Below, one piece after another: positions 1-64,000 of a stretch of DNA of 64,000 bases. Origin of the DNA: Saccostrea cucullata (taxonomy: Eukaryota). The notes below the pieces were generated by a model. It worked only from the letters and a program-made list of their open reading frames with translations. It did not search any database and was not told the origin of the DNA. Within the stretch, counting starts at the first letter, position 1, and every line of letters starts with the position of its first letter. The stretch spans positions 1 to 64,000 of the forward strand of contig NW_026941528.1 of the NCBI RefSeq assembly GCF_032062105.1. The letters are read 5' to 3'. The position numbers and the translations under genes were made by a program.

Positions 1-792
1 CTTAAATACAACAAATCTTTAATCAAGATATCAGCTTAATCTGTGAATAAAGTCAACTCCGATGCAAAACGCGTTAATAAAGAAACAAAATACCACAACC
101 CTAGAAAGCAATCAGCCCTCTGGATCTCATAATAAACACAAAAGTAAAAATTACAACAGGGAATACAACAATAATTGCTGAATCTGGATCTGGTCCCTAT
201 AGTGATGAATATAAAATTGAAACGATACTAGAATGACAGAATATAATAGATATCCTCATAGACATGCTTAGATCTGGGTTTTACTCATCACTTCTAAACA
301 AAATAAGCCAGTCAATTCCTTATCGTAGAGCTTCTCAAACGTCTGCTCGGGCGAATGGCGAGAAGACGGGGAGGGCGTTGACGGCAACGCGGTCTGGCCA
401 TGTTGCCTAGTGGTAGGATGTTTGCCTTCTGATCCTTCTTAACCTTTTAAACCTGCTCTAATTCTCTTTTCGCGCAGCCTAAAATCTAAGACGTAAATAT
501 TGGAAGCAACTGTTCTGTCACGAAGTATCCGGTAATAATTCGTATAAAATTTTATCACTAAAATTAGTAGGATGTGTTTCAATTACCTTTCAAATATTTC
601 AGTATAGTTACTAAAAACCAACAAAATGTACATTTAGCAAAATGATCTGTGAGTTAAATAGATGCAGATATCAGTAACTATAAGTTTTATACTATTGATT
701 TAGAATGGATAAAAAAGCCTACATTGTATATAAAGCAATTAATTAGAATACTATATTATGCGCATTTTATTCCATTGTACGTGCTCATTGTA

Positions 793-1008
793 CCGTAAAA
801 TCATTTTAATTCGTAGGAATCAATGTTCATGGATAAACATTTTTTTTTGGTTATGGGGACATAATTGTATTGGTAACACAATTATTCATGAAATTAAAAA
901 TAAAATAAATATGTAGACAAAAATGCTTTGTGGATGTAAATTCGTAGATAACGGTGACTCACGAAATCCAAGAACATCGGTACAACACGGACATTGGTGA
1001 TTCCACAG
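793..1008. mobile_element. Non-autonomous Tc1/mariner-type MITE
   Basis: Ends TA|CCGTAAAATCA ... TGATTCCACAG|TA; internal TTCGTNG/CACGAA motifs shared with the better-preserved copy at 60390-61065. Confidence 0.55.
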
Positions 1009-1319
1009 TATCGGTTTTCTTTTTAATGAGCTTCTACACTGCACATAATCCATACCATATTCCTATAAATCTGTGATGTTTCTAGGAAGATAGATTTCGG
1101 GGACTAATTGAAACACAGGCAGGACGCATCAAAAGTAGGTGAGTAATGACTTACCACATCATGAACTTATATAATTATGGATTGAAAAAAAACATACAGT
1201 TTGTAAGCATTGTAAATTTACAAGGCGCGAATTTCTTGAAATAATCAAAAAATAAAAAAAAAACACAATAAGGTGGTGAATAAAAAGAGAAATATATGAG
1301 AAAAAGAACAAAATGTTTA

Positions 1320-2005
1320 CGTTGTTTTTGTTTCGTTAAGGCCTTTAACTCGACTTTTAGATATATTGACGACGTACTGTCAATTAAGAATGGTAACTTC
1401 CATTCCAAGAGCGATACGATATATCCATGAGAGCTTGACAAAAATATACCACAGAGTCGGACATATCTGTCTTATACTTGGATATTTAAATTAAAAAAGA
1501 CGTTAATGGTAACCTAACAACCAAGCTATGTGATAAACGTGACGGCTTTAACTTTTCTATCGTCACCTTTCCTTACTTATGCAGCAATATATCTCCATCA
1601 CCTGCATACGGAGTGTATATATCTCTGTTGATTCAATATGCAAGAGCATGCTCTACGTATGAACAATTTCTGAAACGAGGTAAATTATTGACAAGGAAGT
1701 TGATGAAACAAGACTATCAGCAGTCTCGTTTAAAGTCATCATTTCGTAAGCTCTATGGTCGATACAATCATCTTGTCAGCAAATACAATTTATCATTACG
1801 TCAAATGCTGACTGACATTTTTTATTCTAATTGTTAGTCCATTATGTATACACTGAATTGATGACGGATTTCTCCGTTATTTCAAGATCATGACAAGGAG
1901 CTCACGGCACCTCTGGTGTTTCTGAGGTCCTTGTTAGGTCTGCTCCTATTTTGTATTTTTATGGTCTTTGATATTGAATGTTGTTCGTTATCTCCATATC
2001 CTTCG
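1320..2005 (+). mobile_element. Penelope-like retroelement 3' fragment (RT C-terminal half + 3' UTR)
   Basis: Translates as FRYIDDVLSI...KLCDKRDGFNFSIV.FPYLCSN...PAYGVYISLLIQYARACS...SFRKLYGRY with stops/frameshifts; homologous to copies at 7531 and 25975. Confidence 0.8.
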
Positions 2006-2322
2006 TATAATATTGTATACTTTTTTTCTATAACTCATTGAAGTTCTATAAATGGCAGTTACCCAAACCATGAAGATAGTTTTGATAGTTTGGTCCTTAC
2101 ATGTTGTCCATCAGGGTCCGTCTCCCACTGGGCTCAGCTTTGTAAAGACGCATTCTCACTAGCAGGATATCGATACACGGGTAAAATGTTTTATTCATCT
2201 ATCTTTTTTTTTTTAAAAATCTGACAAAAATAAAAACTAAACCTTAGAGAATCCATACTAGTCATTCTTTTTTAAATTATATTTAATTAATGTTAATCAA
2301 TCATTCCATCATTTATTTACAG

Positions 2323-2672
2323 AAAAGGAGATAGTAGCCTTTCAAGCCAGAGCTAATACAAGACAAGTGGGTATCCCTAAACACCACACCGTCAAGTTTG
2401 GTTTGGTGATAACCAAAAGGCATAGCTTTGAAAAGTCGGGTACTGCCACTGCAAGGATAGAATTACAAAAGGGAGAGAAAGTGTGGGTGAGAACATCCAG
2501 TTTTGGGTCAGATGCCCATTCTGTTTGGCCCACATTTGGAGGACATAAGTTGTTAAGGAATTATAAATCGTTTAACAAAATAAAGTTAACGTTCCATGAA
2601 GAATTACTTCTGCATTTTTTTTTTAATTTCATTAAGAAAATACCGTTTAAGATCAAATTTGAGATAAAGTAA
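2323..2672 (+). pseudogene. C1q-domain (gC1q/C1qDC) terminal exon with internal deletion
   Basis: tttacag acceptor at 2316-2322, then KEIVAFQARA...HTVKFGLVIT joined directly to SGTATARIELQKGEKVWVR...WPTFGGHKL. First and last gC1q strands are recognisable; the central TGxFxxPxxGxYxF part is absent. Confidence 0.7.
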
Positions 2673-3860
2673 ATGTAGCAGTATGAAATGATAAACACAT
2701 AAAAGCGCAAACAAAAGATGCATTCAAATCAAAAATACAGTGAATTAAAAAGAAATGCAAGTAATGTTTGTTTGCTAAAATTAATGCAATTCGGGATTTC
2801 TGTTTAGACTGCCTAATCCAGACAAATGTCCTTTTACATGTTTTTGAAAGATGAAAGTATAAATTTAAAGCTTATACTAGGGATAATCAAAGTATTGTTT
2901 GAGTGTTCGTCGTTTTTCAATGCAGTTCTCTGGGATTTTGATGCACATCTGCCAATCCGCAAATATGCAAATCAGTGATCCGTGCAATCACTTGATGTGC
3001 TCCATAGCGTTTCACAATTCACAAAAAAAAAAAAAAAATCAGTCATATTTCTTACCAAGGAAGTTATAATTTTTACATAAGAGCAATCCTTTTGTCACAA
3101 TGGCCAAATTTTGAAATAAGGATGGTTCTTAACAGATTGAGCATGGTGGCCTTCACAACCTAAATCATATGACTTTAGACCTTTATTTATTGAATGGAGA
3201 TATAGTATACGCACTTTCTTGAAAAAGGTCATACAAGTGTATATATTTTAAGTTTAAAATAAGATATTTTAGTTATTCAAAGATTTAAGCATTTTCAACT
3301 TTTTTCTTTCCGAGTCTTGGAGATCTTTGACAACAAATTGCTCAACGTAGTCCACAGTTCTCTAGTTTGGTCTCAATATACTCATTTCCCTTCCTTCACT
3401 TAGACAGTCATTCCAAACAATAATTAAATTCTGACGATTCCCTTGTCTTCAAAAACCTTTTACAAATTCTTATATGACACCACAGAAGAATTTCTTAGAT
3501 ATATAATGTGCTTAGCTTCTTGTGCTCAAGCATGACTGAACCAACCACTAATTCTTTCATAAGGCATGTATATATATTAGCGCCATGTAACCATTGTGAC
3601 GTCAGATACACGAATCAAAACAGTACATATCTGTTTGTATAACAATTGTTTCGCTATTTTTTCGATATTTTATTCTGATATAAATTGCAGTATTGTATAT
3701 ATAGAGAGATATTTCGCAAACGTTTTGATCCTAACACTTGTTGCTTCAAAATAACTAGCGTTAAAACAGACGAAACTGGATTAGTTTAAATGGCTACGTT
3801 GCATGTGGAATGTACAACCTTCATTGACTCTTTGAATTTTTAATTTACCTTCATATTTAA

Positions 3861-4880
3861 AGGGAAGAAGGACTTTTAGCTGAAAAAATACCTGTCGTTA
3901 TTTTTTTTTTCATTTTTTGTATATCTTTTATTTAGTTTGTCCCACATACCTTAAAGCAGATTTATCAATAGATTTCTAGACTTATTTTTGAGATATTGAC
4001 TGACAAATACTACACCCTACAGTGTCTAAGTGGAGTTTTGATTCTCAATGGTTATGGGCCCATAAATCGGTCCATAATAGTTTTTTTCAGCACAGCTAAA
4101 AAATATGTCTGAGGACCTGTGTCTTTTAAATTTTTTTTTGAGCGAAATAGGGTTAAAAATTCGAAAAAGAAATATTCTTTTGTCACACCGCATCTGGAGA
4201 CGGAAAATAACGTACTTTAAAAGACAACTAAAAAAATAAAAACAATTATTTGCAAAAAATCCTACCGTTCACTATCAAAAATTTTACGTTAAAATGCAAG
4301 ATCGTCATGTTATTTATTAACTGTAGAAATATCAATTGTTGAAGCTAAGCTGAATATTCCACAGGGCATAGTTAAAGAAGACATGAGCTTGAGAAAAAAA
4401 AGTCTCATGTTCACGTTTCTCGAGTACGGGAAATCCCAACTGTGATGTCACTTATTTACAAAATAAGCGAAATAAGACATGCCTACAAAATATTTCCGTC
4501 AAGAACCACGTAAAAAAATTGTGTTCCCTAATTTACAAAATATCCTATCATATACTGATCATGACCCGTTTTTATGATATTATACTACCCATATTTTACT
4601 GTGTATAATATTTCTGTACTAAGAAATCCACTGTGACGTCAACGACTCGTTGGACGTGCCGTGTAGGGAAACAGAAGTGTGGATCAATCTATTCTGTAAT
4701 TTGATAATGTTTGCTAGAAAGTTTGAATCTTTTTAGATATTTTTATACAAAGTGGTGAACTCAAACAAACAGTAAAACAATTATACAAGTACTGTGGTTT
4801 CAGTCTTGTTTAAAACGTATTTTCCAGGGACTATGACGTAATTAAATCTAGTCTTGTGACCATACATCCTTCATGCCCCC
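3861..4880. mobile_element. Kolobok-like non-autonomous DNA transposon (degenerate)
   Basis: TTAA on both sides; imperfect TIRs AGGGAAGAAGGA / TCCTTCATGCCCCC. Confidence 0.4.
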
Positions 4881-5071
4881 TTAAGCTACACGGGAAAATA
4901 GACAAAAAACAACACAATAGAGATACTATGGTTGTAAACTCACTTATAAAAATAGGATTGCCTCAAATAGTGACTGACACTCCGCTGAAATATTATTTTA
5001 ATTTTTTTTAAAATGAAGAAAAAACCACATTTCTTATCGTTCATATTCATATTACAATAATATAATTTCAC

Positions 5072-5421
5072 TTGTATCAAGCAATTTCATTGGCTGAATC
5101 ATTCAGAGGAACATATAACATTTTGTATAACATAACTTGCCTACGTCACAATGAGTTACGTCAAAAACGTATTACTCCGCTTGACGTTACTTTTAAAATA
5201 TTGCTCAGTTTGAAGCCTTTTCCCGGAGGAAATATTGTCTTATTGTCTGCACTAAAATTAAATCATAAGGAATGAAGCTAATTTTAACTTATGTTATCCG
5301 ATATAACAAAACTTGGGGCAGTTTACGCTTTCTTATAAACCGCTTCGCGGTTTATAAAGCGTAAACTGCCCCAAGTTATGTTATATCGGATAACATAAGT
5401 TGAAATAAGCTTCATTCCTTA
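5072..5421. mobile_element. Fold-back element with terminal ~155-bp palindrome (Crypton-like non-autonomous?)
   Basis: 5266-5421 is a near-perfect palindrome (TAAGGAATGAAGCT...AGCTTCATTCCTTA) with apex CCGC-TTC-GCGG. Confidence 0.55.
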
Positions 5422-7530
5422 AATAACATAAGAGTTTTAAAGAGATATGGACTACTATAAAAATATACGTGTAAAAAGACCAAGTATCAACGTACGTAAA
5501 AGTCTTCAAAAACCTGTTGAGTCTTATAATTGCATAGCGCTCTATCCGAACTATTTGCTTATAAACAGCTAAAAAAGGAAGATAAATAGGCGGGTTGACT
5601 TTTCGTAAGTCTCCTTTATCAAAGTGAATGAAGTTTATCATTTGTAATTTTTGTTGTATGAATTTTACTAGATTTCGCAATTCCGGTGTTCTTGAAAATA
5701 TGAACAAAAAGCAATTTAAGTAAAATTTACTCATTAGTTACCCAAACGTTGAAAGGTATATAGTGATCGGAATATCCGTTCGTCTGTTATGGTTTAGGGT
5801 ACAGCTGTACCCTACTCTAATCTGCAACTATTCCTATACCAATGGATAAAATTCAGAAATACTTTCACATATGCCTTATCACATGCCTTTGAACATCAGT
5901 TATTAAACTTATCGGCCTGGCACATAGTCCGGGGCTAGCAGAGGAAAACAAACAGATTAGACCTGGATATTAAATACATGTGTAACGTTCAATGCTCACA
6001 ATAGCTTTTGATTACTTTTGATATATGAGTGGATCTTAATTATCTGAATGCAATAACGCCCCTTTTCATTTTATTTTATTTTTTGGAAATGCAAATTGGT
6101 ATTTGCATGAGTTTACTTTGATAGGTTATACAATATGTTATCTTTTTTGCTCTACTTCACTGGTGGTTTTGATGGATATATAGTATTTTCAACTTTAAAA
6201 TGGAATGAGATTGAATTAGTCGGTGAGGTACTAGAATTGCTAGTGAAAAATTGTCAGATTGTTTCTGATTATTAAGAAATGAAAATCGTGCAGAAAATAG
6301 ACCAAATTGATCTCGAGCTTTAGGATTTCATAAATATTTAAATTAACAAAAAGAAAGAAATATTGAAATTTTTTGTATATTACACTGAGCATCATCATAT
6401 TATTTTGTTCAAATCTTCACCGTTCTATTGAATTTATAAAGCAGAATGTAATCTGACATTCAAACAAAGTTATTTGAAAAATCAATGAAAAACTTTCAAG
6501 ATAAAAGATTACAAGGGAGTTGTAAACATTTAATCTTAGACTTACTTGTCAGGCGAGTCAATAATTTAATCGTTGTATTAATATCATGATAGATCTGTTT
6601 CTATCGTTTTCTGAAATCCACTACGTCAGGGTAAATACCATGGCAATAGCCTTGTTATCAGATAAGATTCAAACGACGACTTCCTAGTAGCTGACGATAA
6701 AGATTCTGTTTTCTAGAGACCTGAACCTGAACTAGTAAGTTACATTTCCTGCATCATTTTAGGTAATACGGGGTTTTTATCTCTAATTTTAAGATTGTCT
6801 TCAAAAGGTTATAAAAAGAAATGGAAAATCAAATTGACACTGATGGTTTTTTGATGATTTACGTTTTGACACATATTCAGTGTTTATTGAATTATGTCAT
6901 TAGGATATGTTAATATACACAAAATAAAATGACCTCATAAAGACAACTGTTTACTATACAAGTATAAACAGATGTATGCTTAACAGGTGTGTCCTTAAGT
7001 AGTAGTTAGAGTGCAGACTATTAATCATAAATAGAAAATGTGTTGGGAACGCAAGTGTGAAAAAAGCATCCACTTTATATAGATATCATTGTCCGAGGAA
7101 CCACGTAACAGATTAATCATGAAATCACCACGAGCTGGAAACATAGGATAATTTGCATGATGGTCGAAAATTGATTTTCTGTATTAATTCTTCAAACATT
7201 ATTGAAATTTACATGGGATTTCGTGCCTTTTGAATCTAAGAAGACAGTATTATTTTTGGAAATTAAATTTTATTACATTTTCATTATGTTCATTTCACAA
7301 TTAAATTGAAATATAAGAAACGCTTTCTAGAATGTGTGGTATGCCATGGTCATCTACATATACTGGAAAGCTGTGATAACGGACTGTGTAAAACTTTTTT
7401 TGTATGGAGAGAGATTTATTACGATCAGTCGAATGATTACTTTAACATTCACTTCTGAAATGGACGTTTTTCCACTTCCTTTTACATTAATTGTCTTTTT
7501 CATTTGTTTCATACTGAGATATTTTTCTTA

Positions 7531-8072
7531 ATAAAAACAACAATGTTAATCTAACAACTAAGCTATATGATAAACGTGATGACTTTCACTTATCTATAAC
7601 TTCCCTTAATAATGCAACGATATACCTTCATCTCCTGCATACGGAATGTAAATATATCAGTTGATTCGATACGCAAGAGCAGTCTCTAAAATGAATGAAT
7701 GTATTGACAAGCAAGTTGATAAAACAAGAATATCAACAGTCTCGTTTAAAGTCATTATTTCGTAAGCTTTATGGTCGATACAATGAACTTGTCAGCAAAT
7801 ACAATTTATCATTGTCAAATGCTGACTGACGTTTCTCATACCAATTGGTTGTCCATTATTTATGCACTGAAATGACAAGGGATTTTTCCGTTATTTCCCG
7901 ATTATGACAAGGAACACATTGCGGATGAGACCATTCAGCATTGGATGCTCACTCCTCCATGGTACATGATCCCACTTGTGATGTTTCGGGGGTCCGTGTT
8001 TGCTCTGCCCCTATTTTGTATTGTGTTTTGGACTTTGATATTGAATACTGTACGTTATTTCCCGATTCTTCT
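7531..8072 (+). mobile_element. Penelope-like retroelement 3' fragment
   Basis: Aligns by eye with 1500-2005 and 26575-26975, including the conserved 3' UTR. Confidence 0.8.
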
Positions 8073-8117
8073 GGTAATCTGTGTTTCTGATACGTCTTAC
8101 TCATAAGTTTATATTAA

Positions 8118-8331
8118 GGAGGCTGGGTGGTTTACAAATAAAACACAAATTAACCACCAGACTAACGTAGTTTTTTAGATATGATATCTTAAGCTGTCAA
8201 CTATCATTTGGCTAAGAAAAATTTCAAAAATGTTAGTTATAAAATTTGATCATTTCTTATATCTTCATATGGAACTCTTCTTCTATAGGAGATAAACATG
8301 GTCTAAAAATGGCCACATCCCGCCAGCCCCC
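8118..8331. mobile_element. Kolobok-like MITE
   Basis: TTAA|GGAGGCTGG ... CCAGCCCCC|TTAA. Confidence 0.55.
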
Positions 8332-10160
8332 TTAATTGTGTTTTAGATAAGAAACATACGAATGTTAGTTTATAAGGTAATTTAAGATTTAATTGTTTTT
8401 AGAGGTTCTTTTCACGAAAACTCAATCATGGTTTCTTCCTGTGTGTATATGATATTCGGAATTCTGATATTAAGCTGGTGAGTATGGATGATTTTTATTC
8501 ATCAGATTCTATGCTTATTCATTTCATTTTTTTATGTTTAAAAGTTGAATATTTTTTAAACTTTCGACTGTTATGTACTCTCTATATCTTTTGCATTCTC
8601 ACTCCCTTTATCTATCTATCTTTTTCACTCTTTTTGATTGATTGTATTGCTGTTTACAGCCATACGACTTACTTAACAGCAGTGGAATTTGATCACTTCG
8701 TTCTATCCTTTCAATGGCCAGTTAAATTTTGCAAAAATCAGAAGGTAACTGAAAGTAAAAATAATCAAAAATCAAAACGATGAAATCAATGACAAGTTAC
8801 TTAATTTAACGTAATATAATACTTTCACACGTTATGAAATAGATATTTATTTTCAACAATCCTTAATCTGTATTTGTAAGGGGAATATGGCTGGTGATCG
8901 GATATCCTTTCTATAATTAAATAAAATCTCGTTTGATGCCTGGAGGAGTATTCGTGCATCCAAATAAATTGCCATCTTAACGTCCTTCGGCAAGTGAACT
9001 GGAAGATATTAGCATACTTTTTTTCAATCTTGAATATATCTGGAAGAACAGATCTAATTAAGTGACAGTTTTGAGCAGAATGGTTTCTTTTCGGTGAATT
9101 TATCTTTAACTTATTTCAATAATTGGATGAATTGGATGAAATATTTCTGTAAATGTCGAAGCTTCGAAAACTTACGTTGAACATGAGTTACTTTGTAAGT
9201 AATTGAAAAAAAATGGCACTTTAATCCCTGTACATTTGACATTTAAAACTGCAGAAGGTTATTCGTCATTCACTTCATATATTTTTATCCGTGATTGATA
9301 TTATCGAAGTGTTTTCAAGTGTCTGCTTTGAAATTCTCTCCTCTCTCGCCTCTATTTTCTTTCTCCTCTACTCTCTTTTCCTCACCACTGCCTTTCACTT
9401 TCTTCTGTATCTCTTTTTGTTCTCTTTCTCTTTCCTTATTTTCTTTTTCGTCTATATCCCTTTTATTACCAATAACGATTCTTTAAGCATATACGTCATA
9501 TAAATAGGTCGTACCAATGGCAAAAACATGGCACATGTGCTGATGTTGAAGACACAAGGACAGTGGCGCACTATTTTAGCAAGGCCACTGAATTGGCTCT
9601 TCTCTATAATATTTCAGCGTGAGTTCCACCTAAGGCATTCCTATTTTATTATTTTTTTTTGTCGGTTTCAGTTCAAAAGAAAAGGCATTAATATTTTTAT
9701 TGATATTTTTATTTTTAAAATTCATATCAGAATCTTGAAGAAGAGACAAATTATGGAAGGCAACAATATCCTGGTAGGTTTTAATTATGATTCAGAAGAT
9801 AACCATTCAATTCTGTATGTCGAAAAACCTTTTATGAGTATATTTTCGAAGTCAAACCAAGTTCAATAAAATAATAAGAAAACGTATTTTGTTTTTTTGC
9901 TCTTTACTCAGATTCCAGAAATAGAAGATAGTTTCAGAATAGAAACAAAGCATCGACCTTATATTCTTCTTAAAGATGTAGGACGAAAGGTAATCCATTG
10001 ATAAAAATATATTTGCATCAACTTGAGGATTCAATCTACTACTGAATTACAAGAATATAGTTTTATGTTTTTGTTCCCAAAAATTTGTTTCTGCATTACT
10101 TTTGTGCATATTTATATAATTTAATATTGAAAATGAATTATATGAATACTTATTCCTTTA

Positions 10161-11201
10161 CGCAGTACAGTTAAGGTGCGCAATGGAAATACCCAGTACA
10201 TTTTGTATTTAAAAATGTATTCGTAATCGGGATGGCGATTATTTTTAGTACATTGTTTATATCGGATAATTGTAATTATGATTAGTAACTACATATCGAG
10301 GACGATTATATTTTATATTTAGACTAGTCACGTGATGCGACAGTCACGCGATTTTAGCACATTGACTTTAAGTATTGATGTTACATATAAATATCACTAG
10401 TGCAAGGGCATAACCAAGTTAAATTACCAAGTTTAGTACATAAATATTTTCAACACGTATTGTAGTTTCTAAAAAGTGCTGCGATCCTGTTTAAATTCTG
10501 CAATTTTTTCGTTAAAATTATACTTGTATGACAGAATGCTATATTTTTTGCTGGTCAGCGGCATGAAATATTGATATAATTCAATTGTTTTTACGATTTC
10601 ATCAGGATCGCAGCACTTTTTAGATACCTTAATAGTTCTAAAGTTAAAATGTAAAAGCTTACTTTGATCCATAGAGAGTATGCCCTTGCACTAGATCGAT
10701 TTATTAAGACCCCCCACATTACCCTCCGATGTACTTGCATACAAATATACCACAGTGTCAATTAAATACGTAATGTACAGAAAATATATTAATAAAACAG
10801 TGAAGAAGACATTAAATTCTAGTTATTGGCCCATAGAATATCGTAAATAATATTTTATTTAATTATAAAATACATATTTTGTTGAGAAAATATTACTTGA
10901 TATGTCTCCCACTGCATACAAACTACGTCACGTTGTAAGAAATGACGTCATATTGACAAGTGTATTGCGATCAGTGACTTGTTAATAAATTGCTATGTGG
11001 GATTTAACTAACGACAAAACAACACGCTGTTGTAAGTTTTTATGTTCCTTGATGATTTCTTAATGGTTAAATTAGAAGATAAACTCATTTTGTGGTATTT
11101 TAAAGAAATGCTGTATGACGTATATTGTGTATGATGTCATAGTCAAGTTTTCCCGTACAAATTAGGCTCCGCCTCCTTTTTGTAACCTTAACTGTGCTGC
11201 G
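10161..11201. mobile_element. Non-autonomous TIR transposon, CGCAGTACAGTTAAGG family
   Basis: 17-bp TIR with 1 mismatch, TA on both sides, nested internal inverted repeats; same termini as 32145-35576. Confidence 0.75.
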
Positions 11202-11463
11202 TAGTTTTTTTCATGCTATTTTGTTTGTTTTCAGCCCTTATGGTTGTGGGATGTCCAACTCTGTTTTAGTAAAACTTTTAGTTTGATTGATTGCCATAGA
11301 AGAAATATATACCAAGGTCCTCTCTTGTACCCGAGCCTTACTCCCAGCCCTGCTGGTCACTCGATATCACCAGATAACGGAGAATGTCGAAATACAGCAC
11401 AAACGGCCTTGCTCTCCCTTGTATTTGTTATACTTTGCAGTGTTCTGTAAGGAGACACTTTAA

Positions 11464-12566
11464 CGAGGCCCGATCTAGTTGAAAATTACGAAAACGGAAT
11501 GATAAAAAATTTTAATTTTTGGAAATATTTTTGTATGTATTATGCTAAGAAAAATAAGAACGAAATTTTGTTACATTGCCTCTATTGTAGTCAAATGGGG
11601 GCACTGTCAAGATATGGACCATTTTTCGTGTTTTTATACACAATTACATAGTAAAACTCTCCAAAAAACAAAGAAATTGAAAATTTAAAAAAAATACATG
11701 ATGAAATGTTTTGTTTTTCACATATATCATGCAATTTTTATTCTTCTTATAAAAAATGAAAAGAAAATTGGAGGTAGCCTTTATTGCAGTGAAAAGGGGG
11801 CATATCAAAACGCAAAATTGGGGTGTGTTTTATCCAACTAGATATGAAATAAGTCGCCATGGGTTTACATAACATCAACAAACAATTGCAATACTATATT
11901 AGTTTCTAAAAAATAAATAAACTTTAATACATTCTAAAATAATTTCCTCTCCATGCTTTTTTTTTCTTAACATGCGACGTTGTTATACGTGGGAAAAAAG
12001 GGGGTGGGGGGAGGGGGGTAAAGGCGACAAATGACGTAATATCATATAATACATGTATACATATAAAAAAAATATATATCGGGGGTTGTATTTAAATGAT
12101 TCATAGACTGATTTATTTTAACTCAAACTAATCCATGCATACTTAAGTCCTCAGTAAAAAAGGGTGTGTATAAACAATTCAACACGTTCAAGGAGAAAGA
12201 CTAAAATCGTTTACTTTTGGTTGTAGTGTTTGTTTTTTTTTAACTCACAAATTGAAATAAAACAAGGTAAAATTAATGTATATGTACCAAGAAATTGATA
12301 CCTCAAAATAAATCATGATCCAAAGTTGTTTATTAATTAAAAAAAATCTTTAAAAAACATCTAAATAATAGAAATACCAGCTTTCAACATGTACATTCTA
12401 TAGAGCTGCCAGGTATGCAAGATCAGTGAAGCATTTTAGCGCAATTTGACGTCATTTTAATTATGACGTTATTGTGTTCAATTGTGACGGCAGTCAAGGG
12501 TACTATGACGTGCCTGAGTCGACGCTGCGTTAAAACGTATGCGCAGTTCAAGTAGATCGGGCCTCG
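11464..12566. mobile_element. Non-autonomous TIR transposon flanked by TTAA
   Basis: TTAA|CGAGGCCCGATCTAGTTGAA ... TTCAAGTAGATCGGGCCTCG|TTAA (20-bp TIR, 1 mismatch). Confidence 0.8.
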
Positions 12567-12609
12567 TTAATACAAAAAAACCCAGATTGCTTTATTTCAG
12601 GAGAGCAAT

Positions 12610-12740
12610 ATGGCACCTCCAAGTCACCTGATCCTAACTATGATGTTTCGGGGGTCCGTGTTTGCTCTGCTCCTATTTCGCATTGTTTCGTGGGTTTTCT
12701 GAGCTAGAATATTGTTCGTTATCTCTATATATTCCATGCC
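12610..12740 (+). mobile_element. Penelope-like 3' UTR fragment
   Basis: CACCTGATCC...GATGTTTCGGGGGTCCGTGTTTGCTCTGCTCC matches the other copies. Confidence 0.65.
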
Positions 12741-25974: not shown

Positions 25975-26975
25975 AAAGAACTTTCAGACAATTTGAAATC
26001 ATAAGATTTTACCAAAATCAAAGCTTTAAAACTTACGACCTTTAAACTTTATACACAACCATTCCCTACGATAAATAAAAGTCCAGGCTTTTTGATAACA
26101 TTGAAAGCTGTTTTTTCAATAACAATGGAACTCGTAAATTTACTTACCGGTACCTGGTCATTGGTCATATACAAAATCATATCGTAAAAACACATTCTTA
26201 TTTTACACATAAGTACTTTAATGTTGACATCAAAGAGATGCTTGAATTTCTGATTGACAATATCTATGTGGGTTTGAGAGACCATGTATTCCTACAATCT
26301 CTTGGAATACCTATGCGTTCAAATTGCGCTCCGTTATAAGTAGATCTATTTTTATATTCATATGACGCATAATTTGTACACGATGTGTGAAAGAAAAAAA
26401 CACTTGCTGTGGCCTTCAACTTGATATTTTGATATATATACGACGCATAGTCAATTAACAATATTAATTTCCATACCTTCGTCGACACGAAATATCCCGG
26501 TGAGCTTGAGATAAAAAATACCTCAGAGTATGACACATCTGTTTTATACGTGTGTATTTTACTTGAAAAAGACGTTAATGGTAATCTAATAACCAAGCTA
26601 TATAATTAACGTTATGACTTTAACTTTTGTATCGTCAAATTCAATTACTTATGCAGCAATATACCATTATCACCTGCAAACGGAGCTTATGTATCTCAGG
26701 TGATTCGTTACGCAAGAAAATGCTCTACGTATGAACAATTTCTATAACCAGGAAACTATTGACAAGCATGTTGATGAAACAAGAATATCAGCAGTCTCGT
26801 TTAAAGTCATCATTTCGTAAGTTCTATGGTCGATACAATGACCTTGTCAGCAAATACAATTTATCAGTCAAATGCTGACTAACGATTTTCATACTAATTG
26901 CTAGTCCATTATTTATACACTGAATTGACTACTGATTTTTCTACTATTTCCTGATCATGAGAAAGAGCACACGGC
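25975..26975 (+). mobile_element. Penelope-like retroelement, longest RT fragment in window (decayed)
   Basis: KTYD..TLYTTIP, MLEFLIDNIYV, GIPM.SNCAPL..DLFLYSY, YI.D, PA.GAYVSQVIRYAR, SSFRKFYGRY; the ORF stops after the RT thumb with no C-terminal GIY-YIG. Confidence 0.85.
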
Positions 26976-28203
26976 TCCTCTTCTTAAAATTTACCTGGCT
27001 TGGTATATTTTTCTAAAGTTTATACAACACTTTTAGCACAAAGGTAACATTTTCTGAAATTTGTTTTCACCTGTAAACCTTTACTAAATGTGATTTGTCT
27101 ATATATGTTTTTTATTGAAATATTACTAATATTTTCCTAGTCTATTTAATTTTCCAATTCTTTGAAGAAAATATTCTAAAATATCCACTTTTCTTAACTT
27201 GTGACATGATATTAAATCTTTTTTAAAGAAAAAAAAAATGTTTTTATCATCTGTCCTTAAGGAACAATAACTGATAAGTGACTCAAATGGCCTTACACTG
27301 AATGTTATAATTTTTCTTTTAATAAAGGTCCAATTTGCAAGGCTATATTTAAATTTTTAATTTGATAAAAAGTTCCATTTAATTAGAAATATGAAAACAT
27401 AAAGTTCATGTTTTCCCGCAATTTTTGCATATTTATATAAAACTGCTTATTTTCATTCATTTTTGTTTATCAGAAAATATTGAGCGGAGACTTGGACAAA
27501 CTGAATATTTCTATTCAAGATGTATCTATACAAGACTAATTAGTTACAGAAAATTTAAGTCTGTACCAAACTACACTCAATGCTTTCCGTAAGAAAAAAA
27601 ACGTCAGGAACGTAAATGTAAAAATTCAAATGGATATATTTCCAGTATAATGTATTCTCCGAAATAAAAATCAATTATAAACATTGGAGTATCATTCTAA
27701 AATATCTATTTTAAGGAGGCCAAATTTGACTCTCATCATATATCGTTCTTTAAAACCCTTATATACTCTGACCTACTTTTAAAGACACTGTATATATCAT
27801 GTATATGTCCATCTTAATTTTAAAACTTGGCTTAAAAATTTCCATTACGGACAACTGAGTAATGGGTCCATAAACATCGAGAATCAAAGCCGCTTCGACA
27901 CTGTTGAGCTTAATTGGTATTTGTCTCAAAACGAAGTAAGAAACCTAATGATAAAACTGCTATGAAATATATTGGACAGGAGAAAACTTGAAAGATAGCA
28001 TGTCATTTTTAGTTCAAGAAATGAATTTTGTTAGTCGTAAGTCGATTTTAAATGAAATCAATATTACATTAAAATAAAAGAGGAAAAACAAACTTCAAGG
28101 GTTTGCAGAATATAAAGAAAAAAAAAAATAAAAACTCACCAACAATTTTGATTAATATAAAGAAAAAAAATATAATATTACTTGTATCAATATTATTTTG
28201 ATA

Positions 28204-28352
28204 TCATACAATTATTGCTGTTTTTAGGTCAATACGATGATGTGGATACCTGAGGAGTACACTATTCACTGAGCCCGTACGGCTAAGTGAATATTGTACT
28301 TTGAAGGTCACTAAGTCATCATTTTGACCGCAAAATAGCAATAACTGTTTAT
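28204..28352. repeat. Long imperfect palindrome (fold-back element end)
   Basis: TTATTGCTGTTTT.GGTCAA...TATTCACT.AGCC-CGTAC-GGCT.AGTGAATA...TTGACC.CAAAATAGCAATAA. Confidence 0.65.
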
Positions 28353-29826
28353 TGTATTATAAAATTATAGGAAACTCCTACAAGTCTATTTCATTGGTTT
28401 AATTGAAAGTTTAAACAACAAATTTCTACAAAAACACATTGTGACAGAAAACATGGAACAGGTCAATAATTTGTGATGATGACCTGTAATAACTCATAAT
28501 ATTGATCTTAAAGGTCACGTGAGTCATTATATTGACCTGCAACAATGCCTTATTGACCTGGAAGATCATGTGCTGGTCAATATAACGTAGTATTTTTCTA
28601 ACAAGTTTGGATCTAAAAAAATCAGAGAGAATGAAATTATTCAATCATATAATAAATAACAACATTATTATAAAGAAACTGTAATTTACACTAATTTGAC
28701 ATTTGCTTTTTTTCATTTATATTTATTACAATATAATAACACTTGATACATATGTAATAATTTTATGAAGGTATTCTTTATAATTGAATGGTAACACTAT
28801 TGCAACTCTAAATGTTATATATCCTGTGTATATTGTTTATCAACTTTACAATATGCCATACATTTTTTTTATATCTTATCCATCACTCATTACAGATAAA
28901 ACTGTATTGTATTTATGTATAGTTCATACATGTACAATATCCTGAAAAACTCTTTATGGGGCCATAATCATAAAAAATGAACACATGTACATGACAATAA
29001 AATCAAAATCTTAAAATGCATTGTTGAACAGAAAAAAAGTAATCTTTAACCTTTTAATATATCTAACTTTATCAATTTATACAGTTTGTTATCTTCATCG
29101 ATCACATTTATAGTAGCCTTATATATGGACACAATCACTGCGGAGAAATTTATCCAGTACACATGTGAGTTAGTGCTAGGTAAACGCTTTTGTATTAGGC
29201 TTAAAAGAGCCCTCAGAGGGACCTTTTTGCTTTGGGCTCGTATAAGCAAATCCATATTGTAACGACACATTGTGACGTCATGATTCTGTATTGTACGATG
29301 TAATAAAACACAGAAAAAAAGGATCAGAGCAGGACTAAGATGAATAATACTAGGAAGAATGTTCTAAAGACTAATTAAATCTTCTGATCTTTCTCAGTCT
29401 AGCGGAATGTGACGACACATAAACAGGGCAAACTCTCTCCATTGTTATTGATTCAACTCGATCCTTTACAAATACCAACTAAACAGCTGAACTTTGGATA
29501 TTTGTGCGGCAGTGTCATCACCGCTTATTCTGCATCTAATTCTATCTTGTTTCTGTTTAACTTAATATAGCATGTACCGGATTTGATTTGCTTATATAAG
29601 GAAATATTTACATTCACTGTGTGTTTCTACTAAGCCAACAGTGAAATTGATTTAAAAATCCTTTTCGTGTATACTCAAGCGTAGAAACATACACGGAGAA
29701 ACGTGCGTTACCGTGACGTCACAATAGGGCTACAGCGACGTTAGTAAATTTATAACAATAAAGGGCAGCGAGAAATTCAAATATTTGGTATATTTTCGGT
29801 GCTTCCAAACATGTAAAATGTAAATA

Positions 29827-30184
29827 TTAGGAATGTTTTTAAGTTTAGTGTGAATTATTGGTGTGAGAATCACACATACTTGCACGTAGGCACATTAAAT
29901 ACTGTAAACCAACTTTTATTCGCGTGCGAGGAATTTTCGCGAAGTTCGCGAGAGCCTCTTCATCGCGAATATTTCTCACCGCGAACCGGTTCTTAAAGTC
30001 TATGTGTCTATTAAAAAGAAACCTAAATAGGCTTGATCGCTAAAATTAATCGTTGCGAACTGGTTTACCCCCGGCAAATCGCGAAATAGAGTCGTCGCGA
30101 ATAAAAGTTGGTTTACAGTATGCCTAAGTGGCAAGTCTGTGTGATACACACACAAATAACTCACACTACAAAAAACATTCCTTA
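29827..30184. repeat. Fold-back palindrome interrupted at its apex by a MITE
   Basis: AGGAATGTTTTT...ACTTGCAC.TAGGCA [MITE] TGCCTAAGTGGCAAGT...AAAAACATTCCTTAA. Confidence 0.65.
29902..30118. mobile_element. Tc1/mariner-type MITE
   Basis: TA|CTGTAAACCAACTTTTATTCGCG ... CGCGAATAAAAGTTGGTTTACAG|TA, perfect 23-bp TIR. Confidence 0.88.
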
Positions 30185-30355
30185 AATACTAACATTTTTT
30201 AACCTGGGCTATACTGGGAAATCCAAAATCAATTTTTTTCCTTAATTTACTTGAAACTATAAAAAAAAATCTTAGAAATAAAATGAACATATATCAATGT
30301 AAAAGATAAATAAATCTGAATATGTCTAAAACTGCATTTTCTTATATTTGAAATA

Positions 30356-30555
30356 CTGTAGAAGCAAATATTTTTTTGTTTTTTGTTGATTTGTCATCAA
30401 AAATAGTTTAGTTGGCATTTAATTTCGTTGTTTTGAATGTTATCCTATTCAATATATAGTCATATAAAATTTCGTGTATGATTTGATTTTGTTGATAATT
30501 GTTAACAACGCAATAAATGATATTTCATCGACCACGAATATTTGTGCTTTTACAG
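30356..30555. mobile_element. Tc1/mariner-type MITE (degenerate)
   Basis: TA|CTGTAGAAGCAAATATT ... AATATTTGTGCTTTTACAG|TA. Confidence 0.6.
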
Positions 30556-31430
30556 TATATCACTACTCCTCGGCTCTGGATCATGATTGTGTTTTAAAAA
30601 TATTTAATTCTATTCACGTTTTATTTCAGTTATATAAAATTATTACGTTTATTAATTATAGATCCAAGATTGTAATGAATTGTTATTATCCAAATATTAA
30701 CACCTTTACTCTTACAATAAGTCATTTTAAAGAAATGGATAGCTTTGTATTCTTTTTTTTATCAATATTACCTTGAGTAGGTCTGAAAAGCTTCTTTTTT
30801 TTTGGTTTTGATATTCTTAAGATATTTGAGACTCTATTGCTCTTTTAATACTTTTCGAGTTAAATAAAGATAGTCCAAATAGGATCTTAATTTTTTTTTT
30901 CTTAATAACTGTTAAGAAATTTATCTTACTTAACACAAACAAAGGAGGGTGAAATGTTTATAAACTGCGCTATATTTATTCTTTTTTAATTCTAGGAATA
31001 ATCATATTTGTAAATAAAAGACAGCTAGACCAGCTTATACTTTAATGTTCTACAGATCGATACCCAAGCAAACATGATTGTAGTGATCGTTATTACTAGC
31101 TCTCAATTACTGTAAACATATTACATTTGGTTGTATATTGATTCTTTTTAGGGCTAATTAGGCGGAAAATAAAACTTCAGGTAATTCAATAACAACGTTA
31201 AATGTCTTTCACCTTATACATTATAGAGGAAATTAGGAACTGCGCTGATTCTAAACTAAGCAAACGTTTTCAAAAGTCAATTTCCGAAATAAATCGTACA
31301 CGCTTAATATAATACATTTACAGTATTTCCCACTATTTCCCGGGAAATATCAGTATTTCCGGGAAACTCACTGATATTTCCAGGGGAAAAAATCCAGCTA
31401 TCCTATTAACTTTCCATTCGTTTTTAGCAT

Positions 31431-31436
31431 TTTATT
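31431..31436 (-). promoter_or_regulatory. Candidate poly(A) signal of the LRR gene
   Basis: AATAAA on the minus strand about 50 nt after the stop codon. Confidence 0.4.
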
Positions 31437-31487
31437 TCCGATTTGTTCGCAAACAAAATGTGCATTCACAATTTATGAATTCTATTA

Positions 31488-31812
31488 CTAAATCATGGTA
31501 TTAACAAGCAAATACAAAGAAATCTGTATCATAACCAGAAAGTTCTTTACTTTTAACGGTGAAGAGTTGGTTTCATAGGTTGTTTTTATGAATTCCGTTG
31601 TCTCGCCCTCTGTTTCGGTGGTCGTTATAGGTATAGTGGTCATCTCGGAACAGGTCAAGTTTGCAGATGATAGGCTGACCAATTTGATTCCCTTTAATTT
31701 CTCAGGAGTGAAGCAGCGTATTCGTTCAGGAACACTGACAAATCCAGTTTTTATGTAATCGAGCATTCCAATCAACTTGCAATCGCAGTGATAAGGATTA
31801 TCATGCAATGTC
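31488..31812 (-). CDS. LRR gene last exon: LRRCT, Thr-rich stalk, GPI-like C-terminus
   Basis: TLHDNPYHCDCKL...RCFTPEKLKGIKL...LTC, then TTIPITTTETEGETT...NSS-PLKVKN-FLVMIQISLYLLVNTMI*. Confidence 0.9.
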
Positions 31813-34179
31813 CTGAATAAAGTAATGAGAACTTTATATAAAACCTAAAAACTTCACGTATATAATAATTTTGCTAAAATTATATAACTACGATATCATT
31901 TCACAAGTCTACAATCGAAATGTCTTAAACATGTACATAAGAACCTCATTACTTGTTCTGATACAGGGTAAGTCCTTAAATGTATCGCTTAATCTTACAA
32001 ATTATGTATTTTTTTATCTAGAGAACCGTCCATTTCCATTTGTCATCTTTACCCAACTGCAAAGTTGTAAACAACTGAAAATTTTACCTATACACGCAAT
32101 GGTACCATGTTTATTATTGGGTGCATTTTATGGTCCGATTTTTACGCAGTACAGTTAAGGCAACACATGAAAAAAATATGGTAATGAAGACATAATGAGG
32201 TCTGACGTCATGACAATTGCTCCGCCCTGATTGATCCATATAAGGAAATGGTGCTCAAAATAACTATTTACCGATATTTGCAAGAATTTGTAATAAACAG
32301 CAATATCGTGGCGGCATCAGCTGAGATTTGCAGTGGATTTAAATGCAATAACCACACAATCTTTAAAGAAAATAGGAATAAAATAAGAGACAAGGCATTG
32401 CTTCTCCCTTTTACGAGAATATGAGGACATTAAATAGCAGAAAACAGACGATTTGCACCAGATCCGTAGATCCATCACTGCACTGTAATTCGAGGCCAGG
32501 TATGTACATATGTAGGTACATGTTTAGATCTACAATATGTAGACATGCTTTTGTTAACATAAAAACCCGAGTGTGTTCATGTTCATTTAAATGTATTATC
32601 ACAGTCAGTGAAAAACTGAAAGGTAGTGCCTTGTGTGCAACCCCCCCCCCATACTAAGTTCAAGTTGCACACTTTTTAAAATTATTAAAAATTAATTGCA
32701 CTAAATATGTACTGAGTTCATGTCAATTAGCTCATTTTCTTTGAGACAATATGTGTAATAATGGAGGTCATCAGTAACACAAAAATGAGATGTTTTCATT
32801 GTGTCAGTTCACTAGTGACTAGGCCTAAACAAGCAATGATGTCTTTTGACATACAAATATGCTACACAATTAAAAAAAAATTATCAGTATCATTGTGTTG
32901 AAAACATATATAGAACCCCCACATCAGATCTATGGTTGTAATTTCCTAGATATTCTAAATTAATTTAAAAAATATTCATTTTTTGTTTATATTTACATGT
33001 ACATTAAAAATATTTATATAATACTTTTATCATTGTAGCTGTTGTCCAGAGTTTCAGTCTTAAAGAATGAACAAATAAAAAATGCATCATTTCTCCACAG
33101 GGTATGTATACTTCTAAAGCATTTAACATTTTTAAAGTTTGCATACATGTACTTTAGATTTTGGTTTTTTTTCAGTTTTGTAAAAGAGAAACTCAGAATT
33201 TTTTTAAGAAAATATTCTATCAATAACTATTGTAAATGTCAGAGGTTTCACTTTCCCAGAGAAGTTTTGTAACACATTTTTTTCCCCATTTATATGGTTA
33301 ACATAAATTCACTACAGTATACAATGTAGCATAATTTGTTTTGTCAAAGTAATGCCATTTTATTCTACAATGTATATTTAGTAATCTCATGGCATGTAAC
33401 TGCATATATATTGTGTTGTAGGCCTAGCCATTCCTAACCGTAGGACAAATGGATACATTCAGGCAGCAAGTTAATCTACCATTTAAGGAAAATGGTATGC
33501 TCAATATTAGCTATAAACCATGCAAAGTTTTGATAATAAAAATAACAGAAGAATTGAAAACATGTATATGCACCTTATTTTAATTGTTTCAATGCATTTG
33601 TTTATTTCATTTTTTTTAAACACAAATTACTTTCAATAATGGTATTTCCTGATTTTCTTATATTTTCAGAATTCATTTTATCCACAAGAACAAGAAGTGA
33701 TGGAAATAATTTGCACCTGCCCAGCATTCCTACAGTCTGTCATTGGATTTGAAAAGAAATGTTTATTAAATAAATTTTCTAGATAAATAATAATTTGACT
33801 TTTTCATATATTTACTGTACAGGTGTTGAAAAGGCCATTAAGATTTGAAAATCTTAACTTGCATACTATTTTGTGTGGAGGGTACTAATGTCCATCAAGA
33901 TCTTATTTCCAGCATGTGCATTTTGTTCATTTATTTTTCAATAATATGACCAAAAACAGGAGACTAGAGATCCCCCTATATTGATTCAAAATAGGATAGG
34001 GGACGACCATTTGATTCTGCGGGAAGGGGGGGGGGCAGGTGAGTTTTTCCAAGCATATTTTTTTTTTCATTTTCATGTCAATGAAGGAAAGATTAATATT
34101 TATTTTTGATCAATTATAGATAAAGGACAGATTATTTATTTTCCTCTTCATTGAAAAGTCTAACATGCAAAAAAATGTA

Positions 34180-34210
<31 letters not shown>

Positions 34211-37200
34211 CCACTGATTCGTGGGAGGGGAAGATCACTGATCTGCAAGTATTTATTTCTAAGATCTGCCAGCCCCTCACCCTCAATATAAAATGGCTAT
34301 CCCCTTAACAAATACAGGAGTATACCCCAATCCTTTTTGATTAGTTCCTAAAACTTATAACTTCGTTTATATCCCTTAATTAACAGTAAGCGGTCTGATT
34401 GAAAGTGATCGTAGATCTGAACATGATCTCGTATGCAGAAAGAAAAAAAAATATTAACACAAGTATGTGTACCATAGGCGTCGAAGCAAAAGTAAAGGGG
34501 GGCTAATTGAAGGGGGGGCTAAACCAAAAGAAAAAGGTAAATTCCAATGCCTACATTATGTATATAATTTGCAAATAACTTAATAAACTTGTTGGGAGGC
34601 TACCCCCCTCCCCCGGGTTCCGACGCCTTTGCGTACAGTAGTGAGAGAGGGGAATAGATATTTGATTAATTATTAATGGAGGCTATATTTTAATAAACCA
34701 TTTGTGTTCTAAATAAATATATCGGCAATATTTAGACCTATTCATGTATAGAGTGTACATGTATATACACATCTTTGAGGAAATGCGGGAGGTTTGAAAG
34801 AGTTAAATGTATACAACGTATGGAGAACGAATACACAGAAAAGAAAGAAATGTCAAGGATTTTATGCATACCGTTTTGCAATGATTTAGTAAAATAAAAA
34901 GGGTCCAGCCCTATCCGCATGTATATTTATTTAAAATTTACGAGGTAAACAAACTGTATCAAGTACTCAAGAGTTATCTCCCATGCTGGGTCAATGATGC
35001 GTTTGAAAACTATAATTAGATTGACTCTTCCAAGATTTCATTTTTAATCAAAAAGTGCAAGGGCAAGGCGACAATCTAAAAAGTAGGTGTTTATTTTAAA
35101 TTATTTATTTTATTGTAATGTTTTCAAAAAGTGATGCTCATTTCTTTGTAATCCTTTAGGTAATTTTATAATTCGCGATGAAATTAGGAAAATATCCTAT
35201 TTTTCATACATAACTGTCTGTTTTAGCTGAATAACTTAATTATATCGGAAAACTAACTGAATGAGCATCACTTTTGAGAAAGTATAGATACATAGAGACA
35301 ACATAAAACATTATGCAGTTAATTTTTTGTTTGCCTTGCCCTTGCACTTTTTGGTTAAATTTGACATCTCATTTTTTGACCTAAAATCGGAGCCCACGTG
35401 ACTTCAGGGGGTCACATGATGTCAAAAATACCAATGTGAAAAGCGATGGACATACTCTTAAAGATAACAAATAGATATTTGAACTAGAGTGACTTGCTCA
35501 AAAATAAAACTGTTAAACATTATATGTATCGGATTCCGTGAGTTTTTATAGAAAATGTTGCCTTAACTGTACTGCGTATACGCACTTAAAATAAAAATAG
35601 TCTGAAATACTTACATTAGTTGCAGATTTGTCAACCCACTTATTGTGATGTTTTTAAGGTAGTTATCCTAATCCCTAATAGATAAACCCACTTACTGTGA
35701 TGTTTCTATGCTATTAATCCTACTCTGAGATACTAACAATAGTTGTAAATTTGTCAACCCGCTTGTTGTGATGTTTATTGTAGTAATCCTGCTATGAGAT
35801 ACTTACAATACTGGTTGACTTATCAGCCCGCTTATTGTAGTGTTTGTAAAGGTAGTTATCCTGTTTCCATATAAGGCCCTGAGATAAAGTTAAAAAGATT
35901 GAAAGTAAATAACAGATCTAAGTTCAATCTATCTGATAGAATGACCGTAATACTAATTTTCATATACAATATACTTTCGTCCTAAGAAAGTGGAACAAGG
36001 CAATAAATACTTATACAAGAAAAAAAAATTCAAATTGTATTTAGTGAGAAATAATTTAGCCAGTATATTCTTGGATAAAAAAATTACGACTTATTACAAT
36101 TAAATTCATCTGTGGGCTGGTCTTTGATATATCTGTATACTACAGCATTTACAGTCTATATTTTCTTCTTAAGTTTTCTTTTTCTGATTATCTGTTCACT
36201 GTTTATACAATATACAACAAAGTATAAAAAAAATCTTCCCATTTACAAAATGTTTGTTAAAATTTACTTCCAGAGCGGAGGGACTTATTTTGATTGAAAC
36301 NNNNNNNNNNNNNNNNNNNNNNNNNNNNNNNNNNNNNNNNNNNNNNNNNNNNNNNNNNNNNNNNNNNNNNNNNNNNNNNNNNNNNNNNNNNNNNNNNNNN
36401 NNNNNNNNNNNNNNNNNNNNNNNNNNNNNNNNNNNNNNNNNNNNNNNNNNNNNNNNNNNNNNNNNNNNNNNNNNNNNNNNNNNNNNNNNNNNNNNNNNNN
36501 NNNNNNNNNNNNNNNNNNNNNNNNNNNNNNNNNNNNNNNNNNNNNNNNNNNNNNNNNNNNNNNNNNNNNNNNNNNNNNNNNNNGGACTCCAAAGTCCGAT
36601 GGACACGCCAAAGTCCGATGGTCTGCGCTAATCCCCGATGATCTGACACGCCAAAGTTCGATGGTGCGGAAAATAATTAACGTTTATGACGTCATAGTAC
36701 CACTGCACCAAACCTCAATGTCAAGCTTTAAAAAATAAGTATAAATAAATAAATGCGAAAACTAACCCTTATCTCTCAGATAGTTGCGAGTCTAATCCTA
36801 AACTCTCGAAAAGTGTGTATTAACAATAACCTAGATATCTTGGGTGGGTCACTACTGGACGAAAAAAGTGCTGAGAATCCCAAATTTTACTGATAATGTT
36901 TGATAATTACTGATACGGTGCTGTTCTTGCTGATAATTACTGATATTTACTGTTATTATTATTGTTGTTGCTGATAATTTTAGCTGTTGCTGATAAATAC
37001 TGATAATTACTGTCGTCTTTTACTGTGGAGTCTGATAAATGCTGATAAATACTGTTGAGGTACTGTCGCTGCTGAGAATTACTGATAATTACTGTTGAGG
37101 TACTGTCGATGCTGAGATTTACTGATAATTACTGTGGTCATTGTTTTTAACCTCTGAATGGATTAAAATAGCCTGAGAAATGATTATTTGGTTTTTTTTT

Positions 37201-40200
37201 AAGTATTTTAACAAATCCATTACAGTCAATTACAAAATAAATTATTCTAAATAAAAAAGTCACATTTTAATAATTTGTTTTCAGTTTTCAGCTATTAATT
37301 TCATTATAATTATTTTTAGACCATAATGTTAACATAAGCTTTCATAAATGTTTATGTTTTTTCTTTAAATTTCTCCTTACACGTAGATGACATTATCTGA
37401 GGAAAATTATTCTATTGTATTTGCAGTGGTTTTTCTTCCCAATGACTTTTTAAAAAAGTTTAATGTTTGTTCATATAGGTTAAAAAAATCTCATCTCATA
37501 TTTTTCTCACATGTCTGTGTACTGTCCTCAAACGCTTTTTGTGGGTATCTTCAATACTTTAATACAGTCAATGGTTGTAAATATCAATTTATTTTACCGT
37601 GTGGAGAACTGAAAATGCATGAGCACATTAAGTTAAACCCCCCCCCTTTCCATTTACTTTTAAATTAAGCTCTCATTTTAACAAGACAGTATTAAATATT
37701 TGTCATAAAATCTAGTCTTAAGCGTACACTTTGTTATTTTATAGAAGAATGTGACAGGGTTAAATAATTAAATTGAAGCATCTTTAATTATTATTTTTTA
37801 TATATTATGTAGACAGCAAGCTCTCCCTGCGAATTTTATATCATTGTGTCGCTTTCTAGCTTTTTCTCTCTCTCTCTCTCTCTCTCATTATTTGTTAAGG
37901 CTTAAGTATTGTACACTACATGACATAAATCTAATGCAGTGTGATTTTCAGTCAATGAAATATATATACATGTCTTTCTTTAGGCTAATTCTTTTTTCAT
38001 TGTATACAGTTTTAAGTCTATGGGCATATGGCTTCTAATATTATGCGCCACTCCTTAAACATGTTATATGCGGTCAGTCAGTTAAAAAACAAAATAAAAT
38101 AAATCATAACTTGAATTAACTTTTTCCATTAATGCACACTTTGTGCTTGTTGTTCTGGAACATACATGTCAACCACGTGTAAAAGTTCTACTTCCGTTTT
38201 AGAATCGGGTCAATTATTAGTACATTCTGCCATAGGGAGCTTGCAGTTTTGTAAAATTAGAATTTTGTGCATAGATTATAATTTTTTTTAATTCCATTTT
38301 TGTCCGAGACCTTTGTATAAACGAACAGTATAGACTTGGTGTTTATTTATATGAATTTTCTTGATTGTAGCACAAAAAGGAGGGGGTGAAATACTGTTTA
38401 CAATTAAGTGATAGCCTGTTCTTTAGTTGTGTGTTTTAAAAGTCATGCAAGTTATGATATTATACTAATTATAATCTTTTTATAATTATGCATGAATAAA
38501 ATTATTTTAGAGAATCAATTGCAATGAACCATACAAAATTCAGAGCTGAAGTAATTGTAACATTTATTCATGAGTTCGATACACAACGTCATGTTTCTGA
38601 CATTCAATATCCATACAATTAAGGTTTTTTTTTTCTCGGATAAAGCGAAGTGGAGTTTCCCTGCATCTGAATTGTGTACAATTAATGATAATATTATTTC
38701 AAAAAAGTGCTTCACTAAACAATCTTTCTCTTTATATCTATACGATTGTATATTTTGCACACTTTTTTAAAATTAAAAATTGGAAGTCAATTTCTCGTCT
38801 ACGTATTTACTGGTCCCAAACCATCGTTAGCAGAGATTCAGAACTGAAAATACATGTGACCACCTCCCCCGAGATATTCTTTTATCTGATAAACAAAATA
38901 TACTCCCGGCCTAAATTCCCTTACTTCGCATTTATAGCAACCTACAATTTTTTTTTGTTTAGTTTCTTATTCACATATGCCTTTTAGACCTACTGTTATG
39001 TATAAAATCACCTACATTTTATATATTTTTATGGTCTATGTATACTAATGTAAAATGGTAAAAAGATTCAAATAAATGATTGATTGATTGATCGAAGAAA
39101 TATGCGTAAAACTAAAAAATGAAATTAAATACTGAAGAAAGATAGATCTTTGAGAATTGAATTAATAATTAAAATAAGTCTGTACAACGTACATGATGTA
39201 CATGTATATATCTTTTTTTTATTATAGTACCAAAGTGTTCTATTCTAAATATTTTTTCTATCAATTTTATTCGTCATCAAATTCAATATTACGGATTTTT
39301 TTTTTCGTGCGACCATAAACTTTAAGATTGTTTCAAAGTAGCGAGTACATGTACAGTGTAGGTATAGTTTGTTTATTGATAACACCGGTAGCCGCAGACG
39401 AAGAACAATAGGTAATTAGTGCCCATTGTTACGCTGACCACTACAATTTGCATGGAATATACAAGTTGTACCCCGTTCTACCCCGGGGCTGAAGACATGT
39501 ACACAATACAGCCAAATAACAGGTCGATCACCGATTTCTGATTAATTGAAATAAATTTAAAGGTGTTTTCCTTTCAACTTTTTACCATGCAAAATCAAAA
39601 TCGATCAATTTGATCATATACTAATAGTAACATATTAAATTAAGTCTCATTNNNNNNNNNNNNNNNNNNNNNNNNNNNNNNNNNNNNNNNNNNNNNNNNN
39701 NNNNNNNNNNNNNNNNNNNNNNNNNNNNNNNNNNNNNNNNNNNNNNNNNNNNNNNNNNNNNNNNNNNNNNNNNNNNNNNNNNNNNNNNNNNNNNNNNNNN
39801 NNNTCAAATCAAAGTCTATAAAACAATACAAAAACATGAAAAGAGCAAACACGGACCTCCACAATATTCCAATGTAGAATCAGGTACTACGGAGGAGTGA
39901 GTATCTCCTGATTTGATAATATCTAATACACAATGCAAATATACTGCTTTTAGTTGGCATGCTGCAAAAGTGTACGTATAGACCTAACATACGAGTTTTA
40001 AAAGACAGAGCCCTAATCTCTACTGAGTATGACTCAGCTTACAATAATTGTAATTCATTTTTATTTTATTTTCCAATGTCATAAATTTTTTCCTTAAGGC
40101 TTTGTAAAATCTATATTGCAGCAGTTTTCATTGCTTCATTTTTCATACGTTGAATTCACCCACTAACGCCGTATTAATGAATGAATGGTGTAGACCGATT

Positions 40201-43200
40201 TCAGTTCCTTTGATTTCCAATGTGAAAAATGTGATGTTTATATGTATAACATAAATATGTCCATTTGAATATGCATGGATTTTAGTTGAAAAACACATTC
40301 TAATATTATGTCAGGACCATTTATTGATGAATTTTCATTGAAAATATTGTCAGAGGTAATAACATATCAAAGTCGATAAGAATTTCCATCCGATATATTT
40401 AACATTTAAAAGAAATGAAAATGGAGTTAATATTTCAAAGTGTATTTCAAAAATAATAATCAATAAAGAAAAATATTATCGTGCGTGAAACTACTTAAAT
40501 TTAAATGGGAAATTACGGTTTTGAGGTTTGACATCCCGAGACTATTTTTAACAATGAACTTAAAATCCCTCTAATTTTGTCAAAAAAAAATAATTGAATC
40601 AAAACATGGGATATTGTACTTTGGAAAATTACTATTCCAAAGATGTTTTAAATAACGAACTTACAGAATTTTCAATTTTGTCAAATCACTGAAGGCATTT
40701 TCCTCTATTGTTGTAATGGTGTTGCCGCTAAGATCCCTGAAAGAAATTGTAAAAGAGACAATTTTTTTATCATCCTCAAATATGCGTAAGAGTTTTACTT
40801 TAATCGTTAAGAAAAAGCATCGATCACTTCAAAAATTATTACATGCCTCATAATGTAAAAACAGTTATATGAAATCTAAAAGTCATCCTCTTGGCGATTT
40901 ATAAAGCATATACTGTCCAAATTCAGGTTAAAGCAGTTTATTATACCTCTATTGATAATACTCGAATTTGATTGGTTGGTAAGACAACTTTAAAAACAAC
41001 AATGACTCCAAATGGTACTGTTTACAGCAATAATGACCTAGGAATCATTGCACGTGGGATATAATGACCCGGTCATGAATATTAATGACCGCTAAATAAT
41101 GACCTCTTAATCAAAAATTCCTTTTTGAGTGAAGTTCATGCATGAAATAATTACTATTCGAGAAAAACAACACGTTTTTAAAATTGTGCATGGTCTGGTT
41201 TGCTTTACCATACAGAATACGGTAAAATTTTATCTTTAACGGTTTACTCATTGCAAAATATCGTTACAATTCAGTTCAACGTAACAGCATTAAACAGGTA
41301 GAATCGGCTCTTTAAACAGTTGAATTCTGTGTTAAATTCTAACTGTGTAGAGGAAAAGTAATCGCTTGTTAAACAATTTATGTCGCTATCAATCAAATAT
41401 GGTTTTAATCAGTAAATCATGATGCAAAAACTTACATGACTTGTAGACGTCAATGGGTATAGCAAATCCCGATCCCGATCAAAGGAAGAATTGATATAAA
41501 TCTAACAGTTAGAGGTTCATACTTTTCAATATATATCGGTATAATAAAACAATTGATTACCCCTTATAAGTTCAACATGGTGAAATAAGGACCCTCGACC
41601 TGGCCCAATTGATCACCTGCCCTGACCTCGGCCACTTCGCGGCCTCAGTCAGGCCAGGTCACCTCGTGGGCCAGGTCTCGGGTCCTTATTTCACCATAAT
41701 GACATCAAAAAGAATAATTAATTGTATAATAATGTGGGTTGCTGTTAAATTCATTTTAAAGAAAAACACAAGTATAGAGATATTTAGGCCTCCTTACGCA
41801 TCATACTGTTCGAATTCCTTATTGAGGTTCGTGCCTACATTAAAAAAAACACTACAAAGAGGTTCCTCCTGTTCTTGACATCTTGACATTATCGAATCAA
41901 CATATAGATATTATACTTTGTTGGATTGAGATTCCAACAAAATAAAATAGAGTTAGGAACTGTTAAACTTAAGAGATCTCAAGTTAGCTTGTCAGACCAG
42001 TAAATGTGTTTTCCATAATTGCAATTAATTTGTTCATGTAATTTTTAAAAAAGAAAAACATGTGAAGAGATTATGTCAGAAGCAAGGTTTTTATATATAA
42101 CAAAATTTATCATTCAATAAACAGGGAAGTGTTTATTATTACGTGAATAATTCCTACTAGCTTCAAAATTTCAATTCATTGAATTCAGACGGTAAACACT
42201 GGGCTGGTACTTCTCACTCTATCAATTAATAACAATTTAACCTCTTTTTAAAAGAAAGTTATAATTAATAATGATATACATGTAATAATCATCTAAATTG
42301 TAAATTATATTTCTGGTCTTACAAGCAATGATAGCGCAAATATTTCTAACAAGCCTCAAAATCTCAACACAGGTATGGAGATAATTTACAATTATCCACT
42401 TTATGGAAGTGGGATATCTCTTTTATCAAATCTGTGACAGTGACTATTCTTGTCAAGGTTTTGGTAAAAGAGCCATCCCACTATCAACCAATTGATCAAT
42501 GTTTTATGTTTCATTATATTGATGTATAAAATAATTTCTAAGGTTTGATTTTTTGGTGTAAGAAAATACTGTGAAAATAAGATGAAATCCTGATCCTGAA
42601 GTCATTATGATATCATTGGTCTATAGATTTATTGATTAAAATCAAAATTGGCGGCACAAATTATAAGAAAATTTTTCGAAAGGTTGGGTAGCAAAAATAT
42701 ACCCGGGCTAAAGCTTTCTATTCCTGGACATTTTCAGATTATAAAAAAAAATAGTTAATTACCTGCAAAACTATATAAAGGAATCACTTTAACAGAAGTA
42801 AAATAACGAACAGTTTTCAATATCAAAGTACATTAAAAAATACAAAATAGGAGCAGGGCAAACACGAGCTACGAAACATTAGAGGTCGGATCAGGTGCCA
42901 TGGAGGACTGAGCATCCCCTGCTGACCGATCACACCCACCGTGCGCTGATGGTCATGATCGGGAAATAACGAAAAATCCGTCATAATTTAGTGTGTAAAT
43001 AATGGCCTAACCATTAGTATGAAGACGTCGGTCAGCATTTAACTCAGTTTTATTTCCTGACTAGGACGTAGAACTAACGAAAAGATGACTTTATACGGGA
43101 CTTTTGATGTTCTTGCTTTATCAACTAGTTTATTAATAATTTTACCCCGTTCTAGAAACTGCACATCAAAAGAGCTTGCTTGTTGCGTTAACTGACAGAA

Positions 43201-45984
43201 AAACCCGGTATATAGGTGATGAAGATGTTAATAATAAAAATTGGTTGTTACATTATCATATCAAACTTTAACATGATCAGCCTCCACTTAATTATCAGTC
43301 AATCTGAATCATGTAACTTACATTAACCTCATTAAAGCTTTGATCCTGAATAAGGTTTAATGTATATACTTGTCTTAAATTTTAGAATAAATCAAGTGAA
43401 TTACACGCATCATAGTGCTCATTATTCAGTTTTTGTTTAACGTTAATCTAAAAAGAACAAATCTAAAAATCGATATTTTATTCTTGGCAGTGTTGAATCA
43501 AACTATAGTATGCTATACTTTAGTGGATTGATACTCCAAAAATATATAAATGGTTAATGACTACTCCAAAATATATAAATGATAAGAGATTCTTAGAAAA
43601 AGCTTACAAGTCAGTTAACTTTGTCAAACCAGTAAATATGCTGCTCTTGATTGTAGTCATTCTGTTCTGGTTCAAATATCTGAAAAGAAGTACAAAGTAA
43701 AAATCGAAAGCAGGTGATTCCTAAAAAAAAGAAAGGTTCCTTTTTTTCTTGGAGAAATTATCACGTAAATAACTCCATCTAGATCCACACAGCCAATACA
43801 TGGTTTTACACGTGATTTGAACTGGGTTTGGGAAGTTTTTGTTTTGCAGTTTACGAGGGCTTGTCAATTAACAGTGTCCTCGATGCTTGGAAAGAAGCAA
43901 AACAAAAAAGAAAAAACTCTCCAATGATAAAGTATCATTGATTTAACTTAATATTTTCTTTTATTTAAAAAACATTTCGATACATTTTTCATTCAATTTC
44001 TGATCGTTTTTTTCTTCAACATGTACTATGTAAATGGTGTTTTTTTCGTGTTTGGAAAATGAAAAAAATAAAAGGCGAAAAATCTGGCAAATATTGTTAA
44101 TGTGAAAAAAATACTTTCTGTTTATAACAAAAAATCCTTTACTCTTCAGGGCGTCCGGCTTTGGACGCTGTCATCAAGAAATTTAATGTAGCAAATTACT
44201 GATTCTGGTCCCTTCCTCTCATTAACCTTTCGATTTTTGCAAAAACAATTGCTTTCTATAATCTTCCAGAAATAAAATTTCCTCCTGAACACGAATTTGA
44301 ACAACAAAACCACTAATATTAAAGAAAGTTGCATATAAAATTGTCTTTGTGCTCCTGCAATTCTTTGCGCTTCTCAGACCATTGCTGTTTTTGTCAAGTA
44401 CATCTTATTGTAATTTTTTTACCGAGGTTTTTAAGCAAAAGATTCAAGTTTTATTATGTGTTTGAATTTCAATCAAACATGGATAACTACAATTACTTAT
44501 ATTTAAAAATAATTGTTTAGATATTCTCACACATTGTCGTTTTTACTCATATCTCAAAACAAACGGTGACCATTGAGTACTAAGCTTTTTTACTGTTAAA
44601 CATTTCTTTAAAACAGTGTGAACTACTCCTCAAATGATGTATATCAAATAAACTGTGTGTCTTAAAGTCAATCATCAGTGATTATTCGTTGAAATAACTT
44701 TATTTGGTAGTAACCAATATTTGCCCCCAAATCAAACTTTGAAATATTTTCATTATGTTTTTAAACAGGGGGATATATGCTGACTTCAAAGCACTGAATA
44801 TTGTTATAAGCAATGACGTTATATATTTGAAATGACGTCATATGACGTAAAATAAAAATTTCCTTGATTTCTGCAGAAAAATGTATATGTTACGTCGATA
44901 TTTTGAGTAAAAGTCATCGAGCACAGGTCTGATCAGGATCGATATTTTGATATCATGTGTAGAATGATAATATCAATCCTGAACAAACTTGCGCTCTACA
45001 AATTTTAAAGCAAAAATTGTTGAAATTTTGTCCATTTTTTCCTCTTTCTGAAAAATGATATAAAATCGGACTAGTTTTCGACGTTATCAATAAACTACTT
45101 TGAAACTTTGATATGTTCTGTTATTGATATTGATATTCACCTGCCCATTTGTCTATGAAACAAACAATGGTTCCCGTAAATTTCCTCACATTTCAGTGAA
45201 TATTTCTTTGAGACTTAACGAGTTTTACAACAGCTTAAATGAAGCGTTTAATTTCACTCTAGTTTACTTATTCTAAACCATTCATTTTTAATTCAGTGTC
45301 TCGAATAGCCTTTGTTTTGCAGCTTCTCACAATGAAACTATCTGATGAGAAGTGGTCACATAAATTATTATTAACTTATTTTAGATTCAATTATGCGAAA
45401 AGGTCAAGCTTAATGTTATATAAAATCTGTATTGTATGACACACAGTTCAGGACATTATTTATTGAACAACCCTCATATAGTTTGTACAATTGATATCCT
45501 AAAAACACACAAGGAAATTAAAAGTTTCTATTAATTTGTCTACTTATTGAAATAATAGAAAACAACAAGAGATATTATAGTTTGGAGGGAATCATATTCC
45601 AAGATATATATCTAAAAAAACAAACTTACAGTCTTTCTAAGTTCGTCAATGCACTCATTGCATTGTCCTCTATTGTGGTTATTCTGTTTTGATGAAGTAC
45701 CCTGAAAAAAATGTGCAAAGGGAATATCAAGTGCAATTATTTATCACCTTAATATTATAAAAATTTTACATTTTCCTTATATATATATATATATATATAT
45801 TCATGGTTGATTAGCTTTTACTAGCGAATATAGTGCAAAGTAACCAAAATGCACATGTGACCAATTTTCATAATTTTTTTGCCACATAGTCAAAAAAATT
45901 CCCATATTATGTTCTCATGCGTTTTTTTCCTTTCAGTAAATTTATATATATATATATGTTCTCATGCGTTTTTTTTCCTTTCTG

Positions 45985-46022
<38 letters not shown>

Positions 46023-49000
46023 ATTTACATCCTTAAATTAATTTATGTAAAACATCTGACACGGCAGACCCATGCTAGCAATTAAGTTTCTTAATCGCAA
46101 AATTTCTTATCCGTTAGATTAAAGCAATTCTCGAAGATCTTTCTGTAAATTGGTATGATTTATATTCTCGGCCGTCGGATGCTAAGATATGCGCGCGGGT
46201 TCTCACGCCTTTCACCATTCCCTCACAGAACCTTGTCAGTGAACGCGCAAACAAAAATTCTGCTGTAATTTTAATTGTTGATCTCTTCATATCTATTCAA
46301 TTGGGATAGAAAGGTATGGATTTTAATTTTTGATGTTTATTTTCCTCGGCATGTTGGATCCCTATGTTCTTAAATTTTTTAATGTGGAACAGAACTAGCT
46401 TTTTTGGTGAAAGCATATATCTCAAAACAATGGTATCTATTCTGATTGCGGGATCTTCTCATGTAAATAGATTACAATCGTATATCCGAGAACATTGTGA
46501 ATATGCTAACTTCAATTTATCCGCAACGGCGATTAATTATTTTGGAATAAGTGGTGGGAAATTATCATGTTCCGCTCATATAAATATGTTAGAAAGGAAA
46601 ATCGCTGATCTACGTCCAGGTGTACTCATTTTACATATAGGAGGAAATGATGTTGACAATGTAACAGCAGATGAATCGTTTGTGAGGGAATTAAGCCTGC
46701 GCCTTTTATGCATCGCAGAAACTTTCACATCACGCTACAATATTGCACATGTGAAAATTTGTCAGCTAATGCCTCGTTTTAGGACTCGACTTTTAGACAC
46801 AACATCGTATAATGAACTTGTGATCAAATTCAACAGAGAATTGAAATGTCTGCTGGTACAGAAAACGAGTGTGCAATATTGGAAGCTTAAAAATATTAAA
46901 CACTCTAAATTTCCGATATTTTGTGATGGCGTTCACTTTAACGAAGAACAGGGGATGATAATATACTATAGGAATCTACGTGGGGCAATATTGCACTCCT
47001 TGAAGGCTATCCAAAAGTGATGGCATGTTACCTTCACCATATTCATGTTATGAGATAAGTTTCATTTTAATTTTAATTTTTGTAGTAATTATGCATTCAA
47101 GATACATGTACTTGAATTTTGAATATCGATGTCATACCAAACAATATTATGGTGTATAGAGTGTAGAACATTTTACGATAGCTGCTAGTCATTTGATGCA
47201 CATGGCATCGTTTTAGTGATCTGTCACTATATATGCACTGTGATATGTCACAGTAGAAACGGCTTCTGCTCATTTTGATGCACATGGCATCTTGATGTTT
47301 GCGATATGTCGCTATGAGCTGTAATATGTACAGCTGAGCAGTTGCTTTTATGTTATGGCTAGCAGCTTATATGTGTGAAGTGTCGCTACACTCTGATGTA
47401 TGGTACACCTGAGAAAGGGGGTTACACAAAGTCATTCTGTTTCAACTTTAACAACTCCGAGCAGGGAATTAGCAACAGAAAGGAATGTAAATTTTCCCAT
47501 TCTTGTCAGCTCTGCGAGGGAGAGCACAGTAGAAAGGTCTGTCCCACGTCCCTCAAATCAAGCGCAAATGCTAAAGGAAGACATAGAGTTAGCAGTAATC
47601 ATGGTCCGACAGAATTTACAAAGTCCACATCCAAATCATCAAAATAAAAATTTTGAAATTGTTACCCCAGTTAACCCTGATAGGTTACATGTATGGCTAT
47701 TAAATTACGATATACCTGATAGGGAGTTTCTGGTCTTAGGTTTTAGAGAAGGATTTAAAATACCTTTTCAGGGTAAAAGACAATGCAGACTTAGCGACAA
47801 TTTAAAATCCGCTAAGCAACATTTAGACATTCTTCAAGAAAAAATAAACAAAGAATTAGCCTCTGGTCGAGCTGCTGGTCCGTTTCAAGAACCACCATTT
47901 ACTAACTTTCAAAGTTCGCCCTTAGGCTTAGTGCCCAAAAAGCAACCTGGCGAATTCCGGGTTATCCATCATTTGTCATACCCAGAAGGTCAGTCAATTA
48001 ATGACGGAATATCTCAAGAATTCTGTTCCATCAAGTATCAGACAATTGACGACGCGGTTAAAATTCTTAAAAAGTATGGCAAGGGGGCTTTATTTTCGAA
48101 GACTGATATTGAGAATGCATTTAAAATCATTCCTGTTCATCCTTCAGATCACGAATTACTAGGCTTCACGATAGGAAGTTATTATTTTTTTTTTTATAAA
48201 ACTTTACCCATGGGTCTTAGTTATTCCTGTAATCTCTTTGAGAAATTTAGCTCATCACTTCACTGGGTTATGGACTATCATTACAATGCTTCCTGTGTAC
48301 ATGTTTTAGATGATTTTCTTTTCATTGGTCCAGCCAACACAAATCAGTGTTTAAATTCGCTGGAAAACTTTTTGAACCTGTGCAAAGATATAGGAGTTCC
48401 CATTAAATCTGAGAAAACAGTATATCCCACAACAACAATTACATTTTTAGGTTTAGAATTTGATTCAGAAAAAATGGAATTAAGATTGCCAGATTACAAG
48501 CTTCTCAAATTGCAAGAAACACTAAATAGTTTCAAAAGGAAGAAAAAAGCTTAACTACGCGACTTACAGTCTCTTATTGGCTTGTTAAACTTTGCATGTT
48601 CTGTTGTATTACCTGGCCGCACATTTCTCAGACGACTGATAGATCTCACCAAAGGTTTAAGATTACCGCACTTTAAGAAGTACTTGAATAAGGAAGCTAG
48701 GGCTGACCTTGAGGCCTGGTCAATTTTCATTAACCATTTTAATGGCAGATCCTTAATTTTAGAAGATAAATGGATTACTTCTGGAATATTATCCCTCTAT
48801 ACAGATGCAAGTGACCTTGGTTTTGGGGGTACTTTTCAAATGAACTGGTTTTGTGGGAAATGACCTGAAAAGTGGCGCCAGCTACACATTACAGTCAGGG
48901 AACTATTGCCTATTATACTGGCCTTAGATTTGTGGGGCCCCGACCTGCAAAATTCCTGTGTTAATTTTTATTCTGATAACATAGCTGTAGTGTACATTAT

Positions 49001-52000
49001 TAACAAACAAACTTCTACTGATCCAACTATTATGAAATTAATGCGGCGTTTTGTCGTCAAGACAATGCAGTTTAACATTTTATTTAAGGCAAGTCATGTC
49101 CCTGGTGTACTTAACGTTGCTGCAGATAAACTTTCTCGCTTACAGGTACAAGAATTCAAGGAGGGGTTCCCATCTATGAATCCAATGCCGACACCAATAT
49201 CTCCAACAATGCTCAACCTTTAAAGAACGTAGCAGACTTCATTTTGCAGAGTTCACTTGCTAAAGCTTCTAGGTCATCATACGATAGAGCTTTTACATGT
49301 TATAAGTCCTTCATGTTCAACCAATATCCAAACGTCCCCATCTTACCACCATCATCTCAACATGTCGCACTTTTTGTAGCCTTTTGTTTTCAATCCAACA
49401 TGGCGACGTCGACCTTGAAAAGTTATCTATCAGCTCTAGGATATATATTTAAATTAAAGGGCTATCAAGACGTAACACAGCTTTTTGTAATTCGCAAAAT
49501 GCTACAAGGGTATGAAAAGTTAAAACCAGGTACCAGGGATACGAGGCTGCCTATAACACCGTCTATTCTAAGAAATTTAGTTGACTCGCTTGATCATTTA
49601 GGTATCTCATTTTACCAGCGCAGCATGCTAAAATCAATGTATTTGTTGGCCTTCCATGCCTTCTTAAGAGTGGGGGAAATAACTATCACATCTCGACATC
49701 ACAGAGGTAATGTTTTGCTACTGGAAAATGTTGAGCTTGTTCGAGACGAATCAAACACACTAGAAGGCCTAGAAATAAGACCTGCTTCTTTCAAGCACAG
49801 TTCTGGCCGACATATTCCCACCTTGTTTCTACAGGCTAGTAATTCCGATGAAGGGCTCTGTCCAGTGCAAGCACTATTGTCATTTATTACACTAAGGGGT
49901 CAAGTCATGGGTCCCCTTTTTTCTTACCCTGATGGTCATGGAATCCAAAGGCAACAATTTACAAACTTTCTACAAATGTCTTTAAAGTGGTCGGGTCTCG
50001 ACTCTAAACTCTATAAAACTCATAGTTTTCGAATTGGTGCGGCAACGTCAGCAGCCGAAATGGGTATTTCAGATTAAAAGATTAAACAGATGGGACGATG
50101 GCATTCCGACGCATACAAGAAATACATACGCATACCTGTTTTGAAAATCTAAATATTTTCTGCAGTAAGTATAATCATGGGGACAGGGGCCTCTGATTAT
50201 GCACTAAATATCAACACATACTACGATCAGCTGGTTTTTGGACATAGCGAATATAAGTTTCCAGATTTATATTTAATTTCCCTTTATAGCATGGACTGTT
50301 TTGAATTTTAAACCTAGGTCATGGGGACATGGGCCTCTGACTTAACCTTATAAATATAGCATGGAATGTTTTGATTTTCAAACTTGAGTCATGGGGACAG
50401 GGTCCTCTGACTTAACCTTACAAATAAAGGATGGACTGTTTTGATTTTTCGAACTTACACGTAAGTCATGGGGACAAGGGCCTCTGACTTAACCTAATGG
50501 AGGTACAACTGCGTTCATTTTTCTTCGACATTAAGTCACGGGGACATGGGCCTCTGACTTATTCGCCTGGTTGTGTTTATATAATGTATAATTTGTTTTT
50601 TTATTCCGGTTGGCTGTAATAGTGATGTTAGAAACTTTGATGAAATATGACAGAGGATCGTGAACTTAATTATAACGTATTATGGACACTGCTGGTTAAT
50701 GGAGCTTGAACTAGATCCTTCTATCACTTATAAAGGAGTATCTTGACCATCTTTGAAGAAACTATGTGGTATTTATGTTTGTGCATTAATATTAACAATT
50801 CATTAGAAGACAATAGTTTAAGGATGGGGTTTATTGCGTTTATGTAAACACAATAATGTGGCGAATTTTTATACCCCACCTTTGATATCTATTGAAACAA
50901 AATTGATTATATTTTCAATTGTTCAATTTTTCTGATTCTGCATTATATGTTTATATGCATGATATTTTGTGTTTTTTCATACAGTCATTTATAATGTATA
51001 TAAATGACATTTTTCAATTCACTTAATCTTAATTTTGTTTCTTCATATCAAACAGAGTTAAACTATTGTCAGTGGGTTTACATAAATATTTAATTTACAT
51101 CCTTAAATTAATTTATGTAAAACATCTGACACGGCAGACCCATGCTAGCAATTAAGTTTCTTAATCGCAAAATTTCTTATCCGTTAGATTAAAGCAATTC
51201 TCGAAGATCTTTCTGTAAATTGGTATGATTTATATTCTCGGCCGTCGGATGCTAAGATATGCGCGCGGGTTCTCACGCCTTTCACCATTCCCTCACAGAA
51301 CCTTGTCAGTGAACGCGCAAACAAAAATTCTGCTGTAATTTTAATTGCCCTCCGTCCCGCCCCAACACCATCTGTAATTATTGCCGTGTCAGCATAGTTA
51401 TCTTTGATTGGTTTTGTATGATACATATTCTTTTAGAATAGTTTTTTATGTTTATGTTTTAATTTGCTAAAAATATGTACGATTGTGGTGTTTGCGAATT
51501 TTTATACCCCACCTTTGATATCTATTGAAACAAAATTGATTATATTTTCAATTGTTCAATTTTTCTGATTCTGCATTATATGTTTATATGCATGATATTT
51601 TGTGTTTTTTCATACAGTCATTTATAATGTAAAAAAATGGCATTTTTCAATTCACTTAATCTTAATTTTGTTTCTTCATATCAAACAGAGTTAAACTATT
51701 GTCACTGGGTTTACATAAATATATATATATATATATATATATATCACCTAAATACTTCTTACTTTCCTTTAAATGTCAACACAGGTATATCAAATTTAAA
51801 CATGTTCAACCTTAACTTAAGAGGGCCGTTCAGAAATTACGCGGACTAGTTGCACAGAAAAAAATATTTGACAATATAAACGGGCAAAATGTCACACATA
51901 ATATAAAAGAATTTTTCCTTATATGGTCTTCAAACTTTAATATTAAAATGTTGTAAATTGTTATCAATTTTGAGTGATTTTTTCAGGGCATATCAGTAAG

Positions 52001-53806
52001 TCACGGAGCAGCAAAATCTTCGATGCCACAGGCATTGTAAAAAAAATGTGATTGAGCTTTTATTTTCTCAACATTTTTCCAGGAATACCTATACAGTTCG
52101 AGTTATTTTATCTACTCAACATCCAAACACCATTTCTTGTCAAGCTTAAAATCTGTTAAACAAATAAAGAATATTCTTTTTTTTTTTTTGTTTAGAAACC
52201 AAAAACTATAGGTACATGTATATATGAGATATAGTGTGACATTGGTCACTCTTGATCACGTTCTTTGAAGTCCGGATAAAGTTTTCGTCGATAATCCTCT
52301 CGTATAGCCTTTCTACAGAGGTCTAACGGTCTTAAATTTCAATTTGCTATTTGTGGATGAATGTCACAAATACCCTTTTTTACTACATTTTTATTATGCA
52401 TATTGTGAATTAATGTCGGCGATATCTCAAGCATTACATATAATTTAACAAAAGTGTGGTGCGCCGTCAATTCAGGATACGTCAATTTCACCGTTGTTTT
52501 TACGGGAATCGCATCAGAGAAAAGTCACTATTTCTGTTAGTATTTCAAATATCACGTCAGAAATCTAAATAATCTAAATAATTAAAAAAAAAAGTACAAT
52601 TTAAAGATACTAGAACATTTGAGAAAATTGTCGAAAAATTCGCAAATTAGAGAAAATTAATGAGTAAAATTTTGGATTTCGCATGTTTTTGCTTCAATTT
52701 TTTTTTGTCGTGCTCCGTACCAACATATCAACGTACGTACCAAGGGTATCAACATACCGATAATTTTAGTAATTTTTTTCTAAAATACAGAAATTTTGCC
52801 CAAAAGTTATTGGAATCTTTAAGATACTTCTATCTGTGTAATTTCATAACTTTATGACGTCTGTAAGAATAAATAATAGTCCGCGTAATTTTCGAACGGC
52901 CCTCATATTTATTTGTCTATCACAATTACGCATCGACTGGTAGGGGAAGCCGAGTAGTAAAGTTTTTTGCGGGGGTCTTTCTTAACTGCGAAGCGTTAAT
53001 GAAGAAGGTTTTGCATACTTTAGTTTTGAGGATTGATACCAAAATAATATTTCAAATAAGGAGTTTTCAGTCTTTTTAATTTGTCAAATCATTTAATGAA
53101 TCAACACAGAGTATTTAATATATTTTTGAGGGTTTATATTCCAAAAATTGTCCTCTTTTGTGGTTATTCTGTTTTGATTTAGATACCTTATAGAAATTGT
53201 GAAGAAGGATTTCTAAGTGTAAGTATTTCTCTCTCTAAAAGTTCATAAGAATTTATTAGAATTATTTAAGATTATAATAATCATAAAATGTATCCATCAT
53301 GTTATATTAAGTTTTAAGATGATGAGCAGTTGATGAATTTTTTATGTCTCTCCATGTCCCCTTTTCAAAATATTTTTGATACCTATTTCGTTGAGATTCT
53401 TAAGGAGTTTCACAGCAGCTTTATTGAAGCGTTTAAGTTCACTCTAGTTTCTAGTTTACTTATTCTTTACAATTTCCTTTTAACTCAGTGTCTCGAATAG
53501 CCCTTGTTTTGCAGCTTCACTCATTATAGATTCAATAATGTAAAAAGGGTAATAAAAATTTCTATAAATTTGTCAAATTATTGAAATAATATGAACAAAA
53601 AGATATATTATAGGTTGAGGGAGTGATATTCCAAGATATATATTTAGAAAACAAACTTACAAATATTTTAAGTTCGTCAATCCACTGAACATGTAATCTT
53701 CTATGGTTGTTATTCTGTTTCCGATTAGATACCTGAAAAAAAAGTGCAAAGGGAATGTAAAGTGCAATTATTTATCACAATAAAATTAAAATTTTACATT
53801 TTTCTG

Positions 53807-53896
<90 letters not shown>

Positions 53897-56800
53897 CGAC
53901 GTAAATATTTCTTACTAACCTTAAAATGCCAACACAGGTATATCAGATTTAAACATGTTCAACCCTTAGCTTATTCATTTGTCAATCTAAATTGATCATC
54001 GACTGGTAAGGGTAGTCGAGCATTAAAGTTTTGCAAGAGTCTTTCTAAGCCGCGAAGGTTAATGAAGAATAAATGTTTGGCATGCTTTTGTTTTGAGGAT
54101 TGATATCCAAAAAAACATTTTAAATAAAGAATTTTCAGTCTCTTTAATTTGAGAAATCATTTAATCAATCAAACAGAGTATTGAATAAATTTTTGAGGGT
54201 TTATATTGCAAAAATATATCTTCAAAAAACAAACTTACAGTTCTGTTAATTTTGTCAATGCACTGATTGAGTTTTCCTCTATTGTGGTAATTCTGTTCTG
54301 ACTTAGAAACCTAAAAGAAATTGCGAAGAGGAATTATCAAATGCAAGTATTTCTCTCTCTAAAAGTTGATAAGAATTTAATAGAATTATCTAAGATTATA
54401 ATAGTCATATAATGTATTCATCATGGTATGTTTAGTTTTATTAAAGATGAGTAGTTGATGAACTGTTGATGAATCTACGTGTCCCTATTTCACGAATTTG
54501 TATCTGCCTTAAGTCGTATAGTATTACAAATACAGCTTTAACTTTATCCCGAGTTAAGTGGAAATTTTGTTCTGATCAATGTCCTAAAATTACTATTATT
54601 TTTAAGTCGATTGAATTCCTAGCAATATAATTAATAAAATAAAAGAAGATGTCATAAATAATCTTAAAGCATCTATGCTCAATATGAAACATGGATATAC
54701 TTAAGGAGGTATTATACATTTTTTGATAAAACAAAATATAATACTATCTAAAAATTAAAACACAAGTGTAAAGACCTTTAGGCTTAATTCCGGGTGTAGC
54801 CTGAATTTATACATCCCTCAATATCAATACCGAATCCCATATTAAATTATTCTTTTAAATCCTCATCGTTCAATGTATATACTTGAGGAAACTTAAAGTT
54901 CACTAAACCCCTTATATAATAACATGAACAAGGTCGAAAATTTTATTATCTTTCAACTCATTATGTATACACATATTTTGTATTATATATAATACTTATA
55001 CTTTTCTTTTATTTTTACTGATATCATTGCTATAAGTTCTTTCAACTTACACAAATATTGCTTTTAAAAAAAATTAGCAAAGCAAAATTTATAACATTAA
55101 CAATTTAGTAATGACGATATGTAAAAATAAATATTTTTTTTAATATCGATATAAATATATGAAAATTTCTAATAAATATCGGTATTGAATTAACTTTGCG
55201 GAGATAGGAATTGGAATGATTTTTCACTATACTCGGGATTCAGTAGATGCTCCTCTACCATGTATTTTCTATTGTATACGATTAAAGGCTGAAAAAGGAT
55301 TGAGAAACATGAGCAGATGAAATACCGGTATATTGAGATAACGAACAGTATCCAAGCACATTAGGCAATAAATGTATGCTTTTATAGTTTATGCTTGGTA
55401 CAATTACGTATAAAAAAATAGTCCACATGTGTTGAGACCTTGACGCTTCTGTGGTTACATGCATGAGTCCAGTGTTATTCTTATTGGAACAACATTAATG
55501 TGAAAAAAAAAACAGAACATTATTTTTTATATCGCCCGAACGAAGTCGCGGACGACATATTGTACATGGACGCATGTTTCGGTTCTCCATGCTGTTTCTC
55601 GAAGATGGTTGAAACTTTCACCAAAGGACAATCACTGGTTGTAGTTGTGTTGTGTTGTGTGGTCATTCAGTTTCAAAAAGGATACCGTTGTCATAAAAAC
55701 TTGTCAAAAGCGACGAATTTTGGACGTTCGTCATGAAACTTTATTTATTTAATTAATAGTATCTGTAATTGTGCTCATTGCATTTCAAAAATTCAAGTTG
55801 TCAATAGGTGCTATGGAAACAGGGGGGAAAGTGAAAATTCTTTAACTTTGATTTTTAAATCAAAGTACCGAAAGGACTGGTGCGAGTTAATAGTTGCAAC
55901 CTTAGCAAATAGATATTGTTTTAGTGATGAAAAATGAACGTCTTGTCCAGTTCGGGGCGATAAACGCTATTGCTTGTAATAACAGACTTGCTAGTTGTTC
56001 TTGATATTGTTAATTAAAACAAAATTAGAATATTTTTTGATGGATTGCTATACTCCAAATATATTCATAATCAGGAACTCGTAGAAATAAAACTTACAAT
56101 ATCGTTACGCTCGTCAAGCCAGTAAAACTGCTGTTCCTAATTGTAGTAAAATTGTTCTTGGACAAAATCCTAAAAATTAAAATATTGAATAGTTAATGTC
56201 AAAAGCAATTTTTATGCAAAATAGGTGTTTCTCCATTATTTACGAAAATACAAATATGAGACAAGTATCACATGAATGATTGCTTTTTAGTTGTACAATA
56301 TGGAAAGATGATCGAGTTCACATGGAATAAAGTGAGCTGGAACAATTAACGCCATATATACTGCAAAAACGTTAACAAAGAATAAATACATGTTTTATTG
56401 TTTGGACTGTTGATATCCCCAGGAATATCTTAATAACAAACTTACAGTCCCTCAAATTCTGTGCAATCGAATCCATAAATTGGATTTGAACGTTTGTAGG
56501 TCTATTATTTAAAAAATATTTTTTAAATAGTTATCAATATTTAATTATAACTAGTAATTACTAATGGTAAAATTGATTTTCTTATTAATTCCAACAATAT
56601 ACTATGAAATGTACGAATTTACGAATTTAAAGGTTAATAAAAAGAATGAAGAAATTTGTCCCTGATATTTAAGTATTTGTCCCTGATATTTAAGTATTTC
56701 TGAGTCCTGTTTATTTCTTTAAAGATAAACTCAAAATCATTTTAATTTTTTTTAGGAAGTCTATCATTGTTTTAGAATTCATACTCTAAAATGCCAAAAA

Positions 56801-57397
56801 ATAAATCATATTAGCAGACGAGTAGGGAATTATTTAAAAGTAATAGTTCATCGTATTTTCTTAACGATATTAAAGATAAACGATATAAAATAAAAAATGT
56901 TTTGGAAGACAAACAAAAGATCTACAAATTTTTGTAAAGTTTCATATATTGATTTCTCAGAATCCCAGTCAGGTTGAAAAGAACTAAAACATTTTTTATC
57001 AATGGATTAAATACAATATATCAATAATTTAGAAGAAAAACATGTTTTTTTTTATTATATCTTAAATTTTACATGCAAGGTTGTTTCAAAATAAAAGCTT
57101 ATATTTTCGAAACCAAAATCTTACTTAATTAATAAAAAAGTTAATTACGGATGTAATTCTGCATTAGCCTCTTTTATGATTTACATCAAATTAGAGATAT
57201 TCTTTCTACCTGATTACTTACAATTTACAAGTGTCGTTGGGTAGGGTAGAAGGTACCTCTGTTAGTTCTTTACGTGCGCAGTTAGCTTGTTGGCCAGAGC
57301 ACCCAATCGCCTGTTGACAGGTGCAAGGGCTACAGGCATCAATCATTGTTTTAGATAACATAGCACAGAAAATGAAAAACCACAGTGTCGAATTCAT
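31488..57397 (-). CDS. Secreted/GPI-type LRR protein gene (SP-LRRNT-7xLRR-LRRCT-Thr stalk-hydrophobic tail; VLR-like domain order), ~334 aa
   Basis: Exons 57397-57222, 56169-56098, 54310-54239, 53732-53661, 45701-45630, 43679-43608, 40736-40665, 35878-35807, 31812-31488 are all GT-AG and phase 2; they sum to 1005 nt open. More exons could lie in the two N gaps. Confidence 0.85.
33999..34304. mobile_element. Nested small TIR element
   Basis: GGGGACGACCATTT ... AAATGGCTATCCCC. Confidence 0.45.
34473..34631. mobile_element. Nested hAT-like MITE
   Basis: CATAGGCGTCG ... CGACGCCTTTG with G/C-run subterminal tracts. Confidence 0.5.
35615..35806 (-). repeat. Three tandem partial copies of the adjacent LRR exon, two retaining donor-like sites
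   Basis: Units start AGGAT(A/T)A(C/A)TA; two of the three end ...GG(G)TTGACAAAT...GT(A/T)AGTAT. Confidence 0.75.
35807..35878 (-). CDS. LRR exon (72 bp)
   Basis: ALYGNRITTFTNTTISGLISQPVL; cag/gtaagt. Confidence 0.7.
36301..36583. other. Assembly gap
   Basis: Run of N. Confidence 1.
36584..37140. repeat. Short tandem motifs (CCAAAGTCCGATG; CTGATAATTA), probably TE subterminal repeats
   Basis: 3-4 copies of the first motif and about 10 of the second, next to the gap. Confidence 0.55.
39652..39803. other. Assembly gap
   Basis: Run of N. Confidence 1.
40665..40736 (-). CDS. LRR exon (72 bp)
   Basis: DLSGNTITTIEENAFSDLTKLKIL; cag/gtaagt. Confidence 0.9.
40941..41730. mobile_element. Fold-back element with terminal palindrome (Crypton-like non-autonomous?)
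   Basis: Palindrome ~41543-41730 (ATGGTGAAATAAGGACC...GGCC-ACTTCGC-GGCC...GGTCCTTATTTCACCAT); GATTGG motif at the other end. Confidence 0.55.
41972..42045 (-). pseudogene. Dead LRR exon
   Basis: YMNKLIAIMENTFTGLTS* with in-frame stop and no intact splice sites. Confidence 0.65.
42800..43160 (-). mobile_element. Penelope-like 3' fragment
   Basis: Reverse complement has GGTCAGCAGGGGATGCTCAGTCCTCCATGGCACCTGATCC and the RT end. Confidence 0.75.
43608..43679 (-). CDS. LRR exon (72 bp)
   Basis: YLNQNRMTTIKSSIFTGLTKLTDL; cag/gtaagc. Confidence 0.9.
45630..45701 (-). CDS. LRR exon (72 bp)
   Basis: VLHQNRITTIEDNAMSALTNLERL; cag/gtaagt. Confidence 0.9.
46016..46277 (+). repeat. Split direct repeat A1
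   Basis: Identical by eye to 51086-51347. Confidence 0.95.
46430..47020 (+). CDS. SGNH/GDSL-type hydrolase carried by the retrotransposon (intact; frame open from 46364)
   Basis: Blocks ILIAGSSHV (catalytic Ser), GISGG, ILHIGGNDV, DGVHFN. Confidence 0.88.
   Translation: MVSILIAGSSHVNRLQSYIREHCEYANFNLSATAINYFGISGGKLSCSAHINMLERKIADLRPGVLILHIGGNDVDNVTADESFVRELSLRLLCIAETFTSRYNIAHVKICQLMPRFRTRLLDTTSYNELVIKFNRELKCLLVQKTSVQYWKLKNIKHSKFPIFCDGVHFNEEQGMIIYYRNLRGAILHSLKAIQK
47095..47335 (+). other. Cluster of short hairpins with shared AYATG loop
   Basis: GATGC-ACATG-GCATC x2, TAGTG-ATCTGT-CACTA, ACTGTG-ATATGT-CACAGT, GCG-ATATGT-CGC, AGCTGTA-ATATG-TACAGCT, ATTCAAG-ATACATGTA-CTTGAAT. Confidence 0.7.
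47375..47647 (+). pseudogene. gag: Gag C-terminal Cys/His zinc-finger remnant (most of gag missing)
   Basis: CFNFN...CKFSHSCQLCEGEHSRKVC pattern typical of DIRS-group Gag ends; overlaps the pol start in another frame. Confidence 0.7.
47400..49223 (+). pseudogene. pol: Reverse transcriptase - RNase H (pol), one frame with two premature stops (48552-54, 48861-63)
   Basis: SPLGLVPKK, FRVIHHLS, KTDIENAF, LPMGL, HVLDDF, ITFLGL; RNase H LYTDAS, ITVRELLPI, SDN, HVPGVLNVAADKLSR. Confidence 0.92.
49244..50152 (+). pseudogene. Tyrosine recombinase (phage integrase family), one premature stop at 50075-77
   Basis: AFHAFLRVGE, SFKHS, LCPV, THSFRIGAAT; past the stop, KIKQMGRWHSDAYKKYIR supplies the catalytic W and Y. 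Confidence 0.92.
50171..50561 (+). repeat. Array of five 30-nt hairpin repeats separated by 40-114-nt spacers (retrotransposon 3' UTR)
   Basis: Copies start at 50171, 50315, 50385, 50462, 50532; consensus TAAGTCA-Y-GGGG-ACANGGG-CCTC-TGACTTA. Confidence 0.9.
50861..51089 (+). repeat. Split direct repeat B1
   Basis: Matches 51494-51722 with about 4 substitutions; abuts A2. Confidence 0.95.
51086..51347 (+). repeat. Split direct repeat A2
   Basis: Copy of A1. Confidence 0.95.
51494..51722 (+). repeat. Split direct repeat B2 (element right end)
   Basis: Copy of B1 running into (AT)n. Confidence 0.95.
51820..52905. mobile_element. Non-autonomous Tc1/mariner-type transposon
   Basis: 28-bp TIR GAGGGCCGTTC..AAATTACGCGGACTA; TA duplication confirmed by the empty site in the paralogous intron (~53965-53983). 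Confidence 0.88.
53147..53186 (-). pseudogene. Half-deleted LRR exon
   Basis: YLNQNRITTKEDN, then a deletion removes the 3' half and donor relative to paralog 54310-54239. Confidence 0.8.
53661..53732 (-). CDS. LRR exon (72 bp)
   Basis: YLIGNRITTIEDYMFSGLTNLKYL; cag/gtaagt. Confidence 0.9.
53810..53895. repeat. Compound (CT)n(AT)n microsatellite
   Basis: Direct observation. Confidence 0.98.
54239..54310 (-). CDS. LRR exon (72 bp)
   Basis: FLSQNRITTIEENSISALTKLTEL; tag/gtaagt. Confidence 0.9.
55523..55996 (+). mobile_element. Helentron-associated non-autonomous element (HINE/DINE-1-like)
   Basis: T-run start, subterminal inverted repeats ATCGCCCGAAC / GTTCGGGGCGAT, 3' end CTAGTT. Confidence 0.6.
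56098..56169 (-). CDS. LRR exon (72 bp)
   Basis: ILSKNNFTTIRNSSFTGLTSVTIL; tag/gtaagt. Confidence 0.88.
57222..57397 (-). CDS. LRR gene first coding exon: signal peptide + LRRNT
   Basis: MNSTLWFFIFCAMLSKTMIDA-CSPCTCQQAIGCSGQQANCARKELTEVPSTLPNDTCKL; gtaagt donor, phase 2. Confidence 0.9.
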
Positions 57398-58039
57398 CTT
57401 TAAAATTGGTATGCTGTGTAAACTCTGCCGTACTCAGAATAACAATTTCGAAATTTTCTCAAGGATGTTTTTATCATGTACATACTTCTGAACACGGATA
57501 TACTATACAGTCACGGATACGGATTTTCCTTTATTTACATAATTTTTTCTATCGTTAAGAAATGATCATGATCTTAATACATATTTTGTAGTTCTATGAT
57601 CACCATAACCAATCTAATCATTTACAAGAGACCAAATATAGACTACACTGTACATTTGTTTTCTTACTGACAATCATTGGATTTTTTTAGGACACAATTA
57701 TCTAATAGTACAGTGCTAACCTAATTAACCACATGATCTGTGAGACCCCTGGTCGATGTTTTTTCTTTTCCTAATCCGAATTTCCTCTATTCCTCTGTAC
57801 GTGGTTCATACGTGAGAAATATACAATTTTAATAGCTCAAATCTTCTCAGTCACATGAATAGTAAGTGCCTTTACGTATTTCAGGCACATTGCAGTTAAA
57901 ACTTATAACCTAGAAATTCTTTAAAATTTATGTGTCCATGTCACTCCATCAATTAAAGGAGAAAATATATACATGTTTATATAAAGGAGGCTGCGTACGT
58001 GTATATAACCATGTCAAAAAGGATAGTAAAAGTGTCAAA

Positions 58040-60104
58040 TGAATTCAATCAATTTTATTTCCTTTGATTAAGTATTTATACATGTATTTTAATTGTATTT
58101 ACTTTCATCCCAATGTCTACAAAAGATTAAAAAAAGAATACATACAGCAACGACTGTAAATGTTGGCTATTAAATTTGGTTGTGGGCACCTAAACTTGAA
58201 ATGTTAGGAGCCCTCATGACTATTGGAAATTTCAGTTAAGTTGAAACCCTGAACAGTGGTCCAACATTGGACCAATGTAAGCTTGCTATCTCGGCTGACA
58301 ATATTCATTTCAATTGTTTATCCACCAATTAAGGCAGGGTTCTTCTCTGTTTCTGACTAGATGAAACATTCAAAGTATATATTCTTATATGCTTTATATA
58401 TATATAGGTGTAAGGGATTTAAAAGATCATAATTTTCCTTTCTCATCACAATTGTACAACTTGAAATGGAAATAGTAAACTGCATTTGAAAACTAGCAGG
58501 GACTTTATTTTTGGCAAAATTGTGGCGTATGAAAATATCCTCTTTTCTGCCTCTCAAAATTATAATAGAACAATGAATTTAGTTATACTTTCTACACAAT
58601 CAAAATCTTGAAGAAATTTTCAAATGTAAGTTAAATTAAGTATAGGGAACTAAACTTTCGAAATATATCAAATAAATATGATTTTTCAAACAAACTAGCA
58701 ATACATTAGCTTTTTAACGCTTCCAAAGTACAGATTTGAGTCAAAAATCCGTAAAAAGTGTTTTTCTGTTAATAAACGATCGATCAATTTTTTTTCTTTG
58801 TATCATTTGGTAGGTACATTTATCAGACTACTTAATTATATGTGGAAATAATAAAAAGTTAAATATAGGAAGCTAATGAAAATAACTATTATATCCTAAA
58901 AAAATCGAGAAAAACAAAAAAAAAAACAATCGGATAAGCCAATATCCAGTTTAGTTAAATTATTTTTGTAAATTTGGCAATATCATGTTATAGACCCGTT
59001 TAGTAATATCTATTTATGCAAAAAGAACAATATTTAAACCTTTGAAATACAAGCAGGCATCACATGATTGGCAAAAGTATTTTTTTATTCTTAATGTCAA
59101 GATAAACGATAATGAGCTTGACCTGATCTTGCCTCTGTTATAAAACGGTCAAATTTAATCTCACTGACACTATCACTTACTGATAGTGTCTTCTTGATTT
59201 TTTGAAAATTTCATTAATTTTTAAATATTAGAAATGTGAGAGGAATTCTACCTTAAGGGCCCTCGTGGGGCAAAAACTTCGTTTAACTTTTGTTGTTATT
59301 CTCTATTGCACGTTGCGTTGGCTTTTGTGTACAAAGCGATGCATTGTGGGCCCAATTTTACTGCAAAAACAAATTTATCGAATAAATGTTCAGTTGTCTG
59401 AATTTTCTCTTCGCCCAGTTGATGTCGTTAGAACTCGCTGCGCTCGATTTAAAAATAAAAAAGGAGGCTACACATTGAAAGCTAGGAATTCAGTTTCAAT
59501 AGGAATCAAGTCTAATATCATATACATGTAATGTAGCTTGTATAAACAATATTACCAAGTTTTTCCAACAAGTATTTAGAGAATAGGAAATACAACGTTA
59601 TTCAAAAAACATTTCTAATGAAGGACAATGCTACTTATTAGAAGTTAGGTTGAATGTCATTCATAAGATACACTCTACTTGAAATTAACAATACATTAAC
59701 CAACATACACTTGAAACACTTCACCTCGTATATTGTAAGTGCAGACATAAGTCAAATTGTTCCCTGTACTCTTCGGAAGACACACTTCTTGTTAACGTCT
59801 ATTGCAAATTCAACATAATTATGCTCTAAAGTTGTAGAGTCATTCATATACTTTTCAGTTTTAAATCCTCTTTTGGATTTAAAAAAAAACAAAATAAATT
59901 CCCATTAATCCCCTATGTCAGACTCACTTTTATACACCATAATACACCCATAATAAGCTCTTAAGTGGATGAATAAATTTATATGCTGGTGATCTAGAAT
60001 ACTGTTCTTTTAAATTCTCCATCAAAAATTAAAGATACGCAGGTAGGATATTTGTTGCCTCCTATAGAAAACTAAAATGCTCTCTAGGCCTTAATTTCTC
60101 TTAA
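58040..60104. repeat. Duplicated segment, paralogous to 24575-25455, with later insertions
   Basis: Collinear similarity on both sides of the 58333-59252 insertion. Confidence 0.85.
58333..59252. mobile_element. Kolobok-like non-autonomous transposon
   Basis: TTAA duplicated; TIR GGCAGGGTTCTTCTC / GAGAGGAATTCTACC; empty site CAATTAAGGGCCC in the paralog near 24868. Confidence 0.85.
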
Positions 60105-60389
60105 AGGCAGAGATTTTAAGATCTGCCTTCAAAAATACTTGGTCTGGGTAGCCTTGCAATCAAGTGCGTGAAGGTCCATCCTTGGATTTTTTAACTTGAC
60201 TGACCTTTACTTACAGGTCCCTGTGTATATCCTGTCCACCTTGTTTGGGACTCGTGGTAACCTTCTAATTAACGTTTGATTCTTTGATGTTTATTGAGCA
60301 TGGTGTACAGAAACTGTATTACTATGAAAATGTTTAGACTGATAACTTGAATAAAATATATCTGTAGTATTTGAACACATTATAATATA

Positions 60390-61065
60390 CTGTGGAATCA
60401 TCATTGTTCGTGGGGGACCAATGTTCGTGGCTTTCGTGGGTAACCCTGACCCACGAATTTACATCCCCACGAACGTATATACAAACTTATGTTTTTATTA
60501 TTTGTAAAAACTGATATCGTAAATAACAGTTACCCTTGTGTCCGTGTGATCGCACACAAAGAAGACAATCTGTATGGGGTTATTGACACAAAACCAAAAT
60601 AAAAAAAAACAAAAAAAGCATTTAGTATCAAAGACATCGTTAACTATATACAATAAGTAATAGAATGATGAATACAAATGTAAAATTTAAGTAGTGTTTA
60701 CATTATAGTCCAACACGCTCAAATGCCCCTTTTGATGAGGTCAATTTTCAGTGCGATTTTGAAGTGGGTGTTAATTAGCCAATTAGCATGAATTGGTTTA
60801 GAGACTTCAAAACATGTTCAGTGTACCACTGGTGTTCTTAATTATCATAATATACTGTGACATCACGTCTGTAATTTGTCGGTGCAAGCCGCCAGTATGT
60901 TTTTGTAACTTAAATAACCAACATTGACGGGTTTACCCTTTGTTTTAACTTTGGAGGAAAAAAAACGAAATAGAACTTGTTACCAACGAAATTACGTCCC
61001 CACGAACCAGGAAATTTTTGGCTACCCACGAACATTGACCCCCACGAACAAAAATGATTCCACAG
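60390..61065. mobile_element. Tc1/mariner-type non-autonomous element
   Basis: TA|CTGTGGAATCAT..TTGTTCGTGGGGG ... CCCCCACGAACAAAAATGATTCCACAG|TA. Confidence 0.88.
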
Positions 61066-62018
61066 TAATATGCATTTTTTTAATTAAATAATCTTTGGTA
61101 CATGCACTTTTATTTCCAAATGAAATCTCGATATTAATTTAAAAATGCTAATGGTAAACCTAAAATGGCATTGTTATTGATAAAGTTCAGAGCAGCACTA
61201 TGTGAAGTAATTTAAACAGTTAAAAATAATGTTTCTAATAATGGGTCACTAATATTTTTTTTATTCAGATATTTTAAGAATTTAACAGCATTTTTTAGCA
61301 TGTTTCATGGTAACAACACCTTAAGTAGGTTAGGATAGAAATAGATGTATATATACCGGTAGTTACATGTAACACGGTTCTAGATCTTTTTTTCATTCAA
61401 TTAATAGATGGGATCCTGAGGATTAATGAATTAGATTTAATTTGGTTGTAACAGAATTTTTTTTTAACTATCATTAGCACATACAATAATATCTAAATCA
61501 ATCTTTGTTTTTATATATATTTGAATTTATAGTATTTATATTATGATATCCTAATAATTTTTCAAATGGGTAGTGGTGATTTCAAACAGTCAAAAATAAT
61601 TTTAAAAAAAAATCGATATGAAAATTATTGAAAATCCTTTTTACTACTTATTCTAAAATTGTCTCAAAATGCTCAACACAGGTGAAGTTTGACATCTTGG
61701 TATTATACTGTGTATTAAATCACTTCCTGTGTATAGGAATTAGGAGACAGATGACCACAGGTAGAAACATGTAGCTACATGTATCCCCCAAGGCATTCAC
61801 CCCTGTATAACATAATCCCTCCTTCACCTGGAATTTACCAGCCGGTAAAAAAACTCCGCCTTTAACTGCTGATGCATTGCATCACAATGACTACAAATCA
61901 TGGCATAACTGAGCTATAAGTGCAAGAAGTGTGTTATAAACGATATGTCTTTATACGGAAATAGAATACAGTATATTTCAAACAAGAAGGATATGGATAT
62001 AACAAGCAGTATTCAATA

Positions 62019-63929
62019 CAGTACCGACCAGACCCAACCTGACACAAAGTAGTCCCAGAGCAGTCCCGGGGACTGCTTTCTGGGACTGCTAAAGCAGTCC
62101 CACAGCGGTCCCGCAGCAGTCCCACAGCGGTCCCAGCAGTTCCAGCGGTCCCAGAGAGCAGTCCCAGCAGTCCCAGTGGGCGGGGTTTATTAATATAATG
62201 GGCGGAGCTAACTCAGAAATGAGAATTCCAATAAACAATGGAACTATAAAAGGTAGTAGAAATTGATTCTGGGTAGTATGCCAGAAATCCTTATATGTAC
62301 ACGAAGGTCATTTATGAACAGAACATGTACGCACATAAAAATTAAAATAATTATTAATAATATTTATTGGAGGAAGAAGGCTTTCACACTTATATATACA
62401 TATGTGAATTACACTGAACATGAATATTTAATCACAATTTTTGGATATAGTAATAAATAAATTCTTTTGTGATTGATATTGGTTCTCATGTTTATTTTTT
62501 ATACAGAAAATTAAAAGTGAATTAAATATTTTCCACCAGAAGAAGCTTTAAATAGATCTTATCATTTTATGGCCAATTTAGACTATTGGGATACTCTAAC
62601 GTTAGAGTTTTCTTAGGTATTGGGGCTTTAAAAAATCTTTGTTAATTTATTATTTTTCAGTCATGATTATTTTTACTGCCATGTCAATTTAATTATTGTT
62701 AATGCCTAGTTCTATAAAACTCAGTTTTAAGTGTTTACAATTGCATTCTTAAATGTTAGAGTGTACATCTGTAAATCACCAGAATGGAAGCTTCAGATTA
62801 TGTTCAAAATTAATTAATCCCGAAAGAAATTTATGCATTTTTATTTATCACATTTTTTCGCATTAAATAAATTGAAATTAGGGTCATTGTTTACCAGCAT
62901 GTTCAATGATGTGTAACACTGATACAAATACCCAAATAACATGTACTGATTTTTCTGCCCAAAGTCGATTGAAACAATGGGTGTTGATACCATCTTATAA
63001 ACATTAATCGGCCAGGTAAACACTAGCAAAAACAAAAAAGAAATAAAACACATTTCCCGGTATTTTCATTCTTAAAAAAATAAATATACATGTATTCTTT
63101 TAATAACTTGTTTATTAATTAAAAGCTACCGGTAATTCATTAATTCCCCAATGATTATTCACATAGTTTATGTTACGGGAGAATAGTAGCATAATTTTAT
63201 TTCATGGTCATTTAATAAATTGTTGGGTTTTAATTGAGAGCTACATGGAATACTCTTTTTTAGCGTCGTCCTTATAAAATATGTAGCATTTTAATAAAAA
63301 AAATCTTATATCTAACTGTAATGATTATTTTTAAATAGTACCAATGCAAAGTTTGAGTACATGTTATAATTTAACATTTAATAATTAAGAAAGGCCCACA
63401 TGAAGCTATTTTTTCTCATAAACTTGTAGTTTATTTTTAGGGATAAAAATTTTCTCACGAATTCCTTATTTATCAACTTTATTATTTTAAAATTTATTCT
63501 AAATACACATTAATTCGTGTAAATAAACAGTCCCTGAAAATATCAATTAACTATAATAATCTCTACTTATTAAAAGAATGTTAGAAATCCTTGCTTATTA
63601 AACAGTTTAAACTCCTCTCTGCTGCAAGTAAACAATACAACAGGGAGCCTGTAAATTCAGAATACACAAGGGGGCGGAACTATCATGTCACTCAGAACCT
63701 TTTTCACACATGAGTGAACAAAGCAGTCCCAGAAAGCAGTCCCAGGGGCAGCTGGGACTGCTTTTTATAGCAGTCCCAGAGCAGTCCCATAGCGGTCCCA
63801 GAGCAGTCCCATAGCGGTCCCAGAGCAGTCCCACAGCCGTCCCAGAGCAGTCCCACAGCGGTTCCAAAGCAGTTCCGGGGACTGCTTTCTGGGACTGCTT
63901 TGGTGTCAGGTTGGGTCTGGTCGGTACTG
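62019..63929. mobile_element. pogo/Tigger-like non-autonomous transposon with GCAGTCCCANA subterminal minisatellites
   Basis: TA|CAGTACCGACCAGACCCAACCTGACAC ... GTGTCAGGTTGGGTCTGGTCGGTACTG|TA; splits a Penelope-like 3' end. Confidence 0.88.
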
Positions 63930-63931
63930 TA

Positions 63932-64000
63932 TCACCGACCTCCGAAACATCAGAGGTGGGATAAGGTATCATGGAGAAGTGAGCATCTCCTGCTGACCGG
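63932..64000 (-). mobile_element. Penelope-like 3' UTR fragment (continues at 61980-62018)
   Basis: CCTCCGAAACATCAGAGGTGGGAT.AGGT...GTGAGCATC.CCTGCTGACC. Confidence 0.75.

Follow-up and report, generated by a model that had tools for sequence, protein, structure and literature searches.

A nine-exon leucine-rich repeat gene in an expanded Saccostrea cucullata family with one-repeat exons selected on the concave face: a candidate GPI-anchored receptor

Gene structure, transcription and a retrotransposon at the locus

The window analysed here comprises the first 64,000 nucleotides of contig NW_026941528.1 of the Saccostrea cucullata assembly GCF_032062105.1 and holds a nine-exon gene on the minus strand at 31488-57397 (Table 1). 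The exons, spliced by script, give 1005 bp that stay open for 334 aa. A first-pass annotation of this DNA had listed a signal peptide and LRRNT, seven 72-bp phase-2 LRR exons, an LRRCT, a Thr-rich stalk, an N-S-S motif and a hydrophobic C-terminus, and all of these were found, together with the seven cassette motifs it named (ILSKN, FLSQN, YLIGN, VLHQN, YLNQN, DLSGN and ALYGN). The 72-bp phase-2 design is common to the seven cassettes, each of which carries a pyrimidine tract, AG and a GTAAG donor. With a profile built from six cassettes, the seventh scored E 9e-10 and nothing outside the gene in the 64-kb window scored better than E 2.4, so the cassette array is not due to chance; the end of cassette 7 is atypical in sequence. 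No cassettes were found at positions 1-31000 of the window.

Table 1. Features of the gene and of the element in its intron 4, numbered from the first letter of the window.
Feature	Position	Strand	Remarks
Exon 1: start codon, hydrophobic signal-peptide-like segment, four-Cys LRRNT	57222-57397	-	176 bp, phase-2 donor
LRR cassette 1	56098-56169	-	72 bp, phase 2-2
LRR cassette 2	54239-54310	-	72 bp, phase 2
LRR cassette 3	53661-53732	-	72 bp, phase 2
Broken cassette, copy of cassette-2 unit	53148-53186	-	acceptor and 39 exon bases left; 3′ half and donor lost
Ngaro-type retrotransposon, 5.7 kb, intron 4	46009-51725	+	outside the protein
Split direct repeats of the Ngaro-type element	A1 46009-46277; B1 50861-51092; A2 51079-51347; B2 51494-51725	+	
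LRR cassette 4	45630-45701	-	cassette-3-type flanks, cassette-2-type exon; start of partial RefSeq model
LRR cassette 5	43608-43679	-	72 bp, phase 2
Broken cassette	about 41976-42047	-	without acceptor; in-frame stop
LRR cassette 6	40665-40736	-	72 bp, phase 2
LRR cassette 7	35807-35878	-	joined to last exon in one RNA run
Decayed copies (two or three, head to tail) of the 3′ portion of cassette 7, including its donor	35615-35806	-	broken cassettes at 35738-35806 and 35615-35685
Last exon: short final repeat, four-Cys LRRCT, Thr/Glu-rich stalk, N-S-S, spacer, hydrophobic tail, stop	31488-31812	-	
3′ untranslated region, minimum extent	31128-31487	-	run X8 contigs at 31394-31812 and 31128-31296

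In P0001 and the terminal exons Pfam detected no domains other than LRR-class ones, and the LRRNT of exon 1 gave E 0.01, short of the cut-off. Both ends of the protein are hydrophobic, with a Kyte-Doolittle peak of 2.28 over 11 residues at the N-terminus and of 1.99 over 17 residues at the C-terminus, where the run continues up to the stop and N-S-S sits 25 residues ahead of the end. A GPI-anchor signature consists of an N-terminal signal, small residues about 20-30 aa from the end, a spacer, a terminal hydrophobic run and no cytoplasmic tail. By a rule of our own making, distinct from a trained predictor, the gene displays such features (N-terminal signal, N-S-S, spacer, hydrophobic terminus, no cytoplasmic tail). 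Among the 31 last exons of the family, 26 have a small-residue motif 26-30 aa from the end and 19 satisfy stricter rule-based GPI-like criteria; the tail predicted to be of GPI type is conserved across the family.

No full-length transcript emerged from the four runs. The last exon was covered in three of four RNA runs, and depth fell to 0 in the intron in all four. An RNA-like contig of run X8 continues past 31812, and 29 of its 30 loose letters match cassette 7; this junction between cassette 7 and the last exon is given by one contig with a 30-letter short side, one below the tool threshold. Bins with exon 1 and cassettes 2-3 had a mean depth of 0-0.04 in all four runs, expression over the 5′ part was low in both oligo-dT raw-read runs, and none of the joints listed crosses intron 4 (reads on 17.6 kb, dominated by repeats). 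The RefSeq model XP_062596551.1, automatically named 'slit homolog 2 protein-like' (Saccostrea cucullata), represents the 189 aa of the gene product that begin with cassette 4, and lacks the signal peptide, LRRNT and cassettes 1-3.

Absent from the first-pass annotation were four broken cassettes within the gene and the Ngaro-type retrotransposon, which has SGNH-like, RT, RNase H-like and recombinase-like frames. This copy might be decaying, cut in intron 4 by a young insertion and transcribed as a 3′ piece without signal peptide: the element shares 99% identity with no fewer than five further copies, the RefSeq model starts past it, the 5′ exons are nearly without coverage, and the broken cassettes point the same way. 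Yet the reading frame runs uninterrupted through all nine exons, whose splice sites are intact, exons 1-5 are identical on a second haplotype-like contig, core codons are kept in cassette pairs that include the gene's own (dN/dS 0.25), the element lies in the orientation opposite to the LRR gene, and 3′ bias can account for the sparse coverage of a rare mRNA towards its 5′ end. On balance we regard decay of this copy as improbable.

The paralogue family, its cassettes and their inheritance

Genome-wide searches returned 26 close copies of the LRRNT exon (E<=2.2e-14) as well as 30 LRRCT exons (E<=1e-14), both counts including haplotype duplicates. The gene is one of roughly 20 close relatives. 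The 13 loci that could be spanned from LRRNT to LRRCT have 3-19 intact cassettes, the paralogue with 19 lying on C17552, with broken ones as well in nine loci, and the 72-bp phase-2 design recurs in 127 of 134 intact cassettes across the loci examined. As cassette 7 ends atypically and many paralogues carry broken parts, some family members are decaying. Stalk length ranges from 0 to 287 aa among paralogues, and in 30 of 31 last exons the LRRCT cysteine spacing differs by no more than 3 aa. Inspection by eye of 311 listed frames downstream of distant subfamilies found no membrane or signalling exons.

Close protein matches, from searches without a full-length spliced query, were confined to Saccostrea and carry database names such as 'slit homolog-like'. 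No conserved one-to-one orthologue, which would have spoken against the receptor reading of the first-pass annotation, was found in these protein searches, from which relatives sharing the N-terminal half alone could escape. A profile search of 1.84 billion representatives is uninformative on the range of the family, with P0001 and P0002 its sole members among the best 150 matches and giant LRR proteins dominating; the ESM Atlas returned generic extracellular LRR clusters, with VLRC at rank 12 by features. The accessible literature, subscription papers and supplements aside, yielded no publication about the family.

The cassettes had been described as interchangeable. This was not borne out, since their order is colinear between the gene and the adjoining paralogue; cassette order is mostly inherited, without free shuffling. 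Variation in cassette copy number, also proposed, was found between paralogues (3-19) but not between haplotypes, the one other haplotype-like contig carrying the same set as the gene. Over exons 1-7 the two contigs differ by one coding change, N to S, at a concave position of cassette 5. An apparent break of cassette 7 in contig C10483 was not accepted as a difference between haplotypes, as it lies within the final 1.2 kb of that contig, among dense gap columns.

Cassette 4 appears to combine two origins. Its exon has 14 cassette-2-like against 5 cassette-3-like sites, its flanks 11 against 56 (p 5e-6, post hoc), which suggests that it likely arose by germline gene conversion from the cassette-2 type; a scan for conversion across the family, covering 78 of 148 cassettes, gave no event significant after correction. 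Such an event, broken cassettes as possible donors, a VLR-like domain order and the presence of VLRC among the look-alikes (rank 12 by features, rank 42 by fold) would fit a true VLR-type locus with somatic assembly from donor cassettes. We find this barely credible: the gene is whole in the germline, each cassette comes with splice sites of its own, and the conversion is common to both haplotype-like contigs and therefore inherited.

Exon skipping, the other proposed source of variation, was not seen for the gene in the joints listed from its repeat-dominated RNA runs, and only the RefSeq models for distant relatives point to it. Isoform models of three distant relatives show cassette skipping; in one, cassette 4, 1, 3+4 or 1+2 is missing exactly, and a relative in S. 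echinata has an isoform without one cassette. A Dscam-type array of mutually exclusive exons was considered and rejected, as a crude docking-site test showed no pattern across the seven cassettes (two had a run complementary to an upstream intron that was longer than in 95% of shuffles, yet no run exceeded 13 bases, in AT-rich sequence).

Selection on the concave face and the predicted function

Concave, core and convex site classes were set from LRR geometry before testing, and structure models place the strand on the classed positions. In 42 pairs matched by intron-flank likeness, dN/dS was 1.81 at concave sites (95% bootstrap 1.41-2.36), 0.22 in the core and 0.47 on the convex side, and the concave value was 2.02 in 20 close pairs and 2.42 in 24 between-contig pairs. 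The six pairs including a cassette of the gene gave 1.68 (1.27-2.26) at concave and 0.25 at core sites. Results of a codon model with 146 unique cassettes were similar: 2.26 for concave (p 1.2e-9 against 1), 0.25 for core and 0.62 for convex sites. The diversity of surface positions noted earlier among the cassettes is present, but its within-gene part is ordinary for LRR proteins; the between-paralogue dN/dS alone makes the case. The proposal of a diversifying recognition receptor gains support from positive selection on concave codons, cassette numbers of 3-19, the retained GPI-type tail and the failure of the protein searches to find a conserved one-to-one orthologue.

A conserved protein of the usual adhesion or guidance kind (similar to Slit, Nogo receptor or connectin), with the normal differences between LRR repeats, would fit the 'slit homolog-like' database names and the modular LRR exons that the accessible part of one source describes for Slit genes too (PMC6642158). 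The best fold matches, Nogo receptor and Slit2 domains, agree with it; on the model of a distant full-length relative (mean pLDDT 72.1) a Slit2 domain reached TM 0.92 by target, with Nogo receptor also among the top matches. The model of P0001 is poor (mean pLDDT 48.8), so its fold matches carry little weight. However, dozens of young paralogues, close protein matches in Saccostrea alone, variable cassette number and dN/dS above 2 are hard to reconcile with such a protein; cassette-number variation and the codon model largely refute it, and we hold it to be very improbable.

We therefore favour, with a probability of roughly two in three, the reading that the gene belongs to an expanded oyster family with concave-selected one-repeat LRR exons and encodes a likely GPI-anchored receptor whose foreign, rapidly changing ligand is most likely of microbial origin. 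The family is probably a germline-encoded receptor set engaged in an evolutionary arms race, with a probable immune role. Positive selection cannot separate immunity from gamete or self recognition and fits any arms race, so the same family could instead address its own kind, in gamete recognition, allorecognition or cell-identity coding. Oyster sperm bindin, diversified through splicing and recombination, provides a precedent, and the low expression over the 5′ part in both oligo-dT runs would be compatible with it. Against this, other LRR-only proteins of bivalves and amphioxus bind microbes, according to the accessible parts of PMC5877582 and PMC4731796, and one amino acid between haplotype-like contigs over exons 1-7 (one pair, a small sample) is little for an allorecognition locus. 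An own-kind target appears unlikely.

For the favoured microbial receptor, a predicted signal peptide would direct the protein to the cell surface, where the hydrophobic tail would be exchanged for a lipid anchor near N-S-S. The Thr-rich stalk may support a curved solenoid, with ligand bound by strand residues on its concave face, as in known LRR structures. Having no cytoplasmic part, the receptor would depend on a partner for signalling or, once shed, serve as an opsonin. Germline diversity comes from duplication of genes, from frame-neutral cassettes being gained and lost and from concave point substitution, each shown here, perhaps with occasional cassette-to-cassette conversion (one case); skipping of cassettes in mRNA may add variants, as database models of relatives indicate. 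Rather doubtful, and offered tentatively, is a VLR-like anticipatory repertoire that oysters would have evolved independently and without somatic rearrangement. Cassette skipping in dozens of LRR genes for anchored (GPI) and secreted proteins would then yield many binding surfaces, possibly in a haemocyte-specific manner, and the positively selected cassettes, as many as 19 per gene, would be refreshed by germline conversion. For the question of how long-lived filter feeders without antibodies recognise changing microbes, the family supplies named genes, selected codons and countable splice variants as test material.

Comparison with known systems

VLRB of jawless vertebrates is GPI-anchored. 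The gene has the VLRB domain order that had been noted (signal peptide, LRRNT, LRRs, LRRCT, Thr-rich stalk) and shares with VLRB, as far as the accessible part of PMC3308329 describes it, 24-aa LRRs in variable number and variation focused on the concave face. In that same part, VLR germline genes are incomplete, with their sole intron in the 5′ UTR and hundreds of flanking donors lacking splice sites, and have an invariant stalk, and VLRA and VLRB a highly variable LRRCT insert. In contrast, the oyster gene is complete and open over nine coding exons in a multigene family; on the 133-kb contig all cassettes lie within four genes, most with AG/GT, and form no donor library; the LRRCT has no such insert; and the stalk varies among paralogues. 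VLRs are assembled somatically in lymphocytes with the help of deaminases; the oyster germline sequence bears no sign of somatic assembly. As the gene is complete and intron-split in the germline, without donor library or variable LRRCT insert, it is not a VLR, and membership was rejected; the design is likely lamprey-antibody-like but inherited ready-made, and a plausible germline stepping stone toward the VLR type.

Amphioxus VLR-like Bf66946 has a similar invertebrate germline LRRNT-LRR-LRRCT architecture and binds bacteria with its concave face; the accessible part of its source (PMC4731796) describes no cassette-exon family or selection, and there is no sign of orthology to the oyster gene. 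Its structure, PDB 4xsq, was fold rank 3 on the low-confidence P0001 model. Scallop CfLRRop-1 to -6, likened here by description and not by sequence, belong to the same bivalve LRR-only class and, in the available portion of PMC5877582, bind microbial patterns and respond in haemocytes; that text describes neither exon structure nor an anchor or selection for them.

Slit and Nogo receptor have the same fold class, and Slit, in what PMC6642158 makes accessible, has both modular LRR exons and splice variants. They are conserved developmental genes, whereas the oyster family is lineage-expanded and positively selected; Slit has four LRR domains followed by EGF and laminin-G, the oyster gene one LRR domain and a stop after the hydrophobic tail. 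Closest in exon design are the brown-algal LRR-ROCO genes, for which the accessible text of PMC11378527 describes one 72-bp phase-2 exon per LRR, positive selection on concave sites and splice variants with different LRR sets. ROCO proteins are LRR-ROC-COR GTPases, unlike the oyster protein, an animal one predicted to be extracellular, LRR-only, capped and with a GPI-type tail. The exon design has precedents in the ROCO genes of brown algae and in Slit and NLR genes, and the oyster family would add a mollusc to lampreys, brown algae and NLR genes as separate routes to variable LRR binding surfaces.

Anatomy of the gene and evidence for its transcription

Joining the nine predicted exons by computed splicing gave an open frame of 334 aa, and the layout described in the first-pass annotation (LRRNT, seven 72-bp phase-2 cassettes, LRRCT, stalk, N-S-S and hydrophobic C-terminus) is present. 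In the window, a nucleotide profile built from six cassette exons recovered the seventh (E 9e-10) and four broken cassette copies within the gene; in the rest of the window no match was better than E 2.4. The 3′ part of a cassette has, together with its donor, grown into a short tandem array, and like arrays were found in paralogues; new or dead cassettes might arise from such arrays.

Features of the LRR-cassette gene, its window and related loci (window positions unless a contig is named)
Feature	Position	Strand	Details
LRR-cassette gene	57397-31488	-	nine exons
Exon 1		-	176 bp; hydrophobic N-terminus, four-cysteine LRRNT
Seven cassette exons		-	exactly 72 bp each; AG/GTAAG borders, symmetric phase 2
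Last exon		-	325 bp; short repeat, LRRCT, Thr/Glu-rich stalk, N-S-S, hydrophobic tail to stop
Stub of duplicated cassette 2	53186		
Tandem array	35615-35806		cassette 3′ part plus donor
Like arrays in paralogues	C7784:26132-26480; C13601:36681-37123; C23665:84206		
Ngaro-type retrotransposon, young	46009-51725	+	split direct repeats, RT frame, SGNH-like frame
Candidate lectin-receptor exons	16494-18159, possibly 14776-15069	-	weak PAN (E 6e-4), C-type lectin (E 0.0015, 0.079)
C1q-like frame	2262-2672	+	weak match, E 0.02
Presumed decayed reverse-transcriptase-like fragments	1490-1837; 26079-26339	+	
Further family members, same contig, beyond window (n=3)	C23665:77976-85651, 107957-115363, 128789-131245		
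19-cassette paralogue	C17552:5277-29872		
Distant relative with Cys-rich domain (P0177)	C7660:43533-78820		RefSeq model

RefSeq XP_062596551.1, a Saccostrea cucullata model of 189 aa beginning inside cassette 4, matches the last exon. Reads from 5 of the 24 listed runs were mapped to parts of the gene. Mapping of the 3′ end found the last exon in three of four runs (three studies) with 0-1 differing letters, and depth dropped to 0 beyond its acceptor in all four. A contig from sequencing run X8 continues past the acceptor, with 29 of 30 further letters identical to cassette 7, i.e. the predicted junction, one letter under the tool's bar. The 3′ end of the mRNA is spliced. In the bins of exon 1 and cassettes 2-3, depth was 0-0.04 in 4/4 runs (40000-57600, where mapping was repeat-dominated), and no exon-to-exon joint fell in this interval among the 15 of 44 joints listed. 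Neither a full-length mRNA nor cassette skipping was seen in the runs mapped.

Intron 4 (7959 bp) contains a 5.7-kb element whose split direct repeats run A1-B1-A2-B2, the order that the consulted part of PMC9210276 gives as the defining mark of Ngaro-type retrotransposons. Its SGNH-like frame lies upstream of the RT frame (Pfam E 6e-15), whereas in that part of PMC9210276 SGNH follows the recombinase. At least five other copies are 99% identical, and the copy on contig C17552 has the same SGNH-like frame/RT order and is ~1.1 kb longer at 47414. We take the frame at 49130-50077, for which no Pfam match was obtained, to carry a recombinase motif. The reading that this copy has been cut by the retrotransposon seems distinctly unlikely. 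Elsewhere in the window, the PAN/lectin exon group ends in a membrane-like exon and may represent a lectin receptor adjoining the LRR cluster.

Family expansion and cassette turnover

Haplotype duplicates counted, the genome search found 82 LRRNT and 83 LRRCT matches, 26 of the former reaching E<=2.2e-14 and 30 of the latter E<=1e-14; we estimate about twenty close loci. Altogether 28 close loci were retrieved whole or in part; the 13 seen from LRRNT to LRRCT hold 7, 5, 5, 5, 5, 3, 7, 5, 7, 9, 4, 10 and 19 intact cassettes, and nine of them broken ones too. Of the three further members on the contig of this gene, one has the reverse orientation and adjoins an inverted cassette. In a second, a stop interrupts the exon-1 match and the first cassette has AT as its donor. 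The last exon of the 19-cassette paralogue is apparently frameshifted soon after the LRRCT start, by a real change or an assembly error. Some 50 LRRNT and LRRCT exons that are less closely related represent additional subfamilies, likewise with 72-bp cassettes (C599, C677, C2440, C9154, C22404, C22956 and others), their LRRCT exon lacking a GPI-type tail. Word-based protein searches, which may miss other oysters, returned close matches only in S. cucullata; among the remoter matches S. echinata appeared as well. That the product is a conserved Slit-like protein is highly improbable.

Cassettes had been proposed to be interchangeable. Their order is identical in the nearest paralogue, so it is mostly inherited and altered by local duplication and loss, not by free shuffling. 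Nor did cassette number differ in the one haplotype pair compared: C10483, a second haplotype-like contig, is 99% identical and carries the same cassettes, with one substitution in exons 1-7, which turns a concave N into S. Within the gene, the cassette 2+3 unit is tandemly duplicated: the stub is the second copy of cassette 2, and cassette 4 is the second copy of cassette 3. In their flanks, cassettes 3 and 4 resemble each other more than cassette 3 resembles its counterpart in the neighbouring gene. The exon of cassette 4 is cassette-2-like at 14/19 informative sites, vs. 11/67 in its flanks (p 5e-6, post hoc), and two control cassettes are cassette-3-like in exon and flanks alike. Germline gene conversion is the simplest reading. 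A family-wide scan, with 78 of 148 cassettes testable, gave no event after correction, so frequent conversion across the family is not shown.

For a distant relative on C7660 (LRRCT exon 31% identical) RefSeq lists five isoforms, from which cassette 4, 1, 3+4 or 1+2 is missing, every missing cassette being a 72-bp exon; two S. echinata isoforms are one cassette apart, and isoform X5 on C22956 uses 5/8 cassette exons. All are computed models; RefSeq alternative isoforms as a rule rest on RNA junctions. Such models raise the odds of skipping in our gene, without showing it. That oysters make a VLR-like repertoire by splicing is doubtful. In the RefSeq model P0177, from a distant relative, LRR cassettes are linked with a Cys-rich domain; P0175, a nearly identical protein that stands alone, matches chitin-binding CBM_14 under cut-off (E 7e-4). 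The link in P0177 may be an artefact of the model, or the protein may combine LRRs with chitin binding, an arrangement that would resemble amphioxus VCBPs.

Selection on the concave face and the predicted C-terminal signal

Ahead of the counts, LRR geometry was used to place six positions in the concave class (adjoining ones included), seven in the core and ten in the convex class; in both structure models the beta strand falls on the last, split and first exon residues. For pairwise counts, cassettes were matched by the similarity of their intron flanks: 115 unique cassettes gave 42 disjoint pairs, with 31 cassettes unpaired and three duplicate contigs excluded. The site-wise dN/dS proposed in the first-pass annotation exceeded 1 on the concave face: 1.81 (1.41-2.36), vs. 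0.22 in the core and 0.47 on the convex side. Concave codons showed no excess of synonymous change, and block replacement therefore fails to explain the high ratio. Concave values were 2.02 for close pairs, 2.42 for between-contig pairs and 1.68 for pairs that include one of this gene's cassettes. A codon model of 146 unique cassettes, its tree built from short sequences and recombination ignored, agreed (concave 2.26, likelihood-ratio p 1.2e-9 vs. 1; core 0.25; convex 0.62).

In 26 of 31 last exons a small-residue motif sits 26-30 aa before the C-terminus, with a spacer and a hydrophobic stretch behind it; stalk length varies from 0 to 287 aa. Of the five exons that lack the motif, three belong to distant subfamilies and two seem to be frameshifted or cut. 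A stricter GPI-like rule of our own was passed by 19/31, the call being a rule-based prediction, not that of a trained predictor. Retention of the motif behind a freely evolving stalk suggests a functional GPI signal, and the protein is predicted to be secreted and GPI-anchored.

Interpretation and known systems

The data show the exon anatomy, the expansion of the family, cassettes gained and lost, selection on the concave face and one splice junction. The diversifying LRR receptor family is real and well supported; concave positive selection and 3-19 cassettes between loci bear out the proposed diversifying recognition receptor. We favor, with a probability of about 0.68, a rapidly evolving surface receptor that is encoded in the germline and probably has an immune role. 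Its LRR arm would bind ligand on the concave face, the target may be microbial, and the receptor could signal via a partner or be shed. Gamete or self recognition, as the role of the same selected face, is unlikely.

Domain order had suggested a VLR-like receptor. As far as the consulted part of PMC3308329 describes it, VLRB has a like layout and a like place of variation, but an incomplete germline gene, a donor library, an LRRCT insert and an invariant stalk are all absent from the oyster gene and family; VLR membership is thus not upheld, and somatic assembly is extremely improbable. Our literature search found no paper on this oyster LRR-cassette family. The portions consulted of the respective sources describe modular LRR exons in NLR and Slit genes (PMC6642158), LRR-only pattern receptors of bivalves in scallop (PMC5877582) and VLR-like proteins in amphioxus (PMC4731796). 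Brown-algal ROCO genes, in the part of PMC11378527 consulted, have 72-bp phase-2 exons, concave selection and splice variants; in the first two of these traits their gene design equals that of the oyster gene.

Follow-up and report, generated by a model that had tools for sequence, protein, structure and literature searches.

Recurrent hairpin arrays between the SGNH and gag reading frames in part of a Ngaro-like retrotransposon clade: a likely RNA-level feature

In Saccostrea cucullata, a cluster of short hairpins lies between two reading frames of a retrotransposon, at 47095-47335 of the window (the whole 64,000-nucleotide stretch of DNA analysed here). The locus raises the question of whether these hairpins form a genuine element and, if so, on which molecule they act and which protein reads them.

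The array is contained in a tyrosine-recombinase (YR) retrotransposon of 5.7 kb at 46009-51725, in which an SGNH hydrolase ORF is followed by gag, RT/RH, and YR, all on the forward strand. The element starts with the split direct repeat A1 (46009-46277, 269 nt), which has 99% identity to A2 (51079-51347), and ends with B2 (51494-51725), which has 98% identity to the 232-nt B1 (50861-51092). A (TA)n tract flanks it on both sides (45985-46020 and 51715-51745), and the flanks differ in other copies. The SGNH/GDSL hydrolase ORF (46430-47020), 5' of gag, is an open frame matching Pfam Lipase_GDSL_2 with E 1.3e-6, a match that falls short of the Pfam curated cut-off. Downstream, a gag remnant (47416-47647) carries C-terminal CCCH and CCHC-type zinc fingers, and the RT/RNase H region (47416-49223; Pfam RVT_1, E 6e-15) is broken into three ORF pieces. 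The ORF at 49130-50152 has an internal stop and no match in a Pfam search; we take it to be the tyrosine recombinase from its motifs. No methyltransferase domain was matched in Pfam at E<=0.1 on the ORF pieces of the window. In the full-length copy L031, the gag, RT/RH, and YR ORFs are open and overlapping, and the RT ORF ends shortly after RH. Three other copies (L034 at 2491-5139, L112, and L117) join neighbouring ORFs in a single frame of 882, 922, and 844 residues, which are likely frame changes particular to each copy.

The window copy is itself defective. Comparison with L031 places a 1,136-nt deletion junction at 47414-47416; the lost sequence comprises 336 nt of spacer, with the gag splice acceptor in it, plus 800 nt from the start of gag. 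Most near-identical genomic copies match through 47415 and then resume about 1.14 kb further on. The same deletion was found elsewhere only in L131 (G000:C10483), an allelic contig with 99% identity to the window locus over 9.9 kb including the flanks; the idea that the deleted form had been mobilised independently was discarded, as this second match is the same locus with its flanks. The assembly contains haplotype duplicates, so copy counts are inflated. Short fragments (L046-L050) were excluded; L046-L049 match only 47017-47155 of the window and the B-repeat end, amid other repeats.

The full-length copies settle whether the region is coding. In copies such as L031, 731 nt separate the SGNH stop from the gag ATG, with 30 ATGs and no long ORF. 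Therefore, the region is non-coding rather than eroded gag, as the first-pass annotation had proposed.

That annotation had listed seven hairpins, of which six are perfect. The seventh, at 47095-47117, is an imperfect hairpin around CATG with a 7-bp outer stem (-3.7 kcal/mol), and it is kept in the lineage with dead ORFs described below. The first perfect hairpin (47195-47209) has a 5-bp stem and the loop ACATG; it is unchanged in L031, L034, L037-L043, and L045, and changed in the older copy L044. Its second copy, also with a 5-bp stem and loop ACATG, lies 82 nt 3' at 47277-47291. The hairpin at 47214-47229 has a 6-bp stem and the loop TCTG (TATG in L042), and its paralogue at 47301-47312, with the loop TATG, differs by a compensatory T-A to C-G change. 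Likewise, the hairpin at 47237-47254 has a 7-bp stem and the loop TATG (TCTG in L042 and L045), and its paralogue at 47317-47335 has a 7-bp stem and the loop ATATG, with a TCTG loop and a G·U pair in L044. An additional hairpin with a G·U pair and the loop ACGGC (47252-47270) was absent from the earlier description. The supposed constant AYATG loop fits only three hairpins as a 5-nt motif; what is shared is mostly a tetraloop, TATG or TCTG (YMTG), closed by A-T, which toggles between the two forms at several sites among copies.

The hairpins exceed what shuffled sequence would produce. Within 47095-47335, six loops of 4-5 nt ending in TG sit on stems of at least 4 bp, against a shuffle mean of 0.33, and 0 of 5000 shuffles reached six; this motif was picked post hoc, from the finding itself. 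Hairpins with stems of at least 5 bp numbered five against 0.74 expected, a result seen in 6 of 5000 shuffles. None of the other 241-nt stretches of the window held more than one TG-loop hairpin. Folding of the whole region was modestly unusual (z -2.08, 4 of 200 shuffles).

A single duplication of an 82-nt unit built the array. Two of its hairpins, spaced 82 nt apart, have identical sequences; the remaining four, paralogues of a single TMTG hairpin, are distinguished by compensatory pairs, for example T-A to C-G, and the older copy L044 shows a G·U state. The constant loop on variable stems is what would be seen in an array bound by protein. The array arose by tandem duplication followed by compensatory change; the earlier view that the stems are unrelated, and that tandem duplication cannot explain them, does not hold.

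For the family survey, 100 loci were fetched and one copy was taken per family. The spacers of SGNH-first elements are non-coding and 0.5-2 kb long. In those of 31 families, 126 distinct perfect hairpins were counted where 58.0 would be expected, and 11 of the 31 had an individual excess at p<=0.05; the L091 family stood among the controls in this count and among the spacers in later ones. No excess was found in the control regions, namely RT (72 vs 65.0), SGNH (28 vs 38.9), and the 3' UTR (29 vs 32.5), so the excess is confined to the spacer. One loop carried on distinct stems was significant in 10 of 32 spacers and in 0 of 32 RT controls, and 22 of the 32 families missed this strict shared-loop test. 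The loops are family-specific (for instance ACTR, GTTA, ATTY, CATTT, CAGTAT, AGAGTA, and TGTATT). A universal NNTG loop was rejected, with 19 TG-ending and 21 CA-starting loops among the 126; TG loop ends are confined to the nearest families. In a quick RT tree, several sister families have loops alike, for which descent alone is a sufficient explanation.

Beyond these families the pattern is patchy. Metagenomic data from other hosts gave 80 loci in 41 clusters, of which 14 had SGNH upstream; 3-7 shared-loop hairpins were found in 2 of those 14 and in one truncated locus. Shared-loop arrays occurred in none of the six elements of other architecture tested, three of which have a long ORF after YR that was taken as SGNH in the 3' position. 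In a quick-search RT tree of 38 rows, all drawn from this genome and one of them badly placed, the elements of other architecture, including the presumed SGNH-3' ones, nest among the SGNH-5' families.

The 3' array requires separate treatment. The five hairpins at 50170-50562 were thought to share their loop with the 5' array, so that one protein might read both ends. They fit instead a 7-nt loop, NCARGGG/ACATGGG, on a GGGG/CCTC stem. This loop is common to nine families with differing 5' loops; such hairpins lie 3' of the YR stop in all nine and also 3' of the SGNH stop in three of them. Besides the window, the class was seen in L051, L059, L061, L062, L064, L065, L066, and L092. The 3' hairpins thus carry a clade-wide loop motif of their own, distinct from the 5' array; a common motif at both ends was therefore rejected, and the both-ends idea fails with it.

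Mismatched pairs bear on the strand and the molecule. Near-perfect stems of the spacers contained 41 G·U pairs against 23.6±5.6 expected and 13 A·C pairs against 16.5±3.9, and neither was in excess in RT stems. With hand-chosen loops in 20 families, distinct hairpins gave 604 standard, 48 G·U, 7 A·C, and 37 other pairs, counts in which duplicated hairpins are not independent. A full path from G-C through G·U to A-U was found within a single array. Automatic strand-neutral anchoring gave 22 G·U to 3 A·C, or 13 families to 2 (p 0.027 at a null of 0.6), with 17 families tied or empty. Mutation bias on the plus strand amounts to only 77:53 and 37:32, and the tally in other hosts (1 vs 0) is too small to inform. 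The G·U excess points to a structure that would form on the single-stranded plus strand, which speaks against both dimeric transcription-factor sites and hairpins of minus-strand cDNA; we infer that the molecule is RNA rather than plus-strand DNA. RNA reads over the spacer were at low depth, and the libraries are apparently unstranded, so that the strand of transcription cannot be read from them. A search of Rfam over L031 800-7700 gave 0 matches at E<=1.

On these sequence patterns, the array is probably a functional cis-acting RNA element. A narrower reading, to which we give about an even chance, is that it serves as a plus-strand RNA tag that selects the RNA of its own family for packaging and reverse transcription, with Gag as the predicted reader. 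Here, the spacer hairpins with their common loop would act as the tag, and an element-encoded protein, probably Gag, would bind the array at several sites at once through its zinc fingers or its basic N-terminus; this binding would select the family RNA for packaging and reverse transcription. Family-specific loops would then stop coexisting families from packaging each other's RNA. The broadest version, an RNA barcode evolving across the clade in which each family-specific loop is read by the zinc fingers of its own Gag so that its own RNA is packaged, is tentative and at present rather doubtful. Action at the RNA level, a need in cis, Gag as the reader, and loop specificity between families are all what we infer. 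Among the functions first listed for the array, packaging fits best; kissing loops make a weak case for circularisation, as the loops of most families lack self-complementarity. Only 4 of 14 listed loop types hold a 4-nt self-complementary stretch, and the TATG and TCTG tetraloops do not.

Several features make Gag the likeliest reader from its sequence. In the Gag tandem zinc fingers, Cys and His are invariant or nearly so, matches of the zf-CCCH type in Pfam occur in a few of 28 Gag members, and the Gag N-termini are basic. Against this reading, the same zinc fingers were present in all three elements of other architecture from which a gag C-terminus was extracted, and these elements lack arrays. 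The Gag model (pLDDT 76.7) had no Foldseek match at E<=0.001, with a best VIA Z of 5.3, and the best PDB profile hit had E 0.2; the core matched no capsid-like fold. SGNH is a weaker candidate because in the L091 family the array persists next to a decayed SGNH. An initial description of that family as lacking SGNH was rejected, as an SGNH relic and a 641-nt non-intron deletion are present.

The main rival, which we regard as possible but unlikely, is that a host or element protein reads the array as an RNA element governing the splicing, nuclear export, or stability of unspliced or partly spliced RNA, in the manner of an RRE or CTE. The splice site itself speaks for this rival. A pyrimidine tract and YAG within 12 nt of the gag ATG occur in 24 of 32 families, a count that includes one misassigned start, against 150 of 946 other spacer ATGs. 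In the copies L091/L139, a 393-nt GT..AG intron that ends at this acceptor has been lost precisely, so the acceptor just before the gag ATG is a real splice site, and gag is likely expressed through an intron ending there. Arrays lie near or across such introns. In addition, five RNA reads with three starts, from one of three raw RNA runs, join a site 5' of the array to the gag acceptor (L031:1854-2544, AT..AG; window donor side 47054, within a non-canonical donor-like site at 47052-47060), and the whole array is lost in that joint. The joint may stem from non-canonical splicing, or that individual may carry a DNA deletion; 31 genomic matches included no copy in this array-removed form, starting at the gag acceptor. 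Reads of a sister family, at low spacer depth, showed no splice joints. Copies with dead ORFs would still need export, which also suits this explanation.

The position and persistence of the array fit it less well. Two candidate donors bracket the array in the window: one directly after A1 at 46311-46319 (putative intron start 46314), which has the top donor score of the leader on a rough matrix and carries no read support, and one 3' of the array at 47395-47403 (putative intron start 47398), which reads GTATGT/GTATGG in seven copies and whose position would by analogy match that of the proven L091-family intron. Across families, the position of the array relative to predicted donors varies. 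The intron-less L091 retains 10 hairpins upstream of the donor, and the notion of a wholly intronic, Psi-like array was dropped on this ground. A second intron-less copy, L132 (G000:C7085) of the window family, lacks a 2,250-nt GT..AG intron whose loss joins gag codon 92 in frame to YR, using the acceptor at 49144-49145; the fused frame is open over 426 residues, which suggests that splicing yields YR fused in frame to Gag. A third, L125, lacks a 258-nt intron located after the SGNH stop. All three keep their arrays and none has lost it, which is consistent with a requirement in cis within this small sample. Finally, a loop that changes from family to family within one genome suits partners encoded by the elements better than one host factor. 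Two further observations concern the acceptors: a hairpin at L031:2538-2552 carries the gag splice acceptor in its loop and could damp splicing, and acceptor-like sequence occurs in the end-of-RH codons of many families, where the protein motif confounds it.

A lineage with dead ORFs bears on the remaining alternatives. It comprises L040/L041 (one locus) and L042 (a second locus), hence two complete independent loci only. SGNH, gag, RT, and YR carry 3, 3, 4, and 3 stops, respectively, common to both loci, and from both an identical set of 221 gag and 600 RT positions is missing; substitutions in gag, RT, and YR are spread across all codon positions. Within each copy, A1/A2 and B1/B2 are 99.6-100% identical, and near-identical repeats are expected after recent insertion (PMC6681497). 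The lineage therefore likely moved after its ORFs had died. Compared with L031, 6 and 10 of its 153 array positions are changed, whereas the divergence of the neighbouring spacer is 13-15%. The array was also duplicated in this lineage, with 2-5 changes per copy in 97 hairpin positions. For the well-aligned copies, divergence of hairpins and of flanking spacer differed (Fisher test, 2e-4 and 0.033); flank counts for the first array copies were excluded, as they were inflated by misalignment. The A and B repeats are conserved in these copies as well, so that retention would equally be expected of a promoter or an export role. As a further caveat, a deletion derivative, L086, has an intact SGNH and terminal repeats, lacks RT and YR, and shows no clear array.

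The possibility that the array is a neutral by-product, produced by tandem duplication and by template switches during reverse transcription that perfect palindromes, is improbable and already disfavoured. Growth of the array by tandem duplication is clear, loop variants have spread among paralogues, and template switching between paralogues may homogenise an array, which would lower its divergence without selection. Against this, perfect hairpins are not in excess in the 3' UTRs, A·C is depleted but G·U intermediates have persisted, and the array is far less diverged than the adjacent spacer in a neutrally decaying lineage.

Still less probable is translational control, in which an IRES-like or reinitiation element would bring ribosomes to gag past the SGNH ORF. 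The array does lie between two cistrons, and spliced RNA of the L091 family has 10 hairpins in its gag leader. The spacer, however, contains 30 ATGs, the acceptor at the gag ATG provides a splicing route instead, and the array is conserved and duplicated in copies with dead gag, RT, and YR, which speaks against translational control of gag, one of the roles first considered, as its sole role. Palindromic DNA sites for transcription factors, forming an internal promoter for a spliced gag mRNA, are equally improbable: the order of short exon, intron, and ATG is an ordinary gene layout, ORF-dead copies also need transcription, and some family cores resemble what we take to be GATA, ETS/TEAD, or SMAD half-sites, but a conserved loop with co-varying arms is the opposite of a dimer site, G·U far exceeds A·C where double-stranded DNA predicts symmetry, and the RNA reads, at low depth, show no pile-up at a start site.

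The preferred reading, a Gag-read tag on plus-strand RNA, can be set against known systems. Retroviral Psi and the Ty1 5' packaging region have hairpins upstream of or at gag, a zinc-finger Gag, and non-autonomous derivatives that retain the hairpins. The array shares hairpins near gag, a zinc-finger Gag, and this retention. Psi differs in being excluded from spliced mRNA, whereas the array was kept in the spliced RNA that was re-inserted as L091, with its 10 hairpins 5' of the donor; its loops, mostly not self-complementary, also differ from kissing-loop dimerisation signals. Dimeric transcription-factor sites have fixed half-sites and a free spacer, whereas in the array the loop is fixed and the arms co-vary, with 22 G·U to 3 A·C. 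A further likeness is to the packaging signals of STNV, described as AXXA stem-loops with degenerate stems and one loop motif, five of them clustered in the 5' 127 nt (PMC5699041). Both systems have multiple short stem-loops with one loop motif on degenerate stems. The STNV signals are spread over the genome, whereas the hairpins of the window family are clustered in one spacer; unlike STNV, the array is derived by duplication and has a family-specific loop.

Among YR retrotransposons, the available sections of two accounts describe Ngaro-like elements (order DIRS) as having A1...B1-A2-B2 repeats, overlapping gag, RT/RH, and YR, and an SGNH ORF (bioRxiv 10.1101/2021.08.05.455354; PMC6681497). 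The window element shares the split direct repeats, the overlapping ORFs, and SGNH, and would by its sequence belong here in repeats and ORFs except for the position of SGNH, which follows YR in the amphibian Ngaro as far as described (bioRxiv 10.1101/2021.08.05.455354) and lies ahead of gag in this element and most of the fetched families. The hairpin-bearing spacer and the intron ending at the gag ATG are further differences, as the available Ngaro account describes no such cis element, and the sections of PMC8547959 at hand mention neither hairpins nor splicing. For DIRS-1, it is reported that the RT can act in trans, that the start and priming of cDNA synthesis are unknown, and that the ICR, by pairing with the inverted terminal repeats, has its role once the first strand has been made (PMC7192593). 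The DIRS-1 ICR and 3' hairpin resemble the array as cis-acting sequence in a YR retrotransposon with a trans-capable RT, but the ICR is, on the same account, not a multi-hairpin array. In the literature searched, the array and the SGNH-first layout are undescribed; the layout may stand in Repbase, in Goodwin and Poulter 2004, in Poulter and Butler 2015, or in supplements.

Hairpin arrays downstream of an upstream SGNH ORF thus recur in part of a retrotransposon clade and are a real, selected feature that likely acts at the RNA level. The array together with the matching family-specific Gag makes testable how DIRS and Ngaro elements select RNA for reverse transcription. If the barcode reading is true, dozens of families in one genome would each package their own RNA, and the genome would contain a natural collection of orthogonal hairpin-protein pairs; if the loop code is real, the families would supply orthogonal RNA-protein pairs comparable to MS2/PP7.

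What the first reader, a model, noticed from the sequence alone, without database searches (positions are those of the whole stretch)
50171..50561. Repeat-spacer hairpin array directly behind the recombinase of an RT-YR retroelement
Seen: five 30-nt repeats begin 19 nt after the natural YR stop, at spacings of 144, 70, 77 and 70 nt. Each folds as a 7-bp stem, a bulged U/C, a GGGG/CCUC stem and a 7-nt loop (ACANGGG; ACAGGGU in copy 3). Substitutions keep the pairing: copy 1 has ATAATCA/TGATTAT instead of TAAGTCA/TGACTTA (compensatory), and copies 2 and 3 change only to G-U-compatible pairs. The repeats are far better conserved than the spacers; spacers 2, 3 and the end of 1 are related, spacer 4 is not. 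Inference: selection acts on an RNA structure, for example multivalent Gag/RT binding (packaging or priming) sites or units processed into small RNAs. The shape loosely recalls an iron-responsive element, but the loop is not CAGUGN. I do not know of such an array being described for Ngaro/DIRS elements.
Basis: partly seen in the sequence, partly recalled or inferred. Interest (0 to 1): 0.8.

Follow-up and report, generated by a model that had tools for sequence, protein, structure and literature searches.

The report
Conserved RNA hairpin array after Ngaro recombinase
Just behind the last gene of an oyster jumping gene of the Ngaro type sit five copies of a small bulged RNA hairpin that is kept in shape in related elements of oysters, a pearl oyster, a scallop and a clam, so it is very likely an undescribed control signal of the element's RNA, though what binds it is still unknown.

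Summary
Five 30-nt units lie at 50171, 50315, 50385, 50462 and 50532 on the + strand. Each folds into a 7-bp lower stem, a one-base U/C bulge, a 4-bp GGGG/CCUC stem and a 7-nt ACANGGG loop.

The array lies in the 3' untranslated part of a Ngaro-type tyrosine-recombinase retrotransposon of Saccostrea cucullata. It sits between the recombinase stop codon and the B1 terminal repeat.

- **Spread:** at least 30 loci of this genome carry such arrays. So do elements of S. echinata, Pinctada, Argopecten and Mercenaria whose recombinases are only 39-60% identical. The arrays are always on the sense strand, just after the recombinase gene.
- **What is kept:** the bulge, upper stem and loop are nearly invariant. 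The lower stem changes completely but stays paired: 92.6% of cells paired, 8 of 11 pairs with double changes, 0 of 500 shuffles as good.
- **Strand:** G.U pairs outnumber A.C mismatches, which points to sense-strand RNA.
- **Rate:** against a 65%-identical sister family, hairpins are 81% identical and spacers 49%.

Best reading: repeated protein-binding hairpins on the element's RNA, needed for its propagation. The binder, either the element's own zinc-knuckle Gag or RT or a host factor, is untested. It is not an iron-responsive element.

This scan reported the same motif earlier on other DNA of this genome (s1-716634). I found no published description.

The parts
50171..50200 (+). Hairpin unit 1. 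Its lower stem differs from the others at three compensated pairs. It is the positionally conserved first unit, next to the recombinase stop.
50315..50344 (+). Hairpin unit 2, a tandem-array unit; one A-U pair of the lower stem is replaced by G.U.
50385..50414 (+). Hairpin unit 3, a tandem-array unit. The last loop letter at 50403 is private to this copy.
50462..50491 (+). Hairpin unit 4, a tandem-array unit in the canonical form.
50532..50561 (+). Hairpin unit 5, the last unit. Its bulge is C instead of U, as in the last unit of the S. cucullata arrays (groups A-I) examined.
50285..50495 (+). Tandem repeat of hairpin plus spacer, period 70, 2.9 copies.
49130..50152 (+). Tyrosine recombinase reading frame. 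It has an in-frame stop at 50075-50077 that is private to this copy. The natural stop is at 50150-50152.
47397..48554 (+). Reverse transcriptase reading frame (Pfam RVT_1).
47363..47644 (+). Short open frame with a CCHC zinc knuckle at 47504. It is the remnant of gag in this copy, which lacks about 1.13 kb present in a sister copy.
46364..47020 (+). SGNH/GDSL hydrolase reading frame at the 5' end of the element.
46009..46277 (+). Terminal repeat A1.
50861..51092 (+). Repeat B1. The hairpin array ends 300 nt upstream of it.
51079..51347 (+). Repeat A2, 99% identical to A1.
51494..51725 (+). Repeat B2, 98% identical to B1. It marks the end of the element, inside an (AT)n tract.
51067..51131 (.). 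21-nt inverted repeat across the B1/A2 junction. It is the likely DNA site of the recombinase and is unrelated in sequence to the hairpin units.

Best explanation
The five units are copies of a cis-acting RNA hairpin in the 3' untranslated part of the genomic or messenger RNA of a Ngaro-type retrotransposon. Selection keeps a defined shape: any 6-7-bp lower helix, a bulged pyrimidine on the 5' side, a 4-bp G-rich upper helix that almost always holds one G.U pair, and a 7-nt loop ACANGGG. This pattern, with free but paired letters below and fixed letters at bulge, upper helix and loop, is what a hairpin read by a protein from the top looks like. The repetition (3 to 9 units, expanded separately in different lineages) would give several binding sites on one RNA. 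That the structure is selected on sense-strand RNA and serves the element rather than the host locus is shown here. That the partner is a protein, and that it is most likely the element's own CCHC zinc-knuckle Gag or its reverse transcriptase, marking this RNA for assembly and reverse transcription, is inference.
For: - **Shape in the window:** all five units fold into it.
- **Position and strand:** all 50 model hits at E <= 0.1 in 75 kb of nine loci (both strands searched) lie on the sense strand just downstream of the recombinase gene, and none elsewhere. The same relation holds for own-genome hits set against recombinase hits.
- **Covariation:** an ungapped alignment anchored on the core (38 units, about 10 families, 5 species) shows 92.6% of cells paired against 78.5% in shuffles. 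Eight of 11 pairs have changes on both sides, in 72 cells against 23; 0 of 500 shuffles reach this. Slid controls give 31-58% paired. The model-fitted alignment gives the same picture. Little selection bias entered: 44 of 48 core matches have at least 5 of 7 lower pairs.
- **Strand asymmetry:** G.U 35 against A.C 8 within this genome, and 25 against 9 across species, beside a G.U pair that is constant in 32 of 38 units.
- **Rates:** against the sister family I (L068), hairpins are 81% identical, array spacers 49%, the rest of the UTR 56%, recombinase coding DNA 65% and B1 70%.
- **Independent expansions:** array periods are 70-77, 83, 47 and 40 nt in different lineages.
- **Depth:** the core is the same in a Mercenaria element whose recombinase is 39% identical.
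- **Decayed copies:** in groups F and G the hairpins lose most of their advantage over spacers (87 against 83%, 86 against 81%). This fits selection during propagation rather than at the insertion site.
- **Transcription:** RNA-seq reads cover the array at the same low depth as the genes, and one RNA contig spans 49145-50875.
- **Candidate partner:** a CCHC zinc knuckle is encoded by the element.
Against: - No binding partner has been tested, and nothing here separates an element-encoded from a host protein.
- The near-identity of the 22-nt core across elements whose proteins are only about 40% identical fits a conserved host factor at least as well as a fast-evolving element protein.
- The RNA-seq libraries appear to be unstranded (both mate orientations give similar depth) and of low depth, and genomic DNA carry-over cannot be excluded.
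- Many units share descent, so the counts of cells overstate the number of independent events.
- In Pecten, Mya and a soft coral only looser look-alike hairpins are seen, 2-5 units each, with weak folding z-scores.
- Retroviral packaging signals sit in the 5' leader, not the 3' part.
Confidence: 0.55

Rival explanations
1. The hairpins are selected RNA structures, but their partner is a conserved host protein. It would serve nuclear export of the unspliced RNA, stabilise a message with a 1.6-kb 3' UTR against nonsense-mediated decay, or control translation. Parallels are the constitutive transport element of type D retroviruses, the direct repeats and stability element of Rous sarcoma virus, and the five iron-responsive elements of the transferrin receptor message.
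For: The core letters are nearly identical across elements with 39-60% identical recombinases and across hosts as distant as oysters and a venerid clam. The first unit lies within about 5-45 nt of the recombinase stop codon in every family with a canonical hairpin examined, apart from S. echinata family 3, where the array starts about 270 nt after the stop. The position between the last gene and the 3' repeats is that of retroviral export elements.
Against: The letters do differ in some families in related hosts: the Argopecten loop is UAAKUGG, and Pecten and Mya have other forms. All scored genome hits lie in loci that, wherever checked, are Ngaro arrays; no host-gene hit was seen, but only the top 150 of about 95,000 candidates were scored. 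No known host-factor motif matches: there is no Rfam hit.
Confidence: 0.27
2. The units act as DNA. They could be folded single-stranded cDNA sites or duplex accessory sites bound by the tyrosine recombinase, like integron attC hairpins with extrahelical bases or the arm-type sites of lambda attP.
For: The element encodes a tyrosine recombinase. DIRS-1 is reported to amplify through single-stranded cDNA (PMC7192593). Structure rather than sequence is conserved in the lower stem, and a bulged base is conserved, as in attC.
Against: The first cDNA strand is antisense. There the constant G.U pair and the other G.U pairs become A.C mismatches, and the 4-bp upper helix would be broken. For duplex sites bound by a dimer one expects conserved arms and a free centre, which is the opposite of what is seen. 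The likely recombination site is a different inverted repeat across the B1/A2 junction, 500-900 bp away and unrelated in sequence.
Confidence: 0.06
3. The G-rich 5' halves of the units are repeated polypurine-like tracts that prime second-strand DNA synthesis, or the units are cut out as small RNAs.
For: The 5' half plus loop is about 90% purine. The primers of YR retrotransposons are unknown (PMC7192593).
Against: A polypurine tract needs no pairing partner, yet the 3' half covaries with the 5' half (GGAG with CUUC, GAGG with CCUC). No pile-up of read ends or about 70-nt species is seen, though poly(A) libraries are a poor test. An 11-bp interrupted stem is too short for a Dicer or Drosha substrate (my own knowledge).
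Confidence: 0.06
4. It is a neutral tandem repeat that happens to contain a palindrome and has no function.
For: Tandem repeats are common in the untranslated parts of retroelements. Copy number varies from 3 to 9.
Against: The hairpin is conserved across species while spacers, period and copy number turn over. There are compensatory changes and strand-asymmetric wobble pairs.
Confidence: 0.03

Closest known systems
Retroviral and LTR-retrotransposon packaging signals (for example HIV-1 psi stem-loops with GGAG or GGUG loops bound by nucleocapsid zinc knuckles)
   Same: Short stem-loops with exposed guanines on the genomic RNA. Several sites occur per RNA. The element encodes a CCHC zinc knuckle.
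   Different: Those signals lie in the 5' leader, are not a tandem array and are not preceded by a conserved bulge. Binding is untested here.
Export and stability elements between the last gene and the 3' repeat of simple retroviruses (MPMV constitutive transport element, RSV direct repeats and stability element)
   Same: Same position in the element, repeated structured units, and action on unspliced RNA with a long 3' part.
   Different: No sequence or Rfam similarity. The hairpin here is much smaller, and the partner is unknown.
Iron-responsive elements, five of which form an array in the transferrin receptor 3' UTR
   Same: A bulged pyrimidine on the 5' strand, a short upper helix and a small loop. 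Five units lie in a 3' UTR.
   Different: The bulge is U in most units. The upper helix has 4 bp, not 5. The loop is ACANGGG, not CAGUGN. There is no Rfam IRE hit. It is not a member.
3' stem-loops of stringent LINEs (for example eel UnaL2) and hepadnavirus epsilon, both read by reverse transcriptase
   Same: A conserved hairpin on the template RNA that could recruit the reverse transcriptase. Epsilon is also a bulged hairpin and doubles as the packaging signal.
   Different: LINE stem-loops sit at the very 3' end, whereas these lie about 1.1 kb from the element's end. The epsilon bulge has 6 nt and templates a primer, whereas this bulge has 1 nt.
Hairpin at the 3' end of DIRS-1 mRNA, noted by Poulter and Goodwin as a possible primer (cited in PMC7192593)
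   Same: It is the only hairpin so far discussed for a tyrosine-recombinase retrotransposon, and it lies in the 3' part of the RNA.
   Different: It is a single terminal hairpin in a different superfamily, proposed for self-priming. No array, no bulge and no comparative support have been described.

Membership tests
Ngaro-type tyrosine-recombinase retrotransposon (the host element) | Reverse transcriptase and tyrosine recombinase genes in one element | tested here: met
   Pfam RVT_1, E = 5.9e-15. The recombinase frame is 98% identical to a S. cucullata protein, and its relatives carry Phage_integrase. The sister copy has a weak PF00589 hit.
Ngaro-type tyrosine-recombinase retrotransposon (the host element) | Split direct repeats A1 ... 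B1 A2 B2 | tested here: met
   A1 46009-46277 equals A2 51079-51347 (99%). B1 50861-51092 equals B2 51494-51725 (98%).
Ngaro-type tyrosine-recombinase retrotransposon (the host element) | No methyltransferase; optional SGNH hydrolase | tested here: met
   A GDSL/SGNH frame lies at 46364-47020. No methyltransferase family was found in the five frames scanned.
Iron-responsive element | C bulge, 5-bp upper helix and CAGUGN loop | tested here: not met
   U bulge in 4 of 5 units, 4-bp upper helix and ACANGGG loop. No Rfam IRE hit at E <= 5.
Nucleocapsid-bound packaging stem-loops | Exposed G-rich loop, and a zinc-knuckle Gag in the same element | tested here: met
   The loop ends in GGG. A CCHC knuckle lies at 47504.
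Nucleocapsid-bound packaging stem-loops | Location in the 5' leader, and specific binding by Gag | tested here: not met
   The location is in the 3' UTR. Binding is not testable with these tools.
Stringent LINE 3' stem-loop | Hairpin at the extreme 3' end of the RNA, next to the site where reverse transcription starts | tested here: not met
   The array ends 1164 nt before the end of the element, and reads continue beyond it.
Integron attC-like folded DNA site | Hairpin formed by the single DNA strand that is recombined, with recombination taking place in it | tested here: inconclusive
   Wobble pairs favour the sense strand, whereas the first cDNA strand is antisense. The junction site lies elsewhere. 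Recombinase binding is not testable here.

The most novel reading that the evidence does not exclude
The bulged hairpin is the missing start signal of tyrosine-recombinase retrotransposons. It would be an epsilon-like element at which the reverse transcriptase, together with the zinc-knuckle Gag, binds its own RNA, so that packaging and the start of cDNA synthesis are coupled. Several redundant copies would then form an internal origin of reverse transcription. How cDNA synthesis starts in this order is explicitly unknown (PMC7192593).
Probability: 0.12. Interest if true: 0.85.

Novelty: new variant of a known kind. Interest (0 to 1): 0.6.

Why it matters
Tyrosine-recombinase retrotransposons (DIRS, Ngaro, PAT, VIPER) are the least understood order of retroelements. 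It is not known how their RNA is chosen, packaged or primed for reverse transcription (PMC7192593).

This small, deeply conserved and repeated hairpin gives a concrete handle on these questions:

- it can be used as bait to find the binding protein;
- it can be mutated in binding and probing assays;
- it can serve as a sequence-and-structure signature to annotate Ngaro elements and their gene-less derivatives in mollusc genomes.

It is also a clean natural case of a protein-type RNA signal, with a fixed bulge, wobble pair and loop on a freely covarying stem.

Tried and rejected
- **Rfam:** a scan of 49800-51500 at E <= 5 gave only two chance hits outside the array and no IRE, epsilon or other family.
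- **AP-1 sites:** the lower stem of some units reads like a TGAGTCA site. I rejected this because other families have unrelated lower stems that still pair.
- **Strand-transfer homology:** I asked whether the hairpin 5' arm resembles the end of repeat B. A loose resemblance in the window is not kept in family I, so I rejected it.
- **Stop-codon readthrough signal:** there is no open frame downstream and the distance to the stop varies. Rejected.
- **Processing into small RNAs:** no ends pile up and there are no processing joints. The one joint in the array (50286 to 50465, 6 reads) looks like an array-length variant among copies. This is not a real test, because the libraries are poly(A)-selected.
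- **Metagenome scan with the 17-base core:** it gave 37 contigs, most of them single matches; nine of the 12 contigs I then scanned with the model matched at little more than the searched core, as chance matches would. Only three carry full hairpins (L097, L103, L105). In two of these the hairpins follow a recombinase C-terminus.
- **Recombinase tree:** it is unresolved at depth, so it cannot tell whether the hairpin type follows the element or the host.
- **Two protein look-ups** (P0040, P0055) found no contig.
- **The founding Ngaro paper** (PubMed 14963102) is not held in the library.
Full report
**1. What is in the window**

Region 50171-50561 holds five units of 30 nt on the + strand, with start-to-start spacings of 144, 70, 77 and 70 nt. 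Tandem Repeats Finder reports a 70-nt period with 2.9 copies over 50285-50495. So units 2-4 with their spacers are tandem duplicates. Unit 1 and unit 5 stand apart from them.

Folding energies are -11.8 to -16.6 kcal/mol.

**2. Context**

The array belongs to a 5.7-kb Ngaro-type retrotransposon.

- The split direct repeats are A1 46009-46277 and A2 51079-51347 (99% identical), and B1 50861-51092 and B2 51494-51725 (98% identical).
- Both ends of the element lie in an (AT)n tract.
- Inside are an SGNH/GDSL hydrolase frame (46364-47020), a short frame with a CCHC zinc knuckle (47363-47644), reverse transcriptase (47397-48554) and the tyrosine recombinase (to 50152).
- The recombinase is 98% identical to a Saccostrea cucullata protein.

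The hairpins therefore occupy the first 410 nt of the 3' untranslated part, between the recombinase stop and B1.

This copy is defective in two ways. It has an in-frame stop at 50075-50077 that no RNA read shares. It also lacks about 1.13 kb, most of gag, that the sister copy L061 and the expressed copies have.

A different 21-nt inverted repeat spans the B1/A2 junction (51067-51131). It is conserved in family I and is the likely DNA site of the recombinase. It is unrelated to the hairpin units.

**3. The array is not private to this copy**

The array DNA matches about 30 places in the 1.17-Gb genome, at 100% down to 69% identity. I built a covariance model from the five units (R1). It finds 149 units in some 35 loci of the genome.

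Representative loci carry 3 to 8 units. The first unit next to the stop and the last unit with the C bulge are positionally conserved. The middle units vary in number.

Where both are detected, the array lies 100-500 nt downstream of a recombinase match on the same strand.

**4. Other species**

I took recombinase relatives from the protein search and fetched their loci.

| Source | Recombinase identity | What is found |
|---|---|---|
| S. echinata, family 1 | 60% | One unit 5 nt after the gene, then a 47-nt-period array |
| S. echinata, families 2 and 3 | 39%, 40% | Same upper part; entirely different lower stems |
| Pinctada imbricata | 45% | Six units, four of them in a 40-nt-period tandem run; upper stem GGAG/CUUC, a double change from GGGG/CCUC |
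| Argopecten irradians | 45% | Three units with the same shape and loop UAAKUGG |
| Mercenaria mercenaria | 39% | Units whose 22-nt core is identical to the oyster's |
| Two metagenome-labelled contigs | not determined | Hairpins right after a recombinase C-terminus |

In 75 kb from nine of these and the own-genome loci (Pinctada, Argopecten, Mercenaria, S. echinata family 1 and five S. cucullata loci), searched on both strands without filters, all 50 hits at E <= 0.1 are sense-strand hits in this position.

In Pecten, Mya and the soft coral Dendronephthya the model finds nothing. There, the most repeated motif of the 3' UTR is again a hairpin with a small asymmetric internal loop and a G-rich apical loop. 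With only 2-5 units per species and weak z-scores, I treat this as suggestive.

**5. Is it a selected structure, and on which strand?**

- **Covariation.** I used an ungapped alignment of 38 distinct units anchored on the conserved core, so the lower-stem columns are fixed by distance and not fitted. In it 92.6% of cells form standard pairs, against 78.5% after shuffling partners. Eight of 11 pairs show changes on both sides, in 72 cells against 23, and 0 of 500 shuffles reach the observed values. Sliding the partner by 1-3 columns drops pairing to 31-58%.
- **Model-fitted alignment.** It agrees with this result.
- **Selection bias.** My choice of units added little bias: of 48 core matches in these UTRs, 44 have at least 5 of 7 lower pairs.
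- **Diversity.** By my count, at least 15 different lower-helix sequences occur.
- **What is fixed.** The fixed letters are the bulge, the upper helix, the loop and the two pairs just under the bulge.
- **Strand.** G.U pairs outnumber A.C mismatches 35 to 8 within this genome and 25 to 9 across species. In addition one G.U pair is kept in 32 of 38 units. Neutral decay of a DNA palindrome would give equal numbers of both. On the antisense strand these pairs would be mismatches.
- **Pattern.** Conserved centre with free but compensated arms is the opposite of what a duplex site bound by a dimeric DNA-binding protein shows.

These points make sense-strand RNA the folding molecule.

Caveat: units share descent, so cell counts overstate the number of independent events. 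A phylogeny-aware test was not available.

**6. Repeats against spacers**

Identity to the window, by class of position:

| Compared with | Hairpins | Array spacers | Rest of UTR | Recombinase coding | B1 |
|---|---|---|---|---|---|
| Family I (L068) | 81% | 49% | 56% | 65% | 70% |
| Group C | 95% | 86% | | | |
| Group E | 92% | 80% | | | |
| Group F (truncated copies) | 87% | 83% | | | |
| Group G (stop-riddled copy) | 86% | 81% | | | |

Periods and spacer sequences differ between lineages (70-77, 83, 47 and 40 nt). This holds even between the closely related family I of S. cucullata and family 1 of S. echinata. So arrays expand and turn over while the hairpin is kept.

The gap shrinks in the dead copies of groups F and G. 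That is what one expects if selection acts while the element propagates, not at the insertion site.

**7. RNA evidence**

Three oligo-dT RNA-seq runs kept as raw reads cover the whole element. The array is covered at low and even depth, similar to the genes. One contig of an RNA library spans 49145-50875.

There are no pile-ups of ends and no processing joints. The libraries appear to be unstranded (both mate orientations give similar depth) and poly(A)-selected. They therefore show that the array is present in transcripts. They say nothing firm on strand, transcript ends or small RNAs.

**8. Mechanism**

*Shown:* a repeated, strand-specific, covarying hairpin in the transcribed 3' part of the element, under selection in propagating lineages.

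*Inferred:*
- It is a protein-binding site read at the bulge, the wobble-containing upper helix and the G-rich loop.
- Multiplicity gives avidity.
- The partner is most likely the element's own zinc-knuckle Gag or its RT, marking the RNA for assembly and reverse transcription.

The main rival is a conserved host factor acting in export, stability or translation. The extreme conservation of the core favours this rival. So does the constant placement of the first unit next to the stop codon.

DNA-level roles, polypurine-type priming, small-RNA precursors and neutrality are each disfavoured, for the reasons given under the rival explanations.

**9. Known and new**

It is not an IRE (and the features fail). 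It resembles retroviral packaging stem-loops, retroviral export elements, LINE 3' stem-loops and hepadnavirus epsilon in what it may do, but it meets the defining features of none of them.

Three open-access papers centred on Ngaro elements do not mention hairpins, stem-loops, tandem repeats or UTR structure. Searches for Ngaro together with stem-loop or hairpin gave nothing relevant. The DIRS-1 study states that the primer of reverse transcription is unknown, and cites only a single terminal hairpin as a candidate. The founding Ngaro papers are not held in the library, so I cannot exclude a passing mention there.

This scan reported the same motif earlier on other DNA of this genome (s1-716634). 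My tests were run independently and agree with it.

**10. Limits kept**

The covariance model covers only the 34-nt hairpin. A functional mobility test is referred.

Noticed in passing
window 47095-47335: A second cluster of small perfect hairpins lies between the SGNH frame and gag. Several have AYAUG-type loops, for example a 5-bp stem with loop ACAUG present twice at 47192 and 47274. The loop letters overlap those of the 3' hairpins (ACAUGGG), so one binder might read both arrays.
   Followed up: partly
window 47414/47415; L061:1768-2899: The window copy lacks about 1.13 kb that sister copy L061 has, including two gag-like frames. The boundaries have 2-nt microhomology and no GT..AG, so this is a deletion and not a lost intron. 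Loose read ends at 47414 and 47415 show that expressed copies carry the segment. This explains the apparent 'almost no gag' of this copy.
   Followed up: partly
window 50075-50077 and 50403: The in-frame stop in the recombinase and the odd last loop letter of hairpin unit 3 are private to this copy. All RNA reads in three runs differ from the window at both places.
   Followed up: yes
window 51067-51131, 46000-46030, 51715-51744: A 21-nt inverted repeat spans the B1/A2 junction and is conserved in family I (L068:6330-6395). The element sits inside an (AT)n microsatellite, with A/T letters at both ends. This fits recombination between the circle junction and an AT-rich target.
   Followed up: partly
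window 50286-50465: Six RNA reads from three runs join 50286 to 50465, skipping 178 nt. This is most likely a shorter-array variant among expressed copies rather than processing.
   Followed up: no
L063:4510-5710 (G000 C59, also C6421 and C7369): In group D the first hairpin is separated from the rest of the array by about 1.2 kb of other DNA. The three loci give identical scores and may be assembly duplicates.
   Followed up: no
L097 (JYMV01023727.1), L105 (MOXH01004357.1): Contigs filed as metagenomes carry a Ngaro-type recombinase C-terminus followed by the hairpins. They are therefore probably invertebrate DNA.
   Followed up: partly
window 45950-51800 (table 1): A>G is the commonest class of difference between RNA reads and the window (16-17 places per run). 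It may be variation between copies or editing. No DNA run of the same animals was compared.
   Followed up: no
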